UHGV virus genome: UHGV-1352483
Reading direction: 5' to 3' (one strand)
Length of the DNA stretch: 64,000 nucleotides
DNA from: a virus
A program made the position numbers and the translations under genes. The notes below the pieces were generated by a model that saw only the letters and a list, made by a program, of their open reading frames with translations, had not been told where the DNA came from and searched no databases. Of this stretch, positions 1 through 64,000 are shown one piece after another. Positions within the stretch are counted from its first letter, which is position 1. The number at the start of each line of letters is the position of its first letter.

Positions 1-74
1 GGATGGGAGATAATCCCTGATACTGATAGATGTGTGGGATAAAACTATATTGTATAACAGAAAAAAAAAAAACA

Positions 75-839
75 ATGAAAAGAGAAAGAAGTATTGAGGA
101 AATCATCTCAATTGTAAAAGTTAACGTAGGAAAAGAAGTAAAATGTTCTATGGGGCAAATTGGTAGAAAGGTAATTGCTGGGTACAGACAAGGAAACATT
201 AATGGTAATTTCGGTATATTGATAGGATTTCCTGATTCCTGTACAGCAGGCTGGGGATGCCCTATAGCAAGTGATGTCATTTTATTTAAATGTAAAAGCT
301 ATTGGTGGGTGGAACCTAAAGTTCTGTTAAATGAAAATCCTTATCTTGATTGTGATGTACAGAATAAACCATTGAACCTTGTAGAAATATTGAAGGATGT
401 TCCTCTTGGTACAAAGCTGTATTGCCCTGTATATGGAGAGGTTGCTTTAGAGGAAATAGACTATTGTGCAGATTATCCAATAATGTTCACTTTTGGATCT
501 GTTACAAAGGAGGGAAAATTCTACGAGGGCTATGAAGATGGAGAATGTATGCTGTTTCCCTCAAAAGAGAATAGGGATTGGAGCAAGTTTGTTCCTCCTT
601 TGAAAGACTTGGAGATTGATACTCCTATATTCTTATCTCACGATGGAGAACAATGGCTTTTCAGATATTATGCTGGAAAGGGGAGATACTTTGGAGACGG
701 TAAAACCAGTAAAAGTAAAGGTTTATTCACTCTTGGTATTTGTGAGTTCTCATATGTAGTCCTTGCAAAGGATTTCTGTTTTGATAATCCTACCTGTAAT
801 ACAGCCAAGTCTATTAAAGCTTCATTGCCATGTGGTTAA
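75..839 (+). CDS. Cys-rich hypothetical protein
   Basis: ORF 30..839 in the six-frame track. Start moved to the ATG at 75, which follows an A12 tract (61-72), the pattern seen before many genes in this block. No recognisable motifs. Confidence 0.45.
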   Translation: MKRERSIEEIISIVKVNVGKEVKCSMGQIGRKVIAGYRQGNINGNFGILIGFPDSCTAGWGCPIASDVILFKCKSYWWVEPKVLLNENPYLDCDVQNKPLNLVEILKDVPLGTKLYCPVYGEVALEEIDYCADYPIMFTFGSVTKEGKFYEGYEDGECMLFPSKENRDWSKFVPPLKDLEIDTPIFLSHDGEQWLFRYYAGKGRYFGDGKTSKSKGLFTLGICEFSYVVLAKDFCFDNPTCNTAKSIKASLPCG

Positions 840-1234
840 ATCTGATGCTTGAGTTCTTCTTATTAGGATTGATAGGAGGACTCTTGGGTATATTCTATAG
901 GAATTGCCTGAAACCTAGGAATATGATATTCAATTGGTGGTACTATAATGTCTTAGAGCATTGGGTAATTGAAGGACACTTATGTGTTGCCACTAAGTGG
1001 GATAAGTTCAAAAGATGGATTGCATTTCCATTAGGATATTGTATCTATTGCAGTGCAACTTGGATAACATTCTTCCTATGTATAATATACCTTTCAAGTT
1101 GGGAAGTTCTACCTAAATGGCAGGATATTCTGATAGGAATTATATTTGCCAGTGGTATCCAGCATTTAGTAGTATGTATAGCATGCAGGTTCCTTATAAA
1201 GGGGCATCATGATTTGGATAATGATATAGAATAA
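830..1234 (+). CDS. small multi-pass membrane protein
   Basis: The 134-aa ORF is dominated by hydrophobic segments (LLGLIGGLLGIF, ITFFLCIIYL, ILIGIIFASGI) and overlaps the upstream ORF by a few nt. Confidence 0.45.
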   Translation: MWLNLMLEFFLLGLIGGLLGIFYRNCLKPRNMIFNWWYYNVLEHWVIEGHLCVATKWDKFKRWIAFPLGYCIYCSATWITFFLCIIYLSSWEVLPKWQDILIGIIFASGIQHLVVCIACRFLIKGHHDLDNDIE

Positions 1235-1292
1235 GTTAAAATAATGTTAAACTCCTCTTTATATTTGCATATATCGGGGAGTTTACTTTACT

Positions 1293-2741
1293 TTGCAAAG
1301 TAATAATCAATTAAAGGAGATAAATGAAATGAATAAAGTAAATCCGTCAATAAAGAAATCAACTAGATTTGATACTGAAAGATTGGCTGGTGGTTCAGGA
1401 GCTTTAGTAGCTAAACAGAATAATACAGCATTGTTGAAAAGAGCAGTCCTCGCTAATTTATTATGGGAGGATATAGCTTATATGGATGGAGAATCTGTAG
1501 CTGATGAAATCAAGAGATTGATACCATTATGCCCTGCTGAAGATGTATATGATATAGCTTTGGCTGCAAGAACAGAACAGAAGTTAAGACATACTCCATT
1601 GTTCCTTGCATCAGAAATGTGTAAATATCCTGAACATAAACTATTTGTTTCAGACTTGTTGCCTAGGATAATTACAAGAGCGGATATGCTTGCTGATTTT
1701 CTTGCTATTTATTGGAAGGAAGGTAAGAAACCTATTGCCAATCAAGCAAAGAAAGGTCTTGCGGAAGCCTTTCATAATTTCAATGAATACAAGTTTGCAA
1801 AGTATGATAGGGAATCGGAAATCAAACTGAGGGATGTTTTATTTCTTGTTCATCCTAAACCGAATAATGCAGATGAGGAAGCTCTCTTCAAGAAGATTGC
1901 AGAGAGAAATTTGAGGACTCCCGATACATGGGAGGTAGCATTGTCAGCAGAAGGGAATAAGAAAGAAACATGGGTCAGATTGATTGAAGAAGGTAAGATA
2001 GGAGGACTTGCAATGCTGAGGAATATATCAAATATGATGAAAGCAAGTGTACCGATAAAAGTTATTGAAGAGGGACTAAACAGTATTCAATCTTCAATGC
2101 TCTTACCTTTTGATTTCCTTAAAGCATTCAAACAGAATCCTCAGTTTAGAAGACAGATTGAAGATGCAATGTTAAGTTCTTATGAACACCTTCCTAAACT
2201 TCCAGGCAGAACTCTATTTATATTGGACTGTTCAGGTTCAATGACAGCAAATCTGTCATATAGGTCTCAGCTTACAAGGCTTGATGCTGCAAAAGCTATG
2301 GCTATGCTGGCTATAAACCAATGTGAGGATTATGAGCTTGTATGTACAGCAGGAAATGATAGTAGAAAAAAAGGAGCTCACACAATAATCAATTATCCCT
2401 CAAGAGGATTTGATTTGCTAAGACAGATAGATGATACAAGTCATTTGATAGGTGGAGGAGGAATATTCACAAGACAATGTTTGGAATGGTGTAAGAGTAA
2501 ATATGCAGCAGGGGAACCTTTTGAGAGAATAATAGTATTCTCTGACTCTCAGGACTGTGATTATCCTGAAAAGAGAGTTCCCAAACCATTTGGGAAATAC
2601 AATTATATCTGTGATGTTTCATCAGAACTTAAAGGTGTAGACTATAAGGGAATATGGACAGCGGAAATAAGTAGTTTCAGTGCACATTTCCTTACCTATA
2701 TTGCAGCTATGGAAGGTCTGGAAAATAGATTTGAGGAATAA
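1293..2741 (+). CDS. rsr: Ro60/TROVE-domain + vWA protein (Rsr-like)
   Basis: The C-terminal vWA has the MIDAS motif LFILDCSGSM, then AAKAMAML and RIIVFSDSQD. These parallel the human Ro60 blocks FLLAVDVSASM, AAAMCMVV and VFIVFTDNET. N-terminal segments LAMLRNISNMMKASV, LFLVHPKP and RHTPLFLASEMC parallel Ro60 LLRNLGKMTANSV, LRLSHLKP and TTKQEPMLFALAIC, compared against the remembered human sequence. Two tRNA-like RNAs lie immediately downstream. Confidence 0.75.
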   Translation: MQSNNQLKEINEMNKVNPSIKKSTRFDTERLAGGSGALVAKQNNTALLKRAVLANLLWEDIAYMDGESVADEIKRLIPLCPAEDVYDIALAARTEQKLRHTPLFLASEMCKYPEHKLFVSDLLPRIITRADMLADFLAIYWKEGKKPIANQAKKGLAEAFHNFNEYKFAKYDRESEIKLRDVLFLVHPKPNNADEEALFKKIAERNLRTPDTWEVALSAEGNKKETWVRLIEEGKIGGLAMLRNISNMMKASVPIKVIEEGLNSIQSSMLLPFDFLKAFKQNPQFRRQIEDAMLSSYEHLPKLPGRTLFILDCSGSMTANLSYRSQLTRLDAAKAMAMLAINQCEDYELVCTAGNDSRKKGAHTIINYPSRGFDLLRQIDDTSHLIGGGGIFTRQCLEWCKSKYAAGEPFERIIVFSDSQDCDYPEKRVPKPFGKYNYICDVSSELKGVDYKGIWTAEISSFSAHFLTYIAAMEGLENRFEE

Positions 2742-2841
2742 GATAAAGAAAAAGTACCATTAGTGATTATTAGGGTTACTTCTATAATAATTTGAACAGG
2801 TCAAAACAATACCCTAATGACTGTTCTATGGTACTAATATG

Positions 2842-2971
2842 AAGGGGATAGCTCAGTCTGGTAGAGCACGTATAATACTGTATCTATTGTTATCATCTTT
2901 GGATGTATTGCTGATACAGTTACTTCAGGCTTTTAACCTTGTGGTCGTAGGTTCAAATCCTACTCCCCTTC
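2842..2971 (+). ncRNA. tRNA-like RNA with a ~55-nt insertion (candidate Y RNA / YrlA-like tRNA mimic)
   Basis: Perfect 7-bp acceptor stem AAGGGGA (2842-2848) with TCCCCTT (2964-2970). Canonical positions 8-9 TA. D-arm GCTC-AGTCTGGTA-GAGC (2851-2867). T-arm GTAGG-TTCAAAT-CCTAC (2947-2963). Lys-like anticodon loop CTTTTAA on a weak stem, then a 5-nt variable loop. About 55 extra nt containing an 8-bp hairpin (ACTGTATC/GATACAGT) sit between the D-arm and the anticodon stem, so it is not a canonical tRNA. Confidence 0.6.
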
Positions 2972-2976
2972 CTATA

Positions 2977-3107
2977 GGGGCATGTTACTCTCTGGTATTT
3001 CTAATGAACCTAGGATTAATTAGGATATCAACAGGTGGGAGAGTATCTTATATCTCTGAAATGCAAATAGGAGATTAATAAGTGAGGTTCGAGTCCTCCA
3101 TGCTCCT
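2977..3107 (+). ncRNA. second tandem tRNA-like element (degenerate; candidate second Y RNA-like RNA)
   Basis: Starts 5 nt after the first element. The 7-bp acceptor-like stem GGGGCAT (2977-2983) pairs with ATGCTCC (3100-3106) with one G.U pair. T-arm TGAGG-TTCGAGT-CCTCC (3083-3099) has a canonical TTCGAGT loop. No canonical D or anticodon arm was found between them. Confidence 0.35.
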
Positions 3108-3262
3108 CAATTAAAGAAAAAAAAAAATAAGATTAGTGTATTTAACGCTTACTTCAATTAATCAGTGCAGAATATAAAAATAGCGTTATAACTGTTCTAC
3201 CTTATTATCAAGCCTACTATTCAATAAAAAGAGTAGTAGGCTTTCTTTATTTATAGGATACT

Positions 3263-3634
3263 GTGTTATTATATATGAATAATGAAGTTAAAGTAAGTCT
3301 TACTGTTGTTCTTCCAGGAAGAACTATGGTAAGCCAGCAGGTGGCTGAAAACAAACCATTAGAGAGCTATGATACCATTGTAGTTGAACTTTGGGATAAG
3401 GAAGTACAGAAAAGGGAAAGGATGTTTGTAAAAGTAAGAAAGTCTATTCCTGCCAAACAGTCTATCAATCTTTCTGTGGATGCCTATAAATATATGGTGT
3501 CTGATGAAGCCCCTTATTTTATTAAGTCAAAGGTCTGGAAAGCCATGAATATAAAGAACAGACTTGAAGCTCACTTACAGAAGATTTGTGAACAATTAAA
3601 TGGTATATCATATACCTATGAGGTGTTAAACTAA
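3263..3634 (+). CDS. hypothetical protein
   Basis: 123-aa ORF with no recognisable motifs. Followed by an A11 tract and the next start codon. Confidence 0.4.
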   Translation: MLLYMNNEVKVSLTVVLPGRTMVSQQVAENKPLESYDTIVVELWDKEVQKRERMFVKVRKSIPAKQSINLSVDAYKYMVSDEAPYFIKSKVWKAMNIKNRLEAHLQKICEQLNGISYTYEVLN

Positions 3635-3644
3635 AAAAAAAAAC

Positions 3645-4145
3645 ATGGGAATAACAAAATGGACTCCTGAAATGGAGACAGAATTAAAACATTGTATAGA
3701 GCAACATGGGTGGTCATTAGGCACAGAAGCATTTAGAGCTTTACATCCTTCAATGTCTTATAGTGCATGTGCAAGCAAATGGTACATGTTCAAAAATAAT
3801 GGAGCTACCCATAGAAACCCTCGTGGAAAAGCAAGACTTCTAATCAGGGATAATATTGAGTTCATTAAAGAAGTAATATCTGAAAATCCTGATAACTTAA
3901 GAAGAGCTTTCAACATTATATCCAGAGAATTGAATATTGGAATTTCATATGTACAGGGTTGCTGGTATAATCATGAAAATTCTCCTATGCATAGAAGTAG
4001 GATAGGAAGCTGCTTTATGACTGTTGGCAAAAGAATGGGTGACAATACCAAGAATATAGCAGGAGATGCTTCATATTCTGTTGATTCTAAGGTATATGAG
4101 AAAGCTATTAAGAGGACTCTTAAGAACATTATACATGATAAGTAA
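3645..4145 (+). CDS. hypothetical protein, possible SANT/Myb-like HTH
   Basis: The start codon follows TAA-A11-C (3633-3644). The N-terminal WTPEMETELKHCIEQHGW...W spacing resembles a Myb/SANT repeat. Weak call. Confidence 0.4.
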   Translation: MGITKWTPEMETELKHCIEQHGWSLGTEAFRALHPSMSYSACASKWYMFKNNGATHRNPRGKARLLIRDNIEFIKEVISENPDNLRRAFNIISRELNIGISYVQGCWYNHENSPMHRSRIGSCFMTVGKRMGDNTKNIAGDASYSVDSKVYEKAIKRTLKNIIHDK

Positions 4146-4169
4146 TCAACTGTATTATTAAAGAGAACT

Positions 4170-4355
4170 GTGTTATTTATTAAGGTAGTAGTAATTCTGT
4201 TTGTTGTAGTTTGGGTTATAATATCCTTAAAGAGATATAAGCCTAAGATTGAGATTGTAGAATCATATAATACTATAATAGTATTACTATGGTATAATAA
4301 AAAAGACTGGTTTGGGAGTATTACCCGAGCCTATAAAATATTGTTTGAAATATGA
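4170..4355 (+). CDS. small hydrophobic protein
   Basis: 61 aa with one strongly hydrophobic segment (VVVILFVVVWVIISL). Could also be non-coding spacer. Confidence 0.25.
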   Translation: MLFIKVVVILFVVVWVIISLKRYKPKIEIVESYNTIIVLLWYNKKDWFGSITRAYKILFEI

Positions 4356-4819
4356 AGAAATTTCTATTGATTTATAGTATCCTCATTACAGCTGTATTTG
4401 GATTCTATTTTCTGTATAAGGAACATAAGGCAGTACCGGAATCTATGGAAGTAGGAGTAGTATTAGCCCAACCTGAGTTCCTGTTTAAGGAACTGAATGA
4501 TTCCATACTTATGCTGGCTTGTGAACACTATGGCTTAAAGGAGCCTAAGATAGTAACAGCCCAAGCTATATTGGAGACAGGGTGGTTCAGGTCTAAAGTA
4601 TTCAGAGAATATAATAACCCATTTGGACTGTTCAATAGCAGGACTATGCAGTATTTCAGATTCAGGCATTGGTCTGATGCTGTTATAATGTACAGGGATA
4701 ATATACAGAAAAGACTCAAGAGGAATGAGGACTATTATAATTTCCTTAAAAGGATAGGATATGCGGAAGACGAAGATTATATCAATAAAGTAAAGGCTTT
4801 AACTGATAGTCTTAGATGA
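4352..4819 (+). CDS. membrane-anchored glucosaminidase-family peptidoglycan hydrolase
   Basis: N-terminal TM helix (LLIYSILITAVFGFYFLY). The motif AQAILETGWFRS...NNPFGLFN matches the FlgJ/mannosyl-glycoprotein endo-beta-N-acetylglucosaminidase signature AQAxLESGWG...NNLFGIK. Confidence 0.6.
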   Translation: MKKFLLIYSILITAVFGFYFLYKEHKAVPESMEVGVVLAQPEFLFKELNDSILMLACEHYGLKEPKIVTAQAILETGWFRSKVFREYNNPFGLFNSRTMQYFRFRHWSDAVIMYRDNIQKRLKRNEDYYNFLKRIGYAEDEDYINKVKALTDSLR

Positions 4820-4839
4820 TAAAGACAAAAAAAAAGTTT

Positions 4840-5193
4840 ATGGAAATCAAGAGATTGAATATAAAATGGATTGATAAGGAAAATTTCATTTATACAGATA
4901 AAGAAGGGAAGGAGTTTTCCTACAAATGGATAGATGGAGGGAAATATTTCTCCAATAGAGGGGGACAGGCCAACGACCTTATATTTGATAGGGCTGTAGG
5001 AAATAAAGAGCAGAAGAGGCAATTCACACAGGAAGTTCTTGGGTATTGTGAAGGAGGGGATTTTCCTGTATGTTATTCCCTTGAAGATGCTACCAAATTA
5101 GTAAATGCCCTTAGAAAAGAATATCCTTGCTCAATTACTTCCTGTATAGTTGAAGACGAAGATGATGAAATAAAGCTTGATTTTTGTATTTAA
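4840..5193 (+). CDS. hypothetical protein
   Basis: In-frame with track ORF 4816..5193. The ATG at 4840 follows A9 (4827-4835) and is the more likely start. Confidence 0.4.
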   Translation: MEIKRLNIKWIDKENFIYTDKEGKEFSYKWIDGGKYFSNRGGQANDLIFDRAVGNKEQKRQFTQEVLGYCEGGDFPVCYSLEDATKLVNALRKEYPCSITSCIVEDEDDEIKLDFCI

Positions 5194-5209
5194 TAACAAA
5201 AAAAAAAAG

Positions 5210-5524
5210 ATGAAAATTATGAAAAAGTTAGAAGCATTAGCAAAAGGTTTAATCAAGGATTATCAGGTAGAGAGTAGAATGAAAAGAATCAACAGTGCAG
5301 TTGAAATGGCTAAGTTGAATCTTGAAGATGAAATCAATAAGATGAAATCAGAATATGAGGATTTGGAAGTATTACTTGCTACTGATGGCCCTATTGAAGA
5401 TACCATCCAAAGGATGTTCAAGATTACTCAGGGTATCAGAAAGAATGAGAAAGCTCTTGTTGATTTGAAGGCTGTAGTATCATCCTTGAATGAAGAAGTT
5501 GAAGCTGATAAAGTAAGCAAATGA
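5210..5524 (+). CDS. coiled-coil hypothetical protein
   Basis: The ATG at 5210 follows A11 (5198-5208), in-frame with track ORF 5177..5524. Charged heptad-like sequence. ATGA overlap with the next gene. Confidence 0.4.
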   Translation: MKIMKKLEALAKGLIKDYQVESRMKRINSAVEMAKLNLEDEINKMKSEYEDLEVLLATDGPIEDTIQRMFKITQGIRKNEKALVDLKAVVSSLNEEVEADKVSK

Positions 5525-6750
5525 CAAGGGAAGAGGTATCTAAGAAAGCAGTAAAACTAATGGAGGGCAATAAGAATGTTGCCCTTCAATGGGCTACTGG
5601 AGTAGGTAAATCGAAAGCTGCCCTTGATATAATCCAGAGTCTTAAAGATAAAGGGGAATTAAGTAAGGGAGTATTACTCTGTTATGCCGAGAAACCTCAT
5701 TTAATGAATTGGATGAATGAATTCAGGAAATGGGATAAAGATGGACTACTTGCTTTGGTAACTCCTACAACTTATGCCTCTTTAAAGAATCGTACTGGGG
5801 AAGAATACTCCCTTATAATCCTTGATGAAGGACATCATGCAGGTTCCAATCTTAGACTTGATATCCTTTCCTTGATTAAATCTGACCATGTTCTCTTATT
5901 ATCAGCCACTCTACATGATGTTATTGTACAGGACTTAGAACGTATATTCGGAAAGTTTGTTAACTACAAGATATCTTTAAAGGATGCAGTAAAAGGAGGG
6001 ATACTTCCTGAACCTAAGATATTTGTGATACCTTTGGAGTTGGATGATTATTATCCTATACATCAGGTTATACAGACAAGAGGGGCAAGTAAAAAGAGAG
6101 TTACAGTCAAGTGTACTTATGCTGAAAGGTGGAAATATCTGAAAGATAAGAAGAACTATCCCAATATTAAACTTATAATGAGCTGTACTGCCAAAGAGAA
6201 GAATAGTTTCCTTACAGAACAATCTGACTACTGGTATAAGCAGTTTGTAAGAGTGAGAAATGAGGCTATAAAGAATAAATGGCTTCAGATTGGGTCTGAA
6301 AGGAAGAGGTTCTTAGGGGAATGTAAGACAGATATATCAAAAGTTCTATTGAGGAAACTCAAGAAGAAAAGGTATATCTGTTTCTGCTCCAGTATAGACC
6401 AAGCTACAAAGTTAGGAAAAGATAATGCCATACATTCTGAGAGAAAGAATTCCCTTGAGATAATAGAGAAGTTCAATAACAAGGAGATAAATAATCTCTT
6501 TGCTGTAGGAATGCTACAGGAAGGACAGAATCTTGAAGGAATAGAGGCTGGAATAATCATCCAGCTTGATGGTCAGGAAAGAGGTTTTGTACAAAAGGCT
6601 GGAAGGGCAATGAGAGCAGAATCTCCTCTAGTATTCATTCTTTATTATAAAGGAACAAGGGATGAGGATTATCTCAACAATGTACTGTTGGATAAAGTAG
6701 ATACCCAGTATGTAAAAGAAGTTGAAGACATTTATGAATTAGAGGTATGA
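5521..6750 (+). CDS. SF2 (DEAD/DEAH/SNF2-like) helicase
   Basis: Walker A GVGKSKA, DEGH box (IILDEGHH), motif III SAT (LLSATL) and motif VI QKAGRAMR, in canonical order. Confidence 0.65.
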   Translation: MTREEVSKKAVKLMEGNKNVALQWATGVGKSKAALDIIQSLKDKGELSKGVLLCYAEKPHLMNWMNEFRKWDKDGLLALVTPTTYASLKNRTGEEYSLIILDEGHHAGSNLRLDILSLIKSDHVLLLSATLHDVIVQDLERIFGKFVNYKISLKDAVKGGILPEPKIFVIPLELDDYYPIHQVIQTRGASKKRVTVKCTYAERWKYLKDKKNYPNIKLIMSCTAKEKNSFLTEQSDYWYKQFVRVRNEAIKNKWLQIGSERKRFLGECKTDISKVLLRKLKKKRYICFCSSIDQATKLGKDNAIHSERKNSLEIIEKFNNKEINNLFAVGMLQEGQNLEGIEAGIIIQLDGQERGFVQKAGRAMRAESPLVFILYYKGTRDEDYLNNVLLDKVDTQYVKEVEDIYELEV

Positions 6751-7340
6751 TAGTAACAATAGATGAACAAAAGTGTGAGAAGAGTGGAATATCATTTCCT
6801 CAGGTACTAGCTATACTGTTGGTAAAGTCTGGTGTAGAACTTCCTAAGTTATTTACAGAATTGGAGGAAAAGAAGATTCTCGTAAGGGATGATATATTTG
6901 GAGGATATCTGGTAACTCAAAGATGGGATGATATAGTATCCAATATCATATTGGATTCTGATAAGGGAAGTCAGTCTGTAGACAGGCTTGATAACCTTGC
7001 AACAGAATTGATGAAGATATTTCCAGAAGGAAGGAAAGAGGGGTCTTCACAATATTGGAGAGGCAATAGGAAAGATATTACTTTGAGGTTGAAGAAGTTC
7101 TTTAAGCTTTATGGCAATAAATGGAAAGACAGGGAGATACTGGATGCAGCCAGAAGATATATTGAATCATTCAATGGGAACTATTCTTATATGAGAGTAT
7201 TGAAGTATTTTATATGGAAGGATGAAAGGAAGATGGATGAAAACGGGGATATGTATATTGACCCTAAATCTGACCTTGCAACCTTGCTTGAGAATGAGGA
7301 TACCGTACTTTCAGGAGACTGGACTAGTGAATTAAATTAA
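6747..7340 (+). CDS. hypothetical protein
   Basis: 197-aa ORF translationally coupled to the helicase by an ATGA overlap. Confidence 0.4.
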   Translation: MIVTIDEQKCEKSGISFPQVLAILLVKSGVELPKLFTELEEKKILVRDDIFGGYLVTQRWDDIVSNIILDSDKGSQSVDRLDNLATELMKIFPEGRKEGSSQYWRGNRKDITLRLKKFFKLYGNKWKDREILDAARRYIESFNGNYSYMRVLKYFIWKDERKMDENGDMYIDPKSDLATLLENEDTVLSGDWTSELN

Positions 7341-7347
7341 ATGGAAT

Positions 7348-8598
7348 ATGGCTGAAAAAGATAGCTTTGATAGGGCTCTTGAGAAGTTAAAGGAAAGAAG
7401 AAAGAGGATACTTGAAGGTAAGATTAACTGTATTCCATTATCCTTTTCAAGGCTTAGAGCATGGCTTCCTGGTATAGAGAAGAAAAGATATAATATCATA
7501 ACTGCCAATCAGAAGGTAGGAAAGAGTAAACTAGCAGATTACATATTGGTATATGAGCCTTTCTTCTATGTATTGGAACATCCTGAGCAAGTAAGATTGA
7601 ATATACTTTATTTCACTCTTGAAATGGGCAAGGAAGAGAAGTTCTATGAGTTTCTGTGTCACTTGTTATTCAGATTGGATAATATAAGGATATCCCCCAC
7701 AGACTTAAAGAGTACATCTGCTGACAGACCTGTTCCTGAGAATGTTATAGAACTGCTTGAATCCGAGAAATATCAGAGATATATTGACAAGTTCAAGGAA
7801 ACTGTTATCTATATAGACCATGAAAGGAATCCTACAGGAATTCAGAAGTATATATGGAATTATATGCTTGAAAGAGGAAAATTCCATTATAAAACCAGTA
7901 AGAGAAAGAATGCTGACACAGGTATAGTGGAAGATACTCAGGTCATAGATTACTATGAGCCCGATGACCCTGAAGGATATGTACTGACAATATTAGATAA
8001 TTACTCGAATCTTTCAAGTGAGAATGGACTGAATAAAATGCAGACCATTGAAAAAATGAGTAAGTATGCTATTCAGTTAAGGGATATTTTTGAACTTAAT
8101 TTTACTGCTATCCAACATCAGGCTCAGGCTCAGGAAGGAATCGAGAATCAAAAGCTGAACAAGATGATGCCTTCTTCTGATGGTCTCGCAGATTGTAAGA
8201 CAACGACAAGAGATGCTAATTTAGTATTAGGGTTATATAGTCCTTATAAATATGGTTTAAGAGAGTATGAGGGATATGATATTACCCAGTTCAAGAACAA
8301 TATAAGATTTATGCAGGTTATTGAGGACAGGGATAACGGAGCAGGAGGACAAATATGTCCTTTATTCTTCGATGGAGCTGTAAGCGTTTACAGGGAATTA
8401 CCTCTCCCTAATGATAAGAATGCTTTAACTGAGTATGTAACTTATGCCAACAGTATTAGTAGAAAGAGGAGCAGTCCTACATTCTTTACTGTAGGAAGTA
8501 AGGGTAAATCTAATTCTAATTGTAAAGGCTTGCTTAAATGGATTAAATGCACTATCTTTGCAGGATTTAAAATAAATAAAAAGAGAAAGGAAAAGTAA
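7348..8598 (+). CDS. DnaB/T7 gp4-like replicative helicase (RecA-fold ATPase)
   Basis: Walker A ANQKVGKSKLA, H2-like hydrophobic-Asp block TILDNYSNL and Q-containing H3-like AIQHQAQ. Sits beside the primase. Size is consistent with the family. Confidence 0.5.
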   Translation: MAEKDSFDRALEKLKERRKRILEGKINCIPLSFSRLRAWLPGIEKKRYNIITANQKVGKSKLADYILVYEPFFYVLEHPEQVRLNILYFTLEMGKEEKFYEFLCHLLFRLDNIRISPTDLKSTSADRPVPENVIELLESEKYQRYIDKFKETVIYIDHERNPTGIQKYIWNYMLERGKFHYKTSKRKNADTGIVEDTQVIDYYEPDDPEGYVLTILDNYSNLSSENGLNKMQTIEKMSKYAIQLRDIFELNFTAIQHQAQAQEGIENQKLNKMMPSSDGLADCKTTTRDANLVLGLYSPYKYGLREYEGYDITQFKNNIRFMQVIEDRDNGAGGQICPLFFDGAVSVYRELPLPNDKNALTEYVTYANSISRKRSSPTFFTVGSKGKSNSNCKGLLKWIKCTIFAGFKINKKRKEK

Positions 8599-9278
8599 TG
8601 GCAAACATTTGTATTGTCGTAGGTAAAACAAGTACAGGCAAATCAAGCAGTATCAGAGGCTTGAATCCTAAGGAAACTATAGTTATCAATGTACTGGGAA
8701 AGAAACTCCCGTTCAAAGGAAGCAACTCCCTGTATAGTGAGGAACAGAAGAATTTCTTTAGGGTGGAGGAATATACTGATACTATCAGATTGCTTGAAAG
8801 TATTGACAAGGGAGCTGCTCATGTAAGGAATATAGTATTGGATGATGCTATATTTATCATGTCCAAAGAGTTCTTTAAGAGAGCTAAAGAGACAGGCTAC
8901 GGGAAGTTTACGGAATTAGCCCAGCATTTCCAGCAGATTATCTCTGTATGTGAGAAAATGAGGGATAATATTAATGTATTCTTCTTACTTCATGCAGAAG
9001 AACTTATCAGTGACAAAACCATTGTAGGGTATAAGATTAGGACTATTGGTAAGTTACTTGACGACCAGTACAATCCTATGGAAGTAGTTCCTATGGCTCT
9101 ATTCTCTGATGTTAGATTTAATCAGCAGGGAAAGCCTGAATATGGTTTCTATACTCATACTACCATTGAAAACGGTATAAGGATTCCAGCTAAGTCTCCT
9201 GATGGAATGTTTGAAAAGGACTGGATTCCTAATGATTTGGGTCTCGTGGTAAAAGCCATAAATGAATATTATGGATAG
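8598..9278 (+). CDS. P-loop NTPase of unknown function
   Basis: N-terminal Walker A IVVGKTSTGKSS and a Walker B-like hydrophobic-DD block IVLDDAIF. Confidence 0.45.
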   Translation: MANICIVVGKTSTGKSSSIRGLNPKETIVINVLGKKLPFKGSNSLYSEEQKNFFRVEEYTDTIRLLESIDKGAAHVRNIVLDDAIFIMSKEFFKRAKETGYGKFTELAQHFQQIISVCEKMRDNINVFFLLHAEELISDKTIVGYKIRTIGKLLDDQYNPMEVVPMALFSDVRFNQQGKPEYGFYTHTTIENGIRIPAKSPDGMFEKDWIPNDLGLVVKAINEYYG

Positions 9279-9546
9279 GACAGAAATAGTAAGACTCTCT
9301 CATGCATATAATTCAGGTACGTTAACAACGGAAGATGTCTCAAAATTTCTCCTTTCATATTGTATTGAGAAGGGCAAAGATGAGCTGTTAAGCAGACAAT
9401 TCATAGCCTTTATTATGTTCAGTCATAATGAACTTCCATTATTTATTTATGTACTGGGATTATATGAAAGGGAGTTTACTATCTGTAAATTATGTAGACC
9501 TGACAAGAATAAACCTGGAACCAGGATATTGGTTTCGGTTTATTGA
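9262..9546 (+). CDS. hypothetical protein
   Basis: 94-aa ORF overlapping the upstream stop codon. Confidence 0.3.
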   Translation: MNIMDRTEIVRLSHAYNSGTLTTEDVSKFLLSYCIEKGKDELLSRQFIAFIMFSHNELPLFIYVLGLYEREFTICKLCRPDKNKPGTRILVSVY

Positions 9547-9589
9547 GATATAAGATAATGAAAAGAAAAAACAAAGAGAAAACAAAAGT

Positions 9590-9952
9590 ATGAAAACATT
9601 AAGTAGAACAGAACTGGCTATAGTAAAAAGAACAGCCATGAATGTTAAGAGTTCAAGAATCAAAAGAGCTAAACTTGAAGCAAAGATTGCAGAACTGACA
9701 GCGGAACTGGAATCTTGTGACAGAGTGATTGATGCATTTGAACAACCAGTCATTACAATGACAGGGGGATTTACATCAGAACAGGTACTTGCAGGGGAAA
9801 TGGAACTTCCAGAGGTTGAAGAAGTAAATCTTGAATCAGTCAGCGAAGATGAGAAAGCTCCTGAAACTGAGGTAATGGCAGGAGATTACAGTCCTGTAAA
9901 TGAACTTGCAGAAGGTACAGCTGTAGGAGCTGATTTGCCCTTTGAAGTTTAA
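9590..9952 (+). CDS. acidic hypothetical protein
   Basis: 120 aa with a basic N-terminus and a strongly acidic C-terminus (EVEEVNLESVSEDEKAPETE). Confidence 0.4.
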   Translation: MKTLSRTELAIVKRTAMNVKSSRIKRAKLEAKIAELTAELESCDRVIDAFEQPVITMTGGFTSEQVLAGEMELPEVEEVNLESVSEDEKAPETEVMAGDYSPVNELAEGTAVGADLPFEV

Positions 9953-9996
9953 GAATCAATATAATTATTTACGCCATTTAAAAGTAATATAAGAAC

Positions 9997-10893
9997 ATGG
10001 GAGTTAAAATTGGAAAACAATCAGTAGAAGGAGGTTTTGACCTTTATTCAGGAGTTGGAGCTGTTAATGTTATAGCAGTTAATCCTAACAAAGAAGAGCT
10101 TGTAGCCTTAGGACGTAATGTAGAGGAAGAACCTGAATATACCTTCAAAAATGAGGATGGTTCCGAATTGCAAAGGGTTACATTCTATGTAAGGACTGAC
10201 CCTGAAAGTAAGGTAAACAACGGAATTGATGTAACAGTTCCTATCTCATTTGCTTTAGGCAAATCTATTAGAGTAGGGGCTACATCAGGTAAAGTGCAGG
10301 TTATTGATAAGTATGGCAGAACTGCATGGGTAACAAAAGAGCAATATGAAGCAAAGGAAATTCCTGTTTATTCAAACGGGCCTGCAAATATTGACAAGGA
10401 TTATAGAGCTGCATATGTAGGGGAAGAAGCTCTTGTAGACTTCTTGATTCAATGGTTGAATGTTCCTGGACCAGCATCTTATAAAGATGGTAAGTGGATT
10501 ATGAAGGAAGCAGACAAACTGGTTGACTGTGAAGTCTCACTTAATATGACTGCATTGCTTGCAGGAAATGTTAAGGAGTTAAAGGACTTGATTGCTCTTG
10601 CTCATGGCTATGCTGTCAAGGCTGCTTTCGGGGTAAGGACTACTGATGAAGGCAAACAATATCAGGCAGTATTTACAAGAATGTTTGCCAAGAACGCTGT
10701 TACAAACTACAGTAAACTTGATGAAGCAATCAAGGATGCACAGGCAAATGGAGCTGCTCCTAATACTGAATTCTCAGTTAAACCTTTGCATAAATATGTA
10801 GTAGAAAGTACAGATTTCTCAGCAGAGGAACCTACTCCTACAGCTTCTACCCCTTGGGATTGGAGCAAGCCAGCGGAAGCTTCTGCTTTCTAA
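9997..10893 (+). CDS. hypothetical protein (possibly DNA-binding)
   Basis: 298-aa ORF with no diagnostic motif. It sits between replication genes. Confidence 0.4.
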   Translation: MGVKIGKQSVEGGFDLYSGVGAVNVIAVNPNKEELVALGRNVEEEPEYTFKNEDGSELQRVTFYVRTDPESKVNNGIDVTVPISFALGKSIRVGATSGKVQVIDKYGRTAWVTKEQYEAKEIPVYSNGPANIDKDYRAAYVGEEALVDFLIQWLNVPGPASYKDGKWIMKEADKLVDCEVSLNMTALLAGNVKELKDLIALAHGYAVKAAFGVRTTDEGKQYQAVFTRMFAKNAVTNYSKLDEAIKDAQANGAAPNTEFSVKPLHKYVVESTDFSAEEPTPTASTPWDWSKPAEASAF

Positions 10894-10941
10894 GTAAGTA
10901 TAGCACAAACAGAAAGAACAAAGATAATAGATAACACTTAA

Positions 10942-11949
10942 TTGAATGATATGGCTATTCATATAGGCAAACCAAGTATAACTCTTGAGAAGATTCTTGA
11001 GGTAGTAAGTGAGTTTGATATATTATATCACTATTTTGGTATAAACTCCTTACCCAAGTTAATAAAGTCCCCATTAAGACCTGATAATCATCCTTCCTTT
11101 GGCATTTATAGCCCAGGGGGAAACAAGGTATATTGGACTGACCTTGCAAATAGGGACAAAGGGGGAATATTTGATTTACTTATGAGATATTGGGGGATGA
11201 GTTACAATGAGGTACTTACCAAGATTTGGGAGGACTTACCTAATTTCTCAAGTAAGAAACCATTGATTTCAAAGTTGACTGCCAAAGGAGCTCCAATGCC
11301 TGTTAAAATATCCCATACAGAGCTTGAATGTAAAGTGAGGGATTGGAAAGAACATGATATAGAGTATTGGAATTCTTTTGGAATCAGCCTAGAGTGGCTG
11401 AAATATGCAGACATTTATCCGATATCTCACAAGATAATTATTAAGGATGGTAAAAGGTATGTATTCGGAGCAGACAAATATGCTTATGCCTATGTTGAAA
11501 GGAAAGAAGGCAAGATAACATTAAAGATATACCAGCCATTCAATAAAGATGGATATAAATGGACTAACAAACATGATATGTCTGTAATATCATTATGGAC
11601 TAAGGTTCCTGAAACAGGGGACAGAATATGTATCTGCTCTTCTATGAAGGATGCCTTATGTTTATGGAGTAATACAGGGATACCCGCCCTGTCCATACAA
11701 GGAGAAGGGTATAATATGAGTGATACAGCAGTTAGTGAACTCAAAAGGAGATATACGAAAGTATATACACTCCTGGATAATGATGAAGCAGGTCTGAAAG
11801 ATGGATTAAAGCTGTCAGAAGCCACTGGGTTCACTAACCTCGTATTACCAAACATTGCAGGATGTAAGGATATAAGTGATATATATAAACATCTGCAAAA
11901 CAGACAAGAATTCAGGAAGATAATCTTGGATTTGTTTGAGAGAAATTAA
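10942..11949 (+). CDS. DnaG-type primase (TOPRIM domain)
   Basis: C-terminal TOPRIM signature: conserved E in GEGYNMSD followed by the DxD block TLLDNDEAG. The N-terminal RPDNHPSFGIY resembles a primase zinc-binding region that has lost its cysteines. Confidence 0.55.
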   Translation: MNDMAIHIGKPSITLEKILEVVSEFDILYHYFGINSLPKLIKSPLRPDNHPSFGIYSPGGNKVYWTDLANRDKGGIFDLLMRYWGMSYNEVLTKIWEDLPNFSSKKPLISKLTAKGAPMPVKISHTELECKVRDWKEHDIEYWNSFGISLEWLKYADIYPISHKIIIKDGKRYVFGADKYAYAYVERKEGKITLKIYQPFNKDGYKWTNKHDMSVISLWTKVPETGDRICICSSMKDALCLWSNTGIPALSIQGEGYNMSDTAVSELKRRYTKVYTLLDNDEAGLKDGLKLSEATGFTNLVLPNIAGCKDISDIYKHLQNRQEFRKIILDLFERN

Positions 11950-11974
11950 TAAAAAAAAAACAAAAAAAAAGATT

Positions 11975-12703
11975 ATGGAAACTAACGGAAGAAACATTAC
12001 GATTATTAACAATAAGACTCAAAGTCAGAAAGTTATTGAAGGTTCTACAGCAACTACATTAGGTGAACTAAAGGCTGAAATGAGCAAACTTGGTATTCCT
12101 TATGTAGGAACTGAGTTTTATGAAGGCCATATTCGTGCAACCCTAAAGGATGATGCTTCTATCTTACCTTCAAATATTGAATATAAAGGTCAGGTTGTTA
12201 ATGATTTGACTTTCATTCTTTCAACACCTAACAAGAAGATTGAATCAGGTATGGCAACAAGAAAAGAATTATATGCGGAAATCGCAAAGAGAGGTTTAAA
12301 AGGGGATGCTATTGCAAAGTATGGTAAGAACTTCACCCAATGTTCAAACAGTCAGTTGGAAGAGCTTATCAGTAAGTCAAAACCTGCTGCAAAGGCAACT
12401 CCAGAAGCTAAAACTCCTGTAGTTGAACTAAAATCCAAGAAAGTAATTTCTAAGGTTGCAACAGTAAAATCAGGTAAGGATGTAGAAGTAAAGAGCACTA
12501 GTAATCTGGAAAGAGCATTCAGACAACTTGTTGAGGCCTTAAACAATGTATGCTTACTTACATCAGCAGATTATGCCAATATAATGGGTACTCTTGCAGG
12601 AACTGTAGCAGAGCCAGCTGCACCAGTTGAAAAGAAAGCAACTCTTAAAGTAAAGGATGCTAAGATTTCACAGGCTGAAATCAATGAAATGCTAGGTATT
12701 TGA
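11975..12703 (+). CDS. Lys/Ala-rich protein (possible histone-like DNA-binding)
   Basis: Start moved to the ATG at 11975, after the A10-C-A9 tract (11950-11970). Sequence is KPAAKATPEAKTPVVELKSKKVISKV. Followed by a hairpin plus T9 terminator. Confidence 0.4.
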   Translation: METNGRNITIINNKTQSQKVIEGSTATTLGELKAEMSKLGIPYVGTEFYEGHIRATLKDDASILPSNIEYKGQVVNDLTFILSTPNKKIESGMATRKELYAEIAKRGLKGDAIAKYGKNFTQCSNSQLEELISKSKPAAKATPEAKTPVVELKSKKVISKVATVKSGKDVEVKSTSNLERAFRQLVEALNNVCLLTSADYANIMGTLAGTVAEPAAPVEKKATLKVKDAKISQAEINEMLGI

Positions 12704-12715
12704 TATTAACAATAT

Positions 12716-12748
12716 TAAGGGGAATCATTGAGATTCCCTTTTTTTTTA
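12716..12748 (+). terminator. rho-independent terminator
   Basis: 8-bp stem GGGGAATC / GATTCCCC (12719-12726 and 12732-12739), 5-nt loop, then T9 (12740-12748). Confidence 0.6.
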
Positions 12749-12757
12749 TAATGTATA

Positions 12758-13954
12758 ATGTCTATGACTGAAGCAGATAAAGAAAGAATAGAAACAATAT
12801 ATAACGATATTATGGAGAAGCCTAACAGAATATATGAGATATTCTTAGACTTCTTTGGAGAAGAATTTGTAGATATGCAGGGCTGCCTTTCATTGGAGGA
12901 TGTATTATCTATCTTTGAAGATGCTCCTTTACCTGATAGTAATATACGGTTAAAAGGGATGATAACAGGAAGCAGAATCAACCCATTTATACTTGTACAT
13001 TTTCCTGAGGTAAGAGTTGAAAATGAATATGATGATTTTACAATAGTGCATCATTTATATGTAAAGGTAGAATTTGATACAGAGGGAAGAGGAAAGGGAT
13101 ATTTTACAATGAACAGGTCTGATTATCAATATACTCATTTGGTTAGCGATTATATGCATTCTCATGTTCCTGGATTAAATTTGGATAACTTAAGTGAATT
13201 TAGGAGTGTATGTACTGGGAGAGGGCCAATCAATAGTACCCTTGCTACTTTAGCCATAAACTTTGATGATGCTATGTGGCAGTTACTATGCCTTGAACTT
13301 AGTAGGTATGTACAGGTAGAATCTATTGCTGGAGTACCTTATAGAAGGATAACCAACATAGGAATCCCTACTGGAAATGCAATACCGATATCTCCAAACT
13401 TCAGTCCTAACAGCTTTGGATATCATAATATTAGCCCCATTACAAGGAATGATATCCTACAGAATTTTGTAAAATATCTTCTAAATAAGAAGATTCTCAA
13501 GTTCAATTATACTGATGGAATATATAATATTGCCATGTCTGATAAGGAAAGGACTTTGGTAATATCTAGAACTTTTATCGAGTTTTACAATAGTGGGTAT
13601 AGAGGCATTCCTTATGCAATGAATTTACCTCAGCTCCTATATAAAGGTATTCTTACAAAATGTAAGTTGTCTCAAAGTAAGTTTATCCAATTAACAGGGA
13701 GGGGTATAGACCCTAGTAGATTCCGAGCTCTCGAAGGTGATGAAATGTTTACATTTAGAGGGGAACCAGTGAGATTTCATTTAATAGATAACGTTCCTAC
13801 TGAGGATGAAGAAGAGAATTTTATCTATATTCTATCTATATACATCATGAATAAAATAATAAAAGGAATATTAACCGTTTTAAATGGAGGTTATGGAAGA
13901 CCAAATAGAGAAAGCTCCAGCATTGGAGTTGGTGAAAGGGTCAGATACATTTAA
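12758..13954 (+). CDS. hypothetical protein with a possible C-terminal beta-grasp strand ending in GG (candidate Ubl substrate/modifier)
   Basis: 398 aa. The C-terminus reads ...NKIIKGILTVLNGG followed by a 20-aa tail (YGRPNRESSSIGVGERVRYI), compared with ubiquitin LHLVLRLRGG. First gene after the terminator. Its last 62-71 nt overlap the JAB gene start out of frame. Confidence 0.35.
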   Translation: MSMTEADKERIETIYNDIMEKPNRIYEIFLDFFGEEFVDMQGCLSLEDVLSIFEDAPLPDSNIRLKGMITGSRINPFILVHFPEVRVENEYDDFTIVHHLYVKVEFDTEGRGKGYFTMNRSDYQYTHLVSDYMHSHVPGLNLDNLSEFRSVCTGRGPINSTLATLAINFDDAMWQLLCLELSRYVQVESIAGVPYRRITNIGIPTGNAIPISPNFSPNSFGYHNISPITRNDILQNFVKYLLNKKILKFNYTDGIYNIAMSDKERTLVISRTFIEFYNSGYRGIPYAMNLPQLLYKGILTKCKLSQSKFIQLTGRGIDPSRFRALEGDEMFTFRGEPVRFHLIDNVPTEDEEENFIYILSIYIMNKIIKGILTVLNGGYGRPNRESSSIGVGERVRYI

Positions 13955-15077
13955 ACTTATTGTATCTGAACAATTAGAGAAAAAGATTCGTTTCTTATGT
14001 AAAAAAATATGGAAGGATGAATGGTCAGGAGTCCTGTTCTACAAAGTTGAGGGGGATTTTGAAGACACAGAGAATCCTCTGGTAATAAGATGTATAGACT
14101 TATATCAGATGGATGAAGGTACTTCTACATTCACTGATTTTTATATGTCAGCAGATGTAGCAGGTTATGTTGTAGACCATCCTGAACTGGCAGCAGGAGG
14201 AGTATATCAAGGATTAATCCATTCGCATAATACTATGAGCACTTTCTTTAGTGGGACTGATACTAATACCTTACTTAAAGAAGGTATGGATATGCCTCAT
14301 TTTGTATCCTTGATTGTAAACAATGCAGGAAAATACAGTGCTGCTATTACCAGACATGCCTACTCTGAGGCTGTAGTTACTGAAACGGTAACTTACCCTA
14401 CATGGGAAGGGGATTCAATCGAAGTTGAACAGCATTATAAGGAAACTAATGAATACATAAAGTATGATACCCTTATAATAGAAATTGAAGGGGAATCAAG
14501 AGAGTTCGAGGAAGAAATGGAAGCTAGAATGGAGGAAATAAGAGAAACTAAAAAACCCCAGACAATAAGGTCTTGTACTTGGAACCGTCCAGCCCTTAAT
14601 GATTACTTCCCCAAATACAGTAAGAATGTAGTAGGGGAGATAATGGAAACTAAGGAAACAGAAATGCCTACTCAGACTATTGAGAAACCTACTGCTCAAG
14701 ATGGGGATGATAAACTTCTTCCTTATGGAACAGTAGAAGTAGATGAGGGAATAGTTAATGCTATTGCAAGGCAACTTATAACAGGAAGCATACTGATTAC
14801 CAGTAAAAGCAAGTTAGACTTGGATAAGTGGGCATCAAGTATGAATAGCTTGTATGAAGCCCGATTTGAGGATATAGAAGACTTTAAGACTTTTGCTACT
14901 TCATATGTTGATTTCATTATAAATAGTGTATCTGATAAATCATTATTCAATATGGGATTTGATTTAGGAGAAGTAGCAGCATTGGTAGCATTTGAAGTGA
15001 GAGAACTATTAAGTAAACTGCCTAAGAATAAATGGCTTAATTTTTATGTAGAATTATTAGAGGATTATATAATATAA
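13884..15077 (+). CDS. JAB/MPN (JAMM) metalloprotease
   Basis: Exact JAMM signature HxHx7Sx2D: HSH-NTMSTFF-S-GT-D (nt 14219-14260), with upstream acidic residues. Long acidic C-terminal extension. ATG at 13884 or 13893, the latter preceded by GGAGG. Confidence 0.65.
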   Translation: MEVMEDQIEKAPALELVKGSDTFKLIVSEQLEKKIRFLCKKIWKDEWSGVLFYKVEGDFEDTENPLVIRCIDLYQMDEGTSTFTDFYMSADVAGYVVDHPELAAGGVYQGLIHSHNTMSTFFSGTDTNTLLKEGMDMPHFVSLIVNNAGKYSAAITRHAYSEAVVTETVTYPTWEGDSIEVEQHYKETNEYIKYDTLIIEIEGESREFEEEMEARMEEIRETKKPQTIRSCTWNRPALNDYFPKYSKNVVGEIMETKETEMPTQTIEKPTAQDGDDKLLPYGTVEVDEGIVNAIARQLITGSILITSKSKLDLDKWASSMNSLYEARFEDIEDFKTFATSYVDFIINSVSDKSLFNMGFDLGEVAALVAFEVRELLSKLPKNKWLNFYVELLEDYII

Positions 15078-15080
15078 GAT

Positions 15081-16121
15081 ATGACATTAGAAGAATTAAT
15101 AAGTCCCGAATTCTCTTTTCCTGAAATACCCTTAAATGGAAGATTGCCTGGAGGATTAACATGGATTGGAGATTATACACAGTTAGTTGATGCAGTAAGG
15201 GCAGTAGCACATGGTTCTCTTAGGATAGAAAGAATAGACCCTACTTCAAGTGCAGGTGCATTTAATATAGTAATCATCCATCCTATAAGTGAACGTAGAT
15301 ATTCGTATTGGGTTAATACAGCCTGGAAGAATCTATTTACGGCAGCCAGTTCCTTGGTAACTAATGAAACTGAAGGTATGGATATAATCCCTCCCAATCC
15401 TGAAAGTATAGAGATATCAGAAGTAACAAGCAGATTCAATGGGGCTATTTGGTTTGAGAAAATAAGCAATACAAGAGTTACTCTTGCGGGAGTAGGGGGA
15501 ATTGGAAGTTATGTGGGATTTCTATTAGCTAGAACTCATGTAGGTCGTATTACTTTATGGGACGATGATAGGGTTGAAGAAGGCAATATGTCAGGACAAC
15601 TATATTCAAATGCGCATATAGGAGGTTATAAAGTAGACGCCCTTGCCAGTCAGATGGTTAGCTATGCTAATTTTAAGGATGTATTAGCAATAAGAGTTAG
15701 AATTACCTCTGAAACAGAAGTTGAAGCTGTTACCATATGCGGATTTGATAATATGCAGGCAAGAAAGGACTGTTATCAGGCTTGGAAAAACAGGTTATCA
15801 GCCAATCCTGAGCTTGCAAATGAGGCAATATTCATTGATGGAAGATTAGCAGCAGAAGAGTTTCAGGTTCTGGCAATACAGGGAAATGATGAAAGGGCAA
15901 TGAAGGAGTATGAAGATAAATGGTTGTTTGACAGCAGTGAAGCTGAACACACTATTTGTAGTTATAAACAGACTTCATTTATGGCTAACATGATAGCATC
16001 GGTTATGGTTAACCTGTTAGTTAACTTTGAAGCCAACAGATGTGATTTACTTGTACTAAGAGATGTACCATTCCTTACTTCTTATACTGCTGAAACCATG
16101 TTCTTTAAAGTTGAATTATGA
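15081..16121 (+). CDS. ThiF/MoeB-family E1-like adenylyltransferase
   Basis: Rossmann nucleotide-binding signature LAGVGGIGSYVGFLLARTHVGRITLWDDDRVEEGNMSGQLY, compared with E1/MoeB GxGxxG...D.D.V..SNLNRQ. The start is 4 nt after the JAB stop. Confidence 0.65.
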   Translation: MTLEELISPEFSFPEIPLNGRLPGGLTWIGDYTQLVDAVRAVAHGSLRIERIDPTSSAGAFNIVIIHPISERRYSYWVNTAWKNLFTAASSLVTNETEGMDIIPPNPESIEISEVTSRFNGAIWFEKISNTRVTLAGVGGIGSYVGFLLARTHVGRITLWDDDRVEEGNMSGQLYSNAHIGGYKVDALASQMVSYANFKDVLAIRVRITSETEVEAVTICGFDNMQARKDCYQAWKNRLSANPELANEAIFIDGRLAAEEFQVLAIQGNDERAMKEYEDKWLFDSSEAEHTICSYKQTSFMANMIASVMVNLLVNFEANRCDLLVLRDVPFLTSYTAETMFFKVEL

Positions 16122-16891
16122 TAGCACAGAGTTATTTAAATTATCTGAGGAGGGCTTTCTCAAGAAACTTTGAGCGTGCAGTTGCCCGCCCGATGGGTGC
16201 TATAGAAGGGGCAAGTCAAGCCCTCAGTCTGTATATGAGGGTGGCATCCACTGATAGGGATATTCCTGCATATTTAACAGGTGAATATTACCTCTTAAAT
16301 TCAACCAATGAATCCTCTCCAGCAGCAGTTACAGCATTATTAGCATGTGGTAATTATATACCAAATGGAAGAGGAACTGGGGATGCTCTTAGTAAATATC
16401 TTAAAGAAAGGAGTACATATGATAGAATGGCATGTATAAGCATTTTGGGTTCTAGTCCAGTGCTCTATAGATATTATATTGGACACGGGATGATATTGAA
16501 TAATGATAAGGAGCCATTACTGCTGGCTAGTAGAAGTATCGAAGTTGGTATCGAAAATATCACTGGTACCTCTATTATAAAGAAAGGAGACTTTAATCTC
16601 CATGTATCTCCCAGAGTATATGATAATAGCAATCCTATGGAAGAAGCTATTAGAAGGAAGTTAATTCCTGCCTTTATGGAGATGGATATAGAAAATATGT
16701 TTCCATCCAGTCCTGATTATTGGGCATATGGAAAAAAGCCTGAGAAGAAACTCATAATTGGAGATTCTATTGATAGTTTCTTTTTCAGACCTACTTTGTC
16801 CCATCCTACTGAGTTCTCGAATGATGAAATAGGTGATTGGTTGGAAGAGCATTCAGAAGAGATTATAGACAATATTGTAATACAGGAATGA
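16118..16891 (+). CDS. hypothetical protein
   Basis: 257 aa. ATGA overlap with E1 upstream and with the uracil-DNA glycosylase gene downstream. No HPN/E2-like motif found. Confidence 0.4.
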   Translation: MIAQSYLNYLRRAFSRNFERAVARPMGAIEGASQALSLYMRVASTDRDIPAYLTGEYYLLNSTNESSPAAVTALLACGNYIPNGRGTGDALSKYLKERSTYDRMACISILGSSPVLYRYYIGHGMILNNDKEPLLLASRSIEVGIENITGTSIIKKGDFNLHVSPRVYDNSNPMEEAIRRKLIPAFMEMDIENMFPSSPDYWAYGKKPEKKLIIGDSIDSFFFRPTLSHPTEFSNDEIGDWLEEHSEEIIDNIVIQE

Positions 16892-17568
16892 CCTTAGAGG
16901 AATATTTTGGAGATTGGATGGAGGTAATAGATAAGAAGGAACTTGGTACTGTTCTTACAGAAGTTGGAAAACTGTATCAGAGGACTTCTGTCTGTCCTGC
17001 CCAATCTGATGTATTTAGAGCTTTTGAATTATGCCCTTACAGGATGTTAAAGGTAGTTTTTGTTGGACAAGACCCTTACCCTCAGAAAGGAGTAGCTACT
17101 GGAATATTATTTGGAAACAGGAAAGAAGTTCCAGAGAATAATTTATCCCCTTCATTAAAAGTTATTAAGGAAGCATGTATTAATTTTGAAATTCCACATA
17201 ACAGTATTATCTTTGACCAGACTTTAGAAAGCTGGGCAAAGCAAGGAATTTTAATGATTAATTCAGCCCTTACAGTTGAAACTGGGAAGATAGGGAGTCA
17301 TACAATGATTTGGAGGGAATTCATTGGTAAGTTACTGGAGAATATATCCATCAACAACCCAGGAATTATCTATGTCCTATTTGGTCAACAGGCTCAGACG
17401 TTTAGACCTTATATTCAGGAAAGGAATCCTGATTATATAATAAAGGTGTCCCATCCTGCTTTTTATGCAAGGACTGAGTTCAAAATGCCTTCAGAGCTTT
17501 TCAATCTCGTAAAGGATTTGGTTAAAGAGAAATATGGGGAATCAATAGAATGGTTCCAAGAGTGTTAA
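16888..17568 (+). CDS. ung: uracil-DNA glycosylase (family 1-like)
   Basis: Motif A VVFVGQDPYP (GQDPYH) and motif B-like VSHPAFYA (HPSP). Start set to the ATG at 16888, which forms an ATGA overlap with the upstream stop. Confidence 0.65.
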   Translation: MTLEEYFGDWMEVIDKKELGTVLTEVGKLYQRTSVCPAQSDVFRAFELCPYRMLKVVFVGQDPYPQKGVATGILFGNRKEVPENNLSPSLKVIKEACINFEIPHNSIIFDQTLESWAKQGILMINSALTVETGKIGSHTMIWREFIGKLLENISINNPGIIYVLFGQQAQTFRPYIQERNPDYIIKVSHPAFYARTEFKMPSELFNLVKDLVKEKYGESIEWFQEC

Positions 17569-17588
17569 ATTCATAAAATAAGTAAGAC

Positions 17589-18140
17589 ATGGAAAGAAAT
17601 GAAAAGTATTTGTCTCCTGATGGAGGAACAATAGAACTAGGAGATATTATTGAATATTCAGGATTTATAGATACTCCTTTGGGTAAGACACACATTACCC
17701 AGAGAACTATGGTAACTAAAGATAATGTTGAAGGATTATTGGGGGCAGGCATTATAAAAAGAGCTGGATGTAGAAAGAATATTTCTGCAATTAAAGATGT
17801 AGCAGATGCTATAGAAGCATTTGCCAAAAGACAGAACTGGACTTATAATAAAGCAGAGGGTTATCTCAATAACCTTTATGAGATTTATCCTACAGCAGCT
17901 CTGTCCATACTACTAATGGAAGTAGCTATATCTATTGACAGGAAATATCCTGACCCTATTGAAAACAGTAAGGATATCTATACAATCAGTCTTATAAATG
18001 GTAAGATTACCAAAGTCAATAAAGGGCAGATTAAAACCTACAGGAACTTTGCTGCATTCAGAACGATTGAAGATGCAAAGGAAGCATGTTCAGTATTCAG
18101 CAGTACATTGAGGAATATGTTTCATGGAAGTGGAAAATAA
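17589..18140 (+). CDS. hypothetical protein
   Basis: 183-aa ORF with no diagnostic motifs. Confidence 0.4.
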   Translation: MERNEKYLSPDGGTIELGDIIEYSGFIDTPLGKTHITQRTMVTKDNVEGLLGAGIIKRAGCRKNISAIKDVADAIEAFAKRQNWTYNKAEGYLNNLYEIYPTAALSILLMEVAISIDRKYPDPIENSKDIYTISLINGKITKVNKGQIKTYRNFAAFRTIEDAKEACSVFSSTLRNMFHGSGK

Positions 18141-18591
18141 GAGAATAAAAGGGGCAAGAGTAACTGTATACAATAATATCAAATTCAGGAGCAGCTTTGA
18201 ATGTTCATGTTATAAAAGACTTGAACAATCGGGGCTTGAGTTCTATCATGAGCCCGAAAGGGTGGAATTATGGAAAGGACTCAAATTACAGAATATATCT
18301 GTATATGCTCCTAATAAGGTTAGGAATAGACCTGGAGTATATGAAAGGGATTTAAGCAGCCAAACTAATGCTTTAAGAAACCTTACTTATACTCCTGATT
18401 TCCTGGTAGTTAAGGATAAATATAGAATATATTTTGATGCAAAGGGCAAGGAGAATGATACTTACCCTATAAAGAAAAAGATGTTCTTGAAACACCTTGA
18501 TGAAAGGAATGATGGTCTAATGTATATATTTATGGAGCCTCATAGTATAAGACAAATGTTGCAAGCAATAGATATAATAAACAGCCTATGA
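18124..18591 (+). CDS. possible PD-(D/E)xK-fold nuclease
   Basis: TPDFLVV...YFDAKGKE resembles a restriction-endonuclease-like D...(D/E)xK core. Weak call. Confidence 0.35.
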   Translation: MEVENKRIKGARVTVYNNIKFRSSFECSCYKRLEQSGLEFYHEPERVELWKGLKLQNISVYAPNKVRNRPGVYERDLSSQTNALRNLTYTPDFLVVKDKYRIYFDAKGKENDTYPIKKKMFLKHLDERNDGLMYIFMEPHSIRQMLQAIDIINSL

Positions 18592-18902
18592 AACCAGTAG
18601 ATAGAATGAGAAAGCTTGTAAATTCACTTCCTGAAAGTGATATTACAGTAGCCAGTATGTTTATTGATACCAGAGATTTTGAATCATTAAATGAACTGGT
18701 AGTATCTGCAATACAGAAGACTAAGAACAGTCTTAGGTCAGAGAATCCTAAAGAAGAGTATCTTAATGCAGATATAACTGATATGAACACTCTAAGAGCA
18801 GAAGTTGATGTATATTTGGCACAACTTGAAGGATTGGACAGGGTTGGGGATAATACTGTTGATGCAATATTTGAGGATAATGAACCTGAACTTGGATGGT
18901 AA
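18588..18902 (+). CDS. hypothetical protein
   Basis: 104-aa ORF with overlapping stop and start codons on both sides. Confidence 0.35.
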   Translation: MKPVDRMRKLVNSLPESDITVASMFIDTRDFESLNELVVSAIQKTKNSLRSENPKEEYLNADITDMNTLRAEVDVYLAQLEGLDRVGDNTVDAIFEDNEPELGW

Positions 18903-19939
18903 TGAAAAGTATAAGGGAATTAGCTTGGAATGTAGAAGAATCTGAATATAGGAAGGATAAAGCCTACAGCTATTCTACATTATCAAGATTTGAGAGAGAA
19001 GGTTGGAGAAAGATTGGAAGTCTGTTTGATAAAGTTGATACTCCTGCCCTTACTTTTGGGTCAGCAGTCGATACTTTGCTTACTGATGGAGAGATAGCTT
19101 TCGACCAAAGGTTCATAATATGTTCTTTTCCCAGTATATCTGATACTCTTGTCAGCATTGTAAGAGAATTACATAGAAGACATGGTAAGAACTGTAAGAC
19201 TTTAGCTGATATTGAGGATAGGGAAATTGATGTAGTAGCCATAGCAAATGGCTATTATACAGGCTCAAGCTATGCTGCATTAAGGAAAAAGAACATAAGG
19301 GCTTGTGAGGAATATTATTCATTACTTACACTTGCAGGAGAAAGGACTGTATTGGCTCAGGAAGATTATGATGATGTTATAAGATGTATAACAGAATTAA
19401 GGGATAACAGTACAACTTCTGACTTCTTTACAAATAATCCTTTTGAAAGCCATATTGAGAAAGTATTCCAGTTAAAGTTCAAGGCTGAATATAATGGAAT
19501 ACCTGTAAGGTGTATGTTTGATGAACTAATAGTAGACCATGAGAAGAAGATAATATATCCTATAGACCTTAAGACCACAGGACATCCTGAGGAAGAATTT
19601 GAGGGCTCATTTGTCCAATGGAGATATGATATACAGGGTAAACTATATACATATGTTCTACAACAGGTAATTGAGAAGGATGAATACTTCAAGGACTTTA
19701 AGATTGAATATTATCAGTTTGTAGTAATCAATAGAAGAACTGTAGCTCCTGTTGTATGGGAGTTTCATGATAATTTCAGTGAATCTGACCTTACAACTGA
19801 ATCAGGATTTGTATTGAGGGATTGGAGGAAGATTATTGTTGACTTGGACTATTATATGAATAATCCTAATGTAAAGTATAAGAGAGAAGTACAGGAAAAT
19901 AGAGGTAGAATGAAAATAAGTAATTTGAGAACAGCATGA
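18896..19939 (+). CDS. PD-(D/E)xK (RecB/lambda-exonuclease-like) nuclease
   Basis: FDELIVDHEKKIIYPIDLKTTG fits the RecB-family nuclease core D..E.K with a TT(G) tail. Confidence 0.45.
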   Translation: MVMKSIRELAWNVEESEYRKDKAYSYSTLSRFEREGWRKIGSLFDKVDTPALTFGSAVDTLLTDGEIAFDQRFIICSFPSISDTLVSIVRELHRRHGKNCKTLADIEDREIDVVAIANGYYTGSSYAALRKKNIRACEEYYSLLTLAGERTVLAQEDYDDVIRCITELRDNSTTSDFFTNNPFESHIEKVFQLKFKAEYNGIPVRCMFDELIVDHEKKIIYPIDLKTTGHPEEEFEGSFVQWRYDIQGKLYTYVLQQVIEKDEYFKDFKIEYYQFVVINRRTVAPVVWEFHDNFSESDLTTESGFVLRDWRKIIVDLDYYMNNPNVKYKREVQENRGRMKISNLRTA

Positions 19940-22509
19940 CAGAATTGGAGTATTTTAAAGGGGATGAACTAGCAGCTTCAACATGGCAAAATAAGTATGC
20001 AGCAGAGGGAGAGGAAACTCCTGATGATATGCATAAAAGATTAGCTAAGGAGTTTGCTAGGGTTGAGGACAATTATAATTGGAGGATGAGTCAGGACAAT
20101 AAACTCAAACTATCCAATTATGGTTACAACAGACCTATATTAGACGAAGAAGGTATATATAATTTATTTAAGGACTTTAAGTATATTATTCCTGGAGGTT
20201 CTGTAATGTCAGGCTTAGGAACAGGAGCATTGGTTTCCTTATCTAATTGTTTTGTAATAGGTAGTCCTAAAGACAGCTATGCAGAAATAATGAGGACAAG
20301 GAACTTCCAAGTCCAACTTATGAAAAGAAGAGGGGGAGTAGGCTACGATTTATCAGAATTGAGGCCAAGAGGGGCTCAGGTAAATAATGCAGCCAGGACT
20401 TCAACTGGTGCAGCTTCTTTCATGGATGTATGTTCGGACATAACCAATGAGGTTGCCCAAAACGGGAGACGGGGGGCATTGATGCTAAGTATGAGTATTA
20501 ATCATCCTGACATTGAAGAATTTATAACTAAGAAACAGGATTTAACTAAGGTTACAGGAGCTAATATATCAGTTAAGGTTACTGATGAGTTTATGCAAGC
20601 TGTAGAGAAGGATGAAGATTATATTCTCAGATTCCCAGTAGATGAAAGTGTACCTCAAGGTCTTATGATTGAGGAGATGCCATATAATGAATTATGGTTC
20701 TTTTCAGATGATGACCATCCTAACTCTTTCTTTAAGAAAGTAAGAGCAAGAGAGCTATGGAATAAACTTATGCACTGTGCATGGAATACTGCTGAACCTG
20801 GTATAATGTTTGAGTCTCAAATGCACAATTATTCCCCTGACGGAGTATATGATGATTTCAGGATGATTGGGACAAATCCTTGTGGTGAAATACCAATGGG
20901 TCCTTATGATAGTTGCAGGTTGATTCATATAAACTTATCAAGTTATATTGATAAACCCTTTACAGATAAGGCATCCATTAATGAGGAATTGCTCTATACT
21001 CATGCATATGAAGCCATGAGGCTTGCAGACGACCTCGTAGACCTTGAAATTGAAGCTGTAGAAAAGATAATTGAAGCAGTAAAGGATGATGAGGACTTCA
21101 CAGAGTTCAATCTCTGGAGTAGAATAAGGGAAACTGCCAAGAAAGGGAGAAGAGCTGGTTTAGGTTTTACTGCACTGGCAGATGCAGTAGCTATGTTAGG
21201 TCTTAAGTATGATTCCGATGAAGGTCTCAAAGCTGTAGAACAGCTCATGAAGATTATGTTCAAAGGAGAATTGGATAGTACCATTGATATGGCTATTGAA
21301 AGAGGAGTATTCCCCACTTGGAATAGTAAACTAGAAGATGAAGGTAATTCATGGTTCAAAACCTTGAAGGAAACTGACTTGGACAGATATAAGAGACTTA
21401 TGTTATTCGGCAGAAGAAATATAAGTTGGTCTACTGTTGCACCTACTGGTACCGTAAGTATTTTAGCTGGTACATCCTCAGGAATAGAGCCTGTATTTAT
21501 GCCATTCTATCTGAGGAGAAGGAAGTGTATGTCCGAATCAGACAGAGTGGATTATATAGATAAGGTAGGGGAGAAGTATACATTATTCCCAGTTGTTCAC
21601 CCTAATCTGAAAAGATGGGTTCTTACAAATCAACTAAGGGATGCTGAGTCTCCTATTATCAGGCATTTACTTCCTCAAGAAGTGGTTCCTGGTAACCTTG
21701 AATGGTATATAGATGAAAACTGGACACTCAAGGAATGGGAAACTGCATTCAAGTATTCTCCTTATTATCAATCTACTGCATCAGAAATAGACTGGCATCA
21801 GAGAGTAAAACTTCAAGGTATTGTACAGAAGTATATTACCCATAGTATCAGTTCTACTGTCAATTTGAGTAAAGAAACTACTGAGGATGAGATTGCTGAC
21901 CTGTATATTGAAGCATGGAAGAATGGTCTTAAAGGTATAACCATATACAGAGATGGAAGTAGGGAAGGAGTACTTATCAAAGTTACCAAACCTGAACAGA
22001 TTGACAATAGGGAAGCACCCAAGAGACCTAAAGTTCTTGAAGCAGATTATTATCAGATTAAGTCCAAAGGAGAGCAGTTTATAGTTCTTGTCGGTCTATT
22101 AAAAGACAGACCTTACGAGATATTTGCATTCAAACCTCAGAGACCTGTTAACATAGAACATCATAAAGGTCAGATTACAAAGAGGGGTAAAGGTCAATAC
22201 AGTTTCAATTCGGAACATTTGAATATATCCAATATTCTATTGGCTAATGAGAATGTAGAAGAAAGGGCTGCAACTCTATATTCTTCAATGTTATTAAGGC
22301 ATGGAGTTGACATAAAGTATATTATTAAGACTGCCAAGAAGGTAAATGAGAATATATCTTCATTCAGTTCAGCTATGTGCAGAGTGCTGTCCAAATACCT
22401 TTCTAATGAGGAAGTAAAGGGGGAAACTTGCCCTCAATGTGGCGGTAAAATAATCCGTGAAGGGGGCTGCAAACATTGTGATTCCTGCGATTACAGTGCC
22501 TGTCAATAA
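19936..22509 (+). CDS. nrdJ: ribonucleotide reductase, class II (adenosylcobalamin-dependent, monomeric NrdJ-like)
   Basis: Active-site NPCGEIP thiyl-radical loop. C-terminal zinc ribbon CPQCGGKIIREGGCKHCDSC. No glycyl-radical motif (RVCGY) and no R2 partner in the window. Confidence 0.65.
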   Translation: MTELEYFKGDELAASTWQNKYAAEGEETPDDMHKRLAKEFARVEDNYNWRMSQDNKLKLSNYGYNRPILDEEGIYNLFKDFKYIIPGGSVMSGLGTGALVSLSNCFVIGSPKDSYAEIMRTRNFQVQLMKRRGGVGYDLSELRPRGAQVNNAARTSTGAASFMDVCSDITNEVAQNGRRGALMLSMSINHPDIEEFITKKQDLTKVTGANISVKVTDEFMQAVEKDEDYILRFPVDESVPQGLMIEEMPYNELWFFSDDDHPNSFFKKVRARELWNKLMHCAWNTAEPGIMFESQMHNYSPDGVYDDFRMIGTNPCGEIPMGPYDSCRLIHINLSSYIDKPFTDKASINEELLYTHAYEAMRLADDLVDLEIEAVEKIIEAVKDDEDFTEFNLWSRIRETAKKGRRAGLGFTALADAVAMLGLKYDSDEGLKAVEQLMKIMFKGELDSTIDMAIERGVFPTWNSKLEDEGNSWFKTLKETDLDRYKRLMLFGRRNISWSTVAPTGTVSILAGTSSGIEPVFMPFYLRRRKCMSESDRVDYIDKVGEKYTLFPVVHPNLKRWVLTNQLRDAESPIIRHLLPQEVVPGNLEWYIDENWTLKEWETAFKYSPYYQSTASEIDWHQRVKLQGIVQKYITHSISSTVNLSKETTEDEIADLYIEAWKNGLKGITIYRDGSREGVLIKVTKPEQIDNREAPKRPKVLEADYYQIKSKGEQFIVLVGLLKDRPYEIFAFKPQRPVNIEHHKGQITKRGKGQYSFNSEHLNISNILLANENVEERAATLYSSMLLRHGVDIKYIIKTAKKVNENISSFSSAMCRVLSKYLSNEEVKGETCPQCGGKIIREGGCKHCDSCDYSACQ

Positions 22510-22539
22510 TTAAAAAAAAAAAGATTACAGAAGGAAAGT

Positions 22540-23004
22540 ATGAAAATCAAAGTAAAAGAAATAACAAAAGGCTGTTTCCCAGTAGTAATAAAAGGGAAAG
22601 GGGATTTTATTGATTTAGTTCTTGCGGAAGATGCCAAGTTCACCAAGAAAGGTTTTGGGCTTGTAAGTCTTGGAGTTGCAATGGAACTTCCTAAGGGAAT
22701 GATAGCAAAGGTAGTAAGTAGAAGTAGCACTCCTGCAAAATACAATGTTATAGTAGCTAACTCAGTTGGTATAATTGATAATGTATATAATGGAGATAAT
22801 GATGAATGGAAAGCTCCATTGTATGCTCTGAAAGCTACTACTATTCCCAAAGGTACAAGAATATGCCAATTTGAAGTAGTTCCTTCCCAATTTGCCACAT
22901 TCTTTCAGAAATTGAGATGGATGTTATCAAAACCAAAGCTTGTTAAAGTAAACATGCTTGGAAACAAGAACAGAGGAGGATTCGGGTCAACTGGGCAAAA
23001 ATAA
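22540..23004 (+). CDS. dut: dUTP diphosphatase (trimeric dUTPase)
   Basis: Motif 2 VVSRSSTPAK, motif 3 VGIIDNVYNGD and motif 5 NRGGFGSTGQ at the C-terminus. The start follows A11 (22512-22522). Confidence 0.8.
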   Translation: MKIKVKEITKGCFPVVIKGKGDFIDLVLAEDAKFTKKGFGLVSLGVAMELPKGMIAKVVSRSSTPAKYNVIVANSVGIIDNVYNGDNDEWKAPLYALKATTIPKGTRICQFEVVPSQFATFFQKLRWMLSKPKLVKVNMLGNKNRGGFGSTGQK

Positions 23005-23028
23005 GAACTAAAAAAAAAACATGAAAGC

Positions 23029-23535
23029 ATGGAATTTATTACAGGATTAATCGTAACATTAGCTTTAGCAGCTGTGCTAGCCTTTGTAGCTAATGTTGTA
23101 GACGATATACGGAAGAAAGGAAAAGCTATAAAAGGTAGGATTTCCTTTAGAGAGACAATGGATTTAACAGATTTGCCAATTATTACATTCATGAATAATG
23201 GTAAGAAACTTAACTTTCTTTTAGATAGTGGAGCTTCCTATTCATCAATAAATGAAAAGGCACTCAGGGGTCTCAAATATGAGAAGACTGAAGAAGTCGG
23301 AACTCATTATGGGATTGAAGGGGAACTGGTTGAATCCAGATATATTCAGATGAATGTTGAATATGCAAACAGTAACTATCTAGAGAATTTCCAAGTTGTA
23401 GATTTGAGTAAGGCATTTAATCAAATGAAGGCTGAAACAGGAGTAAATCTGCATGGTATATTAGGTAATTCTTTCTTCACAAGATATAAATATATACTAG
23501 ACTTCGATGAACTAACAGCTTATTCAGTTATGTAA
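23029..23535 (+). CDS. membrane-anchored retropepsin-like aspartic protease
   Basis: N-terminal TM helix LIVTLALAAVLAFVANVV. Catalytic FLLDSGAS (nt 23221-23238) matches the clan AA D-S/T-G-A motif. A10 lies upstream. Confidence 0.5.
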   Translation: MEFITGLIVTLALAAVLAFVANVVDDIRKKGKAIKGRISFRETMDLTDLPIITFMNNGKKLNFLLDSGASYSSINEKALRGLKYEKTEEVGTHYGIEGELVESRYIQMNVEYANSNYLENFQVVDLSKAFNQMKAETGVNLHGILGNSFFTRYKYILDFDELTAYSVM

Positions 23536-23536
23536 T

Positions 23537-23806
23537 ATGGAAGCAATAATTAAACTGGAATCCAAATATGAGGAAAGAAACTGGTTAAAAAGATTAAAGA
23601 AAGCTGGAACTGATGAAGAGTCCAAGACTTATCTGCTTAATACTGCTTCTCCTTTCAATGCGGGATATATAGATGCAAAGACCAAATTCATTGATTTGGC
23701 TGGAGGGCCTATGCTTATTGAAGGACAGTTTCTTGCGGAAGCTGACAGTAAGATAAAGTCCATTGACCATATTACTGGATTTGGCTGGACTATTACTTTC
23801 AGTTGA
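23537..23806 (+). CDS. hypothetical protein
   Basis: 89-aa ORF that starts immediately after the protease stop. Confidence 0.35.
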   Translation: MEAIIKLESKYEERNWLKRLKKAGTDEESKTYLLNTASPFNAGYIDAKTKFIDLAGGPMLIEGQFLAEADSKIKSIDHITGFGWTITFS

Positions 23807-23832
23807 TTAAAAAAAAAAAGAAAGGAGAGGAT

Positions 23833-26154
23833 ATGATTTATTTGGTATCTCAACAGATACTTCCTGAATCAGACTTATTCCAAAGGGTAACAGTTGAAGA
23901 ATCACTTGAGCTTCTTGAAAGGATAAGAACAGTAGGACTTGATACTGAAACCAAAGGGTTTGACCCTTATACCAAAGAACTCATAATGCTCCAATTAGGG
24001 TGTTATGAGTTTCAGGTAGTTATAGATATAACTACAGTAGACATTAATTTCTATAAGGAATATCTTGAATCTGATAGGTTGTTTATAGGTTGGAATATAA
24101 AGTTTGACCTTAAATTCCTGTTCCATCATAAGATTGTACTTAAGAATGTATATGATGGATTCCTTGCAGAAAAGTTAATGTGGTTAGGATATCCATCAGG
24201 TATTCATTCTATGGCTTTAAAAGCTGCTGGAGAGAACTATCTTGGGGTAGAACTGGATAAGACTGTACGAGGGAAGGTTATGTGGGCTGGACTTGCAGAA
24301 GATGTAATCGAATATGGAGCCAATGATGTAAAATATCTAGAGAAAATCAAGGATGCCCAACAGATAGAACTCAATAAAAGAGGGCTGGTTACAGCTCTTG
24401 AATATGAGAACAGGTCTGTAATTTGGATGGCATATACTGAATATTGTGGAGTTCTGCTGGATACAGAAAGGTGGAAACTTAAAATGACTTTGGATAGCTT
24501 TACTGAAAAGGTATTTAAGGATGCTCTCGACAACTGGGTAATATCATCATGTAAGGGTGAATTATATTCCTATCATTATCTACAGACTGAGGGTATGGAA
24601 GAGGAAGATATCCTTAAGGCAAGAAAGAAGATGAAAGGGGAAAGAAGCCCTGAACATGATATCAAAGGAGCTATAAGAGGATATTGTGAAGCCTATAAGA
24701 TTCCAGTGGATGCCAGACTAAGCAATAAGTTCATTAGAGAAGATTTACAGGGGGATTTATTCTTAGGATTTCAGGATAGGGCACAATGTCTTATCAACTG
24801 GGATAGTCCTAAACAAGTTATACCATTGTTTAAATCTCTAGGATTCAATCTGTTGGCAAAGGATAAGGATACAGGAGAATTCAAGGATAGCATAGAGGCT
24901 AAAGTAATAGAGCCTCAACAGGATAAATCTACTATTGCATATCTTTATTTGCAATATAAGGCAGCCAAGAAACTTACTTCTACTTATGGACAGAATGTAT
25001 TAGACCAAATTAATCCTGTTAGTGGAAGAATCCATACTAACTTCAATCAACTTGGAACTGATACAGGAAGGTTAAGTTCGGGTGGGAAGGATAAACAAAA
25101 CAATCTTGAGTATCTTAATTTCCAGAACTTTCCTAATGATAAGGAAACAAGAGCATGTTTTATATCAGGTAAGGGAATGAGATGGATATCATGTGATTAT
25201 TCAGGGCAGGAATCCAGGATTATAGCTGATATAACCAATGACCCTGCTATGATTGACTTGTTTAACAATGGCTGTGGGGATGTACATTCCCTAGTTGCTA
25301 AAATGGCTTTCCCTGATATTATAGGAGATTGTCCTATTGAGCAGATAAAGAAGAAGTTTCATGGGCTTAGGAATGATGTAAAATCACAAGTGGAATTTCC
25401 TATTAATTATGGTGGGGACTTCAATACTATTATGCAGCATTCAGGTAAATCCATGCAGGAGTCCAAGAGGATATATGATAATTATATGAAAGGTTTTAAG
25501 GGTATCAAGGCATATCAGGACAAACAGAGAGCACAGGTTATGAAGACTGGAATGATATTACTTAATCCTTACAGCCAGCATAAGGCATATATCTATGATT
25601 ATGATATCCTGATGGGTATTCAAGCTAGATTCAATAAGGAGTTCTGGGATACTTATAGGATATATAAAGGTCAGGAGAATAAACTTCTTCCCAAGCCTGT
25701 ACTTCAGGAACTCTATCAGAAGTTTGCAAGAGGAGATAGTTTCAATGGAATGGTAGGAACATACACCTATACTTCAAAGAAAGCCAATAAGTCTGAGAAC
25801 AAGGAAGTATATGTATCAATAGCTGATGTTTATGTACATCCTGTCAAACATTTCTTTAAGAGAAAGTCTGCTTCTGAGAAACAAAGTATAAACTACCCGT
25901 GCCAAGGAACTGGGGCTGTTATGTTCAAAACTGCTTCAATATTCTTATGGGAGTATTTATTAGAACATGATTTGGTATTTAAAGTAAAGTTGTGTATCCC
26001 CTGCCATGACGAAATTAATATAGAAGTACCTGAAAACATAGCTGATGAAATGACTGAAGTATTACAGGACTGTATGAAGAGAGCAGGAGGATTCTTCTGT
26101 AGAAAGATTGAGCTTCCCGCTGATGCAGAAGTAGGGAATTGCTGGATTCACTAA
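23833..26154 (+). CDS. family-A DNA polymerase with 3'-5' exonuclease domain
   Basis: Exo I DTETKGF, Exo III YGANDV, Pol motif A SCDYSGQESRI (DYSQIELR-like), motif B ...VEFPINYGG and motif C CHDEINIEV. Start set to the ATG at 23833, after A11 and AAAGGAGAGG. Confidence 0.8.
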   Translation: MIYLVSQQILPESDLFQRVTVEESLELLERIRTVGLDTETKGFDPYTKELIMLQLGCYEFQVVIDITTVDINFYKEYLESDRLFIGWNIKFDLKFLFHHKIVLKNVYDGFLAEKLMWLGYPSGIHSMALKAAGENYLGVELDKTVRGKVMWAGLAEDVIEYGANDVKYLEKIKDAQQIELNKRGLVTALEYENRSVIWMAYTEYCGVLLDTERWKLKMTLDSFTEKVFKDALDNWVISSCKGELYSYHYLQTEGMEEEDILKARKKMKGERSPEHDIKGAIRGYCEAYKIPVDARLSNKFIREDLQGDLFLGFQDRAQCLINWDSPKQVIPLFKSLGFNLLAKDKDTGEFKDSIEAKVIEPQQDKSTIAYLYLQYKAAKKLTSTYGQNVLDQINPVSGRIHTNFNQLGTDTGRLSSGGKDKQNNLEYLNFQNFPNDKETRACFISGKGMRWISCDYSGQESRIIADITNDPAMIDLFNNGCGDVHSLVAKMAFPDIIGDCPIEQIKKKFHGLRNDVKSQVEFPINYGGDFNTIMQHSGKSMQESKRIYDNYMKGFKGIKAYQDKQRAQVMKTGMILLNPYSQHKAYIYDYDILMGIQARFNKEFWDTYRIYKGQENKLLPKPVLQELYQKFARGDSFNGMVGTYTYTSKKANKSENKEVYVSIADVYVHPVKHFFKRKSASEKQSINYPCQGTGAVMFKTASIFLWEYLLEHDLVFKVKLCIPCHDEINIEVPENIADEMTEVLQDCMKRAGGFFCRKIELPADAEVGNCWIH

Positions 26155-26169
26155 AAATAAAGGACAAGT

Positions 26170-26424
26170 ATGGTGATATATGCAACAATAACAGCATTGG
26201 CAGTAGTAGTATTGATTCTACTGCCTCTGCTTCGTAGTTCCATAAGAGACCTTGAGAGGACTTATGTTATAGATGGTAAAGAATGCAGGATTGAAAAGAG
26301 AGCATCAATATATGATGCTGACTCTAACAGATTCTACAATGGAGTATTATATTATACATTAGATGATGGTAAATATTATATAAAAAGAGAGGAGGAATTT
26401 TTCAATGGACATAGAAATAAGTAA
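26170..26424 (+). CDS. small membrane protein
   Basis: 84 aa with an N-terminal hydrophobic helix AVVVLILLPLL. Confidence 0.35.
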   Translation: MVIYATITALAVVVLILLPLLRSSIRDLERTYVIDGKECRIEKRASIYDADSNRFYNGVLYYTLDDGKYYIKREEEFFNGHRNK

Positions 26425-26701
26425 AACAGACCCGAAAGTAGCTCATTTTCATAAGATAACAGAGGGTATGACAGAAACATTTACAGCAAAGAACCATGAT
26501 TATGGAGATTCATTCGGTCAATCATTGGATGAATTTGGATTGGTGGCTTCTGTTGTAAGGTTAGGAGACAAAATGAATAGAATAAAATCCCTTACTAGAC
26601 AAGAAGGTCAGGTAAAGGATGAGTCTGTAAAGGATACATTATTGGATATGGCGAATTATGCTATAATGACAGTAATGTGGATGGAAAATCAAGAGAGATA
26701 A
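26405..26701 (+). CDS. hypothetical protein (possible nucleotide pyrophosphohydrolase-like)
   Basis: 98 aa. KNHDYGDSFGQ...RLGDKMNRI is reminiscent of small all-alpha phage NTP-PPase-like proteins. Weak call. Confidence 0.3.
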   Translation: MDIEISKTDPKVAHFHKITEGMTETFTAKNHDYGDSFGQSLDEFGLVASVVRLGDKMNRIKSLTRQEGQVKDESVKDTLLDMANYAIMTVMWMENQER

Positions 26702-26702
26702 T

Positions 26703-26978
26703 ATGGAAGAGTGTGAAAATGGATGTATTCCCTGTACAGCAGAAATACTTAAACTATGGTTAGTCAAGTATAATATAAGTACAGGAGGAAGGGGAATTGC
26801 TGTTGTAAAGGCTACTGGTGCTGAATCAGCTTCAAGAATTCTGAAAGCAGAAGGAAGTTTGAATGGAGTACCGAATAGTTATAATATAGTAAGTATGGAA
26901 GAGATTGATTATCTTCCTGATGCAGGAGTTATAGCGGAAGCTACATTATTAACACAAGAAGAGGAGAGTTGGAAATGA
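26703..26978 (+). CDS. hypothetical protein
   Basis: 91-aa ORF overlapping thyX by a few nt. Confidence 0.35.
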   Translation: MEECENGCIPCTAEILKLWLVKYNISTGGRGIAVVKATGAESASRILKAEGSLNGVPNSYNIVSMEEIDYLPDAGVIAEATLLTQEEESWK

Positions 26979-27844
26979 AACTTATCAAACCTTCATTTGA
27001 GATAATTGAGCAAGAGCCAGGACTGGACGGAGTATATAAGCAAATAGAACTTGCTGGAAGAACTTGTTATAAATCAGAAGATAAGATAACAGAGAATTCT
27101 GCAAAGGAATTTGTAGACAGGATGATTAAATCAGGACATGGAGCTATGCTTGAACATGGTACTGTTTATCTTGAAGCTAAAGATAAAGACCTGGCTGATA
27201 AATACTCTACCAATAGGTATTCAGTGGTTACATGGGTAAGTTATGGAATGGTTTCAAATACAGATGCTTATTACATTACAACTAATCTGAGAGTTCTCGT
27301 AGAAAACAATTGGATGAACGACCTTAATTTTCTTTGTGAACCTACAAAACTCCATGAGAAAAGAATCTCTGTAAGAGTCATTTGTGACCGTGGAGTTTCC
27401 CATGAGTTTGTAAGACATAGAGTATTCAGTTTTGCGCAAGAAAGTACGAGATATTGTAATTATTCTAAGGATAAGTATAATAATTGCGTTACTTTTATAC
27501 TTCCTAATTGGTGTACTAATGTTAATGTAGATGATTACAAAAGGAATCCTAAATTAATGTATAATGCTAATGGAACATTGACTGATAATGAAATAAATTT
27601 CTTATGTGGACTATATGATTCTGAATCAAGATATTTGAAATTATTAGAAAATGGTTGGACTCCCCAACAAGCAAGAGCTATATTACCTAACAGTCTTAAA
27701 ACAGAACTGGTAATAACTGGCACTGTCAGTCAATGGAAAGGTTTCTTTAAATTAAGGGATAGTATGAAAGCTCATCCTCAGGCTTATGAATTAGCCCATC
27801 CTTTACATGAAGAATTTATAAGAAGAGGCTATATTAATGAATAA
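26969..27844 (+). CDS. thyX: flavin-dependent thymidylate synthase ThyX
   Basis: ThyX signature RHRxxSxxxxSxRY present as FVRHRVFSFAQESTRY. Confidence 0.75.
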   Translation: MEMKLIKPSFEIIEQEPGLDGVYKQIELAGRTCYKSEDKITENSAKEFVDRMIKSGHGAMLEHGTVYLEAKDKDLADKYSTNRYSVVTWVSYGMVSNTDAYYITTNLRVLVENNWMNDLNFLCEPTKLHEKRISVRVICDRGVSHEFVRHRVFSFAQESTRYCNYSKDKYNNCVTFILPNWCTNVNVDDYKRNPKLMYNANGTLTDNEINFLCGLYDSESRYLKLLENGWTPQQARAILPNSLKTELVITGTVSQWKGFFKLRDSMKAHPQAYELAHPLHEEFIRRGYINE

Positions 27845-27852
27845 AAAAAAAC

Positions 27853-28620
27853 ATGAGAACAAACCTTATTAAAAACAAAATTGAAACAGAAATAAAGGAG
27901 CAAAAGAATGAGGTATCTGATAGTAAATTGGATATGGTGATTGCTTTTGATACTACTGGTTCCATGAGTAATTATATTGATGCTGTAAAGAAGCATGTGC
28001 GGGAACTCATTTCAAAATTACTAGACAGTAATCCTGATTTAAGGATAGGAATAGTAGCCTTTGGAGATTATTGTGATGCTACATCAGCGAATGACCTTGG
28101 TATAGCATACCAATGTATTTATCCTACAAATGAAAAAGAACTTCTTATTGATTTTGTAGTATCATCCAAGAGAACCTCAGGAGGAGACTATAATGAATTC
28201 TATGAGCTGGTTATCAAGAAGATTACTGAGGAAACCCCTTGGAGAGAGGATGCTAAAAAGTCAGTATTACTAATAGCTGATGCTACCCCTCATAGTATTG
28301 GTTATAATTATCCAGGTATGGTGAAAAACAATCAGATTGATTGGAAAGAGGAAGCTAGGAAGGCTGCTGCAAAAGGTGTTAAGTTTGACACTGTCACTAT
28401 AAGCCCTCATATTTGGTTTAAGGAGTTATCAGAAATAACTAATGGTATTTCTGTGCCATTCAGTAATAGTTATAAAACTGCTCAGCTTATGGAAGCTGCT
28501 GCTTATGCAAGAGGGGGAGGCAAAACAAGAGCCCTTTATAAAAAGCAAGTAGAAGCAGTAAAGGATGATATTGAATTATCTATGGTATATGAAGCTTATT
28601 CAAAGGAAGTTATAGGATAA
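27853..28620 (+). CDS. vWA-domain protein
   Basis: MIDAS motif VIAFDTTGSM near the N-terminus, then IVAFGDY. Start follows A9-C. Confidence 0.5.
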   Translation: MRTNLIKNKIETEIKEQKNEVSDSKLDMVIAFDTTGSMSNYIDAVKKHVRELISKLLDSNPDLRIGIVAFGDYCDATSANDLGIAYQCIYPTNEKELLIDFVVSSKRTSGGDYNEFYELVIKKITEETPWREDAKKSVLLIADATPHSIGYNYPGMVKNNQIDWKEEARKAAAKGVKFDTVTISPHIWFKELSEITNGISVPFSNSYKTAQLMEAAAYARGGGKTRALYKKQVEAVKDDIELSMVYEAYSKEVIG

Positions 28621-28634
28621 AAAAAAAGAAAACT

Positions 28635-29261
28635 ATGAAAGTAAATTTAAAAGAAATTCAAGTAGGAGATGTATTCTCAGAAGAATCTCATTATGTAGTA
28701 AACAAGATTGAGAAAGATAAGATTGAGTTCCTTCATCTTGAGAGTAATAAAGTTGTTAGCCTTAACAATAAGTATGTTCAGGACTTACTTAATACTTCAG
28801 ACCAGTACGAAACTGAAGTAAAAGTAGGTAAGGAAGATAAGAAAGATGGTACTCCTGGTATAAGAACCATATGGGAGGGTATTAGGTCTTCTGAGGTATT
28901 CACTGTTATATTCAAGAAACAGGATAAGCCTAAGACAAAGAAACAATATCTTCAAGAGCTTGATAATCAGAGAACAGAAGCCATTGCTCTTATAGATAAA
29001 GCCAAGAAGAATAAGAAATCTATGGCAGAAGCCTACAAGGAAGCTCTTGAATTGGTACAGAATAACCCAATAAAGGATTATATTGAAGGGGAAGATAGGG
29101 TACTCCGGGGTTATAAGCTACAGTTTGTTTCCAGAGATGGAAAGTACAAATGTATAGATGTAGATGTTAAGAAGTCTGCAAAAGAAACAGGAGAAAGGTT
29201 AGTTAACATTAATACTATCTCCTGTATCATATACAATGGTACTAAATATGTAGTTGAATAG
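28635..29261 (+). CDS. hypothetical protein
   Basis: 208 aa, charged. Last gene before a strong terminator. Confidence 0.4.
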   Translation: MKVNLKEIQVGDVFSEESHYVVNKIEKDKIEFLHLESNKVVSLNNKYVQDLLNTSDQYETEVKVGKEDKKDGTPGIRTIWEGIRSSEVFTVIFKKQDKPKTKKQYLQELDNQRTEAIALIDKAKKNKKSMAEAYKEALELVQNNPIKDYIEGEDRVLRGYKLQFVSRDGKYKCIDVDVKKSAKETGERLVNINTISCIIYNGTKYVVE

Positions 29262-29263
29262 TT

Positions 29264-29297
29264 AAAGGAGGGGATTAAGTCCCCTCTTTTTTTTTTC
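29264..29297 (+). terminator. rho-independent terminator
   Basis: Stem GAGGGGA (29268-29274) / TCCCCTC (29280-29286), loop TTAAG, then T10. Confidence 0.65.
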
Positions 29298-29343
29298 TTT
29301 ATCTTATTATTGTTATTACCTTTAAAAGTTTATCTTTAATGTA

Positions 29344-29374
29344 TTGTATATTAGTAGATAATTACTTACCTTTG
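29344..29374 (+). promoter_or_regulatory. candidate Bacteroidetes sigma-A-type promoter (-33 (A)TTG ... -7 TACCTTTG)
   Basis: TACCTTTG (29367-29374) matches the Bacteroides -7 consensus TAnnTTTG. A TTG-containing -33-like element lies about 20 nt upstream. It sits 37 nt before the ATG of the giant RNAP ORF. Confidence 0.35.
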
Positions 29375-29411
29375 CCAAATCAAATAGTTAATAAACAAAA
29401 AGTAAAATCAT

Positions 29412-32400
29412 ATGGCGTGTGTAAATACCAAAAGTAAAGATTTTAAAGCTATCCAAAAGAAGTATAATGCATCTTCGGGTACAGTAGAAAATGCTATTAA
29501 GATTTGGCTTGATAGAACAAACTCTGAGGAATATAATCCTGATAGTCCTGAGTTCCAGAGTCATTTGGCAGACTACTTTAAGCAGGGTAATTCCAATGTA
29601 TTTTCCTCAAAGAGTGAATATACCAGAGCTAAAACTGTATGGGATTCTCTTGTAAAACCATTCAGGGATACTGATACTCTTCCTACTTATACAAATAAGA
29701 ATGAGGCTCAGAAAGCCAAACAGAAAATGGATAATATATTTGGTGAAGACCAAGTTACTATGTATGAAAGTCCTACAGGAGAATATATCATAAATGTAGC
29801 TGAACCTATATATAACAAGGAGAAAGTACAATCTGCTGAACAAGAATTGGAGAAGGTGCTGACTCCTGAAACAAGTCCTTTTGAAGAAGCTGAAAATCTC
29901 GTAAGGAGGTTAAAGGAAGATTCAAAGGAGCATATAAAGTTCAATCCTGAAGACCATTCTTATGAAGTTGATGGAGTAAAGGCTGATACCAGTGTTACCC
30001 AATATATACATGGTAAGAAGGATTTGGGAGCATGGGGGATACCAAGTTCTGCAATAGGAACTACAGCAGATACTATAACAAGGGACTTCTTTGCAGGGGA
30101 TTTGAAGAAAGAATATCCTAATATGAGCAAGAAGGATTTAAGGAACCTTGTCAGTGACTTAAAGGACTTGAAGAAATACTTTGATAAGAGGTTTGGGGAA
30201 GGCAAATACAAGATAGTAGCTGATGAATTTCCTATAGCTGCTAAGTATACAGTACAGGACAAGAATGGTAACAGTATTACTAAAGTGATGGCTGGCACTA
30301 TGGACTTATTCATATATGATGATAAGGGTAACTTCTATATCTATGATATGAAAACCTCAAGGAGTGGAATATCTGATGGTAAAAAGGAAGGATATAGTAA
30401 ACAGCTTACATTATATAAGGCTATACTTGAAGCAAATTATCCTGAACTGAGAGGTAAGATTAAAGAATTGAAGGTCATACAATTCAATGTAGGATATCCT
30501 TCTCCCTATAACAGGGACGGGAATATAGTAAACATATATGAAACAGGGGATACTGAGCTTGGAGAAGATGCTGGGCAGTTATATATTAATGAGGTAGCTG
30601 TTCAGGATTCAGGTGAATACAGTGCTCCCAGATTGAATATTACAGACTCTATTGAAGATGCCCTGATTCCATTGGAAGAACAGGATATTGAAGCTCAGTT
30701 TGAAGCTTTGAGCCCAGAAGAAAAAGCAAGTATGGAGGAAGAGATAGGAGATAAACCTGTTAAATTGTCTAAGTTTGAACAGGATGAAGAAAACTCGCAG
30801 AGAGGTAATCTCTATGGTAATCCTATTATAACAGCAAGTGAAAGAACCTTCCTTGCCAATAATGTAATGGGAATGACTTCATTCATTATAACCCATTTAC
30901 AAACAGCTCAGGAAGCTAATGAGCATTACTTTGGTGATACATTTGCTGGAGTTGACTTTACTAAAATGTCAAGACAGGATATCATAAACAAAGTAGGAGT
31001 AGGCAGGGTATTCAATTATATAAAAGAATCCTTTTATAATCCTGATAACAGGACAGATATTGAAGACTTTGATACTCTTGATAAATTACAGCTTGCTTAT
31101 GATAATTGGAGTGCATTAATCAAATCAGCTTATGCCAAATTGATAACTCTCGAAGGAGTAACCGTCATAGATTCTGCTCCTGAGGATATTACAAGAGAGG
31201 ATGTTGAAGATAGTTTTCAGGAGGAACTGGACTCTGGTGCACTTGAAGAACATGAAAGAGAGTATTGGCAAATAGGACAGAGACAGATATCAGCAAGGTC
31301 AAGCTTAAGTGGGGAAATAAGAAGAACCTTTGAGAGACTGAAAGCAGTTGATTCTGATGGAAATCCCATTAAGGATAAATATGGATTCGGGTTTGATACT
31401 TTTGTAGATGCAGGAACTGCTGTAAATGGTATCCTTGATTGGGTTAAGGAAGCTACCACCATGAAAGAAATGGAGGATATTCTTAAAGAAATGGCTCCTT
31501 CCTATCCTTGGTTGAATGCTATTCTTGATAAGATACAGGATGAGCCTTTCAGGTCTCAGTTCTTTCAGAATTTCAGAAAGGATTTTACCCAATACAGCAT
31601 TATTACTGTAGAATATGATGAAAAAGGAAACAGGAAATATGTGACCAATATCATTAATACCAAAGGGGCTACAAAGACTATATTGGATAATGTCCAGACT
31701 GTATTTAAAGAAGGTCTTATGCCTAATCTTATTATCCCTATCAAAGGGGATATAGAAGGAAGGGGAAGAGTAAATACTGATAAGGTTGAACAGCTAAAGG
31801 AACTAAGAAACAGTATAACTTCTAAGTTAAGGGATGCCTTTACCAATCAAAGGGTATTCCGTACTGCTATCAATAATGCTGTTCCTGATATTACTTCCTT
31901 ACTTAACCAAATAGGCATAGAGGTTACTCCTGATTCTATAAGGTCTGCCCTTAGCAAGGATGCTTACTTCAAGCAACTTACAAGTGCTAAATCCACTAAG
32001 ATACTTAATGAAGTCTCTTATTTATTAGACACCTTACTTGATAATAAGGATAATCAAACTTACAATCCTCTCGAGAAAGGAGCTGAAGGCAATATATATG
32101 GAAACTATCGTAATATAGTCAGGGAGTTATCCAGATATATACAGGACAGCATAGAATCTTCAACATATGAGAATGGCAAGATGCATTATTCATTTGTTAC
32201 TCCTTCATACATGGGAAAGCTAATTCTTAATCTGAAAGATGCTCTTGGAAACAGAGATAAGTTCAGGGATTTCATGCAGGAAAATTATGGCAAGTATAGA
32301 TGGTTCAAGGATGGTAATACATGGAATAATGAATGGTTACAGCTCATAAATGATGATACAAATATGAGACAGGCTCTGGAGCATAAGGTACAGTTATCTT

Positions 32401-35400
32401 TTGATAAAACTCCCTATACTGACTTGAGTGAAGTAGGATATACTCTGTCAATGATGAATGAATACTTCTATGATAAAGCAAAGAAATACGCATGGTATAG
32501 AGTACCTATTCTATCAAACAAACCTTCATCCGAGTTCATAAAGTTCAAGAGATATAGTGGTAAGAATTATAAAAGAAACATTACTGCTGGTCTTAAGAAA
32601 GTCATGAATCAGGAGATATTAAGAATGAAGACTGCTTTGGAAAGAGCATCCAATCCTGATATTGAATCAATCTCTAACTTCGATATAAGTAAGAAGGTTC
32701 TCAATAAGAATCCTAAACTTGCTGAGAAGATAGCAAATAAGGAAGTATTGACCATTGATGATTTGGTAAAGGATGGAAAACTTGTTCTTGAAGGCAGTGG
32801 GGCTGAATTCAAATTCCTTAGTGCCTTAAATCAAAATATCATCAACAAGGATGAACTTGGAATGATGATTGTTAATAAGCTCAATGGAATTGAAGTTGAT
32901 GAAGTAGCCTTTGATACAGCTTTCCAATATGCTGTTAACTCCTACATGAATGCTATGGTAGCTTCTGAAATGAGACAATGGGGAGAGATAGGATTATTTG
33001 ATACTGAAACTATCACTAAGTATGTAAAGGGTAAAAAGGAAACTGAGGAAAGGTATAAGTATATTTCACAATTTGGCAAGACTGATGAGGAAATTCAGGG
33101 TGCATTGGAAGAATATATATGGAATGATATGTTTGCTACAATTAATATAATTGAGCTTACAGCTACAGACCTTGCATATTACAAGAATGTAGAAGACTTC
33201 CAAAAGAGGTATGCACAGGTTCATTCTCCTGCAATGAGGTTGAATACTGAGGCTAAAGATTCTAAAGGTGCTCTTTACTCAAAGGATGGAAAAACAAGAA
33301 CTATCTATGTTGCTGATAATATAGTTGTTTCTGAAATCATTCCTAATGTGGAGGCTGTACTTAATAATAAGATTGATTCTATAACAAACCCTACTGAAAA
33401 AGCTCATATGAGAATGATGAAGGACTTGATAATTTCTTCATTTAAAGGAATAAATGTAGCTGACGCCCAAGGTTATTCTTCCCCTACTTCTTATAGAAAG
33501 AAAATGGGAATGAGTGGTAAATGGGATGATAGTATGGAAGAAGCTTATGACAGAATTAAGAAAGGAAACTTCAATGTTAATGACCTGGGAGTTGTATGGC
33601 AACCACTTAAGCCTTTTGTATATTCTCAGATAACTAAGGAATCAGGAGCAGAATCAATGGTTAACCTTAAAGTTCCTGTTCAGAATAAGAACAGTGAATA
33701 TCTTCTTATATTAGCTGATGCTATTACAAGAGGAGGAAATAAGGTAAACAGGCTTACTGCTATCTTTGATTTCATGGAAGATTCTGCATATGATGGCAGG
33801 ATATCAGAAAATGGTAAGGTAATCAAGGAGGGTACTTACAATGGTATAGGAATTGATACAGTGCAATTTGAGTCCTCAGTTAAATCAGGTAAGATGGGAG
33901 TCATTGATATCAACGACCTTGAATCTTATGAAGATATAAAGAGTGTACTTAATGAGGCTACTTATTTTGATTCAAGTAAAATGGAAGTAGAAGAGAATGG
34001 AATGGACAGATATAATGACCAGTATATTCACACTATTCCTTTTGAAGACTATGGAATACAGCAGGAAGTGCCAGCCCACTTGATTGACCATAATCAGCTA
34101 ATGGGTTCTCAAATGAGAATATTAAGTATAAGTGACATTACTCCTGGTACTATATTCAAGATAGGAGACAGGGAAATGAAGGATGCTGAACTTGTAGACA
34201 CTTATCAGAAGCTGATAGCAGACAATGTAAGGGACAGTTTTGATAAACTTATGAAAGCCCTTAAGATTGAGGGAACTAAAGTCGAAAGGAATCAGGCTTT
34301 GTCAAAGTTACTTACAGAAGCTATTCAGAAAGACCAAAGGTATGGAGCTGATTTACTCAGAGCATGCTCATTAAATGAGAATGGGGACTTTGTAATTCCA
34401 CTAAGTGACCCTATACAATCTGTAAGGATTCAACAACTGATTAATTCTATAATCAAGAGTAGAATCAATAAACAGACTATTAAGGGTGGGCCGGTTGTTC
34501 AGGCTTCTGTATTTGGACTGTCAGATGATTTAAATATCAGATGGAAAGATAAGAAAGGTAATCTTTTGAAAACAAGACAGGAGTTTATGAATGAACAAGG
34601 TGAGAATTTCACAGATGAATCCTATAGCAAGTATGTACAGGACAATCAAGACTCTGTAGCTTACTTTGAATGTTATATGCCAATTCCTTCTTCTGCACTT
34701 GAGCAGGCAATGACAAAGGCTGATGGCTCAATTATGTCTATTGAAGAGGCTGTTAAGGAAGGTATAATTCCTGATGAAATGAGAAAGGCAATAGGATATA
34801 GAATCCCTACCGAGGATAAATACTCTATGGCTCCCTTATATATCAAGGGTTTTCTACCTAAAGCAGCAGGAGAAGCTATAATGCTTCCTAAAGAAATAAC
34901 CCTATTAAGTGGTTCTGACTTTGATATTGATAAAATGTATGTAATGCTAAAAGAATTTCAAAGGAGAGATACTACTAACTGGGGATTACTTAAGAAGGAT
35001 ATTTTAAAGAATATACCAGAAGGAGTAAGAAAGAAAGAAGCAATAGATAAGCTTGATATAGCTATTGATATGATTAGAAATGGCAATATCTCTTTTGAAG
35101 AAGAGAGCTTTGAAATGTCTGTCTTTGATTATTATCAAGACCATTTGAGCAGATATAATAGATTTGAGTTTATTCAGAAAGGAAGTGATAACATAGGAGA
35201 AAGAAACAATCAGATATTTGATTTACAGTGGGCTGTACTTACTAATGCAGATACAATGGATAAGATGTTCAATCCAGGTTCATTTGATGTACAGAAGAAG
35301 AGTGCAAGAATCATTGAGATTCTGAAGGCTACTAATAAGTATTCATATGAGGACTTATCCAAGATGAATCTGAACCAGCTTGATGAAATCTCAGAATCTA

Positions 35401-37460
35401 CATCAGGAAGGAATATAATATTTTCTACAACCCAAGCATATTTCCATAAACAGAATATGACAGCAGCTAAGTTGATTGGTATATTTGCTAATAATAACAC
35501 CAGTCATGCTTTTCTTTCCTTGCAGGATATATACCTTAAACCAGGAAAAGATTATAGTTTTACATTTAATGGAGTAACTGTAAGTGATTCTGAGAATAAT
35601 AAGATTGATGCTTTGGTAGGAAAGGATGGTACTTTGATTAGTAAAACCATTGCAGGATTCCTAGCAGCCTCTGTTGATGCTGTAAAAGACCCTGTATTGA
35701 ACTTTATGAATCTTAATACATTTACTGCTGGTTCTGCAATGACTTTAGCAAGGCTTGGATTTGACTCTGACAGTATAGGAATGTTACTTACCCAACCAAT
35801 AATTGAGAAAGTGACAAGAGAATACTTTAAGAGGAACAATGAAGGATATGCTTCTGCTGATGATATTATACAGGAGGAACTCAATCTCTTGCAGGAAGTT
35901 GAAGGTATAGATTATAGAAGATTGAAGAAGGATTTGGTTAATACAGATTTTACAAAAGAGGAATTGTCTAATGGTATAACGAAAGGGGATATGGGAACTG
36001 AATTCCAAGTTAGGGCATTATTGCTCTTTCAGAACTTAGCTACAATATCTCAGGATTTAAATACCCTTACTTTCCTTACTAAGTTTAATTCTGTAACTAA
36101 TGCAGTAGGCCCTATGATTGCTGATACCCTTGTTATGAGGGAAAGGTATAATAAGTTCCTTGATAAGATGGAAACTAATCCATTATTCAGTGGAAATGCT
36201 GCAAGAGTAATAGATAATTCTCCTATACTTGAATCATTCTATGATACAACTGTATCGGATATGGGGGCTTCAAGAAGAATATTTGAAGGGTATTTTCCTC
36301 ATTATTCCAGTGCTTTTTCTACTATACTTGATAGATTAAGACAGACTACTAAGGCAAACTTAGACAGTAAAACTATCAATAAACTGGCTAATGACTTTAT
36401 CTTATACAAACTTACTATTGGAGACAATCCTGTTCTTGATTCAAATTATCAGGTAAGGAATGAATTTATAAATGGGTTTGTAGAGAGATTCAAAAAAGAA
36501 GCATCAGGTATTATAGATAATGATTTGATAAAGGTCATTACTTTAAAGGGAAGGGATAGTAAATGTCCTGTTCCTACACTTGAGGCTAAGACAGGCGGTT
36601 ATACTATTGATGTACAGGAAAGAGTTAAGGATGGTTGGAGTACATTGATATCCAATCCTGCTACGAGGAAACTTGGAGTAGAATTATTCTTCTATAATAT
36701 GTTCAGGAGCGGGTTCAGCTTCAGTCCTAAAACATTTATGCACTTGGCTTCTGTAGATGTCAAGCAGGCAATAGAAGGATATGTGGAAAATCTTAGGAAT
36801 CCTGAGTTTAATGATTCGTCTGTTATAGCTGATGAATTCCTTAATCAGTATCGAAGAAACCATACTCAGGACTTCAGGATTGTACCTAAATTCTCAGAGA
36901 ATAAATATGTTAAAGTTACTGAATCAAAGAGTGTAAGTAAGGAGAAGATTATTACCTTTGCATTTAATAAGAATAAGGAAGGGATGAACAGTATTATTGT
37001 AAAAGACAGTAAGGAAGGAACTGTTTATGCCCCTGTTATTACTTATAATGATAGAGTATATATGAATCCTGTTGATGATGGCAGTTCAGTAAGTTACACA
37101 GAGACTACTTCTCTTGGAAATCCTAATAACTTCCTGGAATATAATGCTGGTGAAGGTACGGGAATAAAATCTGTAATAGGTCAAACTACTGTAGCAGACA
37201 AGCAGGAATACAATTCATTATCCAATGATTCCATAGAGGAAGCTGATAAGCCTCAAGAGGATACAGCTCTAACCCCAGAGGAACAACATTATGTAATGAA
37301 TGAAGTATTTGCTCCTGAGGAAGCTGCATCAATAATGGGTATGACTTCTGATGAAGCAGCTCTTGAGAAGTTTACAGAACTCCTTTCAAAGTATGCAGAA
37401 GCAGAGTCTTCAAATCAAGCTAAGGATAAACTAAAGAAAATACTACGTAAATTGTGTTAA
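29412..37460 (+). CDS. giant virion-packaged RNA polymerase-like protein (crAss-like vRNAP)
   Basis: 2682 aa. LLSGSDFDIDKMY (nt about 34911-34931, aa about 1835) matches the DxDxD catalytic loop of double-psi beta-barrel RNAPs. Size and its position beside another giant ORF at the end of the module fit crAss-like vRNAP genes. Confidence 0.55.
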   Translation: MACVNTKSKDFKAIQKKYNASSGTVENAIKIWLDRTNSEEYNPDSPEFQSHLADYFKQGNSNVFSSKSEYTRAKTVWDSLVKPFRDTDTLPTYTNKNEAQKAKQKMDNIFGEDQVTMYESPTGEYIINVAEPIYNKEKVQSAEQELEKVLTPETSPFEEAENLVRRLKEDSKEHIKFNPEDHSYEVDGVKADTSVTQYIHGKKDLGAWGIPSSAIGTTADTITRDFFAGDLKKEYPNMSKKDLRNLVSDLKDLKKYFDKRFGEGKYKIVADEFPIAAKYTVQDKNGNSITKVMAGTMDLFIYDDKGNFYIYDMKTSRSGISDGKKEGYSKQLTLYKAILEANYPELRGKIKELKVIQFNVGYPSPYNRDGNIVNIYETGDTELGEDAGQLYINEVAVQDSGEYSAPRLNITDSIEDALIPLEEQDIEAQFEALSPEEKASMEEEIGDKPVKLSKFEQDEENSQRGNLYGNPIITASERTFLANNVMGMTSFIITHLQTAQEANEHYFGDTFAGVDFTKMSRQDIINKVGVGRVFNYIKESFYNPDNRTDIEDFDTLDKLQLAYDNWSALIKSAYAKLITLEGVTVIDSAPEDITREDVEDSFQEELDSGALEEHEREYWQIGQRQISARSSLSGEIRRTFERLKAVDSDGNPIKDKYGFGFDTFVDAGTAVNGILDWVKEATTMKEMEDILKEMAPSYPWLNAILDKIQDEPFRSQFFQNFRKDFTQYSIITVEYDEKGNRKYVTNIINTKGATKTILDNVQTVFKEGLMPNLIIPIKGDIEGRGRVNTDKVEQLKELRNSITSKLRDAFTNQRVFRTAINNAVPDITSLLNQIGIEVTPDSIRSALSKDAYFKQLTSAKSTKILNEVSYLLDTLLDNKDNQTYNPLEKGAEGNIYGNYRNIVRELSRYIQDSIESSTYENGKMHYSFVTPSYMGKLILNLKDALGNRDKFRDFMQENYGKYRWFKDGNTWNNEWLQLINDDTNMRQALEHKVQLSFDKTPYTDLSEVGYTLSMMNEYFYDKAKKYAWYRVPILSNKPSSEFIKFKRYSGKNYKRNITAGLKKVMNQEILRMKTALERASNPDIESISNFDISKKVLNKNPKLAEKIANKEVLTIDDLVKDGKLVLEGSGAEFKFLSALNQNIINKDELGMMIVNKLNGIEVDEVAFDTAFQYAVNSYMNAMVASEMRQWGEIGLFDTETITKYVKGKKETEERYKYISQFGKTDEEIQGALEEYIWNDMFATINIIELTATDLAYYKNVEDFQKRYAQVHSPAMRLNTEAKDSKGALYSKDGKTRTIYVADNIVVSEIIPNVEAVLNNKIDSITNPTEKAHMRMMKDLIISSFKGINVADAQGYSSPTSYRKKMGMSGKWDDSMEEAYDRIKKGNFNVNDLGVVWQPLKPFVYSQITKESGAESMVNLKVPVQNKNSEYLLILADAITRGGNKVNRLTAIFDFMEDSAYDGRISENGKVIKEGTYNGIGIDTVQFESSVKSGKMGVIDINDLESYEDIKSVLNEATYFDSSKMEVEENGMDRYNDQYIHTIPFEDYGIQQEVPAHLIDHNQLMGSQMRILSISDITPGTIFKIGDREMKDAELVDTYQKLIADNVRDSFDKLMKALKIEGTKVERNQALSKLLTEAIQKDQRYGADLLRACSLNENGDFVIPLSDPIQSVRIQQLINSIIKSRINKQTIKGGPVVQASVFGLSDDLNIRWKDKKGNLLKTRQEFMNEQGENFTDESYSKYVQDNQDSVAYFECYMPIPSSALEQAMTKADGSIMSIEEAVKEGIIPDEMRKAIGYRIPTEDKYSMAPLYIKGFLPKAAGEAIMLPKEITLLSGSDFDIDKMYVMLKEFQRRDTTNWGLLKKDILKNIPEGVRKKEAIDKLDIAIDMIRNGNISFEEESFEMSVFDYYQDHLSRYNRFEFIQKGSDNIGERNNQIFDLQWAVLTNADTMDKMFNPGSFDVQKKSARIIEILKATNKYSYEDLSKMNLNQLDEISESTSGRNIIFSTTQAYFHKQNMTAAKLIGIFANNNTSHAFLSLQDIYLKPGKDYSFTFNGVTVSDSENNKIDALVGKDGTLISKTIAGFLAASVDAVKDPVLNFMNLNTFTAGSAMTLARLGFDSDSIGMLLTQPIIEKVTREYFKRNNEGYASADDIIQEELNLLQEVEGIDYRRLKKDLVNTDFTKEELSNGITKGDMGTEFQVRALLLFQNLATISQDLNTLTFLTKFNSVTNAVGPMIADTLVMRERYNKFLDKMETNPLFSGNAARVIDNSPILESFYDTTVSDMGASRRIFEGYFPHYSSAFSTILDRLRQTTKANLDSKTINKLANDFILYKLTIGDNPVLDSNYQVRNEFINGFVERFKKEASGIIDNDLIKVITLKGRDSKCPVPTLEAKTGGYTIDVQERVKDGWSTLISNPATRKLGVELFFYNMFRSGFSFSPKTFMHLASVDVKQAIEGYVENLRNPEFNDSSVIADEFLNQYRRNHTQDFRIVPKFSENKYVKVTESKSVSKEKIITFAFNKNKEGMNSIIVKDSKEGTVYAPVITYNDRVYMNPVDDGSSVSYTETTSLGNPNNFLEYNAGEGTGIKSVIGQTTVADKQEYNSLSNDSIEEADKPQEDTALTPEEQHYVMNEVFAPEEAASIMGMTSDEAALEKFTELLSKYAEAESSNQAKDKLKKILRKLC

Positions 37461-37461
37461 T

Positions 37462-40400
37462 ATGTCAAAAGCATGTGTATGGATACCTACTGTAGAAGTA
37501 GATGGTAAAGAAGTAGAAAGCAGGTTATACAAAGACCTGCTTTCATATACTGGGAATAGAGAGTCCACAAAATACTTGTGGGCTCTTGCCCAAATACCTG
37601 AGTTTACAAGCCAACTCAAGGGTATAAAGAGGGATGGAAACGGTGAAATAACATTCGATAGCTTTAATAAGGCTATCAATGTAAAAGATGTACTTGATGG
37701 AAAGACTTCTCTTGTAGAGGAAAAGAAATCGTTGGATGCAATAAATGATAAAGGAAACCCTATTGTACACAAGGATATTACCAATATAATTGATAAGGTA
37801 ATAGACTTTAATATGAAGGATGAAAACAAGGAACTTGTTGCTGATGTTCATAAAGTGGATGATGGATATACAATATCCGTTGACTATAAAACTCCAGAGA
37901 ATTCTGAGGTTCCCAATACTCTTATGTTCAATAATTCCCTAAACAATAAGCTGCTTGGAATAATGAACAGGTTAGGTTTTACAGCTAAAGTTGATGATAA
38001 TCTGACCTATAATGGAATATTCAATCCCTTAGATACTGATAACACTGTTGATGGGCTTAGGACTGTAATAAAGGTAGCTAAAGGAGAAAGAGGAGAAGAA
38101 GCTTTTCCTGAAGAATTCAGTCATTTTATTATTGAAGGATTAGTCAGTCAACCATTAGTTGAAAGACTCCTGAATTCACTGAATGATGATGCCGTATTAC
38201 AAAGAATACTGGGAGAAAACTATGAAGCTTATAAGCAACAGTATAATGGGGATAGATTCATGCTTCAAAAGGAAGCAGCAGGTCAATTACTTCAATCCCA
38301 TATTATAAAAGAAGATGTTCCCGTATCAAAGAACTTAGTATCCAGATTATGGAATTGGGTTAAGAACAGGCTATCAAGGCTCAATGAATCTGATATTGAC
38401 AGAGCCATAAGGGAAGCTAATGAAGGCTTTGCTAAGTTAGCCAGTAAGGTTAAAGATGAATCAATACTTTCCTTACTTGATGGAGTAAATATGCTAAATA
38501 CCAAGCCTCTATATAGTTTAGGAGGAGAAGTTGACAAACTACAGAATATAGCAGAACAAGCCCTTGAGGTAGCAAGTAGAAGGCTTAAAATTATACAATC
38601 AAGAAGTAAGAATGGTAAATACAGTGAGGAAGATTTGGCATCAATAAAGAATCTCCAAGACCTGATTTCAAAGAAGAAATATGCCAAGAGTGCTTTGGCT
38701 TTTCTTACAGATAGCTTAGTTCAGATTGAACAACTTGACAAACAACTAAACAGACTTAAAACAGCTGATGTCCGCGAGGATTCAGACCTTGGAAAGATAA
38801 GAAAGACCAGTTCTATATTGAGGAACATTAAAGAGTTTTCTGATGCATATGCTCCAATCATACAGGATATGATGAGTATAGGAGCTATGCAAAAAAGAGG
38901 AGATATAGATTTATCAGAGGAAGATGCAGAGGCCATAAGCAACAGGGCAGCAGATATATTCAAGATTATAAATGATGTTGCCTCAAATTATAAGGAACTT
39001 AGATTCAATACAGTATATAATTTCCTTAAATTATATTGGGGAGAAGATAAGATAATTGACTCTGGAAAAGATAAAGGGAAAAGAGTAACTCTTGAGATGC
39101 TAATGGAAATGGCTCAAAAGGATATTAACGGGCTAGACAGATGGATAAGTTCATTGAGTGATGCCTCAGACCCTCTTTTATCAGTTATAGATAAGAGTGT
39201 AAAAGTATCCCATGCTAACAGAGATAGAATCCTTGAGGATGTACTTGCAGATTTAAGGGGAGTACACACTAAACTAAAGGATGCTGGATTTGGTACAGAC
39301 TTTATGTATGAAAGGGATAAGAACGGTAAACTTACAGGAAGGATTATCAGTGACATTGATTTTATAAGATTCAATGAAGAAAGGCAACAGTATATTGATG
39401 AACTTAAGAAAGAAGGGCATGAATATTATGTTATCAAGTCTAAGGTTGAAGCTTGGGAAAGGAAAAGAACTGAGGCTGTACTGATAGATGCAGAAACAGG
39501 GAGAAAGGAAATACTTCCTGCCAAATCCTTATATGGAACTAATACCCTTAGTAAGTTAGCTCCTGCACAAAGAGAATACTATGATGCTATGATAAAAACC
39601 AAATCATTCCTTGATAGTTTGCTTCCATCAAGATATGTAAGCACTTATAATGCAGTACAGATAAGGAATGATATTGTTGAAGCAGTAGCAGATAATATAA
39701 CAGACCCAAAGAAAGCTGCAAAACTTGTAATTTCAAACTTGAAAGATAAATTTGTAAGAAGGTCTGATGATACAGAATTTGGAGAAAGGCTTGATAAAGA
39801 GCAGAAGGTAATGTTGGACTTCTCAGGAAATCCTGTTGAAAAACTTCCTGTATATTATACAAGGCAGTTGGAGGACTTGGATAGATTAAGTACAGACTTT
39901 ACTTCAAGTATATTGGCTTATGCAGGCATGAGTATCAATTACCATGAAATGAATAAGGTAGTTGATGTACTGGAACTTGCAAGAGACCTAGTTAAAGACA
40001 GACAAGTACAACAGGTATCAGGGGATGCTAAGTTGGTTGAAGCCTTTAAGGTAGTACATAAGAAATTCAGTAAGGCTTATACAAAGCCAGGAGAAAGAAC
40101 CAACATAGGTGACAGACTTGACGATTATTATGCTTCTGTATTATATGGAAAGAGTAAAAGGGATGAGGGTACTGTCAACATATTCGGACTGGAAGTTGAA
40201 GCAGCCAAGCTGCTTGATGAAGTAAAGAATTACACAGGAGCTGTAGGACTGGGATTAAATCTATTCTCAGCTATAAGTAATGTTACAATGGGTAAAATGC
40301 AGATATTCATTGAGGGAGTAGGAGGAGAATACTTCAATCTTAAAGACTCTGCAATAGGCAAGAAGAACTATTATGCCCTGTTACCTCATTATTTAGGGCA

Positions 40401-41457
40401 GCTTAATGCTACCTATAAGACTGATAAAATGAGTCTTCTTATTGATAAATTTGATGCCCTTGAGGAATTCTACGGAAGTCTAAGGAGCAAAGGATATTAC
40501 CAGAGTGCCATTTCAAGGATAATGGGAGAAGCCAATCTGTTCATCCTTAACAATATGGGAGAGCATTATCTTCATACAAGAACTATGCTTTCAATGCTTA
40601 ATGCTTACAAAGTAAAGAATAATGTAGGAAGGGAAATAAGTCTGTTTGAAGCCTTTGAAGTTGAAAAGAAAGGCAAAGTAGGAAGACTTAAAATCAAGGA
40701 TGGGGTAACTAAACTTGATGGTAGTCCTATAACAGAGGCAGATATAACTGACCTTAAGTTAAAGATAGGCAAAGTAAACCAATCATTGAATGGTGCATTC
40801 AATTCTGAGGATAAAGGAGCCATACATAGGTATGCTTTAGGAAGATTGGCAATGCAGTTCAGGCAATGGATGCCAGCCCATTATTATAGAAGATTAGCCA
40901 AGCCATACTATGATGCCCAATTAGACCAATGGAGAGAAGGATATTATAGAACACTAGGAAGATTCTCAATAAACCTTATAAGGGATTTAAAGAGAGCCAA
41001 GTTTGAATTAGGTACAAGATGGAATGAATTAAGCCAGCATGAAAAGGCAAATATGAGAAGGTCAGGAGCTGAACTTGCAATGTTCGCTATCCTTACATCC
41101 ATTATAGGTTTAATGGCTTCTGCAAAGGATATGAAAGGAAACTGGTGGGAAAGGATGGCTCTTTATCAATTAAAGAGGTTAAAGTTAGAGGTAGGGGCAT
41201 CAATACCAATTGCTCCTGATTTTACCAGTAACTTAATGACTATATTACAGAGTCCATCTGCCTCAATAAACTCTTTCAATAATATTATGAACCTTGTAGA
41301 ATTCTGGAATATGGGTAATGAGCTTGAATCAGGAAGATACAAGGGCTGGACAGAATATGAAAGGGATTTAGTAAATGTATTCCCTATCTATGGACAGATA
41401 AGAAAACTTATTGACATAGGGGATGAAGATTATATGTTTAATATATTTAACCAATAA
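37462..41457 (+). CDS. giant hypothetical protein, probable virion cargo/ejection protein
   Basis: 1331 aa. Starts 2 nt after the RNAP stop. Many coiled-coil segments, no enzymatic motif. Confidence 0.4.
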   Translation: MSKACVWIPTVEVDGKEVESRLYKDLLSYTGNRESTKYLWALAQIPEFTSQLKGIKRDGNGEITFDSFNKAINVKDVLDGKTSLVEEKKSLDAINDKGNPIVHKDITNIIDKVIDFNMKDENKELVADVHKVDDGYTISVDYKTPENSEVPNTLMFNNSLNNKLLGIMNRLGFTAKVDDNLTYNGIFNPLDTDNTVDGLRTVIKVAKGERGEEAFPEEFSHFIIEGLVSQPLVERLLNSLNDDAVLQRILGENYEAYKQQYNGDRFMLQKEAAGQLLQSHIIKEDVPVSKNLVSRLWNWVKNRLSRLNESDIDRAIREANEGFAKLASKVKDESILSLLDGVNMLNTKPLYSLGGEVDKLQNIAEQALEVASRRLKIIQSRSKNGKYSEEDLASIKNLQDLISKKKYAKSALAFLTDSLVQIEQLDKQLNRLKTADVREDSDLGKIRKTSSILRNIKEFSDAYAPIIQDMMSIGAMQKRGDIDLSEEDAEAISNRAADIFKIINDVASNYKELRFNTVYNFLKLYWGEDKIIDSGKDKGKRVTLEMLMEMAQKDINGLDRWISSLSDASDPLLSVIDKSVKVSHANRDRILEDVLADLRGVHTKLKDAGFGTDFMYERDKNGKLTGRIISDIDFIRFNEERQQYIDELKKEGHEYYVIKSKVEAWERKRTEAVLIDAETGRKEILPAKSLYGTNTLSKLAPAQREYYDAMIKTKSFLDSLLPSRYVSTYNAVQIRNDIVEAVADNITDPKKAAKLVISNLKDKFVRRSDDTEFGERLDKEQKVMLDFSGNPVEKLPVYYTRQLEDLDRLSTDFTSSILAYAGMSINYHEMNKVVDVLELARDLVKDRQVQQVSGDAKLVEAFKVVHKKFSKAYTKPGERTNIGDRLDDYYASVLYGKSKRDEGTVNIFGLEVEAAKLLDEVKNYTGAVGLGLNLFSAISNVTMGKMQIFIEGVGGEYFNLKDSAIGKKNYYALLPHYLGQLNATYKTDKMSLLIDKFDALEEFYGSLRSKGYYQSAISRIMGEANLFILNNMGEHYLHTRTMLSMLNAYKVKNNVGREISLFEAFEVEKKGKVGRLKIKDGVTKLDGSPITEADITDLKLKIGKVNQSLNGAFNSEDKGAIHRYALGRLAMQFRQWMPAHYYRRLAKPYYDAQLDQWREGYYRTLGRFSINLIRDLKRAKFELGTRWNELSQHEKANMRRSGAELAMFAILTSIIGLMASAKDMKGNWWERMALYQLKRLKLEVGASIPIAPDFTSNLMTILQSPSASINSFNNIMNLVEFWNMGNELESGRYKGWTEYERDLVNVFPIYGQIRKLIDIGDEDYMFNIFNQ

Positions 41458-41494
41458 TATAGTTTTTCATTAGTTTAGTTAGTTTATGGACAAT

Positions 41495-41534
41495 AAAAAA
41501 GGAGGTAGCTTAATTGCTATCTCCTTTTTTTTTT
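41495..41534. terminator. bidirectional rho-independent terminator at the convergence point
   Basis: A6, then a 9-bp stem GGAGGTAGC / GCTATCTCC (one G.U pair) with loop TTAATT, then T10. Functional in either orientation. Sits between the converging + and - strand blocks. Confidence 0.65.
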
Positions 41535-41555
41535 ATCTCAAGATTTAAGTATTGG

Positions 41556-44500
41556 TTATCTACAGTTCTTGATAGTGTCCACAAGGGAATCGAATGCTTC
41601 CTGAGTAGTTATTGAATTTATATCAGGCAAGTGATTGTTGGGGTCATTTATATATTCCATAAGCTCACTTACATTCTTGAATCCTAGTTCTTTCATTGCA
41701 TTCCTGTTAGCTCTTACAAGCTTATTGAAGTCCTGACTTACAGAGGAAATCTGTAACTCCTTAGCACTCTTTGTCTGTGCAGGATTAAATGATTCCCCTA
41801 AACTTGGAACAGAAGATTTAGGTTCAGGAATTATAGGAGTAGGCTTAGGTTTTTCTTTCTTGGGAGCCTCAGGTTCTATGCCTAGAATCTTTGCAAGAGC
41901 AGCATCTGCATCTTCTACTCCCTCAAAGAACTCTCCTTCAGATTCTTTTGCAGCTTCTTTAGCAGCTTCCTCTCCTAACAGCTTCCTTATATCGTCCTCA
42001 GTAGCAGCTTCAAATATGGAATCCATAGTGTCCTTCTTGCTTCTTTTAGCTACATTCTTTGCTGCTTTTTTCTTTAAGTCTTCCAACTCTTTTCCTTTCT
42101 TTACCTTATAATTAACTACCCCATATTCTTCCCCATTAGAATAAGCTCCAAGATATAATGTTCTACTTCCATCTACAGGCTTGACAGTCTTGTTCTTAAT
42201 ATCATTCATAAACTTTATTTCATCAATGGTATTCTGGTCTGTTATCTGTTCAGTACCTTTGTAAACAGTTCCATCTTCCTTTAATATGAACCTATCCCCC
42301 CCATACATAATAGTAGAACCTGTTAAGGCATTATTTATTCCTTTTTTACCTGTATGCCCTTTTGGGGATTCATGGGTTTCATCAGGAATTGGTTCACCTG
42401 TCTCTAAGTCATTGATAAACATATCAAAGCTTGCATTAACATTGCCTGGTTGAAGTAAGTCAGTAGTCATAATATCTGAATCAAGTATATCCTGAACATA
42501 CTGGGAACTTGTCAGTTCTGATGGTATAATCTGGAATCTTAAATTGAGTTCATCATCCTGTAAAGCTGTAAGCAAAGCTGCTGCCTTACTCTGAGCATCC
42601 TGACCCTCTGCTATATTACTTTGGTATCCTGTAATAGACACTGAATCACCATTAAATAATATACTAGTTCCTTCTGGGAAATACAATACTTCTTCTAGGT
42701 CATACTTGGCAAGAGACCTCTCATAATCTGATTTACTTGAGTCTGCTACTGTCATTAAATCTTCAACTATCCTATCAAGAATAGGGGAGTTCTTATGCTC
42801 ATTTATATCATATTCTTCTGCATTGAACCTTCTCATTTGTATAGCTTTGGCATAATATCTTCCATCAGCTTCCTTAGTCATTAACCATACAGAACCCTCT
42901 CTTGGATTGGCATTATTTGTATTGATAGGAACTACTTCCTCATATTCATCAATACCAGGAGTCTTAAAGGTAGTATCATTATAGTATATACCGAATTTCG
43001 GTGTTTCCCCATTCATGAATGCCCTGTTCAGACTTCTCTTTCTTGGGCCTTCAGTCTCAGAGGATTTAACCATTCTTCCACTATATATATGCTTTATCTT
43101 ATTTGAGAACTTCTTTGATACAAATGGAATCTCAGAAGATACCTCCTCAGTTTCATCGGCTATACCATCAATTATCCTGTTATAATTGGACATTGACTGT
43201 TTGTTACCAGCATCAAACCCTAATGAGCCTACAGCCTGATATAGTTTTCCTTCACTATCTCTGAATGGATTTATAGGCTTGACTGTCTGATATACCTCGG
43301 GAGTAACCTCTATTGCCAGTAGTATAATTCCCTTACTAGCTAATCTTGGGTCAGGATGTACTACATAGTGAATGGGTAAATCTTTATTCCTATTGAACAG
43401 TTCCCCTAATGAACCGTTATCAACAAATTCATAAGCTCCTAGTTCATCAAGAGCCTGTACTACAGGATTATTTCTCTGTACTTTTCTTCTTAAAGTCCTA
43501 TCCTTCAATTCATTGAAGTCGTACTTTGTCTCAGTCCAGCTTCTTAAATATCCTACTCCTGTATTCCTCTTGGGTTCAGAGTTAGTTTCTGAATTAGTTC
43601 CTTCCCCATTCTCATGAGCAGGTGGCAGTATCTTATCATTATGTATTTTTTGAGCCAGTTTCTTTACAGATGGTTCAGCAGATTCCTTGCCTTTAGACAA
43701 ATCCTCTTTACCTGATGCTATCTCTTTCAACTCATTTAATGGCTTCTTTTTTAAACCATCAATAAGTTTTTCAGCAGAATTCTCTGGGGTTTTAACAGGT
43801 TTAGCAGGCTGTTCTTCACCCTTATTACTTTCCAGTTGTTCAGCATCAGGAGCATTTTCATCAGATGCTTCTGATAATGAGAACCCTTTCTTTTTCTTAT
43901 TCTCTTTCTTCTTTTTCTTCAAGGGCTTCTCAGGTACATTATTATCAGGTTTATCTACTTTACCTGATTCCTGAATCCTGTTATATTCATCAAGGAGTTC
44001 TTTTAATCCCTTACCTACATCTTCCCCTACTTCCTTTATAGCATCCTGTATAATACCTTGTGCACTTGCAGCTGATGTACCATTATCCAATGCATCCTGT
44101 ACTATATTTCTGATACTTTCGCTTTCAGGAGAATTATCATCAGGTAAGAGTTTGGATATTTCAGAAGACATCTTATCCAAGCTTTCATAGTCTCTTAATA
44201 AATCTTTGAGAGCTAAGTTACTACCTTTTCTTATATTATCAAATACTTTAGGAAGAATCTCTGGGTCTATATCCTTTATGGCTTCCTTGAACTCCTTTAT
44301 ATTACTTGCAGTATTAACTTTTGAAGTAGAATCCTCTACAATCTTCTTTGCCTGATTTTCTACTGCTGTATTAATAGCTTGCTGAATACTATCTACAAGA
44401 CCCTCAGGATTCTTGGTATACTCATTGTATTTTTCATTGAACTGCTTCCTTGCTTTTGCAAGCTTATCCAAGTCCTCAAGCTTCTGTAATAAATCAAATT

Positions 44501-46604
44501 TATCAAGAACATAACTGTTCTCTATTGCCTTTCTAAGTTCAGCCATTTCAGACAAGAACTTCTTGCTGCTGTTAGCGAGTAAAGCTTGCATAACAGGATT
44601 ACTCATGGAGGTTAAAGCTCTAAGCTGTTCTACTACTTCTGTATTTATACCATCAGAATTCAGCTTATGTTCTATTTCAGCAGCATTGGTATTCAATACT
44701 TCCTTTACTTCATCAGCAAGAGAATTAAATCTCTTATTCCAGTCCTCAGATTGGGTAGCTATCCAAGTAAGTTCCTCAAGTTCTTCATTACTTAATTGTT
44801 CTCCAGACTTTATGTCAATATTATCCTTTATTCTTTTATATTCATCAATTTGGGATAACATTTCATCCTTAGCCTTAGTAAGTTTTTCTGCAATCTGCTC
44901 ATTGGATAACTGATTTCCATTTTCTATGAATGGGCCATTACCCTGTTCATCAGTTGTATTCTTTACAACTGAGGCAATGTTTTCCTCAGAAGTATCATAT
45001 GCCTGTTCAATCCAATCCTTTAAGTCGTTTAACTTACTTGCATTATCAAACATGGCAATGTCCGATATAAACTGGGAATGTTCTGCATTCTTGAATTCAA
45101 ATTCATCCCCATTTATAGCAGCTTCATCCATATCATTCTGATACTTATTATGTCTTATAAGACCCTGATAATAGTTAAGGAACTCTGGAGAAGCAAGTCT
45201 ATCATTAAGTCTGTTGATTAATTCAGTATCCCTTGCTAAATCTTCCCTATATTCTTTAAATCCTCCTATGAGACCCCCTTCAATAGTAATAGGAGATTGG
45301 GGATTACCATTGGCATCAGTTCTTGACCTGAATCTTGGCATCCCAAGTGCTCCTGTAAGAGCCCCTATAAAGCCCTGTTCCCATGTTGAAGGAGTCTCAG
45401 CTACCTGTGCAATACCCTCAGCTGATGCTTTAAGCCAGTTCATGGTTTCCTCTTCTGCTTCAGGATTTAACTTTGAAGAATAAAATGAGTTTATATCAGT
45501 TCTGTATTTATGACCCGGAACTACATTTGCTACTTCCTGTTCTATCTCTTCTGCTCCCTCTGATAAAGGATTAAGGAAAGGTCTTGCTTTAGATAATGTA
45601 CTTACATACTTTCCATCCCTTAAGGCTATTGAAACAGACTTTCTTGCAGTCTTGTATCCCCCTGAATATAATTTGGCAAACTGTATGGTATTGGATGTAA
45701 GAAGAATAGGCATATTGAGTAGTAAATCAACATTACCCATTTTAGCTTTATCTTCCTGTATCTTTGCTATAGTCTGATTATATGCATCTCTGATAGGAGC
45801 CTCAAGTTCCTCATACTGGGGAGTACCCTTATAAGGAGCTATTAATGCAAGCTGCTGTGCAGTCTTTTCCTGTATTTCAGCAGTTACGGCTTCTTCCCAT
45901 TGGGTAGCATTATTCAGTGCTTCAATCTTTCCTTCACCAAATGCTGATATTCCAGCACCTACAAAGGATTTAATACCAGAGGGTATACCCCCCAGAGGTA
46001 TTGAGACAACAGCACCAGCAGCAGCAGCTCCTGCTGTAAAACCTAAGTTCTTTATAAACTTATCCCCAATCCAGTTTGTAGTAAATATATTCTTATACCA
46101 TTCTCCTGATTCATCATTCTGAATTTCTTGGTCAGTCATATAATTAGGCATAGCTTTTTCTGACCATTGGTTAACAGCTTCCATAGCTTTACCAAAGTCA
46201 TTATCCCATAAACCAGACCATTTTTGCTTATCAATGGCATTGAGTGCTCCCAGTACATTACCGACTGTTCCATTAAGGAATGTAGTACCTGTAAGGACTA
46301 ATGCCTTACCAGTACCATATGCCAGCTGCTCATACCAAGGTTGTAATCTTCCTCTAGTATCAGAAAGGTTATCAAGTTCTGTAGCTGATGTAATCTGTTC
46401 ATCAAGATGGGTATCATTCAAACCTGCAAAACCAATCTCCTGCATAGGAGATGTTTCCAGATTCTGTCTTTGCATTTCCTGAGCAAAAGAACGTCTTGGG
46501 GGATTAGGGGTTTCAACATACCCCTGATTCCCAAGTTCCCTTTCCATTCCCTCTGCTCTATTTATTCCCTTTAAGGGAGTTCCATAATCAAATTCTTCTG
46601 CCAT
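41556..46604 (-). CDS. giant structural/cargo protein with internal Lys-rich low-complexity tract
   Basis: 1682 aa. Contains KPLKKKKKENKKKKGF. Last gene of the - strand structural module. Confidence 0.45.
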   Translation of the reverse strand: MAEEFDYGTPLKGINRAEGMERELGNQGYVETPNPPRRSFAQEMQRQNLETSPMQEIGFAGLNDTHLDEQITSATELDNLSDTRGRLQPWYEQLAYGTGKALVLTGTTFLNGTVGNVLGALNAIDKQKWSGLWDNDFGKAMEAVNQWSEKAMPNYMTDQEIQNDESGEWYKNIFTTNWIGDKFIKNLGFTAGAAAAGAVVSIPLGGIPSGIKSFVGAGISAFGEGKIEALNNATQWEEAVTAEIQEKTAQQLALIAPYKGTPQYEELEAPIRDAYNQTIAKIQEDKAKMGNVDLLLNMPILLTSNTIQFAKLYSGGYKTARKSVSIALRDGKYVSTLSKARPFLNPLSEGAEEIEQEVANVVPGHKYRTDINSFYSSKLNPEAEEETMNWLKASAEGIAQVAETPSTWEQGFIGALTGALGMPRFRSRTDANGNPQSPITIEGGLIGGFKEYREDLARDTELINRLNDRLASPEFLNYYQGLIRHNKYQNDMDEAAINGDEFEFKNAEHSQFISDIAMFDNASKLNDLKDWIEQAYDTSEENIASVVKNTTDEQGNGPFIENGNQLSNEQIAEKLTKAKDEMLSQIDEYKRIKDNIDIKSGEQLSNEELEELTWIATQSEDWNKRFNSLADEVKEVLNTNAAEIEHKLNSDGINTEVVEQLRALTSMSNPVMQALLANSSKKFLSEMAELRKAIENSYVLDKFDLLQKLEDLDKLAKARKQFNEKYNEYTKNPEGLVDSIQQAINTAVENQAKKIVEDSTSKVNTASNIKEFKEAIKDIDPEILPKVFDNIRKGSNLALKDLLRDYESLDKMSSEISKLLPDDNSPESESIRNIVQDALDNGTSAASAQGIIQDAIKEVGEDVGKGLKELLDEYNRIQESGKVDKPDNNVPEKPLKKKKKENKKKKGFSLSEASDENAPDAEQLESNKGEEQPAKPVKTPENSAEKLIDGLKKKPLNELKEIASGKEDLSKGKESAEPSVKKLAQKIHNDKILPPAHENGEGTNSETNSEPKRNTGVGYLRSWTETKYDFNELKDRTLRRKVQRNNPVVQALDELGAYEFVDNGSLGELFNRNKDLPIHYVVHPDPRLASKGIILLAIEVTPEVYQTVKPINPFRDSEGKLYQAVGSLGFDAGNKQSMSNYNRIIDGIADETEEVSSEIPFVSKKFSNKIKHIYSGRMVKSSETEGPRKRSLNRAFMNGETPKFGIYYNDTTFKTPGIDEYEEVVPINTNNANPREGSVWLMTKEADGRYYAKAIQMRRFNAEEYDINEHKNSPILDRIVEDLMTVADSSKSDYERSLAKYDLEEVLYFPEGTSILFNGDSVSITGYQSNIAEGQDAQSKAAALLTALQDDELNLRFQIIPSELTSSQYVQDILDSDIMTTDLLQPGNVNASFDMFINDLETGEPIPDETHESPKGHTGKKGINNALTGSTIMYGGDRFILKEDGTVYKGTEQITDQNTIDEIKFMNDIKNKTVKPVDGSRTLYLGAYSNGEEYGVVNYKVKKGKELEDLKKKAAKNVAKRSKKDTMDSIFEAATEDDIRKLLGEEAAKEAAKESEGEFFEGVEDADAALAKILGIEPEAPKKEKPKPTPIIPEPKSSVPSLGESFNPAQTKSAKELQISSVSQDFNKLVRANRNAMKELGFKNVSELMEYINDPNNHLPDINSITTQEAFDSLVDTIKNCR

Positions 46605-46614
46605 ATTATTCTCC

Positions 46615-48267
46615 TTAATCTATCCAAGGTACATCAAGTTTAGCATCAGTCTTACCCTGAACTTTAGCTTGAGTATTAAATCTTCCATCCAAGAATCCCA
46701 TATATTGCATTACATGGAAATTAAGACTCTTATAATCCTTATTCTTCTTATCCTCATTTATCTTATCATGTAAGCTCTTAAGGGTTCTGTCCTTATCATC
46801 GAGTACCTCAGGGTCTACAATTACCCTCTTACTTTCCCCATTATCCACATAACTGTATATTAAGGAATTAGTTTCAGGGTCTAACATCATAAAGCCTTTT
46901 TCATCCTTGATTTCACTTACTATCTTATCAGCTTCCTTCTTGCTTAACTGGTCTCCTTTTCTTCCGTCGTCATATTCATATAAAGGAGATTTCTTCTCAT
47001 CAATGAGAGCTCTGGTATTCTCTCTGAATACTTTATTCAAAGGTTCATTGTCAGCTAAGTTTGTAGCATAGTTGAAGCTTCTTACTGCTGCTCCTTTAAG
47101 TTCATGTTCCAAAGCTGCAACTATCTGGTCAGGATTGGTAGTACCAAGCCTTGAAGTAATCTCTTTCAGCCTGTCGACATTAGGATAATATTCTTCCCTC
47201 TTACCATCTAATCCAGTAGGAGCTGACATCGTAAAGCCACCTTGAGGGTCAGGAGAGAAATATCTTGTTTCAGGATTCTCCTTATATGCTTTCTGCTTAA
47301 GGATTTCCCCATTGCTTGCAGCTACTTCCTTGATGAAGTCTATATCAGACTGTATCCTTGAAGTATCTATGCTGGCATCAACCTTTGTCTTAGGAATAGC
47401 TCTATACGGCAATCTTGGACTATCTTGTCCCATTGCATTAAGTTTAGCCCTCTTTATCGGGTCTAAGTATTCTTGGTTCTGCAATGTCTGATACTTGGTT
47501 TCCCCTATGGCATTCCATAATCCCTGATGGGCAAATTGATAAGCTCTGTCTATGATAGCCTGATTACCCCAATTACGTACTCCAGAACTTGTAATAGCAT
47601 CTTCGACTATCCTTTTAAGCTCTTGAGGAGCTGATGGGTCATTAGCTGCCGAGAGTATAATTTCCTCAGGACTGTATCCTTGTTTCATCCTTGTTTCAAA
47701 GTATTGTCCTTGAAGTATCCCCTTCCATTTTCTTGGGTCTTCCCTCATTTCCTTTGCAAGATTTGAAGCAGCAGTACCTACTTGTTTGCTTATTAAAGCA
47801 CCAGAGTATGATTGATAGGATAATGAAGGATTCTTTATCAAATCATCAAGACTTAATGTTGAAGCATCAGTATTGAACATCAGTGTATTATCTTGGGATA
47901 ATGCCTTTCTCTGTTCATCAAGAAGTTCTTTTCTTCTTGTATAAGCTTGTTCAATAGGAACTATCTCCTTAGAATATCTGCTCCTCATTTTATTCATATT
48001 CTGTCTGCTGCCTGGACTTAATCCATTCTTAGCAAGTTCCTCAGCCTGTGCAGCCAAGTCCTTGCTATATGTATTATATAAGCTGTAGGCATATGGGTCT
48101 GATTGTTCATTAGCCATTTGTTCCCACACACTTGCTTTAGTTGCAAGGTCTGCATATTGCTCTTCAACAGCTTGGTGGGCTTCAGTTGCTGCCTGTACAG
48201 GTTGAAGCATTTCAGCATAGGAGAATGGCTTGAACTTAGAGCCTATTACAATAGTATTTGCTGCCAT
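46615..48267 (-). CDS. structural/cargo protein
   Basis: 550 aa, tightly packed with neighbours in the - strand module. Confidence 0.4.
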   Translation of the reverse strand: MAANTIVIGSKFKPFSYAEMLQPVQAATEAHQAVEEQYADLATKASVWEQMANEQSDPYAYSLYNTYSKDLAAQAEELAKNGLSPGSRQNMNKMRSRYSKEIVPIEQAYTRRKELLDEQRKALSQDNTLMFNTDASTLSLDDLIKNPSLSYQSYSGALISKQVGTAASNLAKEMREDPRKWKGILQGQYFETRMKQGYSPEEIILSAANDPSAPQELKRIVEDAITSSGVRNWGNQAIIDRAYQFAHQGLWNAIGETKYQTLQNQEYLDPIKRAKLNAMGQDSPRLPYRAIPKTKVDASIDTSRIQSDIDFIKEVAASNGEILKQKAYKENPETRYFSPDPQGGFTMSAPTGLDGKREEYYPNVDRLKEITSRLGTTNPDQIVAALEHELKGAAVRSFNYATNLADNEPLNKVFRENTRALIDEKKSPLYEYDDGRKGDQLSKKEADKIVSEIKDEKGFMMLDPETNSLIYSYVDNGESKRVIVDPEVLDDKDRTLKSLHDKINEDKKNKDYKSLNFHVMQYMGFLDGRFNTQAKVQGKTDAKLDVPWID

Positions 48268-48268
48268 A

Positions 48269-51166
48269 TTATCTCCTCCTTCTTCCTTTAGTTAATAAAT
48301 ATCCACCATTCTTTCCTTCTTTCTTACCTGTAGATTTAGAATCCTCAGTAGGTTTATTGGTATAAGTTATATTACCCCTACTGTCTACAGTATAATATAA
48401 TCCAGGGTTGGTTTTAATCATATGCCTTGCAAATTCCTCTCTTCCTATATCTCCTAATGAATCAAAGAAGTTGGTGAGGTTAGCACTTCTTGATGCTGAA
48501 ACTCTTGCATCAATTCCTTCTCTCATTTGAGCTCCTGCAAGTGCAGATTGTACCCTGAGTTTATCATTTTCCTTATTAGCCATTTCAGCTTTTAAAGCTC
48601 CCTCAGAGTTGAACTGATTAGTACCTCTGTTAAATCCTTCAACGAGTTGCCTTTGGTTAAGGTTATATTCTTCCGCTTGTCTTGCAAGGTTTCCTAATCC
48701 CTCATTATAATTATAGTCTGCTGCAAGTATTCCAGCTGTAGCTGTAGCCCTGTTACCATTTGATTGGTTTACTACTGCTCTTCTTGTTGCTCCTGCATTT
48801 CCTGCTAACTTATTAAGATAGTAGTTCCTATCCAATGGTTTGTATGTCAAATAATTCCCTACTGGATTAAAACCTACTTCACTAAGATTATCAGTTGAAT
48901 GCTCTATTCTTTCAGCATTACCATAATCAGGTTTTGTCAGACTGGTAATAGCTCCTATTCCAGCTCCTAATACAGGTGCATATCTTAGGGAGTCAAGTCC
49001 AATACCCCAGCCGTCTTTCTTTGATTTAGCAGGTAACTTTATATCAGTATAGGTTTTGTCCATATCTATTGGGTCTCTATCCCTTCTTGCAGCAGCTCTT
49101 GCTTTAGTAGGGCCACCTTCATCAAACCTATTACCACTTTCAGCTTCCCTTATGTCCTCTTGAGCAGCTACAAGCCTAGCCATTCCAGCTGCAAGTCCTC
49201 TCTTACTTATAGGGTCATTTGGTCTTTCCTGAGATTCTTTTTGAACACTCTTTGCTGCATCTGCAAAGGTATTACCTCTTAATTTATATTTCTTTTTCAC
49301 ACTATCTGGTACTGTTAATCTATTACTGAATACATAATCATTGAATACTACTTCCCCTTCTTCTACAAGGTTAGGAGTACCTTGTTCATCTACTCCTATC
49401 TGTACTCCATCATTAGGGTTTTCTTCATGGGTTCCCCCATTATCTATGAAGATTACTCCATTTGAGAAGTCTCCACCATGTGTTCCAATGGCTCCTCCGA
49501 ATGCTTTTTGATTACTCTCATACAGAGTATTCAATCCAGTTATTGGAGGAGTAGGAAATCCCTCTGTAACATTTCTCATTCCCAATCCTGGATAATGCCT
49601 ATAATATTCAAATGCAGAAGATGGTGCTAAATTAGGCTGACCATTTACCAGTGGGGTAGTTCTCACATAGGCTTCCTTAATATCTTTTACATCAGGTCTG
49701 AATCCACCATGTTTAGTTATAGGCATCCATTCCAGACCTGGAGAATTTCCACCAACAATTATATCATATTGGGGGTCTCTCCCATACCATAAATTATCTT
49801 CAGAAAAGAATGGAACATCAAAGTTAGTTTTCCTTTGTAATTGGATACCTTTTTTAGGAGCTTCTGTTATCGTAGGAGGTTTAGTATCAATAACCCCTTT
49901 GCTCTTAGCTCTTTCAATTCCTTTATCAATCTTTCTTACTTGTCTATAGTATTTTCCACTTTCTGTATTTACTTTTCCATTTCCTTTCAGGAAACCTTTT
50001 GGAAGATTATTAAGACCTCTAAGCCCTGTTAATATATCAAACTCAGGACTTACAATCTCTAAAGGTAAATCCTTGTTTAGCATATCACTATTAGCTAAAG
50101 CCATCTGTTGTTCTTGGGTCAAATCAGAATATTTAGTTCCAGCAGGGACTCTTACTCTGTCTTTAGAGGATATGACCCTCTCTATAGGTTCATCAATTGA
50201 AGGAGCATAAGACTGTATGTTATCTCCTTGTATAACATAGTTATCTTCAAGAGGGCCTCCTTCTGCATGGTTCCAACCTCTTGCATTCTGAGCAAATGTA
50301 GCTCTCTTTCTTACAGCAGGAGAAGAACTTCTTTTACCTCTTGCTATACATTCAGAAGTTACCCTACCCCCACAGTATTCTGTAAATTTACCCCTATTGG
50401 CTTTCTTAATATGTATTCCCCCACCTTTGGCAAACCTATTACCAAAAGGAGACATTGTTCCTGTATAATTCATAGATATTGGCCCTCCATATGCTGCATA
50501 GTTAGCTTCTGCATCCCAATTTGATTCTGTACTTAAATTGTCAGCAGACATATTGAAAGCTGATACAGCCCTCATATTAGCATCCTTTATTTGTTTATTA
50601 AGCCTTGAAGCTTTCTTCTTTGCTTTCCTTCTTCCAAACAGATTGCCTATACCTGATGCAAGTCCTCCTATTATGGCTCCTACCCCTGCTCCAATAGGGC
50701 CGAAAGCCATACCAGCAGATGCTCCAGATAAAGCAGCAGTACCAGCTTCTGCTGCTGCCTGTCCTCCACTTTTTCCTCTTACATCCCTGAAACTTACATT
50801 ATCCAATGTACTGAATGAGTTCCATTGATTAAGTAAATCATCTGTAGAATCAGCATCAAATGTTCTGCTTTTCTGCAAATCTATCTTGCCTTCAATAGCA
50901 GAAGTATCAGCTATTTTAGCACTATCAGCAGCTCCCTTTGCTATATTTAAGGCTCCAGAGGCTACCCCTAAGGCATCTCCTACTCCAAAGGAAGACATAC
51001 TGTTTGGTTTTGTAGCTTTGTAAGTACCATCCATTCCTCCTATAGTCAGCCCTTGAGTATTAGTAGGGGCTGTACTCATACCATAAGTAGACTGCCCTAA
51101 TATAGAACCATCAGCATATATATTAACTAATCTGTTATTAATTCTTCTATATTTTTTCTTAGCCAT
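48269..51166 (-). CDS. Gly-rich structural protein (tail/cargo)
   Basis: 965 aa. Glycine-zipper-like tracts (GAIIGGLASGIGNLFGRRKAKKKA). The start codon is preceded by a candidate promoter. Confidence 0.4.
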   Translation of the reverse strand: MAKKKYRRINNRLVNIYADGSILGQSTYGMSTAPTNTQGLTIGGMDGTYKATKPNSMSSFGVGDALGVASGALNIAKGAADSAKIADTSAIEGKIDLQKSRTFDADSTDDLLNQWNSFSTLDNVSFRDVRGKSGGQAAAEAGTAALSGASAGMAFGPIGAGVGAIIGGLASGIGNLFGRRKAKKKASRLNKQIKDANMRAVSAFNMSADNLSTESNWDAEANYAAYGGPISMNYTGTMSPFGNRFAKGGGIHIKKANRGKFTEYCGGRVTSECIARGKRSSSPAVRKRATFAQNARGWNHAEGGPLEDNYVIQGDNIQSYAPSIDEPIERVISSKDRVRVPAGTKYSDLTQEQQMALANSDMLNKDLPLEIVSPEFDILTGLRGLNNLPKGFLKGNGKVNTESGKYYRQVRKIDKGIERAKSKGVIDTKPPTITEAPKKGIQLQRKTNFDVPFFSEDNLWYGRDPQYDIIVGGNSPGLEWMPITKHGGFRPDVKDIKEAYVRTTPLVNGQPNLAPSSAFEYYRHYPGLGMRNVTEGFPTPPITGLNTLYESNQKAFGGAIGTHGGDFSNGVIFIDNGGTHEENPNDGVQIGVDEQGTPNLVEEGEVVFNDYVFSNRLTVPDSVKKKYKLRGNTFADAAKSVQKESQERPNDPISKRGLAAGMARLVAAQEDIREAESGNRFDEGGPTKARAAARRDRDPIDMDKTYTDIKLPAKSKKDGWGIGLDSLRYAPVLGAGIGAITSLTKPDYGNAERIEHSTDNLSEVGFNPVGNYLTYKPLDRNYYLNKLAGNAGATRRAVVNQSNGNRATATAGILAADYNYNEGLGNLARQAEEYNLNQRQLVEGFNRGTNQFNSEGALKAEMANKENDKLRVQSALAGAQMREGIDARVSASRSANLTNFFDSLGDIGREEFARHMIKTNPGLYYTVDSRGNITYTNKPTEDSKSTGKKEGKNGGYLLTKGRRRR

Positions 51167-51183
51167 GTTATATCATTTTGGTT

Positions 51184-51215
51184 ACAAAAGTAACTAATCT
51201 TTTTTACTTATCCAA
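51184..51215 (-). promoter_or_regulatory. candidate Bacteroidetes-type promoter
   Basis: On the - strand, TTTG (-33), a 20-nt spacer, then TACTTTTG (-7 consensus TAnnTTTG). It lies about 18 nt upstream of the ATG at 51166, in the 108-bp gap after the 1488-aa gene. Confidence 0.35.
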
Positions 51216-51274
51216 ACTATTATATAAAAAAGTAGCGGACAGATAAATTATTAATTTACCTACCCGCTATTTCA

Positions 51275-54200
51275 TTATTCAAAGTAATAGACATTCATAT
51301 CATGAAGTACAGTCTTATTGGTATTTGCGGTCTCCATAGATAGCTTAATGTAAGCCCAAGGATTCCTTATTCTATCCCTGTGGTTTTTATCATCCCTAGG
51401 GATATTAGCCCTCCATATCCTAAACTTCTTTTGAATGGTAGAAGGTCTTCCCGATATCATTTGCAGATTAGCTGTTCCTTTCTGATATTCATTCCATACA
51501 GTAAGAGTATCAAAGGTTCTTGTACTAATAAGAGCATCATCAGAGCCCCTATAAGAGTCAGCCCTGAACTCTACTGTATTGAATATCTTATCCAATGGTT
51601 CATCAGGATTAGCTATGACTGTTACAGAGAATGGTTGATACTGATTAAAGTATCTGTTATATTCCCCCTTATTCTGCTGCCATAATTTATATACGTCTTC
51701 CTCTCTATATTGGAAATCTTTCCTGATTGATAATGTTGTATCTCCTAGAGTATTCATATAAGGAACATTCTCATAATTAAAGAATGACATAAACTGCCCT
51801 AAAGGTTCTGAGAATCCTAAACATTCATTAGAACTGGTAAAGAATACATCCCCATTTATTTTATCATAGTGGGTAACAAAGCTCTTGAAATCTGAAGGAT
51901 TCCATATTGCCACTTCCTTAGACCTGCTGTTAATCCAAGAGTGGAATCCAAGCTTATCAGAAAGGTTGGCTACTTCCCCATTGAACAGGTATATACCCTT
52001 AGTTATATCATCAATAAAGTATAAGCCATTTGGTGTTTCACATATAGACCATTTGTTAGTACAGCCTAATTCATTGGTCATATATCTCTTACCATTTACT
52101 TTTCCACTGTTAGCTATTTCAATAGGAACTCCCTCAGCAGAATTTATCTGGGTAACATTGTTATACATTATATTGCTTATTCCCCTGTCCTGAAAAGATA
52201 TAAGTTCATTATTGAATCTCTTGATAGCTCTTACCGGCCCTTTATCCCCATCCATATCCAATGTGGAAGCAAGAGTAATATTAGTCCATGTATCAATGCC
52301 TTCACCCAAAGTTTTGGTCTTAGTCCATGTAACCATATTAGGGAATCTGTTCAGGTTTATAGCACTGTAATCATGTGTTCTATAACTGAAGAAGTTATTC
52401 CTTTGCTGATATACAGGATTAAACAGATTGAAGTTCTGAGGACTCATATTAAGATTACTTGATTGCCCCCTGTTCCTGTCATACCTTGAATCCAAGTTAA
52501 CTCTTGATTCAATCATTGTTGATGTAATATCAACAAGAGTATTCATATCATCCTGACTATTGGCATAGGTTTTAAGACAGTCATATCTTGCAAAATAAGT
52601 ATCTCCTACTCTATAAGTCAAGGATATATCATAACCTGAATCAAGTTCTACTGGTTCCCCACAGACTTCCCATCTGTTATTGGCAACATCGGCTTCTGAT
52701 GTACCTCCAAATCTGGTAGAGGATTGTATATTATCCCTATATAATTCTCCTATCCATATTAAGGCTAAACTGAGTGAACTAGTAGCAGGTTCTTGATAAA
52801 AACTTGCATTAGGCATAGAGTATTGGTTTACTACATACTGCTTAGTAGAATTATAGAATGGAGTAAATAATCCAGTCATAATTTTTCTCTTGGGCACTTT
52901 AAACCCTGCTGGAAGTACAACCTGTTGCCATACTGAACCAGTCCAGTAAGGATTAAAGGATATGACAGCATGAGGGGTAGATTTATATTTCATCTGAACA
53001 GGGTCTTTAGCATATACTCTTTGGTATACAGGGTTCTCTGCTGTACCAGTCTTTATCTCCATCTTCATCCCAATTATACTACTGACAGTCAACTCAATTT
53101 TTTTTGAGTCTTTATCTATTGGGCCTACAAAGGCAACTGGATAATCCATATTTCTATGAATAATAGCTGTTAGATTGTTCTTATTAAAGCATCCATGTGC
53201 TAAATCTGACCCACTCCAGCTTGTAGCTTCTGAAGTATCAGTAGTATATACAGCACCTTCATCAGGGTCTACACTATTCATAGTATATACTGAATCTACA
53301 TTACCCCTATATAATAACTCTTTTTTAGGTAAATCTTCTCTTTTAAGTTTCAATATCTGGTTCTCAGAGTAATTAAAAAGACCAACCTTATTCCCATAAG
53401 GAGGAATCCATTGATTACCGTTCCCAAAGTATTTGAACTTATTACAGAAAACAATCCTTGATGTTTTCTTCTTGTCCAAAGTTGCTGTTCTCTTATCTTC
53501 CCCCTCTGAGGTAGTACAGTCATTTACACTGCCAGTTCTTTGCCAGGGATATATACCAAAAGCTAATAATTTTCCATCAGCTAACTCCTTAGTATATGCT
53601 TCATCAATCCATAAAGCTTGGGTCGCTGGAATAAAAGGGCCATCATTTACCGTAGGAACAGACTTATTCCAGTAAGTATTGACAGGAGGCAGTTTATAGG
53701 CATCAGGCCATTTTCCTGTATTCTTTACAGTAAAGTCAATATCTACTTTATCACTAATAGCTTCTGTATACCCAACTATTCTAAATTTCAAATCAGAAAA
53801 ATCTGCATTGTACAATTCTTCAGAGTTTTCTATATCAGGAGAATGAAATGTAACTACTGAACTATCTACTATGAAATCTTCTCCTATAAGACCTACTAGA
53901 TTAGTAGCTCCTATCTTATTTCCTATAAAGCTATCAGGGCAAGCGGATGATGCATCCAACTTATATAAAGTAGGAGAACATATACCGAATGTTGAAGAAG
54001 TATTAACCTCTGTGGTATATGGTTCCATATAACTAGCTTTATTCTTCCAAGCATCTTCTGTTATATTTATAACAGTATTATTTATTCCACAATTATGTAA
54101 ATATTGATAGGGGGTAAGTCCCATATTGACCAAAGGAGAGTCATAAGGAACGTCACTGAATCTAAAGAACCATGAAGACATAAAGTCGTTTACTCCAGAG

Positions 54201-55741
54201 TATCTATCCTTTATATTATAGACTGTAGGACTGACAATCCCCTGAGCTATAATATTCCTATCTTTTAATTCAGGGTAACAGACAACAGGAACCAAATGAG
54301 TATAACCTGCTTCAAGCATAGCAGATTGGACAGTTTCCCCTACTGTAAGTTGAAAGCCTGGAATGAAAAGGTTGTTACCTTGTAAGGATGGAGCAACAGT
54401 TTCTTCCTTATCTCCTATCCACATGACCTCTGACCTTTCCCCATATTTATTTATGCCAAAGAATCCTAGTCGGTAGACTTCTCCTCTTTTGAATCCCTTT
54501 CTGTTATATCGTACAGGAGCTCCATAAGTCTGAGGTTTATAATCATAGAATATGTTACTGTCAAAATTAAAATCAGTATCACTGAATATACTTATTGCAG
54601 AAATAGTCAATTCATCAGAAGTTGTAACTCCTGTTGCTATTCTACGGCAGAGTTCCTTCATAGTTCCAAGCCCTGTTACTGATACATCCCCAAGCAATCT
54701 TGTTACAAGATTAAAGTTACCTAAGAACAAGGTATTATCCTTCTGGGATATTGCATATGGGGATACCCTTACTCCTCCTACAAATAACAAATTTGTAGGG
54801 TCAACAGACTCTAAGGAGCCCCCAGCATCCGTAATAGTAAATGAGGAGCCCCCAGCAAAACTATCATGTATTAAGTCGGCTGTAGGAGTACCATTCAAAC
54901 TGGTTCTCATTATTCTATATACCCTGCAATACTTGAACTGGGCAGGGAAGTTGGATATGTTAAGGCTATATCCCATACTTATTTTTTCCTCAGGGGAACC
55001 TCCTCTATCTTCAAAGGCTATATACAGTATTTCAGTTGTACCTAGTATATTACTTTCAGAGTCATATTTATTATAGCCAGTAATTACATATTGTACAACT
55101 CCTGATGGAAATTCTCCAGAAACCTTTACAGGCTCTACAGTTACCCTGACAGTCCTTGCAGGTTTAACAAAATCAAACGAATCATTATTCCATCTTGATA
55201 TTGTATCATTATCCGATTCTATATTAATCATTCTAGGTTGGTTTACTCCATCAACCCAGTATATCTTTTTCAGCTCTTCATTCTCGTAAAGGGATAATGT
55301 TTCAATAGGATTGGCTGTAGAGAAGTTCAAATCTCCAGTAAATAAAAGCTTTCCTTTAGCTATATTATTGTCCAGCCATACCCTGTATATTCTATCAAGT
55401 CTGTTATAACCGATAGTTCTGGTATCAAAAGGAGTCATAGATATATCAGGTACATCCTTTTCTACTCCTTCTATATTATCTAAGGTTACATCCCCTGATG
55501 TAAATACAACAAGATTATTATCTACTACTCCAGTACCAATGGGAGTACCTGCAAATCCCCATCCTACATTATTAATGTAGGAATACAGATTACCTTTCTC
55601 ATTGATTGCACTAAGTAAGGTACTCTCATCAGTAGGCATAAACCTTATATTGTGAGCCTCATATGCATATTCAGGATTAAATGCAGAAACACTCAAGTCC
55701 CTTTGCATTCCTTTTAATTTAAAGAGTATATTCTTCTGCAT
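51275..55741 (-). CDS. large tail protein (muzzle/tail-fibre-like)
   Basis: 1488 aa, Asn/Gly/Thr/Ser-rich with beta-rich composition. Largest protein of the tail sub-module, as in crAss-like muzzle proteins. Confidence 0.4.
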   Translation of the reverse strand: MQKNILFKLKGMQRDLSVSAFNPEYAYEAHNIRFMPTDESTLLSAINEKGNLYSYINNVGWGFAGTPIGTGVVDNNLVVFTSGDVTLDNIEGVEKDVPDISMTPFDTRTIGYNRLDRIYRVWLDNNIAKGKLLFTGDLNFSTANPIETLSLYENEELKKIYWVDGVNQPRMINIESDNDTISRWNNDSFDFVKPARTVRVTVEPVKVSGEFPSGVVQYVITGYNKYDSESNILGTTEILYIAFEDRGGSPEEKISMGYSLNISNFPAQFKYCRVYRIMRTSLNGTPTADLIHDSFAGGSSFTITDAGGSLESVDPTNLLFVGGVRVSPYAISQKDNTLFLGNFNLVTRLLGDVSVTGLGTMKELCRRIATGVTTSDELTISAISIFSDTDFNFDSNIFYDYKPQTYGAPVRYNRKGFKRGEVYRLGFFGINKYGERSEVMWIGDKEETVAPSLQGNNLFIPGFQLTVGETVQSAMLEAGYTHLVPVVCYPELKDRNIIAQGIVSPTVYNIKDRYSGVNDFMSSWFFRFSDVPYDSPLVNMGLTPYQYLHNCGINNTVINITEDAWKNKASYMEPYTTEVNTSSTFGICSPTLYKLDASSACPDSFIGNKIGATNLVGLIGEDFIVDSSVVTFHSPDIENSEELYNADFSDLKFRIVGYTEAISDKVDIDFTVKNTGKWPDAYKLPPVNTYWNKSVPTVNDGPFIPATQALWIDEAYTKELADGKLLAFGIYPWQRTGSVNDCTTSEGEDKRTATLDKKKTSRIVFCNKFKYFGNGNQWIPPYGNKVGLFNYSENQILKLKREDLPKKELLYRGNVDSVYTMNSVDPDEGAVYTTDTSEATSWSGSDLAHGCFNKNNLTAIIHRNMDYPVAFVGPIDKDSKKIELTVSSIIGMKMEIKTGTAENPVYQRVYAKDPVQMKYKSTPHAVISFNPYWTGSVWQQVVLPAGFKVPKRKIMTGLFTPFYNSTKQYVVNQYSMPNASFYQEPATSSLSLALIWIGELYRDNIQSSTRFGGTSEADVANNRWEVCGEPVELDSGYDISLTYRVGDTYFARYDCLKTYANSQDDMNTLVDITSTMIESRVNLDSRYDRNRGQSSNLNMSPQNFNLFNPVYQQRNNFFSYRTHDYSAINLNRFPNMVTWTKTKTLGEGIDTWTNITLASTLDMDGDKGPVRAIKRFNNELISFQDRGISNIMYNNVTQINSAEGVPIEIANSGKVNGKRYMTNELGCTNKWSICETPNGLYFIDDITKGIYLFNGEVANLSDKLGFHSWINSRSKEVAIWNPSDFKSFVTHYDKINGDVFFTSSNECLGFSEPLGQFMSFFNYENVPYMNTLGDTTLSIRKDFQYREEDVYKLWQQNKGEYNRYFNQYQPFSVTVIANPDEPLDKIFNTVEFRADSYRGSDDALISTRTFDTLTVWNEYQKGTANLQMISGRPSTIQKKFRIWRANIPRDDKNHRDRIRNPWAYIKLSMETANTNKTVLHDMNVYYFE

Positions 55742-55742
55742 A

Positions 55743-56456
55743 TCAATTAATCTTTAAGTATTCCTTATTACCCAAATCCTTGAACCCTCTCTTGAATTCA
55801 TTAACTCTCGGTATAAGCTGATTCCAAAGTCCTGTTATAGATTCCATTTCAGAAGGAGAAGGTATAGTAAACTCACTCATACATTGTCCTGCTTTCCATG
55901 CATAATCCTGCTGTACATTCTGTAATACAGCTGGTTGTATTTTACCCATATCAAACAATATGGTAAACCATTCCTGCTTAATATAAAGTTCCAATGCTTT
56001 TACAAAGGAACTGTTATCAGGAATAAGTGGGAATCCATCCTCATCTATAGGTACAGCCCTATAGGATATATCCACTGTCCCTTCCTTAAAGGAAGTATAT
56101 ATAAGCCTGCCTTGAGTTTTAAAAGTCTTCTCTCCTCTACTACTATTCCCCTTTGTATGAAAACTGTCAGTAGTATATCTCATACATATATCATCCTTAC
56201 AATCCCTTACCTGTTTAATGGCAATAAGGTCACAGGGCAAAGCTCCTCTGTAATTGCTTATTTCCACAGTCTGTACTTTATCAATGTAAATCTTAGGCAT
56301 TCCCATAGTATGTATGAAATCAATAGTATATTGCACTATTGTCTCGAGTGATAAATCCTGCATTAACGGATGCCTTAACAGCCTGCTTGCAATCTCTCTT
56401 ATGTTAATCCATTGAATATTATTTACCATAGTCTTATCTTTTAATAAGGAAGGCAT
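55743..56456 (-). CDS. structural protein
   Basis: 237-aa ORF in the - strand structural module. Confidence 0.4.
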   Translation of the reverse strand: MPSLLKDKTMVNNIQWINIREIASRLLRHPLMQDLSLETIVQYTIDFIHTMGMPKIYIDKVQTVEISNYRGALPCDLIAIKQVRDCKDDICMRYTTDSFHTKGNSSRGEKTFKTQGRLIYTSFKEGTVDISYRAVPIDEDGFPLIPDNSSFVKALELYIKQEWFTILFDMGKIQPAVLQNVQQDYAWKAGQCMSEFTIPSPSEMESITGLWNQLIPRVNEFKRGFKDLGNKEYLKIN

Positions 56457-57000
56457 CCAAACGTCCTTCCTTTATTCTATCTTTTAGTGCCTTCTTTATG
56501 AAAGTATTAGGTATAAATTCATAAAAGGCTTTATTATTATATTTAGCTACAATCCTGTTATAATAGACTTTAAAGTATTCTTTTTCCTCCATTTTAACAA
56601 GTGTTCTTTCCTTATAGGCTTCCTCATCTTCATACCAGAGTTTTAATGTCCTATCCCAATCAATGGGAACCTTAGCTACTACTTTTCCATTCTTAATCTT
56701 AATTGAAGGAAGGTTCTTTCTTAATTCAATCCTACCCATAGCATATGGTAGAATTATATCTCTCCCATTTATAAGATTCTCAGCAAGAAGGTCATTTATT
56801 CTTCTTATAATGCTATAGAATTCATTCTCCTTTAATGGTCTCCCTATATTGAACCATTTATTCTTTCTGATATACTTGTAGGCATCATATACTCCTAAAG
56901 AGCCTGTTACCTTATAATGTTTATTGCCTCCATACCTTTTCAGAACTTTATCTCTGAATTCCCCCAGGCTTATATTATTCTCCCTTACCTGACCATCCAT
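56434..57000 (-). CDS. structural protein
   Basis: 188 aa, overlaps neighbouring genes. Confidence 0.4.
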   Translation of the reverse strand: MDGQVRENNISLGEFRDKVLKRYGGNKHYKVTGSLGVYDAYKYIRKNKWFNIGRPLKENEFYSIIRRINDLLAENLINGRDIILPYAMGRIELRKNLPSIKIKNGKVVAKVPIDWDRTLKLWYEDEEAYKERTLVKMEEKEYFKVYYNRIVAKYNNKAFYEFIPNTFIKKALKDRIKEGRLDAFLIKR

Positions 57001-57001
57001 A

Positions 57002-57697
57002 TCAGTTAGACTTTCTTAAGGAAAGACCAGACAAATCATCTTCTGCATTATTGTCTGTATCTGACGGAGAATATACAGGAGCAGTAAGTTCCCTTACTAT
57101 GAGTTCTACCAAAGGGGGAATAAGGTTATCTTCAATAGGGAATGTACTATCCAGTATGTCACAGGAATTCTCTTCCTCAGAATGGCATTGTATCTTATAG
57201 GCATCCTTTGCATCCAAGAATACTGCTGTGAACCTCACTGATTCAAGATGCACATATTGAGGGTTCGATGATTTCAGGTAAAGGTAATTATCAGGGCCTA
57301 GAGTAGCATATATAATATTCTGCAAGTATTTATTGTGTCCTACATATCTCATTCTATCCCTTGATATATAGCTTATTTCACCTTGAAAATAATCCTTAGG
57401 ATACACTCTTGGAATGCCTATATGCATTATAAATGGAACCTTTTCTCTACTTCTTAAGTAACATCCTCCTTCACAGGGTTCTCCTGATATAGCTGGAACC
57501 TGAATTAAATCCAAACAAGCCGTCTGATAGTTACTTTCAGGAATTGATTTCTTTATATCCGAGTATCTCTGTTTAAGTAAGAATGGCCTGTACTTATCCA
57601 TAAGAAACATAATATGGTCTTCTGTAAACTTGGCATCATCAGATGTAAGTTTAAGTTCATCCAATACCAGATATACAATTTCTTTATATGTATTCAT
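57002..57697 (-). CDS. structural protein
   Basis: 231-aa ORF. Confidence 0.4.
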   Translation of the reverse strand: MNTYKEIVYLVLDELKLTSDDAKFTEDHIMFLMDKYRPFLLKQRYSDIKKSIPESNYQTACLDLIQVPAISGEPCEGGCYLRSREKVPFIMHIGIPRVYPKDYFQGEISYISRDRMRYVGHNKYLQNIIYATLGPDNYLYLKSSNPQYVHLESVRFTAVFLDAKDAYKIQCHSEEENSCDILDSTFPIEDNLIPPLVELIVRELTAPVYSPSDTDNNAEDDLSGLSLRKSN

Positions 57698-57794
57698 AAA
57701 TTTATTTATTAGTTAATAACTAAAAAGTCCTGCAAATATAAGTATTTAATCTTATATAAGCAAGACTCTTAACATTTTATTAATAAAGTAAGCA

Positions 57795-58094
57795 TCATAC
57801 TACTTCCAAATTATCCTTCATCATTCCTATGAAGTTATTATATGATAATGTATTGGATATATACTCTGGGAATGGTAATAAACAATCTACTCCAAACAAA
57901 CAATAGAGAGCATTGGTGATAGATTTATAGTCCTCCTCAGTTATGAAATCCTTGTAAGTTCCATCAAGTAATTCTTCAATAAAGTATAGTACCAATAGCC
58001 TGTCTACACTCTTATAGCTTTTGTATCCAAGAGCAGCCAGAGTATTAAAGTAGGTTACTATTGAATCATATGAAATATCAGCCAGTTGTCCCAT
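57795..58094 (-). CDS. small structural protein
   Basis: 99-aa ORF overlapping the upstream gene. Confidence 0.35.
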   Translation of the reverse strand: MGQLADISYDSIVTYFNTLAALGYKSYKSVDRLLVLYFIEELLDGTYKDFITEEDYKSITNALYCLFGVDCLLPFPEYISNTLSYNNFIGMMKDNLEVV

Positions 58095-58638
58095 TGCATC
58101 TACATTTTAAAGATTCACCTTCTTCAGTATTACACATAAAGAACTTCTTCCAATATTTAATGGCTTGAGTATAATGAGCTGTCCTGATTGCAAGTTCAAG
58201 AGCTTTTATCCTTAAGATAGACTCTATAAAGTTCTTAGGTATCTCACATGAGCATTCTATCTGTCTGATACTGCACATACTTGTATTATATACCTTACTT
58301 AAATCGACAGCTACTCCTATAGTAGTCTGGTTATTCATACCCTCAGGAGTATCAGCTGATGGAGTTCCTTTTGTTATAACATACACAAAGAACATATTGT
58401 CTTCAACTGTAACTTCAACCAAATCATCAAGTACAAGTTGTACTCTTTTACTATTACCAGTTACAGTTGTTGTATACACAGGATGTCTTGATGGCCTGTT
58501 ATCCACATAAGTCCCTTGGGAATCTACTACCACTTTGTCTATATATACATTCTGGTAATAAGACATATCCTTAACTGATGCATCTATAATCAACCTTTTG
58601 CCATCAGGGGTTATACGTAGTTCATTAAATGTTATCAT
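58078..58638 (-). CDS. structural protein
   Basis: 186 aa. The start is preceded on the - strand by A11 and a terminator. Confidence 0.4.
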   Translation of the reverse strand: MITFNELRITPDGKRLIIDASVKDMSYYQNVYIDKVVVDSQGTYVDNRPSRHPVYTTTVTGNSKRVQLVLDDLVEVTVEDNMFFVYVITKGTPSADTPEGMNNQTTIGVAVDLSKVYNTSMCSIRQIECSCEIPKNFIESILRIKALELAIRTAHYTQAIKYWKKFFMCNTEEGESLKCRCNGTTG

Positions 58639-58656
58639 ATGTTCTTTTTTTTTTTA

Positions 58657-58683
58657 AAGAAAAAAGGGCACAATTAAGTGCCC
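58657..58683 (-). terminator. rho-independent terminator (- strand)
   Basis: On the - strand: hairpin GGGCAC-TTAATT-GTGCCC, then TTTTTTCTTT. It follows the 332-aa gene. Confidence 0.55.
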
Positions 58684-58694
58684 TTTATATTAGA

Positions 58695-59693
58695 CTAGGT
58701 TAATTTTGTAATATTAAGACCACTAGCTGTATTGATAGCTGTAATTAAGGCATTCATTAGTGTATGACTGCCATCATCCTCTGCAACAATAGTAAGGTCT
58801 TTCTCAGATTTCTGAACTGATTCATTGCTACCAACATATGCAAAGTGGATATCCAATGTATCATATTTCTTACTCGGGTCAACAAGATAAGTAGTCCTGA
58901 TTATATTCGGGAAACCTACTCCTCTGTAAATGTCCCCTCTTTCACCCATACAGAAGTATTCAAGGTCTGCAATTTCCTTACCATCTTCTACTGAATTGGT
59001 AGAAGCAATCTTAGTTACTTTACCCCAAATAACATCGTCTCCATCAACAAGAACAGTAACAAATTGTACAGTAAATGGAATATATGCTACTGGCATAGTT
59101 CCCAATACCCATTTTTGTTCTACTTCTTCAAGATTCAATCCTGTGTAAGTACCTGTTAAATCAGATTCTTTTGTAGCATTGGTTACTTCAACAGATGTTG
59201 ATGCTGTAGTCAAATATACTTTAACCAAAGGTACATCATCCCTTGACATATTTTTAACCAATGATAATGCTAAAGTCTTGTAGAAGTTTGAAGCATTCAT
59301 ACCGACTCCTGCATGAACCATACCATATTTTACATAAGTATCTTCTTCAGATTGACCTACATAATGTCTGAAGAACAGTCTCAGGATATAATCTTGTCCT
59401 GCAACGGGTGCTCCTGTATTTACATCAGGGTCTAATACTACATGATGCAATGCTAAAGGATGAGCTAAAGCTTCAGATGAAGTAGCTTTTGCATACATCA
59501 CTGTCTTTAAATCAATGAGGTCTGTTCTTGTCATACCTCCTGCTCCCATGTATTCAAGATACATATGGTTCTTAGCTGTATCTGCTTTAGGTAAAATAGA
59601 ACCTACTGCATCAGTAGGAAGTAATTGATTATCTGTCTTTAATTCTTTTGCAACATAAAGTTGTCTGGCTTGATTTGTACTATAAACTGCCAT
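58695..59693 (-). CDS. abundant structural protein (possible auxiliary capsid/ring protein)
   Basis: 332 aa. Followed by its own terminator, which suggests high expression. Confidence 0.35.
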   Translation of the reverse strand: MAVYSTNQARQLYVAKELKTDNQLLPTDAVGSILPKADTAKNHMYLEYMGAGGMTRTDLIDLKTVMYAKATSSEALAHPLALHHVVLDPDVNTGAPVAGQDYILRLFFRHYVGQSEEDTYVKYGMVHAGVGMNASNFYKTLALSLVKNMSRDDVPLVKVYLTTASTSVEVTNATKESDLTGTYTGLNLEEVEQKWVLGTMPVAYIPFTVQFVTVLVDGDDVIWGKVTKIASTNSVEDGKEIADLEYFCMGERGDIYRGVGFPNIIRTTYLVDPSKKYDTLDIHFAYVGSNESVQKSEKDLTIVAEDDGSHTLMNALITAINTASGLNITKLT

Positions 59694-59735
59694 AATTTTT
59701 GGTGTTTAATTAAACAATAGTGTTATTTATTTTAT

Positions 59736-60419
59736 TTATCCTTTTTTCTGATACATCATTTCCTGAGCTAATGAAACTGCTCTATAAAGAATAGGTCTAT
59801 GTAAGGCTGAATTAAGTTCACATTCTGAGGCAGAACTTACTCCATTTATTGTAAGATTCATGGATTGTAAACTTTCCAGTATGATTGGTTTAGGCTTTCT
59901 AAGATACCTTACATAGTATTTCGATATATCATAAGGAGTTACTATTTCTATCTTATCGGCTGCATTCAATCTTAATGCCCTTCTTTCCCCTGCTCCCCTG
60001 AAAGGATTCTTACTTACTCTGTAATATTCGTCTAAAGTAACAGGTACGACAGGTATTTCCTTTCCACTTAAACATGGATAAGGACTGTCAATAGTCATAC
60101 TTTCATACAGTATGAAAAGCAGGTCATTTATACCAAAGACTTTAGAATCAGGGGAAATGGGGTTGGGATAATCCTTGATTATATCTGAGGAAGTTTTACT
60201 TGTAGAAGTAACAAGAGCACTTAAGTATTCTCTCAGTTCCTCTGTCTGTTCAAAAGATGTCCCAGTTACATCCCTCCCATTGTATAATTCAACAACAACC
60301 AGCTCCTGAGCTTCTGTCAGGAGAACCGATTTCTCATATTCAGTAAGTCCTGGAGCTGCATTTGACATAATATTGTTATAGTTTATATCAAACTCGCTGC
60401 TAAATTCTTGTAATGTCAT
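59736..60419 (-). CDS. structural protein
   Basis: 227-aa ORF. Confidence 0.4.
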   Translation of the reverse strand: MTLQEFSSEFDINYNNIMSNAAPGLTEYEKSVLLTEAQELVVVELYNGRDVTGTSFEQTEELREYLSALVTSTSKTSSDIIKDYPNPISPDSKVFGINDLLFILYESMTIDSPYPCLSGKEIPVVPVTLDEYYRVSKNPFRGAGERRALRLNAADKIEIVTPYDISKYYVRYLRKPKPIILESLQSMNLTINGVSSASECELNSALHRPILYRAVSLAQEMMYQKKG

Positions 60420-61438
60420 TCTTTTAATTTGGCTTCAATAGCAAACTTAAGTTCTTGATTCTTAGGATTGTTCAAATACTTAGCTGCAATATTCAATACT
60501 GGTTCTTCATTATGTCCACATAATGGAGAATTATCACTCTTTAAATAAAGATATCCACCTCTGTTAGATATAATCCCTGCTTCTACAGCCCTCTTAATCA
60601 ATACTTTAGTAGGTAACATAGGGTCTGTAATAACTCTAAGGAACATCTTACTGTCAGCTTGAATAAGCTCGTTTGCTTTTGTCTGTAAGAATTCTAGCTT
60701 AGTGTTAACTGACATAGGTCTTCCATCAATAGCTTCTATGATGGTTCTCAGGATATCTGCATCATTTTCTACTTTACCAAATTCCTTATAACATCTCATT
60801 GTACTGCTCATGTTATCCTTAGCAGTCTTGACTTCTTCTCCATCAGAGATAATGACAAACTGATAAGTAGCTTTAAAATGGTCTTCCATTTCCTGCATGG
60901 AAGGTGCTATATAGTCCTTATTGGCAAGTAATACTTTATATCTTATATAATCATCAGGAGAAGCCAGGTTGAATACATTATCTTGCTTATGTAAGGGAAC
61001 CTGGAAATTATCCCAATAATTATCTTTCTTTCTATAAATACTAAGGGCATCATATTCTAAGCCCATTATTTCCTCAAGGAATGCTTTTTCCTCATTTGTG
61101 AGAACATTAACATACATACCTGATTTAAGTACAGGTACAGTAAAGGTTCTTACTGCATTTTCAGCCATACCCCCATATAAAATATGTTTAGGGTTAGTGA
61201 CCATTCCAACTCTTGGAATATGCCTTACTGTAATTTTCTCATTCCTAAGACAACTTACTGTTGCTTTAGCTGATGATTGAACTCTAGCTCTCGTAAGAGG
61301 TTTATCATAAATAGTTGGTTCCTCTCTCTCATTAACAACTACTTCTGTAGTTGGCAATTCTGATACTGTTTCATCATCTACTGAAAATTCAGGTGCACTA
61401 TAATCTACTGTTTCTTCTACTTTTCCTTTTGTAGCCAT
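60416..61438 (-). CDS. structural protein
   Basis: 340 aa, ATGA overlap with the downstream gene. Confidence 0.4.
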   Translation of the reverse strand: MATKGKVEETVDYSAPEFSVDDETVSELPTTEVVVNEREEPTIYDKPLTRARVQSSAKATVSCLRNEKITVRHIPRVGMVTNPKHILYGGMAENAVRTFTVPVLKSGMYVNVLTNEEKAFLEEIMGLEYDALSIYRKKDNYWDNFQVPLHKQDNVFNLASPDDYIRYKVLLANKDYIAPSMQEMEDHFKATYQFVIISDGEEVKTAKDNMSSTMRCYKEFGKVENDADILRTIIEAIDGRPMSVNTKLEFLQTKANELIQADSKMFLRVITDPMLPTKVLIKRAVEAGIISNRGGYLYLKSDNSPLCGHNEEPVLNIAAKYLNNPKNQELKFAIEAKLKE

Positions 61439-61465
61439 ATTACTTCTCCGTTATAATATATAAAT

Positions 61466-61499
61466 AAAAAAAAAAGGAGGGAGTTCTAAGTCCCTCCCT
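61466..61499 (-). terminator. rho-independent terminator (- strand) after candidate major capsid protein gene
   Basis: On the - strand: GGAGGGA-CTTAGAAC-TCCCTCC, then T10. Confidence 0.55.
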
Positions 61500-61507
61500 A
61501 TTTGTTG

Positions 61508-63022
61508 TTAAGCTGCAAGAACAGCTGGTATAATCGACATTGTTCTTGTTGGGTCTAAGACACAAATACCAAGAGTTGCCATTCTATGGATAACAGCAGA
61601 ATCTTCATCGAAGGACATATAAGGATTACCCTTCTGCCCAGTGAACGGATTCCTAAGTCCCCATTGATAACCTCTGTATTCATTATCTCCCTTAATTTTA
61701 CATTTGAAGATATTCGGTTGGTCCATAGTACCAATGTACATGATATCATATCTGTAAGACATAGCTACACCTCCATTAGGATGCATAATCTTGTTTCTTA
61801 CTGGGTCGTCATAGAATGGGTCAACATCCACTTTAACTCTTACACCATTAGGTGCTTTAAACTCTACAAACTGATAACCAGCAGAAAGAGCATTTGAGTG
61901 TAACTTGGATTGAGTCTTTTCTACAACTCCAAGAGAACTATTATCAAGAACGAACTGAGTCCAGCCTGATACTACATCAAGAACAGCTTTATGGAATTGA
62001 ATAGCTCCCATTTCACCTGTCTTAAGTAAGAAGTATCTGTCACCAAAATCTAACTTAGCAGCAGAAAGTTGATACAATGCATCTTCAATCAATTTCAAAG
62101 AGAACTTATTGTAGTACATAGTATTGGATACTTCCATTTGTTCAAATAAACCCGCACCAGTCTTAATTACATTACCTGATTTACCAAAGTTCATGTATTC
62201 ACCATTAGCATTCCTGTTGGAAGTACCAAAGGCCATTACATTGTTCTTATATTCTGAGAATTGAGCTTCAACTTCAAAGTCTACATTGTGCATCCACATG
62301 GTAGCTACTGACTTAACAAGTTTACCACTTTCAGTTGGTTTCGTAATAGGAACACCAACAGCAAGTTTCTTATTAAGCATACTACCTGTAACCTTATGCT
62401 GAATTCTAACTACAGACCATTCATTCCTCATAGAAACTGGAGAAGTAAATCTTACATCACCAACTTTCCTTGAAAGTTCTTTTTCTACAGGAGCAAAGTC
62501 AATAGAGAATCTCTCTCCTCTTAACAGTCTTTCAGCAGGACAGCCAGTAGTATTACCACCCATCAATTCTACTTTATAAACTGCATTGGTTCCTTCCATT
62601 CTAGGGTCTCCTAAGATTCTGAAAGGATATACCTGATTCAAGTGACCTACAATAACTTCACCGTCTGCAAACCAATCTTCTCCAAATACAAGATAGAATG
62701 GAGCAGTACCTACACCAACATTGCCTGATGCTTCTGTAACTACAGTTCCGTTTTCGTCTCTGGCTTCAACAAGAGGAATATTCCTTCTTGAGCTGCCGAT
62801 TACATCCCAATAATATTCATTATCATCCTCAAATTCTCTTGTAGGGAATTGATTCAGGAATGTATCTAATGTTTTTCCTCTATAAAAAGCCAGCAACTGT
62901 ACCATAAGGTTTGTAGCCTTCTGGGGAGCAAGCTGGAAAATAGAGCCTAAGTGATTCTCTTTGGTCAGACCCTTCCAGTGTTGGAAGCCTACCATTTGAA
63001 ATTTACCTAATTTACCTGCCAT
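61508..63022 (-). CDS. candidate major capsid protein
   Basis: 504 aa. Position after a coiled-coil scaffold-like gene, a dedicated terminator and a size typical of crAss-like major capsid proteins. No motif-level confirmation possible by eye. Confidence 0.35.
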   Translation of the reverse strand: MAGKLGKFQMVGFQHWKGLTKENHLGSIFQLAPQKATNLMVQLLAFYRGKTLDTFLNQFPTREFEDDNEYYWDVIGSSRRNIPLVEARDENGTVVTEASGNVGVGTAPFYLVFGEDWFADGEVIVGHLNQVYPFRILGDPRMEGTNAVYKVELMGGNTTGCPAERLLRGERFSIDFAPVEKELSRKVGDVRFTSPVSMRNEWSVVRIQHKVTGSMLNKKLAVGVPITKPTESGKLVKSVATMWMHNVDFEVEAQFSEYKNNVMAFGTSNRNANGEYMNFGKSGNVIKTGAGLFEQMEVSNTMYYNKFSLKLIEDALYQLSAAKLDFGDRYFLLKTGEMGAIQFHKAVLDVVSGWTQFVLDNSSLGVVEKTQSKLHSNALSAGYQFVEFKAPNGVRVKVDVDPFYDDPVRNKIMHPNGGVAMSYRYDIMYIGTMDQPNIFKCKIKGDNEYRGYQWGLRNPFTGQKGNPYMSFDEDSAVIHRMATLGICVLDPTRTMSIIPAVLAA

Positions 63023-63053
63023 AATTGTCTTTATTTATCAATTAAAATATGTT

Positions 63054-64000
63054 TTATACATCTATACTATAACCCATATTTATGAATGATTCAGGGTCTT
63101 CCTGTACTCCACTGGCAAATTTAAGGTTTCCGTCAGAAGTTCTTGAGGTATTATTAAGAGTATGTTCCAACTCTTTCAAACGACTCTTTACTTCCTTTTT
63201 GACTTTACCACCTACGAGAGTATCCAATGTTTTAAATCCATCAGTCAATGTGAAGATTAATCCCAGTTTCTTCATAAATTCAACCCTGTTGTCCATCTCA
63301 TACTTCTGGATAGCTGTATAATACTCTCCAGTTTCAGGGTCTTTATAAACAGGTTTACTTATGGTGTCATATATTCTCTGACGGGTACTCCTATCAAGTT
63401 GTATTCCATCAAAGATTTTTTCATCACCAAGTAAAGACTTCTTTAAGTCCTCAGCCTGTTTCTTTCTTTCTTTTATCTCTTCTGCTTCAGCTTGTTTAGC
63501 TTCATCAATCATACCTTTGTACTTTTGATTGAAGTAATCTCTGTTGCTTTCCAAAGCTTCTTTTGCATCCTCAATATCAGTACCAGCATTAAAGGATTTC
63601 TCAACTTCTCTTTGAGCCCTTTCCTTACTGTATCCTCTGTTAACAAAGTCCTGATAAATCAGTTGTTTTCTTAAGGTTTCCCCCTTCTCGGTTTCATCTG
63701 AAATAACATCATCCTTGATAGAATCCAAGTAAGATAAAGTATTCTCATACTTCCTTATTTCACTTACTTCGATATCAGCATTCAAGGCTTCATCAATCCT
63801 TTTCTGTCTTTCATCAAGTCTGGATTGAATTGTTTTTTCAATAGTCTCTGCAAATTCCTCGGGTGTTTTAACCTTACTTGCAGTTTCATCATCAAGGTCT
63901 GGGAAGATACCTTCTTCTATTAAGGCTTTGGTTATGGAAGAGTAGAAGTTTTCTTTGGGAGAAGTACCATCATCTTTTATAGAATTGGTATCTTCCTTTG
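63054..64000 (-). CDS. acidic coiled-coil protein (scaffold-like), partial: extends beyond window
   Basis: The - strand frame stays open from 63785 to the window edge with no stop in 63786-64000. The track ORF 63054..63785 is therefore a lower bound and the true N-terminus lies outside the window. Confidence 0.45.
   Translation of the reverse strand, partial: KEDTNSIKDDGTSPKENFYSSITKALIEEGIFPDLDDETASKVKTPEEFAETIEKTIQSRLDERQKRIDEALNADIEVSEIRKYENTLSYLDSIKDDVISDETEKGETLRKQLIYQDFVNRGYSKERAQREVEKSFNAGTDIEDAKEALESNRDYFNQKYKGMIDEAKQAEAEEIKERKKQAEDLKKSLLGDEKIFDGIQLDRSTRQRIYDTISKPVYKDPETGEYYTAIQKYEMDNRVEFMKKLGLIFTLTDGFKTLDTLVGGKVKKEVKSRLKELEHTLNNTSRTSDGNLKFASGVQEDPESFINMGYSIDV

Follow-up and report, generated by a model that had tools for sequence, protein, structure and literature searches.

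Ribosomes of Bacteroidia do not use Shine-Dalgarno (SD) pairing (Arpin et al. 2026, PMC13000457). In this class, SD-independent initiation favours adenines upstream of the start codon (Baez et al. 2019, PMC6847099; PMC13000457; PMC6028130), and the A-rich motif located about 9 nt from Bacteroides starts corresponds to group B of GeneMarkS-2 (PMC6028130). The window analysed here, a stretch of 64,000 nucleotides of the virus genome UHGV-1352483, comes from a crAss-like gut phage of the Steigviridae/Asinivirinae (crAss001 lineage). The hosts of its closest cultured relatives are Bacteroides intestinalis, B. thetaiotaomicron, and B. cellulosilyticus, and the host of the window phage itself is probably also a Bacteroides. 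A preliminary description of this DNA had assumed a Bacteroidota host that makes no use of SD sequences and favours A-rich leaders, which is backed by these Bacteroides-infecting relatives and by the published analyses (PMC6847099, PMC13000457, PMC6028130). Eleven genes of the phage are preceded by homopolymeric A tracts. These tracts are probably intercistronic translation-initiation leaders, standing at the extreme homopolymer end of the A-rich initiation region of Bacteroidia.

The + gene block of the window contains 12 sense-strand runs of A9-A12 and the - block contains one. For 11 genes, the ATG is preceded by a tract at a distance of 1-17 nt. All runs reported in the preliminary description are present, with the small correction that position 11950 is a T, and after each of them, at 1-17 nt, comes the ATG of a long ORF. 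On the + strand, the A12 at 61-72 lies downstream of a TAA (55-57) and is separated by CA from the ATG at 75 of a gene of unknown function (75-839); this type of junction (tattgtaTAAc..A(n)caATG) recurs in the related loci L001 and L021. The A11 at 3633-3643 is fused to the TAA (3632-3634) of the gene at 3275-3634, and a single C separates it from the ATG at 3645 of another gene of unknown function (3645-4145). An A9 (4827-4835) is followed by GTTT and the ATG at 4840, and an A11 (5198-5208), coming after a tandem TAA TAA (5191-5196) and a C, is followed by G and the ATG at 5210 (gene 5210-5524). Downstream of a primase-like gene, a double tract A10-C-A9 (11951-11970, consisting of 11951-11960 and 11962-11970) follows a TAA (11947-11949) and a T, and GATT connects it to the ATG of the gene at 11975-12703. 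The A11 at 22512-22522 is found 2 nt past the TAA of the RNR gene, with the dUTPase ATG (22540) 17 nt downstream. The next tract, an A10 at 23010-23019, is placed 5 nt past the dUTPase TAA and precedes an aspartyl-protease-like gene, whose real start is at 23029; a conserved out-of-frame ATG at 23021 lies 7-8 nt upstream of this start. The A11 at 23809-23819 comes 2 nt past a TGA (23804-23806), and GAAAGGAGAGGAT then leads to the ATG of DNA polymerase A (23833). Two A9 tracts are fused to stop codons: the one at 27843-27851 to the TAA of thyX (27842-27844), with C before the ATG at 27853 of a VWA-domain gene, and the one at 28619-28627 to a TAA at 28618-28620, with GAAAACT before the ATG at 28635.

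The same sense-strand pattern had been claimed for the - strand, and it is indeed seen there. A sense A11 (T11 on the + strand, 58645-58655) in the leader of the gene for crAss tail hub protein A is separated from the ATG at 58638 by GAACAT; this sole tract of the late block is 3' of a terminator hairpin and its T-tail. One A11 on the + strand (3117-3127), missing from the earlier list, is an exception to the pattern. It is not associated with a start and is placed after two tRNA-like elements (2843-3113) and before a terminator hairpin (3210-3243), downstream of a TROVE gene. The T runs at 12739, 29287, and 41525 (+), and at 61466-61475 (read on the - strand), were considered as members of the motif and rejected, as each has a G+C-rich hairpin on its 5' side and is a terminator tail. 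Orientation thus tracks transcription: sense-A runs occur in both the + and - blocks, and the sense-T runs are terminator tails.

The arrangement of the junctions is looser than first thought. The distances from tract to ATG are 1, 1, 1, 2, 4, 4, 6, 7, 9, 13, and 17 nt, so that the genes are "directly preceded" by tracts only in a loose sense. Fusion to the upstream TAA, described as usual, applies to 3-4 of the 11 tracts and not to the rest. The stop's own AA is inside the run only at 3633, 27843, and 28619, and at 11950 the fused stop is a second in-frame TAA; the others begin 2-7 nt past the stop, which is TGA in two cases, and the tract at 58645 follows a terminator. A strict TAA-A(n)-ATG form is not the rule but the minority. 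The proposed start revisions from 5177 to 5210, from 11936 to 11975, and from 23803 to 23833 are borne out, because a stop precedes the tract and because orthologues and the cr106_1 annotation use the same ATG. For example, the cr106_1 orthologue of the 11951 junction also has two A11 tracts and an annotated start at the same ATG. For the gene at 4816/4840, a search for homologues found none. Its in-frame alternative ATG (4816) overlaps the upstream TGA (ATGA), a stop/start overlap used eight other times in the genome; we favour 4840 over 4816 only tentatively. Likewise, the gene after the 61-72 tract appears to start at 75, not at 30. It is only with starts at 75 and 4840 that coding sequence is free of tracts, as had been stated; calling the first ATG instead (30 and 4816) would put two of them inside genes.

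In the window and related loci together, 58 of 76 tracts of at least nine A are located no more than 20 nt upstream of a same-strand ATG opening an ORF of at least 50 aa, as compared with 9.3% of random positions. In the commonest geometry, the tract ends at -3 and the spacer is CA or GT. Positions -10 to -12 are covered by 78-84% of start-proximal tracts, and positions -3 to -8 and -13 by 53-67%. This coverage from -3 to -13 matches the adenine-favoured zone of Bacteroidia and the A-rich motif about 9 nt from Bacteroides starts, and the adenine enrichment at -3, -6, and about -11 to -14 is reproduced by the tracts. A purely position-specific reading (-3/-6/-12/-13) misfits the tracts at 22512, 23809, and 23010, since they end 9-17 nt from the ATG. 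The reduced structure typical of Bacteroidia initiation regions is also predicted in silico, with an unpaired probability from -20 to +10 of 0.65 for genes with a tract, 0.53 for other genes, and 0.43 for random positions. Another trait of these regions, a scarcity of AUG triplets close to the true start, is violated at the 23010 junction by its conserved out-of-frame ATG. In both gene blocks, the tracts occupy the sense-strand leader stretch that is covered by a ribosome on the downstream ATG.

As had been claimed, the tracts exceed random frequency. The 12 runs of at least nine A in the + block are to be compared with 0.4-1.7 expected from Markov models of order 1-4, and with 0.39 expected within the 1214 nt of non-coding sequence of this block. 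The histogram of A runs is bimodal: eight runs have length 6, two have length 7, none has length 8, and 12 have lengths 9-12. Comparison with related crAss-like genomes indicates that the tracts are shared within Steigviridae/Asinivirinae, being also present in crAss001, cr106_1, DAC15, and Mahlunavirus. In crAss001, each of the 10 sense tracts precedes, by 0-13 nt, a start that had been annotated independently in GenBank. Homopolymer tracts were not found in crAss002, Bacteroides siphovirus B40-8, or more distant crAss clades. In 473 kb of Bacteroidales chromosome sequence there is no A run longer than 9, and only one of the 14 A9 runs is before an ORF. Since host-type sequence lacks such homopolymers, host translation can do without them, which counts against the reading as initiation leaders. 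The signal had been called phage-specific, which is true in a more restricted way: homopolymers of this kind are seen in Steigviridae/Asinivirinae and not in the 473 kb of Bacteroidales sequence, B40-8, crAss002, or distant clades.

Orthologous junctions differ in how well they keep the tract. Where dUTPase meets the gene that follows it (23010), A7-A10 is kept in more than 20 relatives, among them Mahlunavirus, crAss001, and DAC15; PolA identity across these genomes falls to 42%. From this sequence conservation, the tract appears to be under selection, which counts as support for a role in initiation. For the tract before the dUTPase start (22540), the arrangement in the related locus L012 is similar, with A8, and in the Mahlunavirus clade A9-A11 stands 10-12 nt upstream of the dUTPase start. 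The orthologue of the thyX junction in cr106_1 has A10, and in other relatives the upstream gene is a different one and overlaps through TAATG. The N-terminus of PolA is conserved in about 40 loci, and a tract is found there only in the window, cr106_1, and L012. Orthologues of the 28619 junction have interrupted A-rich spacers (TAAAATCAAGACAA-ATG), which indicates that the homopolymer at 28619 is a derived state.

The tracts are also unevenly distributed among genes. In the + block, they fill 8 of the 10 short positive gaps (8-30 nt), and they precede internal cistrons. In three genomes, 19 of 153 early and replication genes have a tract, as compared with 1 of 91 late genes, and the bias is also seen among spacers of equal length (17/33 versus 0/11), where late-gene spacers are A-rich but never homopolymeric. 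Tracts are lacking at the major capsid gene and at the other late genes that encode the most abundant proteins. Near-confinement to early and replication genes is not what a simple explanation as a strong ribosome-binding site predicts. Late genes have interrupted A-rich or sometimes GGAG-like spacers instead.

It may be that the homopolymer form is a mutational by-product. The spacer needs only to be A-rich and unstructured, and slipped-strand mispairing in the replication of this lineage then expands any run longer than about 8 A, producing a homopolymer without added function. Orthologous junctions alternate freely among homopolymer, interrupted A-rich spacer, and stop/start overlap, as seen at 28619, and tracts come and go, one case being the polA junction. 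The length of orthologous tracts ranges between 9 and 17 A, with junction families spanning 9-17, 9-13, or 9-10 A, although differences between assemblies may partly reflect homopolymer sequencing error. This variation gives indirect support to the earlier idea of a slippage hotspot. The bimodal run lengths are also what a slippage threshold would yield, and the base before the tract is T in 28 of the 42 families of junctions, in keeping with runs that grow out of a TAA stop. However, one junction keeps its tract across deep divergence, crAss002 and the distant crAss clades are tract-free at equal or lower GC, and it is not obvious why mutation alone should distinguish between gene classes when spacers are equally long. 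We thus regard a pure by-product as unlikely. The gene-class bias would be explained if poly-A marked internal early/middle or replication cistrons for a poly(A)-recognising factor, either bS1 or a phage RNA-binding protein, and crAss001 does have distinct early, middle, and late transcription modules. If this were true, translation would be boosted early and shut down once late genes take over, and the phage population could tune translation through the hypervariable length of its tracts. The three genomes are related, so that the bias may be one inherited pattern; moreover, tracts mark only 10-25% of the genes in the early and replication classes, and the proteins scanned include no candidate for an RNA-binding regulator. 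Such a temporal-class operator is quite improbable, and the proposal of a dedicated regulatory signal distinct from an extreme A-rich leader gained no support.

A role in transcription, as promoter or initiator, as a source of poly(A) 5' leaders by reiterative transcription, or as pause/termination elements, is suggested by a superficial similarity of T-A(n)-(N)-ATG to the poxvirus TAAATG initiator. RNA polymerase slips on runs of nine or more A, and no consensus is known for the early promoters of crAss-like phages. This role is very improbable, as the tracts are placed within operons, in gaps of 8-30 nt, and first cistrons after terminators (starts at 3275, 12758, and 29412) have none. As promoter elements, the tracts were rejected because the Bacteroides -7 motif (TAnnTTTG, sense) of the -7/-33 pair occurs within 120 nt upstream of none of the 11; sigma-70-type matches upstream are at background level only, and the middle and late promoters of phi14:2 and related crAss-like phages are sigma-type motifs. 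They were rejected also as intrinsic terminator tails, the sense-A runs having no adjacent hairpin in the required orientation. It is also conceivable that the tracts are microhomologies at gene-cassette borders, driving mosaic gain and loss of small genes. The tract downstream of thyX is constant while the next gene differs, being an 80-aa gene in crAss001-type relatives and the VWA gene in the window and cr106_1, and the same tract and downstream gene can be abutted by different upstream genes. Yet such examples are few, and recombination does not need a strict sense orientation or a fixed distance to the ATG, so that this is at most a side effect and extremely improbable as the explanation.

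In the favoured reading as initiation leaders, mRNAs of the early and replication modules would be polycistronic, with 9-12 A between the upstream stop and the next ATG. This all-adenine, unstructured stretch would act as a ribosome landing site for that ATG, satisfying the needs of SD-independent initiation in Bacteroidia, that is, A at -3, -6, and -11 to -14 and low structure. The tract may raise initiation either through its low structure or through ribosomal protein bS1, which possibly binds it. The homopolymer would be the far end of a continuum of A-rich spacers, in which replication slippage lengthens or shortens the tract and selection keeps the spacer adenine-rich.

Several known systems resemble these tracts in part. 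Poly(A) leaders of poxvirus intermediate and late mRNAs are non-templated, arising by polymerase slippage at the TAAAT initiator at the mRNA 5' end. Both place homopolymeric A right upstream of a viral AUG, probably with a translational advantage in the phage as well, but the phage tract is DNA-encoded and lies between cistrons, and the poxvirus system is eukaryotic. In contingency loci, such as the poly(A) of Mycoplasma vlp promoters and the poly-G of Neisseria and Campylobacter, the run is inside an ORF or between promoter hexamers, and its length switches expression. The phage tracts are likewise slippage-prone and differ in length between close genomes. However, they lie outside ORFs, after a stop and before an ATG, no flanking promoter hexamers were found, and the distance from 3' end to ATG is conserved within families. 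Length changes therefore alter only the 5' extent, and a phase-variable switch was rejected. T4 RegA represses early mRNAs at A/U-rich start regions, which recalls the A-rich sequence at starts of one temporal gene class; this is an analogy only, with no RegA-like protein among the proteins scanned and no evidence of repression at the phage tracts. In E. coli and its phages, bS1-dependent enhancers are in most cases U-rich or of mixed composition, and they work together with an SD sequence. They share with the phage tracts an unstructured A/U-rich upstream leader that would promote 30S binding without strong SD pairing, but the phage tracts are pure A, and bS1 is only a putative binder. The initiation regions of Bacteroidia (PMC6847099, PMC13000457, PMC6028130) agree in host phylum, in not relying on SD, in having A at -3, -6, and -11 to -14 with low predicted structure, and in their place just before the ATG. 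In the hosts, the motif amounts to a statistical excess of adenines, with TAAAAA or the like as a short core, whereas the phage tract is a run of 9-17 A, largely restricted to early/replication intercistronic gaps of one phage subfamily and polymorphic in length. Thus, the poly-A tracts are best read as an extreme, slippage-prone homopolymer version of the already known A-rich initiation region of Bacteroidia.

The window belongs to a crAss-like phage of the crAss001 lineage, as judged by megablast, in which the best matches were cr106_1, Kehishuvirus 'tikkala', cr126_1 and the PhiCrAssBcn isolates; these matches reach only 72-78% DNA identity and cover small fractions of the sequence. Pfam matches include structural proteins (the Crassvirus major capsid protein at 61508-63022 on the - strand, an auxiliary capsid protein, and tail hub proteins A and B), replication and metabolism proteins (PolA, class II RNR, dUTPase, ThyX, UDG, a DnaB-like helicase and a Toprim primase), ThiF/JAB and a TROVE (Ro-like) protein. 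Genes on the + strand span 1-41457 and comprise the early and replication genes followed by two giant virion RNA polymerase genes. The - strand holds the structural genes, read from 64000 to 41556, and a bidirectional terminator marks the meeting point of the two convergent blocks. ARAGORN, and Rfam at gathering thresholds, gave no matches in the window. TAA is the commonest stop codon (35/54).

All the A runs listed in the preliminary description exist in the sequence at the coordinates given there, and one further run, A11 at 3117-3127, had been overlooked; it precedes no gene. The + block contains 12 runs of at least nine A, against 0.4-1.7 expected from Markov models of order 1-4, and only 0.39 would be expected in its 1214 nt of non-coding sequence. 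The histogram of A-run lengths is bimodal, with eight runs of length 6, two of length 7, none of length 8 and twelve of lengths 9-12. Given this excess and this bimodality, the tracts form a class of their own, beyond what the upper end of an A-rich composition would give. At 11 genes, a tract lies 1-17 nt upstream of an ATG. When the starts in the + block were taken as the first ATG of each sense ORF, chosen blind to the tracts, ten positive gaps measured 8-30 nt, and eight of them were occupied by a tract. No tract was found at overlapping junctions (ATGA and similar) or at gaps of 43-206 nt, and the first cistrons after terminators (starts 3275, 12758 and 29412) have none. The filling of short gaps and the absence from first cistrons thus identify the tracts as intercistronic spacers within operons. 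Fusion of the tract to the upstream stop, which had been described as the usual arrangement, is seen at only 3-4 of 11 junctions, and the location of the tracts outside coding sequence holds for 61-72 and 4827-4835 only if the genes start at ATG 75 and ATG 4840.

Three of the start revisions that had been proposed, to 5210, 11975 and 23833, were supported: the longer ORFs begin at TTG 'starts' lying upstream of or overlapping the previous stop, and both orthologues and the annotation of cr106_1 share the ATG. For the candidate start at 75, support comes from a conserved context of the upstream stop, and the 30-839 ORF aligns in tblastn only from residue 110 onward. The ORF starting at 4816 has no homologue by tblastn. 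Its start would form an ATGA overlap, a type that occurs eight other times in the window. Start 4840 is favoured over 4816 because no other run of at least nine A is coding in the window genome.

The geometry of the tracts was surveyed in the window and 41 related loci anchored on PolA. Of the 76 tracts of at least nine A in this sample, 58 have a same-strand ATG opening an ORF of at least 50 aa no more than 20 nt downstream, compared with 9.3% of random positions, many of the tracts being orthologous, so that the nominal p-value overstates their independence. The modal arrangement is tract-CA-ATG or tract-GT-ATG, which places the end of the tract at -3. Positions -10 to -12 are covered by 78-84% of tracts, and -3 to -8 and -13 by 53-67%. 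A T directly precedes the tract in 28 of 42 junction families, forming TAA in some frame.

Several other identities were considered. Terminator tails are ruled out for the A tracts by the wrong strand and the lack of a hairpin; the sense-strand T runs at 12739, 29287 and 41525 (+) and at 61466-61475 (- strand) each have a G+C-rich hairpin on their 5' side and are terminator tails. Frameshift or fusion sites are rejected because a stop codon comes before the tract, and an assembly artefact because tracts recur at orthologous sites in crAss001 and DAC15, which are independently sequenced isolates. As for promoters, the Bacteroides -7 motif was found within 120 nt upstream of 0/11 tracts, sigma-70-type matches at the tracts are at background level, and the tract-bearing gaps, 8-30 nt long and inside operons, leave no room for a promoter. 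Among crAss-like phages, phi14:2 and related ones use sigma-type motifs in their middle and late promoters, and their early transcripts have no common motif. The missing motif and the short within-operon gaps speak against promoter identity, and together with the sigma-type promoters of the phi14:2 group they make any role of the tracts in transcription unlikely. Bacteroidia ribosomes sequester their anti-Shine-Dalgarno (anti-SD) sequence; initiation is favoured by A at -3, -6, -12 and -13, by low structure and by few nearby AUGs, and bS1 has been proposed to bind the -12 to -15 region (PMC6847099, PMC13000457). Gene-finder training recovered a motif rich in A at a distance of about 9 nt from starts in Bacteroides and, in Flavobacterium, a TAAAAA core; the same source relays that expression falls when A-rich regions are mutated (PMC6028130, citing Wegmann 2013). 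The tracts coincide exactly with this adenine-favoured zone, and the predicted openness of start regions is 0.65 with a tract, 0.53 at other genes and 0.43 at random positions. From the match to this zone, the openness and the lack of promoter signals, the tracts are read as an extreme homopolymer form of the A-rich initiation region known from Bacteroidia. Internal cistrons without translational coupling by overlap would be the ones they serve, and we infer that they raise initiation there.

The distribution among gene classes adds a complication. In the window, crAss001 and DAC15 pooled, 19 of 153 early/replication genes have a tract against 1 of 91 late genes (Fisher p=0.0012), and spacers of 8-30 nt contain one in 17 of 33 early/replication cases and 0 of 11 late cases (p=0.003), although the three genomes are related and a single inherited pattern may underlie the bias. 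In late spacers the A-rich stretches are interrupted, and some of these spacers are GGAG-like. Genes of the most abundant proteins lack a tract, an absence that does not follow from a simple 'strongest ribosome-binding site' model. The near-confinement of tracts to early/replication genes could reflect a class-specific regulation of these genes, or a mutational cause linked to some difference between the modules. At the junction of dUTPase with the next gene (window 23010), more than 20 genomes retain A7-A10, among them Mahlunavirus, crAss001 and DAC15, a conservation that argues for selection at this site.

Other junctions are less stable. At 28619, relatives have TAAAATCAAGACAA or a similar sequence in place of the homopolymer of the window. 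At the thyX junction (27843), the window and cr106_1 share a tract, and elsewhere another gene follows the tract or a TAATG overlap is found. The polA tract is present in only three genomes, and the 17589 junction is merely A-rich in the window and carries A9-A17 in twelve relatives. Within orthologous families, lengths range over 9-17, 9-13 and 9-10 A, and part of this spread may come from errors of assembly. These comparisons show the tract to be labile and length-polymorphic, grading into ordinary A-rich spacers. A helicase-seeded viral scan returned only one locus, so that orthologues lend little support to the junctions from 61 to 5208. At thyX, the tract stays in place and the following gene varies (compared with crAss001 66269-66522 and loci L003-L021): in crAss001-type genomes it is an 80-aa gene, and in the window and cr106_1 the VWA gene follows directly. 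Differing upstream genes also abut this tract. With such changing neighbours, tracts coincide with mosaic or indel boundaries.

Beyond the window, the cultured isolate crAss001 has ten sense A9-A17 tracts, all in the replication/early block and all (10/10) at 0-13 nt upstream of GenBank-annotated starts; cr106_1 and DAC15 follow this pattern. A second clade with tracts is Mahlunavirus (cr128_1; Steigviridae/Asinivirinae), at 42% PolA identity. Clades at 39% PolA identity, and locus L019, have none despite a GC content of 30-38%, nor have crAss002 (Intestiviridae, GC 32%) and the Bacteroides fragilis siphovirus B40-8. A scan of bacterial genomes with the phage RNR as seed gave no relatives, and the host baseline was instead taken from 473 kb of chromosomal flanks of a Bacteroidales 16S segment, which represent rRNA-upstream regions only, at 46% GC versus 36% in the phage. 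A/T runs decay smoothly in these flanks (1199, 416, 138, 49 and 14 at lengths 5-9), no run reaches 10, and only 1 of 14 A9 runs precedes an ORF.

Some observations concern late genes and other poly-A sites. An SD-like GGAG or GGAGG lies 5-12 nt upstream of ATG in several late genes of the window - block (61438, 48267, 46604), DAC15 and crAss001, as in TAAGGAGAATAAT-ATG and TAGGAGGAGAT-ATG, which is odd since Bacteroidia ribosomes reportedly ignore SD sequences. GGAG occurs at 15 of 91 late genes, about twice the background of ~7%, and at 16 of 152 early genes, a difference between classes that is not significant. In crAss001, a sense T14 (20071-20084) sits inside the 24-nt spacer of late genes Gp24/Gp25 as a pyrimidine mirror of the early A tracts, and a non-coding A12-TT-A12 pair lies near the genome start (205-230). 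At 58656-58690 (- strand) of the window, a terminator hairpin and T-rich tail are directly followed by the sole late-block tract (GGGCACTTAATTGTGCCC-TTTTTTCTTT-A11-GAACAT-ATG); the U-tail and the A tract could pair in read-through transcripts. Very long A runs (A33 and A24 at 12456-12533 of L018, A16 at 12456-12471 of L020) occur in two related loci within an insertion of ~1 kb that extends the polA match to 3.3 kb; the insertion is possibly of intron or intein type, with poly-A at its borders. In B40-8 (L166), A10 at 2641-2650 lies within the gene just upstream of the tape-measure gene, the usual place of the tail-assembly-chaperone programmed frameshift.

At 23010-23031, two ATGs 7-8 nt apart directly follow the tract (A10-C-ATG-AAA-GC-ATG), an unusual arrangement as Bacteroidia shun AUGs near starts. 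The pair is conserved at the orthologous junction in loci L001-L029, crAss001 and DAC15, only L014 lacking the first ATG. This ATG is out of frame and opens a mini-ORF of 9 codons in the window, MKTW* in cr106_1 and MRT* with an ATGA overlap in DAC15, and it may act as a small upstream ORF with coupling to the main start. Two tRNA-like elements stand in tandem downstream of the TROVE/Ro60-like gene (1329-2741), and after them come the A11 run and a terminator hairpin at 3210-3243. In the first element (2843-2975), an acceptor and D arm precede an insert of ~50 nt, an anticodon-like arm and a T arm; its Rfam tRNA score is 22.2 bits, with the threshold at 29. The second (2975-3113) combines an 8-bp acceptor-like stem with a GGTTCGAGTCC T arm. 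ARAGORN reported no tRNA at 2843-3243. The elements resemble a Y-RNA-like (YrlA-type) RNA that would partner the Ro protein of the phage, and ORF 2839-3078 is probably spurious. In crAss001, the matching position is a 900-nt unannotated gap.

A description of homopolymer tracts in crAss-like phages was not found in the searchable open-access literature, and what appears to be new in detail is the homopolymer form, its restriction to one phage subfamily and to early/replication operons, and its length polymorphism. Longest-ORF calls over-extend genes in Asinivirinae crAss-like genomes; there the tracts are a reliable marker of start codons, and they mark sites where homopolymer length will vary between strains and sequencing runs. 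They also suggest compact natural leaders for gene expression in Bacteroides. Their early/replication restriction hints at class-specific translational control in the most abundant human gut virus family, which is testable in existing crAss001 infection systems. The principle of an A-rich, SD-less leader in Bacteroidia is already known, but the phage lineage pushes this rule to an extreme that the host itself does not use.

Follow-up and report, generated by a model that had tools for sequence, protein, structure and literature searches.

Sequence comparison indicates that the window analysed here, the whole 64,000-nt stretch of virus genome UHGV-1352483 from a crAss-like gut phage, probably encodes a phage Ro60–Y RNA ribonucleoprotein cassette. 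We put the probability of this reading at roughly three in four. The evidence comes from the protein, from conserved RNAs directly downstream of its gene, and from the presence of a shared RNA stem (the module) at 73 of 80 other viral TROVE loci.

The protein gene, which lies in the early region, opens at a TTG codon (Table 1). The coding sequence probably starts at ATG 1329 and yields a product of 470 aa; relatives align from residue 11–14 on. The window protein matched the Pfam TROVE model (PF05731) with 58 bits (cut-off 23, E = 1.3e-15). Searched alone against PDB with phmmer, it detected phiRo60 of a Thermus phage (9KOP/9L5Y, E = 4e-18, residues 52–425). We also compiled a family profile from 14 diverse phage homologues and searched it against PDB chains. 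It matched phiRo60 9KOP (4e-74, residues 9–470), Xenopus Ro60 1YVP (2.8e-31, profile 11–463 versus chain 14–532), human RO60 9NEN (7e-29) and D. radiodurans Rsr 2NVO (2.3e-24). An earlier, sequence-only reading had called the protein a Ro60 ortholog, and both the TROVE model and the solved Ro60 structures bear this out. The homology is not confined to a generic vWA domain but covers nearly the whole length. The four blocks which that reading had aligned by eye with human Ro60 correspond to conserved columns among the 14 diverse homologues. Three of them are ALLRNLxN (A240, L242, R243, N244, L245 and N247 invariant or near-invariant), the vWA MIDAS motif DxSxS (D312, S314 and S316, invariant together with the distal D418) and SDxQ (D418 and Q420 invariant). 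The fourth, HPKP, is kept in the alignment consensus only. In the window protein the MIDAS residues read LDCSGSM ... FSDSQD. From this homology we infer that the protein would form a closed ring with a central cavity.

An array of four RNAs (e0 to e3) follows the TROVE gene, the first of them 11 nt past the stop codon. Two of these, e1 and e2, are the tandem tRNA-like RNAs noticed previously. They are real, and the array contains two RNAs more. Their description as elements with canonical acceptor stems and T arms and aberrant middles also holds in that both arms are present in each; the anticodon stem of e1 is interrupted by an insertion of ~52 nt, and e2 is without a D arm. Homologues of e1 occur in ~45 of 61 related loci, and e2 matches e2-type RNAs of relatives in position and architecture. 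The fold z is -2.41 for both e0 and e2 (-39.1 kcal/mol for e2), and P1 of e0 is compensatory with respect to the consensus AGAGT/ACTCT. None of the module models, including both closed-module models, matched the e2 module; e2 is therefore the weakest part of the array. In crAss001-type loci an element equivalent to e3 likewise comes after e2. The region treated in the sequence-only reading, 1293–3107, takes in e0, and e3 lies beyond it. A terminator-like hairpin probably marks the end of the TROVE–e0–e1–e2–e3 transcription unit.

Table 1. Features of the TROVE locus (window positions; paired strands are separated by a slash)
Feature	Position	Strand	Details
Ro60/TROVE + vWA gene	1293..2741	+	ORF of 482 aa; opens at TTG 1293, TAA stop 2739-2741
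e0, free-standing module RNA	2752..2837	+	86 nt; short apical loop (YrlB-like); window-free model R2
e0 P2	2753-2760 / 2828-2835		AGTACCAT / ATGGTACT
e0 P1	2772-2776 / 2811-2815		AGGGT / ACCCT
e0 motifs	2761-2765; 2777-2782; 2822-2827		TAGTG; tail TACTTC; TGTTCT
e1, tRNA-like RNA	2842..2971	+	~130 nt; open acceptor stem
e1 acceptor	2842-2848 / 2964-2970		AAGGGGA / TCCCCTT
e1 D arm	2851-2867		
e1 anticodon stem, split	2869-2870 + 2927-2929 / 2937-2941		CG + AGG / CCTTG; 7-nt loop CTTTTAA
e1 module hairpin	2875..2926	+	inserted at tRNA position 28/29; window-free model R3
e1 module P1	2877-2884 / 2913-2920		ACTGTATC / GATACAGT
e1 module core	2887-2893 / 2906-2910		TTGTTAT / TATTG
e1 module capped P2	2894-2905		
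e1 module tail	2921-2926		TACTTC
e1 T arm	2947-2963		GTAGG-TTCAAAT-CCTAC
e2, second tRNA-like RNA	2977..3107	+	~130 nt; without D arm; cloverleaf-like fold
e2 acceptor	2977-2984 / 3099-3106		GGGGCAT / ATGCTCC
e2 degenerate module P1	2986-2992 / 3039-3045		TACTCTC / GAGAGTA
e2 degenerate module, rest	2996-3002; 3034-3038; 3046-3051		TATTTCT; GGTGG; tail TCTTAT
e2 hairpin	3051-3075		11-nt 'anticodon' loop
e2 T arm	3084-3098		GAGG-TTCGAGT-CCTC
e3, second free-standing module RNA	3125..3208	+	84 nt; window-free model R2
e3 parts (from R2 alignment)			TAGTG; P1 ACGCT / AGCGT; tail TACTTC; TGTTCT
Intrinsic-terminator-like hairpin and T run	3210..3243	+	13-pair stem, 5 GC pairs; tail TCTTTATTTA

The module is a common covarying irregular stem of e0, e1 and e3, in which RGYG...GUUACUUC is paired with ACUCU...UGUUCY; the copy in e2 is degenerate. 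Its two strands read RGYG-N(4-9)-AGAGU-UACUUC and ACUCU-N(3-9)-UGUUCY, and covariation is seen in P1, in P2 and in the 4-bp core, which shows an R-Y/C-G switch. Two models, R2 and R3, were built without window sequences. On both strands of the 64-kb window, significant matches were confined to e0 (45.8 bits, E = 1.7e-9) and e3 (34.2 bits, E = 2e-6) for R2 and to the e1 module for R3 (31.2 bits, E = 2.8e-4). Model R1 scored the e1 module at 41.8 bits. Closed modules (n = 21) are 89% paired, compared with 73.7% in shuffles and 28–48% in slid controls, and their covariation score is 0.413 versus 0.160 (0/500). Open modules (n = 29), which come from unrelated contigs, are 82.5% paired versus 60.5%, with a covariation score of 0.615 versus 0.239 (0/500); their pair 11-72 divides into GC (12) and AU (10). 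A pairing of RGYG with the bases just 5' of UGUUCY, taken from the YrlA alignment of locus L319, was rejected, as by eye neither crAss modules nor the other L319 copies support it. The RG/CY pairing beside P2, with the GC/AU covariation at 11-72, was retained. A module match at 62442-62510 on the minus strand (12.5–14.5 bits) reads as coding sequence and was dismissed as chance. Human Y1 RNA (hY1) contains GUAGUGAGUUAUCUC and UUGUUCUACUCU. However, the order and pairing differ from those of the module, and we took this likeness as coincidence.

Neither e1 nor e2 is a regular tRNA. ARAGORN called 0 tRNA genes, and the Rfam tRNA model reached 22.2 bits (threshold 29) on the 3' part of e1 only. 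The canonical cloverleaf is broken in e1 by the insertion, despite its 7-nt loop (CUUUUAA), and in e2 by the missing D arm and the 11-nt loop. It might be argued that such RNAs are true phage tRNA genes, and that the module is their intervening or processing element, resembling an intron or a leader–trailer clamp by analogy with archaeal bulge-helix-bulge (BHB) introns and permuted tRNAs. The module would then be excised, the exons would be joined into functional tRNAs, perhaps by an RtcB-type ligase of the host, and the TROVE protein would be a maturation chaperone or cofactor rather than a stable Y RNA partner. We consider this unlikely, although the module does occur in every arrangement known for archaeal tRNA introns. 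It is found inside the anticodon stem at 26–29 (e1, L093), inside the D loop (e2-type RNAs of L001–L004), around complete canonical tRNAs (tRNA-Lys/Arg in L003/L005, tRNA-Asn in L095/L127) and around permuted halves (L135). Moreover, the two nucleotides before the insertion covary by eye with positions 42-43 (CG/UG, CU/AG, CG/CG, GU/AC, UG/CA). When the flanks are joined, both the window RNA and those of many relatives therefore acquire a perfect 5-bp stem, topped by a 7-nt loop that has U33 and R37. Several relatives have tRNA bodies canonical enough that, judged by eye, cutting out the module precisely would leave a perfect cloverleaf, something that a pure docking model does not require.

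Nevertheless, an unspliced three-way junction would be expected to show the same anticodon-stem covariation just as well. After in silico excision of the module ARAGORN called a tRNA in 64/64 cases, and with the cuts shifted by -25/+20 nt in 43/64 and 60/64; this test discriminates nothing, because shifted cuts behave alike and about half of arbitrary variants are called tRNA. Sequence inspection of the junctions revealed no symmetric 3-nt bulges of the BHB type, and no known ribozyme or intron model, group I included, matched in the window. The hosts are bacteria, in which we know of no splicing endonuclease. In many TROVE-linked RNAs outside the crAss group the acceptor stem is sealed by a tetraloop (e.g. 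CUUCGG), and aminoacylation would therefore need further cuts, as in YrlA. The 'anticodon' loops switch between UUU, GUG and GCU on near-identical bodies and are 9–11 nt long in the crAss001 group (11 nt in window e2), and tRNA cargo is altogether absent from e0 and e3. Archaeal and algal tRNA introns, split tRNAs and permuted tRNAs are alike in that one element is found inside bodies, around tRNAs and around permuted halves. They differ in having the BHB, which the window RNAs lack, whereas the element here is linked to a Ro60 gene and many of its cargoes cannot be functional tRNAs. Just as doubtful is a broader version, in which the module, besides docking Ro60, would serve as a portable tag by which tRNAs of the phage, or their mimics, are coupled to Ro60 for maturation (by excision from e1/e2-type precursors or a leader–trailer clamp). 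This would give tRNAs that are functional or chargeable and whose anticodons can switch rapidly, and Ro60 would be a factor of tRNA biogenesis or of protection against host anticodon nucleases. If true, the bacterial world would gain its first tRNA 'intron' system that is protein-assisted and non-group-I, and Ro60 and tRNA processing would be directly linked in function.

The Ro60–Y RNA reading is also supported by the linkage of the module to TROVE genes. The module lies 3' of the TROVE gene in ~55 of 59 crAss relatives. R2 and R3 had 82 and 134 matches, respectively, in the 59 crAss-family loci; every one was on the TROVE strand, and nearly all came directly behind the gene. It is therefore not the protein alone that relatives conserve, and the computable refuting conditions set by the sequence-only reading all spoke for it. 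We then considered 80 non-crAss viral TROVE loci selected by protein similarity alone. Of these, 73 had the motif on the TROVE strand and three had it on the other, almost always within ~1 kb of the gene. As to topology, 32 modules enclose a T arm, a closed acceptor and a D arm, and 49 enclose short loops. In many non-crAss viral contigs, CcrColossus included, the module encloses a permuted tRNA-like domain (the YrlA topology). In most non-crAss phages it is located upstream of the TROVE gene or present in tandem in as many as six copies. At L048, L049 and L052, three TROVE loci that are more distant, no module was present within 3 kb, and some module-bearing tRNA arrays had no TROVE gene within the surrounding DNA examined. 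A strict bare-motif scan of bacterial genomes was used as a negative control only. The 120 matches listed were mostly chance ones in coding sequence (estimated chance expectation ~1,700 matches in 596 Gb), and among them TROVE was found at only four loci, none of them chance-like: L246 and L252 have a fully paired module, L200 has the gene directly downstream, and L222 is a crAss-type contig.

These distributions bear on a further explanation, in which the TROVE mRNA itself would carry the elements as cis-acting structures built from decayed tRNA genes, such as attenuators, processing sites or 3'-UTR stabilisers, and the protein would not be their specific partner. In its favour, the elements share a transcription unit with the gene, lying after its stop codon and ahead of the terminator; e2 is degenerate, and decay is common in phage tRNA clusters. 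Yet the upstream positions and tandem arrays in most non-crAss phages do not fit a 3'-UTR role. In addition, invariant motifs of 8–12 nt and covarying helices persist across TROVE proteins that are 37–54% identical (tblastn; 20–36% in the A4 alignment), which favours a trans-acting RNA recognised sequence-specifically; we regard the cis-acting explanation as very unlikely. Adjacency by chance of odd or pseudo-tRNAs unrelated to TROVE is effectively refuted, even though crAss-like phages are rich in tRNAs (including oversized ones with ambiguous ARAGORN calls), by the strand-controlled association (73/80 versus 3/80), by the strand of all 216 model matches in crAss relatives and the position of nearly all of them and by the four bacterial TROVE loci listed.

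Within the Ro60–Y RNA reading, we infer that the phage Ro60 ring docks on the module stem, which would be the counterpart of the Ro60-binding stem of bacterial YrlA/YrlB. In e0 and e3 this stem would be closed by the RNA ends and carry only a short loop, as in YrlB. In the tRNA-shaped bodies it would be loop-capped, interrupting the 5' half of the anticodon stem at 28/29 (e1) or replacing the D arm (e2). Being capped and planted inside the tRNA body, it would therefore leave the acceptor end free. This arrangement may be viewed as the YrlA design, found beside many other phage TROVE genes, in circularly permuted form. The RNAs would be co-transcribed with the TROVE gene early in infection, released from the tightly spaced array by host tRNA-processing enzymes and then bound by Ro60. 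The tRNA-like bodies could serve as the effector end that recruits or decoys host tRNA- or RNA-handling proteins. These could be exonucleases of the PNPase type, which occur in the bacterial and phiLo complexes, or defence nucleases that target tRNAs. Overall, this would amount to RNA remodelling or anti-defence.

The crAss-like phages are among the most abundant human gut viruses. Ro60 is a major autoantigen in lupus and Sjögren syndrome, and it has been proposed that orthologues of Ro60 in commensals trigger these autoimmune conditions. Candidate RNA partners for crAss Ro60 offer an experimental handle, since crAss001 is cultivable and the RNAs are of ~85 and ~130 nt with defined motifs. The curated YrlA model appears to miss a large phage branch of Y RNAs; the GUUACUUC/UGUUCY stem model finds RNAs beside most viral TROVE genes sampled. 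One stem set on tRNA bodies in at least four topologies amounts to a series of natural permutation experiments on tRNA mimicry in Ro60 ribonucleoproteins. A Ro60-like protein of phage Bas63, which adjoins tRNA genes, counters the Ppl defence (PMC11482910), and together with that report our data point to a possible early role in anti-defence or RNA remodelling.

The crAss array is a variant of the known Ro60–Y RNA partnership. Phage Ro60/Y RNA pairs have been reported since 2014 (PMC4201824). The crAss001 homologue, Gp96, is annotated as 'TROVE domain-containing / RNA-binding protein' and has been described as an early gene and 'possible ribonucleoprotein component' (PMC8375218). With the gene already annotated in crAss001, a Ro60–Y RNA cassette is less unexpected here than the sequence-only reading had held. 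The likeness to YrlA-type RNAs proposed there stands as regards location beside TROVE and the tRNA-like domain (T and D arms in e1, T arm only in e2), but not as regards model score and topology. An Rfam scan of the whole window at gathering thresholds gave no match, YrlA and the group I intron included. Scanning 2600–3400 by E-value yielded only sub-threshold tRNA and YrlA matches and noise (miRNA, PyrG leader, PreQ1); the miRNA and PyrG leader matches sit on the terminator hairpin and were discarded. Against the gathering threshold of 69 bits, YrlA (RF02553) reached 17 in the window and 19–52 in related phage RNAs. Below that threshold it aligns over its full length with L319 (33.6 bits), Xanthomonas phage MET23-P3 (52.3 bits) and CcrColossus (42.3 bits). 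The RNAs of CcrColossus, which is credited with Y RNA-like RNAs where PMC12135203 cites Chen 2014, bear the same motifs as the module.

In common with YrlA/YrlB and Rsr, the RNAs lie within ~1 kb of the Ro60/TROVE gene, usually at least two per locus. One RNA class is tRNA-like (T arm, D arm, acceptor) and one is not, and a conserved irregular stem adjoins the tRNA-like domain. The sizes and architecture are those of Y RNAs in the broad sense: 84–86 nt (e0, e3) or ~130 nt (e1, e2), with a covarying stem and internal loop. In many non-crAss phages of the protein clade both RNA ends are located in the stem and the acceptor is loop-closed, as in YrlA. The permuted YrlA topology is present in the non-crAss loci L319 and L384 but absent from e1 and e2, which, unlike YrlA, keep an anticodon-like arm, have an acceptor open as in a real tRNA and carry the putative Ro60 stem as a capped hairpin at 28/29 (e1) or at the D-arm position (e2). 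Because the acceptor stem is open, we consider the window RNAs a variant and not members of YrlA. Their signature motifs, GUUACUUC and UGUUCY, also differ. The Rsr motif in the 5' strand of the Y RNA stem is GNCGAAN0-1G (PMC4201824), and RGYG(A/U)AG of the module resembles it. At this site the window RNAs read UAGUGAU, UAUUGCU, GGUGGGA and UAGUGUA, and relatives GGCGAAG, GGUGAAG and GGCGUAG. The strict GNCGAA was not found in the window RNAs, where it has degenerated to UAGUG(A/U).

The closest solved structure to the window protein is phiRo60 of phage phiLo (9KOP, 9L5Y; PMC12135203). This is likewise a phage-encoded Ro60 with two adjacent small RNAs (Yrl1/Yrl2), which it binds along with host PNPase (PMC12135203). 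The KK of its 'LKKAIAE' aligns with the KK of 'AKKGLAE' in the window protein, with numbering offset from the published RNA contacts K141/K142. In contrast, the phiLo RNAs are defined by CGAA in stem-bulge-stem hairpins, lie upstream of the gene and are described without a tRNA-like domain, and the 480 nt that precede the phiLo gene showed no GUUACUUC/UGUUCY module. We found no description of the present RNAs for crAss-like phages in the searchable literature, and the crAss001 record carries no annotation in the 900 nt 3' of its TROVE gene. A further parallel is crAss001 (Steigviridae, Kehishuvirus). Its Gp96 is an ortholog with 69% amino-acid identity in a shared genome neighbourhood, and the RNA array is also located 3' of the gene (L060, L013), differing from that of the window in the 9-nt 'anticodon' loop of e1 and in another D-arm substitute in e2.

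The TROVE gene and the DNA that follows it (1293-3300) are ~70% identical to Bacteroides phage crAss001, the PhiCrAssBcn isolates and the uncultured phages cr106_1 and cr112_1. Two of them, crAss001 and cr106_1, are classified in Steigviridae, Asinivirinae. The gene is the counterpart of the one for crAss001 Gp96, annotated as 'TROVE domain-containing protein / RNA-binding protein', which was reported to be an early gene and described as 'a possible ribonucleoprotein component' (PMC8375218; review PMC10136315). The crAss001 record has no annotated feature in the ~900 nt 3' of the gene, and the cr106_1 record is blank for ~520 nt there. In crAss001 (NC_049977), the homologues of the four small RNAs described below map to the complement strand at about 95,960-96,870. 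Many crAss relatives carry tmRNA (tag DNTYRVAA) and tRNA-Arg genes on the upstream side (Table).

The sequence-only reading had aligned the protein by eye with human Ro60, and database searches bear this out. The Pfam TROVE model (PF05731) scored 58 bits (cut-off 23; E = 1.3e-15), while vWA matches in the Pfam search were weak. A single-sequence search found the crystal and cryo-EM structures of phiRo60 from Thermus phage phiLo (9KOP/9L5Y) with E = 4e-18 over residues 52-425. We then compiled a family profile from the window protein and 13 divergent homologues from phage contigs (20-36% identical). It matched 9KOP at 4e-74 (positions 9-470), Xenopus Ro60 1YVP at 2.8e-31 (11-463 against 14-532), human RO60 9NEN at 7e-29 and Deinococcus Rsr 2NVO at 2.3e-24. 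In the 14-sequence alignment, invariant or near-invariant columns cover most of ALLRNLxN, the MIDAS DxSxS residues D312, S314 and S316, and D418/Q420 of the SDxQ block. Three of the four blocks aligned by eye contain such columns, and the fourth, HPKP, is kept in the consensus. Judged by the Pfam TROVE score, the structure matches and the conserved columns, the window protein is a full-length Ro60-type TROVE+vWA protein. Since alignments with relatives begin only at residue 11-14 and an in-frame ATG is present at 1329, translation probably starts at this ATG, giving a product of 470 aa.

The two tRNA-like RNAs previously noticed downstream of the gene, e1 and e2, are present and both have cloverleaf-like folds (z about -2.2 to -2.4), but they do not make up the complete array, which consists of four small RNAs, e0 to e3 (Table). 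In e1, an insertion of ~52 nt splits the anticodon stem on its 5' side. ARAGORN made no calls over the whole window, and an Rfam scan of the full 64 kb found no family at gathering score, tRNA and tmRNA included. The Rfam tRNA model reached 22 bits (threshold 29) on the 3' part of e1 only, and the model of YrlA, a bacterial Y RNA class, 17 bits in the RNA region (threshold 69). Spacers of 4-5 nt separate e0, e1 and e2, and 17 nt precede e3. The latter falls beyond the originally noticed region (1293-3107), between e2 and the terminator-like hairpin, with a poly-A run ahead of it at about 3117-3129. The TROVE gene and the four RNAs form a probable single transcription unit. A 79-aa ORF (2839-3078, +) overlapping e1 and e2 can almost certainly be dismissed, since relatives preserve RNA structure in this region and carry indels.

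Features of the window and of the compared loci (L-numbers).
Feature	Location	Strand	Description
TROVE ORF	1293-2741	+	482 aa counted from TTG
e0	2752-2837	+	open model 45.8 bits, E 1.7e-9
e1	2842-2971	+	7-bp acceptor, standard D arm, standard T arm, 7-nt loop CUUUUAA
e1 module hairpin	2875-2926	+	closed model 31.2 bits, E 2.8e-4
e2	2977-3107	+	8-bp acceptor, T arm, without D arm, 11-nt 'anticodon' loop
e3	3125-3208	+	open model 34.2 bits, E 2e-6
Terminator-like hairpin	3210-3243	+	end of array
tmRNA/tRNA-Arg genes	1-3 kb upstream of TROVE gene		L001, L015, L016, L019, L023, L032, L038 and others
L003	4420-4560		open module enclosing canonical tRNA (Lys/Arg)
L005	2780-2920		open module enclosing canonical tRNA (Lys/Arg)
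L095	2194-2314		open module enclosing canonical tRNA (Asn)
L127	730-850		open module enclosing canonical tRNA (Asn)
L313	186-254	-	type II hammerhead ribozyme at Rfam threshold, 42.5 bits
L128	5178-5252	+	free-standing module
L128	5290-5528		group I intron match, 65.6 bits
L128	8383-8529		147-nt 'tRNA' match
L246, L252			bacterial-genome loci; fully paired module and TROVE
L200			bacterial-genome locus; TROVE directly downstream of motif
L222	CAKUZO010000077.1		'Candidatus Melainabacteria' MAG; 7.4-kb contig, crAss-type TROVE (737 bits), modules

Comparison with 59 related viral contigs revealed that the conserved part of e1 is its insertion hairpin, hereafter the module. Its basal helix P1 covaries (consensus ACUCU/AGAGU; ACUGUAUC/GAUACAGU in the window). 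Within P1 lies a short core helix, in which UUCY and RGUG pair and an R-Y switch occurs; on top of the core helix there is a variable capped helix, P2, and directly 3' of P1 a near-invariant UACUUC tail. Right after the TROVE stop codon, these motifs recur with their order reversed: P2 strand, UAGUG, AGGGU, UACUUC, loop, ACCCU, UGUUCU, P2 strand. This element is the e1 hairpin structure, except that its ends are in P2 and the tRNA body is replaced by a short loop. We refer to it as the open form (e0, e3) and to the capped hairpin inside the tRNA body of e1 as the closed form.

Both forms were evaluated against shuffled sequences. For the closed form (MAFFT alignment of 21 hairpins, structure drawn by hand, 500 shuffles), the structure was 89% paired versus 73.7% after shuffling, and the covariation score of 0.413 versus 0.160 was reached by none of the 500 shuffles; sliding the partners by 1-3 columns reduced pairing to 28-48%. 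The open-form model, constructed from 29 nonredundant examples with none from the window, gave 82.5% versus 60.5% pairing and a score of 0.615 versus 0.239 (0/500); its pair 11-72 is split between GC (12 sequences) and AU (10 sequences). Applied to the whole window with filters off, this model identified e0 and e3 and no other match. When the closed-form model was remade without window sequences, the e1 hairpin was the sole significant match in the window. Both closed-module models missed e2, in which a degenerate copy (ACUCUC ... UAUUUCU ... GGUGG-GAGAGU-AUCUUA) can be recognized by eye.

Three tests tie the RNA array to the TROVE gene, and the shared stem shows a very strong genomic association with the protein clade. 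In crAss relatives, the open and closed models produced 82 and 134 matches, respectively (E <= 0.01). None of the 216 lies on the strand opposite TROVE, and nearly all are less than 1 kb 3' of the gene, typically 3-5 per locus. The downstream RNAs are thus conserved in homologous phages, about 55 of the 59 crAss-relative loci carrying them. The exceptions are three AT-rich contigs (L048, L049 and L052; TROVE proteins 55-57% identical to that of the window) with no detectable module within 3 kb on either side of TROVE; in L035 an inserted gene moves the post-TROVE region beyond the DNA examined. A second sample consisted of 80 viral contigs from soil, water and other metagenomes, none of them crAss, selected by protein alignment (relatives 37-54% identical). 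Here, a relaxed one-strand pattern (RGYG, 3-10 nt, NNN, G[UA]UACUU[CU]) occurred on the TROVE strand in 73/80 and on the opposite strand in 3/80, almost always within ~1 kb on either side of TROVE and usually in multiple copies. A strict-motif scan of viral contigs returned crAss contigs as well as jumbo-phage and environmental contigs; in the latter two groups, structured copies of the motif often occur together with a divergent TROVE gene. In bacterial genomes, the strict-motif matches listed are mostly due to chance and lie in coding sequence; TROVE is found in only four of the 120 bacterial loci listed (Table), and one of these, L222, is probably phage DNA that was binned into a MAG.

Two contigs hold further RNA elements (Table). 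L313, with the hammerhead ribozyme, also has a TROVE gene and a ~30-tRNA array. In L128, a 228-kb phage contig, the free-standing module lies ~40 nt upstream of the group I intron match, which is likewise on the + strand, and the long 'tRNA' match suggests an interrupted tRNA.

Taking together the Ro60-type gene, the four adjacent structured RNAs and the covarying, sequence-conserved stem common to three of them, we estimate a probability of roughly three in four that the locus encodes a Ro60-Y RNA-type RNP. It might be argued that the module is instead a processing or splicing element of tRNAs. Its locations include anticodon stems and the D loops of e2-type RNAs (L001-L004), and it also flanks complete tRNAs (Table) and permuted halves; because archaeal tRNA introns have the same distribution, an intron-like role is kept in play. 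Moreover, the tRNA acceptor stems in L003 and L005 incorporate the conserved UACUUC tail. By eye, anticodon-stem positions 42-43 covary with the two nucleotides ahead of the insertion in e1, and joining the flanks would yield a perfect stem-loop, both in the window and in many relatives. However, the acceptor stem is sealed in the majority of non-crAss cargoes, e0 and e3 have no cargo, and a search for BHB or ribozyme signatures found none. The 'anticodon' loops also speak against such a role: their identity switches between near-identical bodies (UUU, GUG and GCU in e1 homologues of L001-L004, L007 and L026 at about 4560-4720, with the G-1:C73 pair typical of tRNA-His), or they are 9-11 nt long, as in the crAss001 group. 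We therefore consider a processing or splicing element unlikely.

Any specific downstream function of the putative Ro60 RNP is held much less firmly than its identity. The module stem would serve as the Ro60 docking site, host tRNA-processing enzymes could release the RNAs from the array, and the tRNA-like bodies would represent effector ends. By analogy with Rsr-Y RNA-PNPase of Deinococcus and Salmonella and with the phiRo60-Yrl-PNPase complex of phiLo (PMC12135203), the RNP probably acts early in infection by diverting or blocking a host activity that degrades RNA or recognises tRNA. In coliphage Bas63, a Ro60-like protein encoded just upstream of tRNA genes is reported to counter Ppl defence (PMC11482910), which makes an anti-defence role plausible for the crAss RNP.

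Phage Ro60 genes adjoining Y RNAs are already known (mycobacteriophages, CcrColossus, phage G, phiLo) and the crAss001 TROVE gene is annotated, so that such a module is less surprising than the sequence-only reading held. Its idea of a Ro60-Y RNA module stands in substance but understated the elaborateness (four RNAs, a portable stem, several topologies). Among the papers searched on crAss TROVE/Ro60, phage YrlA, permuted tRNA in phages and, more broadly, Ro60, Y RNA and tRNA-like RNAs, none was found to describe the RNAs partnering Ro60 in crAss-like phages, a stem with GUUACUUC and UGUUCY, or non-permuted tRNA-embedded forms.

Most modules in the 80 protein-selected loci have the open form. 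Outside crAss, the cargo is a short loop in 49 cases and a tRNA-like domain in 32, the latter comprising an anticodon-like hairpin, T arm, sealed acceptor stem (small loop, often a tetraloop) and D arm. YrlA, with its T, AS, D and V arms and ends in a Ro60-binding stem (PMC4201824), has the same architecture. The Rfam YrlA model aligns end to end with such RNAs at scores below the 69-bit threshold (33.6 bits in L319; 52.3 and 37.5 in Xanthomonas phage MET23-P3; 42.3, 30.5 and 29.9 in Caulobacter phage CcrColossus). Y RNA-like RNAs were reported in CcrColossus in 2014, as cited in PMC12135203; its RNAs upstream of TROVE share the motifs GGUGGCGUAG ... (G/U)(A/U)UACUUC ... UGUUCCCC. The RGYG element takes the form GGCGAAG or GGUGAAG in many relatives, resembling the proposed Rsr contact motif GNCGAAN0-1G (PMC4201824), whereas in crAss phages it has degenerated to UAGUG(A/U). 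In phiLo (L383), Yrl1 and Yrl2 upstream of the phiRo60 gene are defined by CGAA motifs, and no GUUACUUC/UGUUCY module was seen at 1980-2460, the 480-nt stretch upstream of phiRo60; this phage may use a different RNA solution. Based on the architecture, the end-to-end YrlA alignments and the common motifs, the window RNAs belong to a wide branch of YrlA/YrlB-type RNAs centred on phages and outside the reach of the curated model. Here e0 and e3 are counterparts of the YrlB-like tRNA-less class, and e1 and e2 represent the YrlA-like tRNA-like class in circularly permuted form. With a capped stem and an open acceptor end, e1 and e2 resemble tRNAs with a foreign arm. The attachment point of e1 (anticodon stem 28/29) is identical to that of the permuted RNAs of L319, which backs the permutation reading.

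Follow-up and report, generated by a model that had tools for sequence, protein, structure and literature searches.

A conserved tRNA-like RNA as the probable Y RNA-like partner of the Ro60 (TROVE) protein in a crAss-like gut phage

The RNA element at positions 2842-2971 of the window (the whole 64,000-nt stretch of DNA analysed here, which originates from a crAss-like gut phage) is real and conserved. We conclude that it is probably a phage-encoded Y RNA-like non-coding RNA, namely a tRNA mimic and the partner of the Ro60 (TROVE) protein encoded just upstream. An initial annotation had singled out the element as a tRNA-like RNA with an insertion. The surroundings that explain it had been missed, i.e., the upstream TROVE gene, a second tRNA-like element, two motif-bearing hairpins and the module that the element shares with those hairpins. 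The features of the locus are listed in Table 1.

Table 1. Features of the TROVE locus and of the non-coding array that follows it (window positions).
Feature	Coordinates	Strand	Layout or remarks	Basis
TROVE/Ro60-like protein gene	1293-2741	+	482 aa; presumed protein partner	Pfam, PHROG and PDB matches
Stand-alone Y-like hairpin RNA A	2752-2836	+	S1 AGTACCAT, UAGUG, S2 TATTAGGG, TTACTTCT, 28-nt apical loop, S2' CCCTAATG, TGTTCT, S1' ATGGTACT	Structural motif script, MFE fold, member of alignment A2
tRNA-like RNA, type 1	2842-2971	+	Complete cloverleaf with a 56-nt module between nt 28 and 29	Sequence, fold, covariance model
Inserted module	2871-2926	+	Linker TATAAT, S2' ACTGTATC, TATTGTTAT, S1 hairpin CATC-TTTG-GATG, TATTGCT, S2 GATACAGT, (T)TACTTC	Motif set of the stand-alone hairpins, connectivity permuted
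UUACUUCA	2920-2927	+	Near-invariant single-stranded motif directly 3' of S2	Relatives and stand-alone elements
Anticodon-like hairpin	2927-2939	+	AGG / CTTTTAA / CCT (3 bp and 7-nt loop); loop at 2930-2936	
Second, divergent tRNA-like element	2977-3107	+		Sequence, fold
Stand-alone Y-like hairpin RNA D	3126-3206	+	S1 AATAAGAT, UAGUG, S2 TTTAACGC, TTACTTCA, 26-nt apical loop, S2' GCGTTATA, TGTTCT, S1' ACCTTATT	Structural motif script
Intrinsic terminator-like hairpin	3210-3253	+	13 bp, then T tract; closes the TROVE-ncRNA array	Sequence

The product of the gene upstream of the array matched the Pfam TROVE family with 58 bits (cutoff 23) and phrog_850, 'RNA-binding protein', with E=7e-28. Its closest solved homologue is the Ro60 of the Thermus phage phiLo (PDB 9KOP/9L5Y), which it matched over residues 52-425 with E=4.4e-18, the vWA DxSGS motif included. 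Both crAss001 and cr106_1 have a corresponding gene that carries the annotation TROVE domain-containing, and the crAss001 TROVE gene has been described as an early gene and a "possible ribonucleoprotein component" (PMC8375218). Judging by these matches, the product is a true Ro60 homologue. The neighbouring genes encode unknowns, an endolysin-like protein and helicases; no RNA repair genes adjoining TROVE were found among them.

Downstream of TROVE, 100 nt separate the stop codon from the start of the tRNA-like element, which shares the strand of the gene and belongs to a non-coding array of 520 nt. Four RNAs follow one another in this array in the order hairpin, tRNA-like, tRNA-like, hairpin, with spacers of approximately 5-10 nt between the units, as in tRNA arrays. 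A 79-aa open reading frame overlapping this region (2839-3078) is considered spurious. An Rfam match to mir-3012 on the minus strand corresponds to the terminator hairpin. The array is probably transcribed together with the early TROVE gene, and transcription would end at this terminator.

The 7-bp acceptor stem, the D arm, the T arm and the CTTTTAA loop all lie where the initial annotation had placed them. The acceptor stem is perfect (AAGGGGA at 2842-2848 paired with TCCCCTT at 2964-2970) and is followed by the discriminator C2971. U8 and A9 precede the D arm GCTC / AGTCTGGTA / GAGC (2851-2867), the T arm is GTAGG / TTCAAAT / CCTAC (2947-2963) and the variable loop is TGGTC. The nucleotides of the tRNA tertiary contacts are present as well (U8, A14, G18G19, G15:C48, T54-Psi55-C56 and G53:C61). 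The acceptor, D and T helices were recovered both by RNAalifold from the relatives and by the MFE fold. The anticodon stem continues across the insert: C27-G43 and G28-U42 are paired on one side of it, and A29-G31 pair with 39-41 on the other. The parts thus stand in the order of normal tRNA wiring, which rules against the earlier suggestion of a split or permuted tRNA; it is the relatives in other phage lineages that are permuted, in the YrlA order. The insertion of about 55 nt reported at 26/27 does exist, but it measures 56 nt and fits best between nt 28 and 29. It contains the 8-bp helix that had been described, ACTGTATC (2877-2884) paired with GATACAGT (2913-2920).

The comparative alignment proposed in the initial annotation was carried out, and the insertion helix is conserved and covaries in the relatives. 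A covariance model was built from 32 relatives with the RNAalifold structure, the window being left out. This model recovered the element at full length with 102.6 bits (E=3e-22), while its next best match in the 64 kb had E=0.35. Type-1 homologues occur in 46 of the 59 related loci. RNAalifold, run on a MAFFT alignment of 31 relatives, found helix S2 as well as those of the acceptor, D and T arms; the D stem does not vary, and the T stem shows covariation. Altogether, 99% of the cells in this alignment are paired and 17 of the 28 pairs show compensatory changes, a level reached by none of 500 shuffles; the slid controls gave 37-49% paired cells. It should be noted that the covariation in the acceptor, T, S1 and S2 helices is partly built in, because the scripts that collected the sequences required pairing in the acceptor and T stems (tRNA-like set) or in S1 and S2 (stand-alone set). 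In the tRNA-like set, S2 and the 27-28/42-43 pairs took no part in the selection of sequences, and these are 98% paired and covarying. The structure of the element is far beyond chance.

The inserted module follows a conserved plan: helix S2, an internal loop in which UAGUG stands opposite UGUUCU, helix S1 and then UUACUUCA. Within the last motif, TACTT is unchanged in all 31 type-1 relatives, and almost every stand-alone element has the motif too. The element in the window has TATTG opposite TGTTAT, which is a compensated variant of the UAGUG/UGUUCU loop; a similar variant is found in one related locus (L367). The same module forms the terminal stem of both stand-alone hairpins of the window. 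The MFE fold reproduced S1 and S2 of hairpin A, and its support for hairpin D was weak (z=-0.97). Related phages supplied 115 distinct stand-alone RNAs with the layout S1-UAGUG-NN-S2-UUACUUCA-apical-S2'-NN-UGUUCU-S1'. In these RNAs (alignment A2), covariation is seen in S1 and S2 and also in the internal loop, where UAGUG/UGUUCU changes to UGGUG/UGUUCC, with A-U in 30 and G-C in 3 sequences at one pair of the loop and G-C in 32 at another. The site of insertion differs between the classes of tRNA-like elements: type 1 carries the module in its anticodon stem, and types 2 and 3 carry it in the D loop and have an intact anticodon arm (5 bp and 7 nt). In two further loci (L045 and L046), the module flanks a whole 72-nt tRNA-like sequence. 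The module is thus an independent unit.

The module RNAs are linked to the TROVE gene. Among the 57 related loci with at least 1 kb of downstream sequence, module-bearing tRNA-like elements occur in 47 and stand-alone elements in 51; all of them share the strand of TROVE, and the median distance from its stop codon to their start is 293 nt. The motif matched 157 times on the TROVE strand and never on the opposite one; the window itself has two matches, both in the gap after TROVE. Exact-pattern scans of IMG/VR for loose motifs were of no use as a census, the number of matches being about that expected by chance; the 265 loci that they gave were reused to examine the association with TROVE, as a mostly random background. 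TROVE is encoded in 27 of the 32 loci among them that carry the full module (27-71% identity), compared with 2 of the 233 module-less ones (Fisher p=1.3e-29), and in a 28th full-module locus the C-terminus of TROVE lies at the locus edge. In the distant lineages, the module RNAs are located upstream of TROVE; therefore, the linkage survives a change of gene order. The TROVE genes of these lineages sit inside tRNA arrays.

The same array is present in crAss001 (L002, 3342-4062). The best TROVE identity to the window protein in IMG/VR and the metagenomes was 72%, apart from an edge-cut locus (L401) that gave the sole 100% match and ends inside the TROVE gene. Close relatives of the window phage in the genome collection were limited to two MAG contigs. 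A BLAST search of the non-coding gap against GenBank phages matched the flanking genes and nothing in the gap itself.

We also considered whether the element might be a decoding tRNA. The initial annotation was right in excluding both a normal tRNA and a tRNA with a group I intron: ARAGORN in the default mode found 0 genes in the intact element, and the Rfam search gave no group I signal and no other intron family. At gathering thresholds, Rfam matched nothing in the whole window, and the sub-threshold matches were confined to tRNA, YrlA and two chance families. The tRNA family (RF00005) scored 22.2 bits against a gathering score of 29 and covered only the 3' half of the element. Instead of a contiguous 5-bp anticodon stem within a total of approximately 70-95 nt, there are 130 nt and a stem split by the insert. 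In its intron mode, ARAGORN proposed a tRNA-Cys(aca) with a 41-nt intron at 2842-2972; this candidate was rejected, since its anticodon falls inside the conserved S2, the CTTTTAA hairpin becomes the variable arm and the relatives do not support it.

A decoding tRNA-Lys(UUU) might still arise if a novel 56-nt intervening sequence at 28/29 were removed by an unknown endonuclease and ligase to leave 75 nt. Indeed, when 2871-2926 was deleted in silico, ARAGORN called a 75-nt tRNA-Lys(ttt). Most type-1 relatives keep the 3-bp, 7-nt hairpin with U33 and A37, the CTTTTAA loop recurs in five acceptor classes and the anticodon arm is intact in types 2 and 3. However, the "anticodon" is not constant among orthologues that share acceptor identity, and it differs even among close relatives with the same acceptor stem. 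Within acceptor classes, the loop varies to CTTGTAA, CTATTAA, CTTATAA, ATGTGGA, a 9-nt loop or no hairpin, and the GGAGGGA class alone includes CTTTTAA, CTTGTAA, CTATTAA, a 9-nt loop and the loss of the hairpin. Moreover, the supposed intron is the most conserved part of the element and also exists by itself as the stand-alone hairpins. In the homologues from other lineages, the 5' and 3' ends lie in the module stem and the acceptor hairpin is closed, so that they cannot be spliced to give a tRNA. Apart from the missing group I signal, inspection of the junctions CG|TATAAT and TTACTTC|AGG revealed no bulge-helix-bulge, and the element is always linked to TROVE. We consider an intron-bearing tRNA-Lys extremely unlikely. 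A tRNA mimic or scaffold, which the initial annotation had offered among its possibilities, is the best-supported class.

The second tRNA-like element of the array bears on the role of the tRNA-like body. Its acceptor stem is GGGGCAT/ATGCTCC with G3-U70 and its T arm is GAGG/TTCGAGT/CCTC. Nt 9 is immediately followed by an S2-like helix (TACTCTC/GAGAGTA), and both UAGUG and UUACUUCA are absent from this element. The type-1 covariance models R1 and R2 did not detect it; in L367, the corresponding position is taken by the 'type 2' tRNA-like element. An element that has lost the module motifs and kept its acceptor and T arms, in an array spaced like a tRNA array, is what would be expected if the tRNA-like body served mainly as a processing handle. 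RNase P and RNase Z would then cut the array and free the hairpin Y RNAs, and the body, having no effector role of its own, might be a decaying tRNA gene with an insertion. Against this, the type-1 module is fully conserved with compensatory changes, and the element itself is therefore under selection as a carrier of the module. The element likewise keeps its anticodon-like hairpin and the tertiary nucleotides of the D and T loops, which is beyond the needs of RNase P or Z. As the main explanation this one is unlikely, and it is compatible with a Y RNA that is the partner of Ro60 rather than exclusive of it.

For the Y RNA-like partner of Ro60 that we favour, the following mechanism may be proposed. 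The acceptor, D and T arms with their tertiary nucleotides would direct excision by the host RNase P and RNase Z and folding into the L shape. The 56-nt module, with S2, the UAGUG/UGUUCU internal loop, S1 and UUACUUCA, is the likely docking site of Ro60. In the resulting particle, the phage Ro60 ring would be joined to whatever recognises the tRNA shape; by analogy with bacterial Ro60-Y RNA particles, the particle might serve in the decay, quality control or repair of RNA in the course of infection. The retention of CTTTTAA across five acceptor classes is not explained by a pure Ro-tether model.

Retention of a Lys(UUU)-like loop, with variation that is lineage-specific, could also mean that the module binds a factor other than Ro60 and that the tRNA-Lys-like RNA is a decoy or sensor for host tRNA-targeting defences (anticodon nucleases), TROVE being a mere neighbour. 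The position of TROVE inside tRNA arrays in the distant lineages would fit this, as would a published link between phage TROVE, with a tRNA-like partner, and the repair of RNA (PMC7824862). Yet the association of TROVE with the module persists through 27-72% protein divergence and changes of gene order, and no other conserved neighbour was identified; we regard a decoy that is independent of Ro60 as very unlikely. A bolder combination keeps Ro60 as the partner. Here, the tRNA-order Y RNAs, matured by RNase P, RNase Z and CCA addition, would show a Lys(UUU)-type loop and carry the phage Ro60 ring, and would thus be Ro60-tethered tRNA decoys or sensors in a conflict over host tRNA cleavage and repair; in addition, YrlA-type RNAs would have arisen from a tRNA-Lys that gained a Ro60-binding module and was then circularly permuted. 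This we put forward tentatively, as a rather doubtful extension. If it were true, tRNA-order Y RNAs would be a missing evolutionary link for the origin of Y RNAs.

Crassvirales are among the most abundant human gut viruses. Until now, their early TROVE gene had been credited with no more than a possible ribonucleoprotein role (PMC8375218), and none of the crAss and Y RNA papers found in our literature search names an RNA partner of the crAss TROVE protein. The RNAs of the array are specific candidates for this role, and the module is a candidate binding site that differs from the known CGAA type; the same parts occur in the order of a tRNA, in that of YrlA and as hairpins alone. Since crAss001 can be cultured and has the same array, binding, processing and deletion experiments are directly feasible, and they would bear on the role of the phage Ro60 particle and on the reason why Y RNAs mimic tRNA. 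A practical matter for annotation is that tRNA finders miss these tRNA-like genes.

Y RNAs with tRNA-like domains beside Ro60 genes are established in bacteria and phages (PMC4201824; PMC12135203). The element resembles YrlA (RF02553; Chen et al. 2014, PMC4201824) in several respects: a Ro60/TROVE gene adjoins it on the same strand, the D and T arms carry the nucleotides of the tRNA tertiary pairs, a pair of stacked helices with an internal loop projects from the position of the anticodon stem, a conserved YUAY (here the UUAC of UUACUUCA) precedes the V or anticodon-like hairpin, and there are several Y RNAs per locus. However, YrlA has its 5' and 3' ends in the Ro-binding stem, a loop-closed acceptor-like stem and the order V-T-AS-D. 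The layout of the element is a circular permutation of this type with the openings reversed: its termini lie in an open acceptor stem of 7 bp, and a TTTG tetraloop caps the putative Ro stem. The YrlA order is found in the distant relatives (L233, L264, L266, L174 and L235), in which V, T, a closed acceptor hairpin and D stand atop the same module. Such distant-lineage members scored 43.7 and 37.4 bits with the Rfam YrlA model (E=2.9e-8 and 1.9e-6), below the gathering score, while the window region scored 17 bits (gathering score 69). The gap lacks GNCGAAN0-1G, the motif of contact with Ro60 in bacteria, and there is no CGAA anywhere in 2742-3262; in the element, UAGUG/UGUUCU and UUACUUCA replace it. 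The element also differs from YrlA in keeping the anticodon-like 7-nt loop. The metazoan-type Y_RNA (RF00019), with a terminal stem that includes the GGUCCGA bulged helix, gave no match in 2000-5000 at the gathering score or at E<=10.

Yrn1 of Deinococcus radiodurans and Yrl1/Yrl2 of the phage phiLo (PMC4201824; PMC12135203) are likewise small Ro60-associated RNAs beside a Ro60 gene. Their protein site is a terminal stem with a bulge or internal loop, a stem-bulge-stem plan shared by hairpins A and D, but they use a CGAA-containing motif. Yrn1 is tRNA-like only in part, with its terminal stem in the acceptor position, and no description of these RNAs combines an open acceptor stem with a Ro module in the interior. 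As in tRNA genes with non-canonical introns (archaeal bulge-helix-bulge introns, or bacterial group I introns in the anticodon loop), the cloverleaf is interrupted and removal of the insert in silico restores a tRNA. The insert in the phage element, in contrast, is a conserved and functional-looking part that occurs independently of tRNA and at differing sites in sister elements. Finally, the permuted two-piece tmRNA and the permuted tRNA genes also have the same helices in a 5'-to-3' order that changes with the lineage. Those RNAs keep their function after processing, whereas here the termini move between the protein-binding stem and the tRNA-mimic acceptor stem.

The window comes from a crAss-like phage; among GenBank records, those of cr106_1, crAss001 and the PhiCrAssBcn phages stand nearest to it, and all of these are Steigviridae. 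The ORF at 1293-2741, just 5' of the RNA array, encodes a Ro60 homologue (TROVE protein). Its product matched Pfam TROVE (58 bits) and phrog_850 (E=7e-28), and the match to the solved Ro60 of the Thermus phage phiLo (9KOP/9L5Y; E=4.4e-18) covered residues 52-425, the vWA DxSGS motif included. An unannotated gap of 520-900 nt also follows TROVE in cr106_1, crAss001 and cr112_1, with an HNH endonuclease gene intervening between TROVE and the gap in cr112_1. In the window, the gap (2742-3262) holds four RNA units separated by spacers of ~5-20 nt.

RNA units of the gap and the parts of the type-1 tRNA-like element
Feature	Position	Strand	Remark
Hairpin RNA A	2752-2836	+	stand-alone module RNA
tRNA-like element, type 1	2842-2971	+	
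Acceptor stem	2842-2848 / 2964-2970	+	AAGGGGA / TCCCCTT, paired
U8 A9, D arm, A26	2851-2867 (D arm)	+	GCTC / AGTCTGGTA / GAGC
Insert between nt 28 and 29	2871-2926	+	56 nt
Anticodon-like hairpin	2927-2929 / 2937-2939	+	AGG / CCT around loop CTTTTAA
Variable loop		+	TGGTC
T arm	2947-2963	+	GTAGG / TTCAAAT / CCTAC
Discriminator	2971	+	C
Second, divergent tRNA-like element	2977-3107	+	
Hairpin RNA D	3126-3206	+	stand-alone module RNA
Terminator hairpin	3210-3253	+	13 bp, then T tract; 3' of hairpin RNA D

A 79-aa ATG ORF in the mechanical ORF list (2839-3078, +) lies wholly over the two tRNA-like RNAs and is almost certainly no gene; the matching gap is unannotated in crAss001 and cr106_1. ARAGORN found no ordinary tRNA gene in the whole 64 kb window. 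In crAss001 and cr112_1, annotated tRNA genes lie within ~3 kb upstream of TROVE. Both GC skew and AT skew switch sign near 42 kb of the window, consistent with a change of gene orientation between the two divergent blocks that crAss-like genomes typically have.

Inspection of the type-1 element revealed a legible tRNA cloverleaf with a complete set of tertiary-pair nucleotides (U8, A14, G15:C48, G18G19, T54-T55-C56, G53:C61). The anticodon stem is split, and C27 and G28 (2869-2870) pair with T42 and G43 (2940-2941) across the insert. The initial annotation had read the acceptor, D and T arms and the CTTTTAA loop correctly and erred only in placing the insertion at 26/27. When the insert was removed exactly in silico, ARAGORN called a 75-nt tRNA-Lys(ttt). 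The intact element received no tRNA call from default ARAGORN and scored 22.2 bits against the Rfam tRNA model, under the gathering score of 29, which agrees with the earlier view that it is not a normal tRNA. The MFE fold (z=-2.6) reproduced its acceptor, D, T, S2 and S1 helices, the last two of which lie in the insert.

For the comparative analysis, 31 type-1 elements were aligned by MAFFT without structural input and examined by RNAalifold. All seven acceptor pairs and four of the five T-stem pairs covary, the D stem is invariant, and the 8-bp S2 helix of the insert, whose conservation in relatives had been the point at issue, was recovered with three covarying pairs. Since the collection script accepted only sequences whose acceptor stem was perfect and whose T stem was paired for the most part, selection explains some of the covariation in these two stems; S2, S1, the D stem and pairs 27-28/42-43 lay outside these criteria. 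With the latter pairs included, 99.0% of 868 cells were paired versus 81.9% in shuffles, double changes occurred in 17 of 28 pairs, none of 500 shuffles attained any of the five measures, and slid controls were 37-49% paired. A covariance model built from 32 relatives, with the window sequence excluded, found 2842-2971 at 102.6 bits (E=3e-22) and nothing else in the 64 kb under E=0.35. Another type-1 model, R1, detected such elements in 46 of 59 IMG/VR loci (87-143 bits).

These 59 loci, which encode TROVE homologues of 55-72% identity, were scanned for a perfect acceptor stem plus T arm, yielding 71 distinct sequences of 118-150 nt. Four overlap ordinary upstream tRNAs; the remainder lie directly downstream of TROVE, one to three per locus. 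All TROVE-adjacent tRNA-likes except 2977-3107 share a core of S2' (..ACTCT..), (A)ATGTTCY, a short hairpin S1, TRGTG NNNN, S2 (..AGAG) and TTACTTCA; the insert is a conserved module rather than a spacer. It sits in the anticodon stem in type 1 and in the D loop in types 2 and 3, where the anticodon arm is intact (5 bp + 7 nt). The exception, 2977-3107, begins 5 nt past its neighbour and has an acceptor GGGGCAT/ATGCTCC with a G3-U70 pair, a T arm GAGG/TTCGAGT/CCTC and an S2-like helix TACTCTC/GAGAGTA directly after nt 9; it is without a D stem and the UAGUG and UUACUUCA motifs, and type-1 models do not match it.

Joined the opposite way round, the module motifs make up the terminal stem in 115 distinct stand-alone RNAs, laid out as S1(7-9 bp)-TAGTG-NN-S2(8 bp)-TTACTTCA-apical region (mostly 19-95 nt)-S2'-NN-TGTTCT-S1'. 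Both window hairpins, which flank the two tRNA-like elements, are among them; their stem/internal-loop/stem with UAGUG, UUACUUC(A/U) and UGUUCU looks like that of classic Y RNA-style hairpins. In an RNAalifold analysis of 33 stand-alone RNAs, 15 of the 16 S1 and S2 pairs showed compensatory changes, the AG of UAGUG paired with the CU of UGUUCU, the first U was bulged, and UGGUG accompanied UGUUCC. The module embedded in the window element has TATTG opposite TGTTAT, so that the second internal-loop pair has gone from G-C to U-A in a compensated change, and that of locus L367 has TGTTG opposite TGTTAC.

A third topology lies upstream of TROVE in two loci (L045 1244-1384, L046 2459-2599), where a complete 72-nt tRNA-like is nested apically: S1-UGGUG-S2-UUACUUCA-[tRNA-like]-S2'-AAUUCC-S1'. 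In L004-L008, L010 and L029, the first post-TROVE element (e.g. L004 4421-4556) is a module RNA of 136-145 nt whose apical domain combines a T arm (e.g. ACAGG/TTCGAGT/CCTGT) with a short closed hairpin, which mostly bears a GNRA cap and is followed by no clear D arm; these look like an intermediate, YrlA-like form inside crAss-like phages. Within the 3 kb that follow TROVE in L051, L052 and L055 (TROVE 55-57% identical), our scripts detected neither a module RNA nor a module-bearing tRNA-like; these loci either have a different RNA variant or carry the RNAs elsewhere.

The type-1 element is unlikely to be a decoding tRNA carrying an intron. Its anticodon-like hairpin usually has 3 bp + 7 nt with U33, and five acceptor classes have the CTTTTAA loop, pointing to descent from tRNA-Lys(UUU). 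However, within a single acceptor class the loop varies to CTTGTAA, CTATTAA or a 9-nt loop (crAss001), or the hairpin is lost, changes that a decoding tRNA would not tolerate. Moreover, the "intron" is the best conserved portion and also occurs without any tRNA, and the permuted relatives could not give a tRNA through splicing. Neither a group I signature (Rfam), as already stated in the initial annotation, nor a bulge-helix-bulge junction (inspection) was found.

The module is linked to TROVE. Among 57 loci with at least 1 kb beyond TROVE, 47 had module-bearing tRNA-likes, 51 stand-alone elements and 45 both, with a median RNA start 293 nt past the TROVE stop codon. The structural detector gave 157 matches on the TROVE strand of these related loci and none on the opposite strand; across the whole window it gave two, both inside the gap. 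As a background set, 265 further IMG/VR loci (2.3 Mb) were taken from three loose pattern scans, mostly chance matches. The full structural module was present in 32. Of these, 27 also encoded TROVE within the locus, 27-71% identical to the window protein, and a 28th (L255) carried the C-terminus of TROVE at its edge. Among the 233 module-free loci, only 2 encoded TROVE (Fisher p=1.3e-29). In the distant lineages L233, L234, L235, L186, L264 and L247, the RNAs precede TROVE and share its strand. Given this and the identity range, the association outlasts deep protein divergence and gene-order change. These six and L174, L266 and L132 are large phage contigs (~35-255 kb). Their TROVE is only 30-44% identical to that of the window, and they carry the same module within RNAs of YrlA order. 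These RNAs are often located 5' of TROVE, inside long tRNA arrays; tmRNA-like genes are present as well in L247 and L264.

We consider it quite probable that the element is a tRNA-mimicking Y RNA that partners Ro60, for which we infer the following steps. The early TROVE gene and the array would be transcribed together; TROVE of crAss001 is expressed 0-10 min post infection (PMC8375218). Host RNase P and RNase Z would cut the tRNA-like bodies and thereby also release the neighbouring hairpins. The phage Ro60 would dock on the S1/internal-loop/S2 module with UUACUUCA, while the tRNA-shaped end may engage a host factor that recognises tRNA. The particle could then work in RNA decay, quality control or repair, roles proposed for bacterial and phage Ro60 systems (PMC4201824; PMC12135203; PMC7824862).

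Rfam searches of the window and 14 distant loci gave no family at threshold except ordinary tRNAs and tmRNAs. The human Y1 and Y3 RNAs contain UAGUG..UUAUCUCA..UGUUCU and UGGUG..UUUACAAC..UGUUCC. This motif order is that of the phage module (e.g. window 2761-2783, 2822-2827), a likeness that may be coincidence since Rfam Y_RNA had no match in the window region at E<=10.

Bacterial Ro60 orthologues bind Y RNAs encoded next to the Ro60 gene; in the widespread YrlA class, a T arm, a closed acceptor-like hairpin and a D arm stand atop the Ro60-binding stem holding the 5' and 3' ends, and Y RNAs with tRNA-like domains have been located close to Ro60 genes of 254 bacteria and 22 phages (PMC4201824). 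In a Thermus phage, two adjacent Y-like RNAs are bound by Ro60 (PMC12135203). The distant-lineage RNAs follow the YrlA order: S1-UGGUG-NN-S2-UUACUUCN-small hairpin-T arm-closed acceptor hairpin (GNRA or UUCG loop)-UA-D arm-spacer-S2'-NNN-UGUUCC-S1'. Rfam YrlA (RF02553) matched the tRNA-like core of two of them at E=2.9e-8 (43.7 bits) and E=1.9e-6 (37.4 bits), short of its gathering score of 69; on the window region it reached only 17 bits. The window element has the same parts in the same circular order; unlike YrlA, it has its chain break at the acceptor stem, and a TTTG loop closes S1. In layout it is a circular permutation of YrlA with the normal tRNA order restored. The UUAC of UUACUUCA stands at the place of the conserved YUAY before the V loop (Chen et al., PMC4201824), whereas the proposed Ro60-contact motif GNCGAAN0-1G was not found in the gap. 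The searchable crAss literature, including works mentioning TROVE, describes no RNA partner of this gene, and Rfam 15 has no family for these phage module RNAs. As Y RNAs that mimic tRNA had already been described next to Ro60 genes of phages, the system as such is of a known kind; the new aspects are a different conserved module, an arrangement in tRNA order that leaves the acceptor stem open and includes an anticodon-like loop, and arrays combining three or more topologies of one module.
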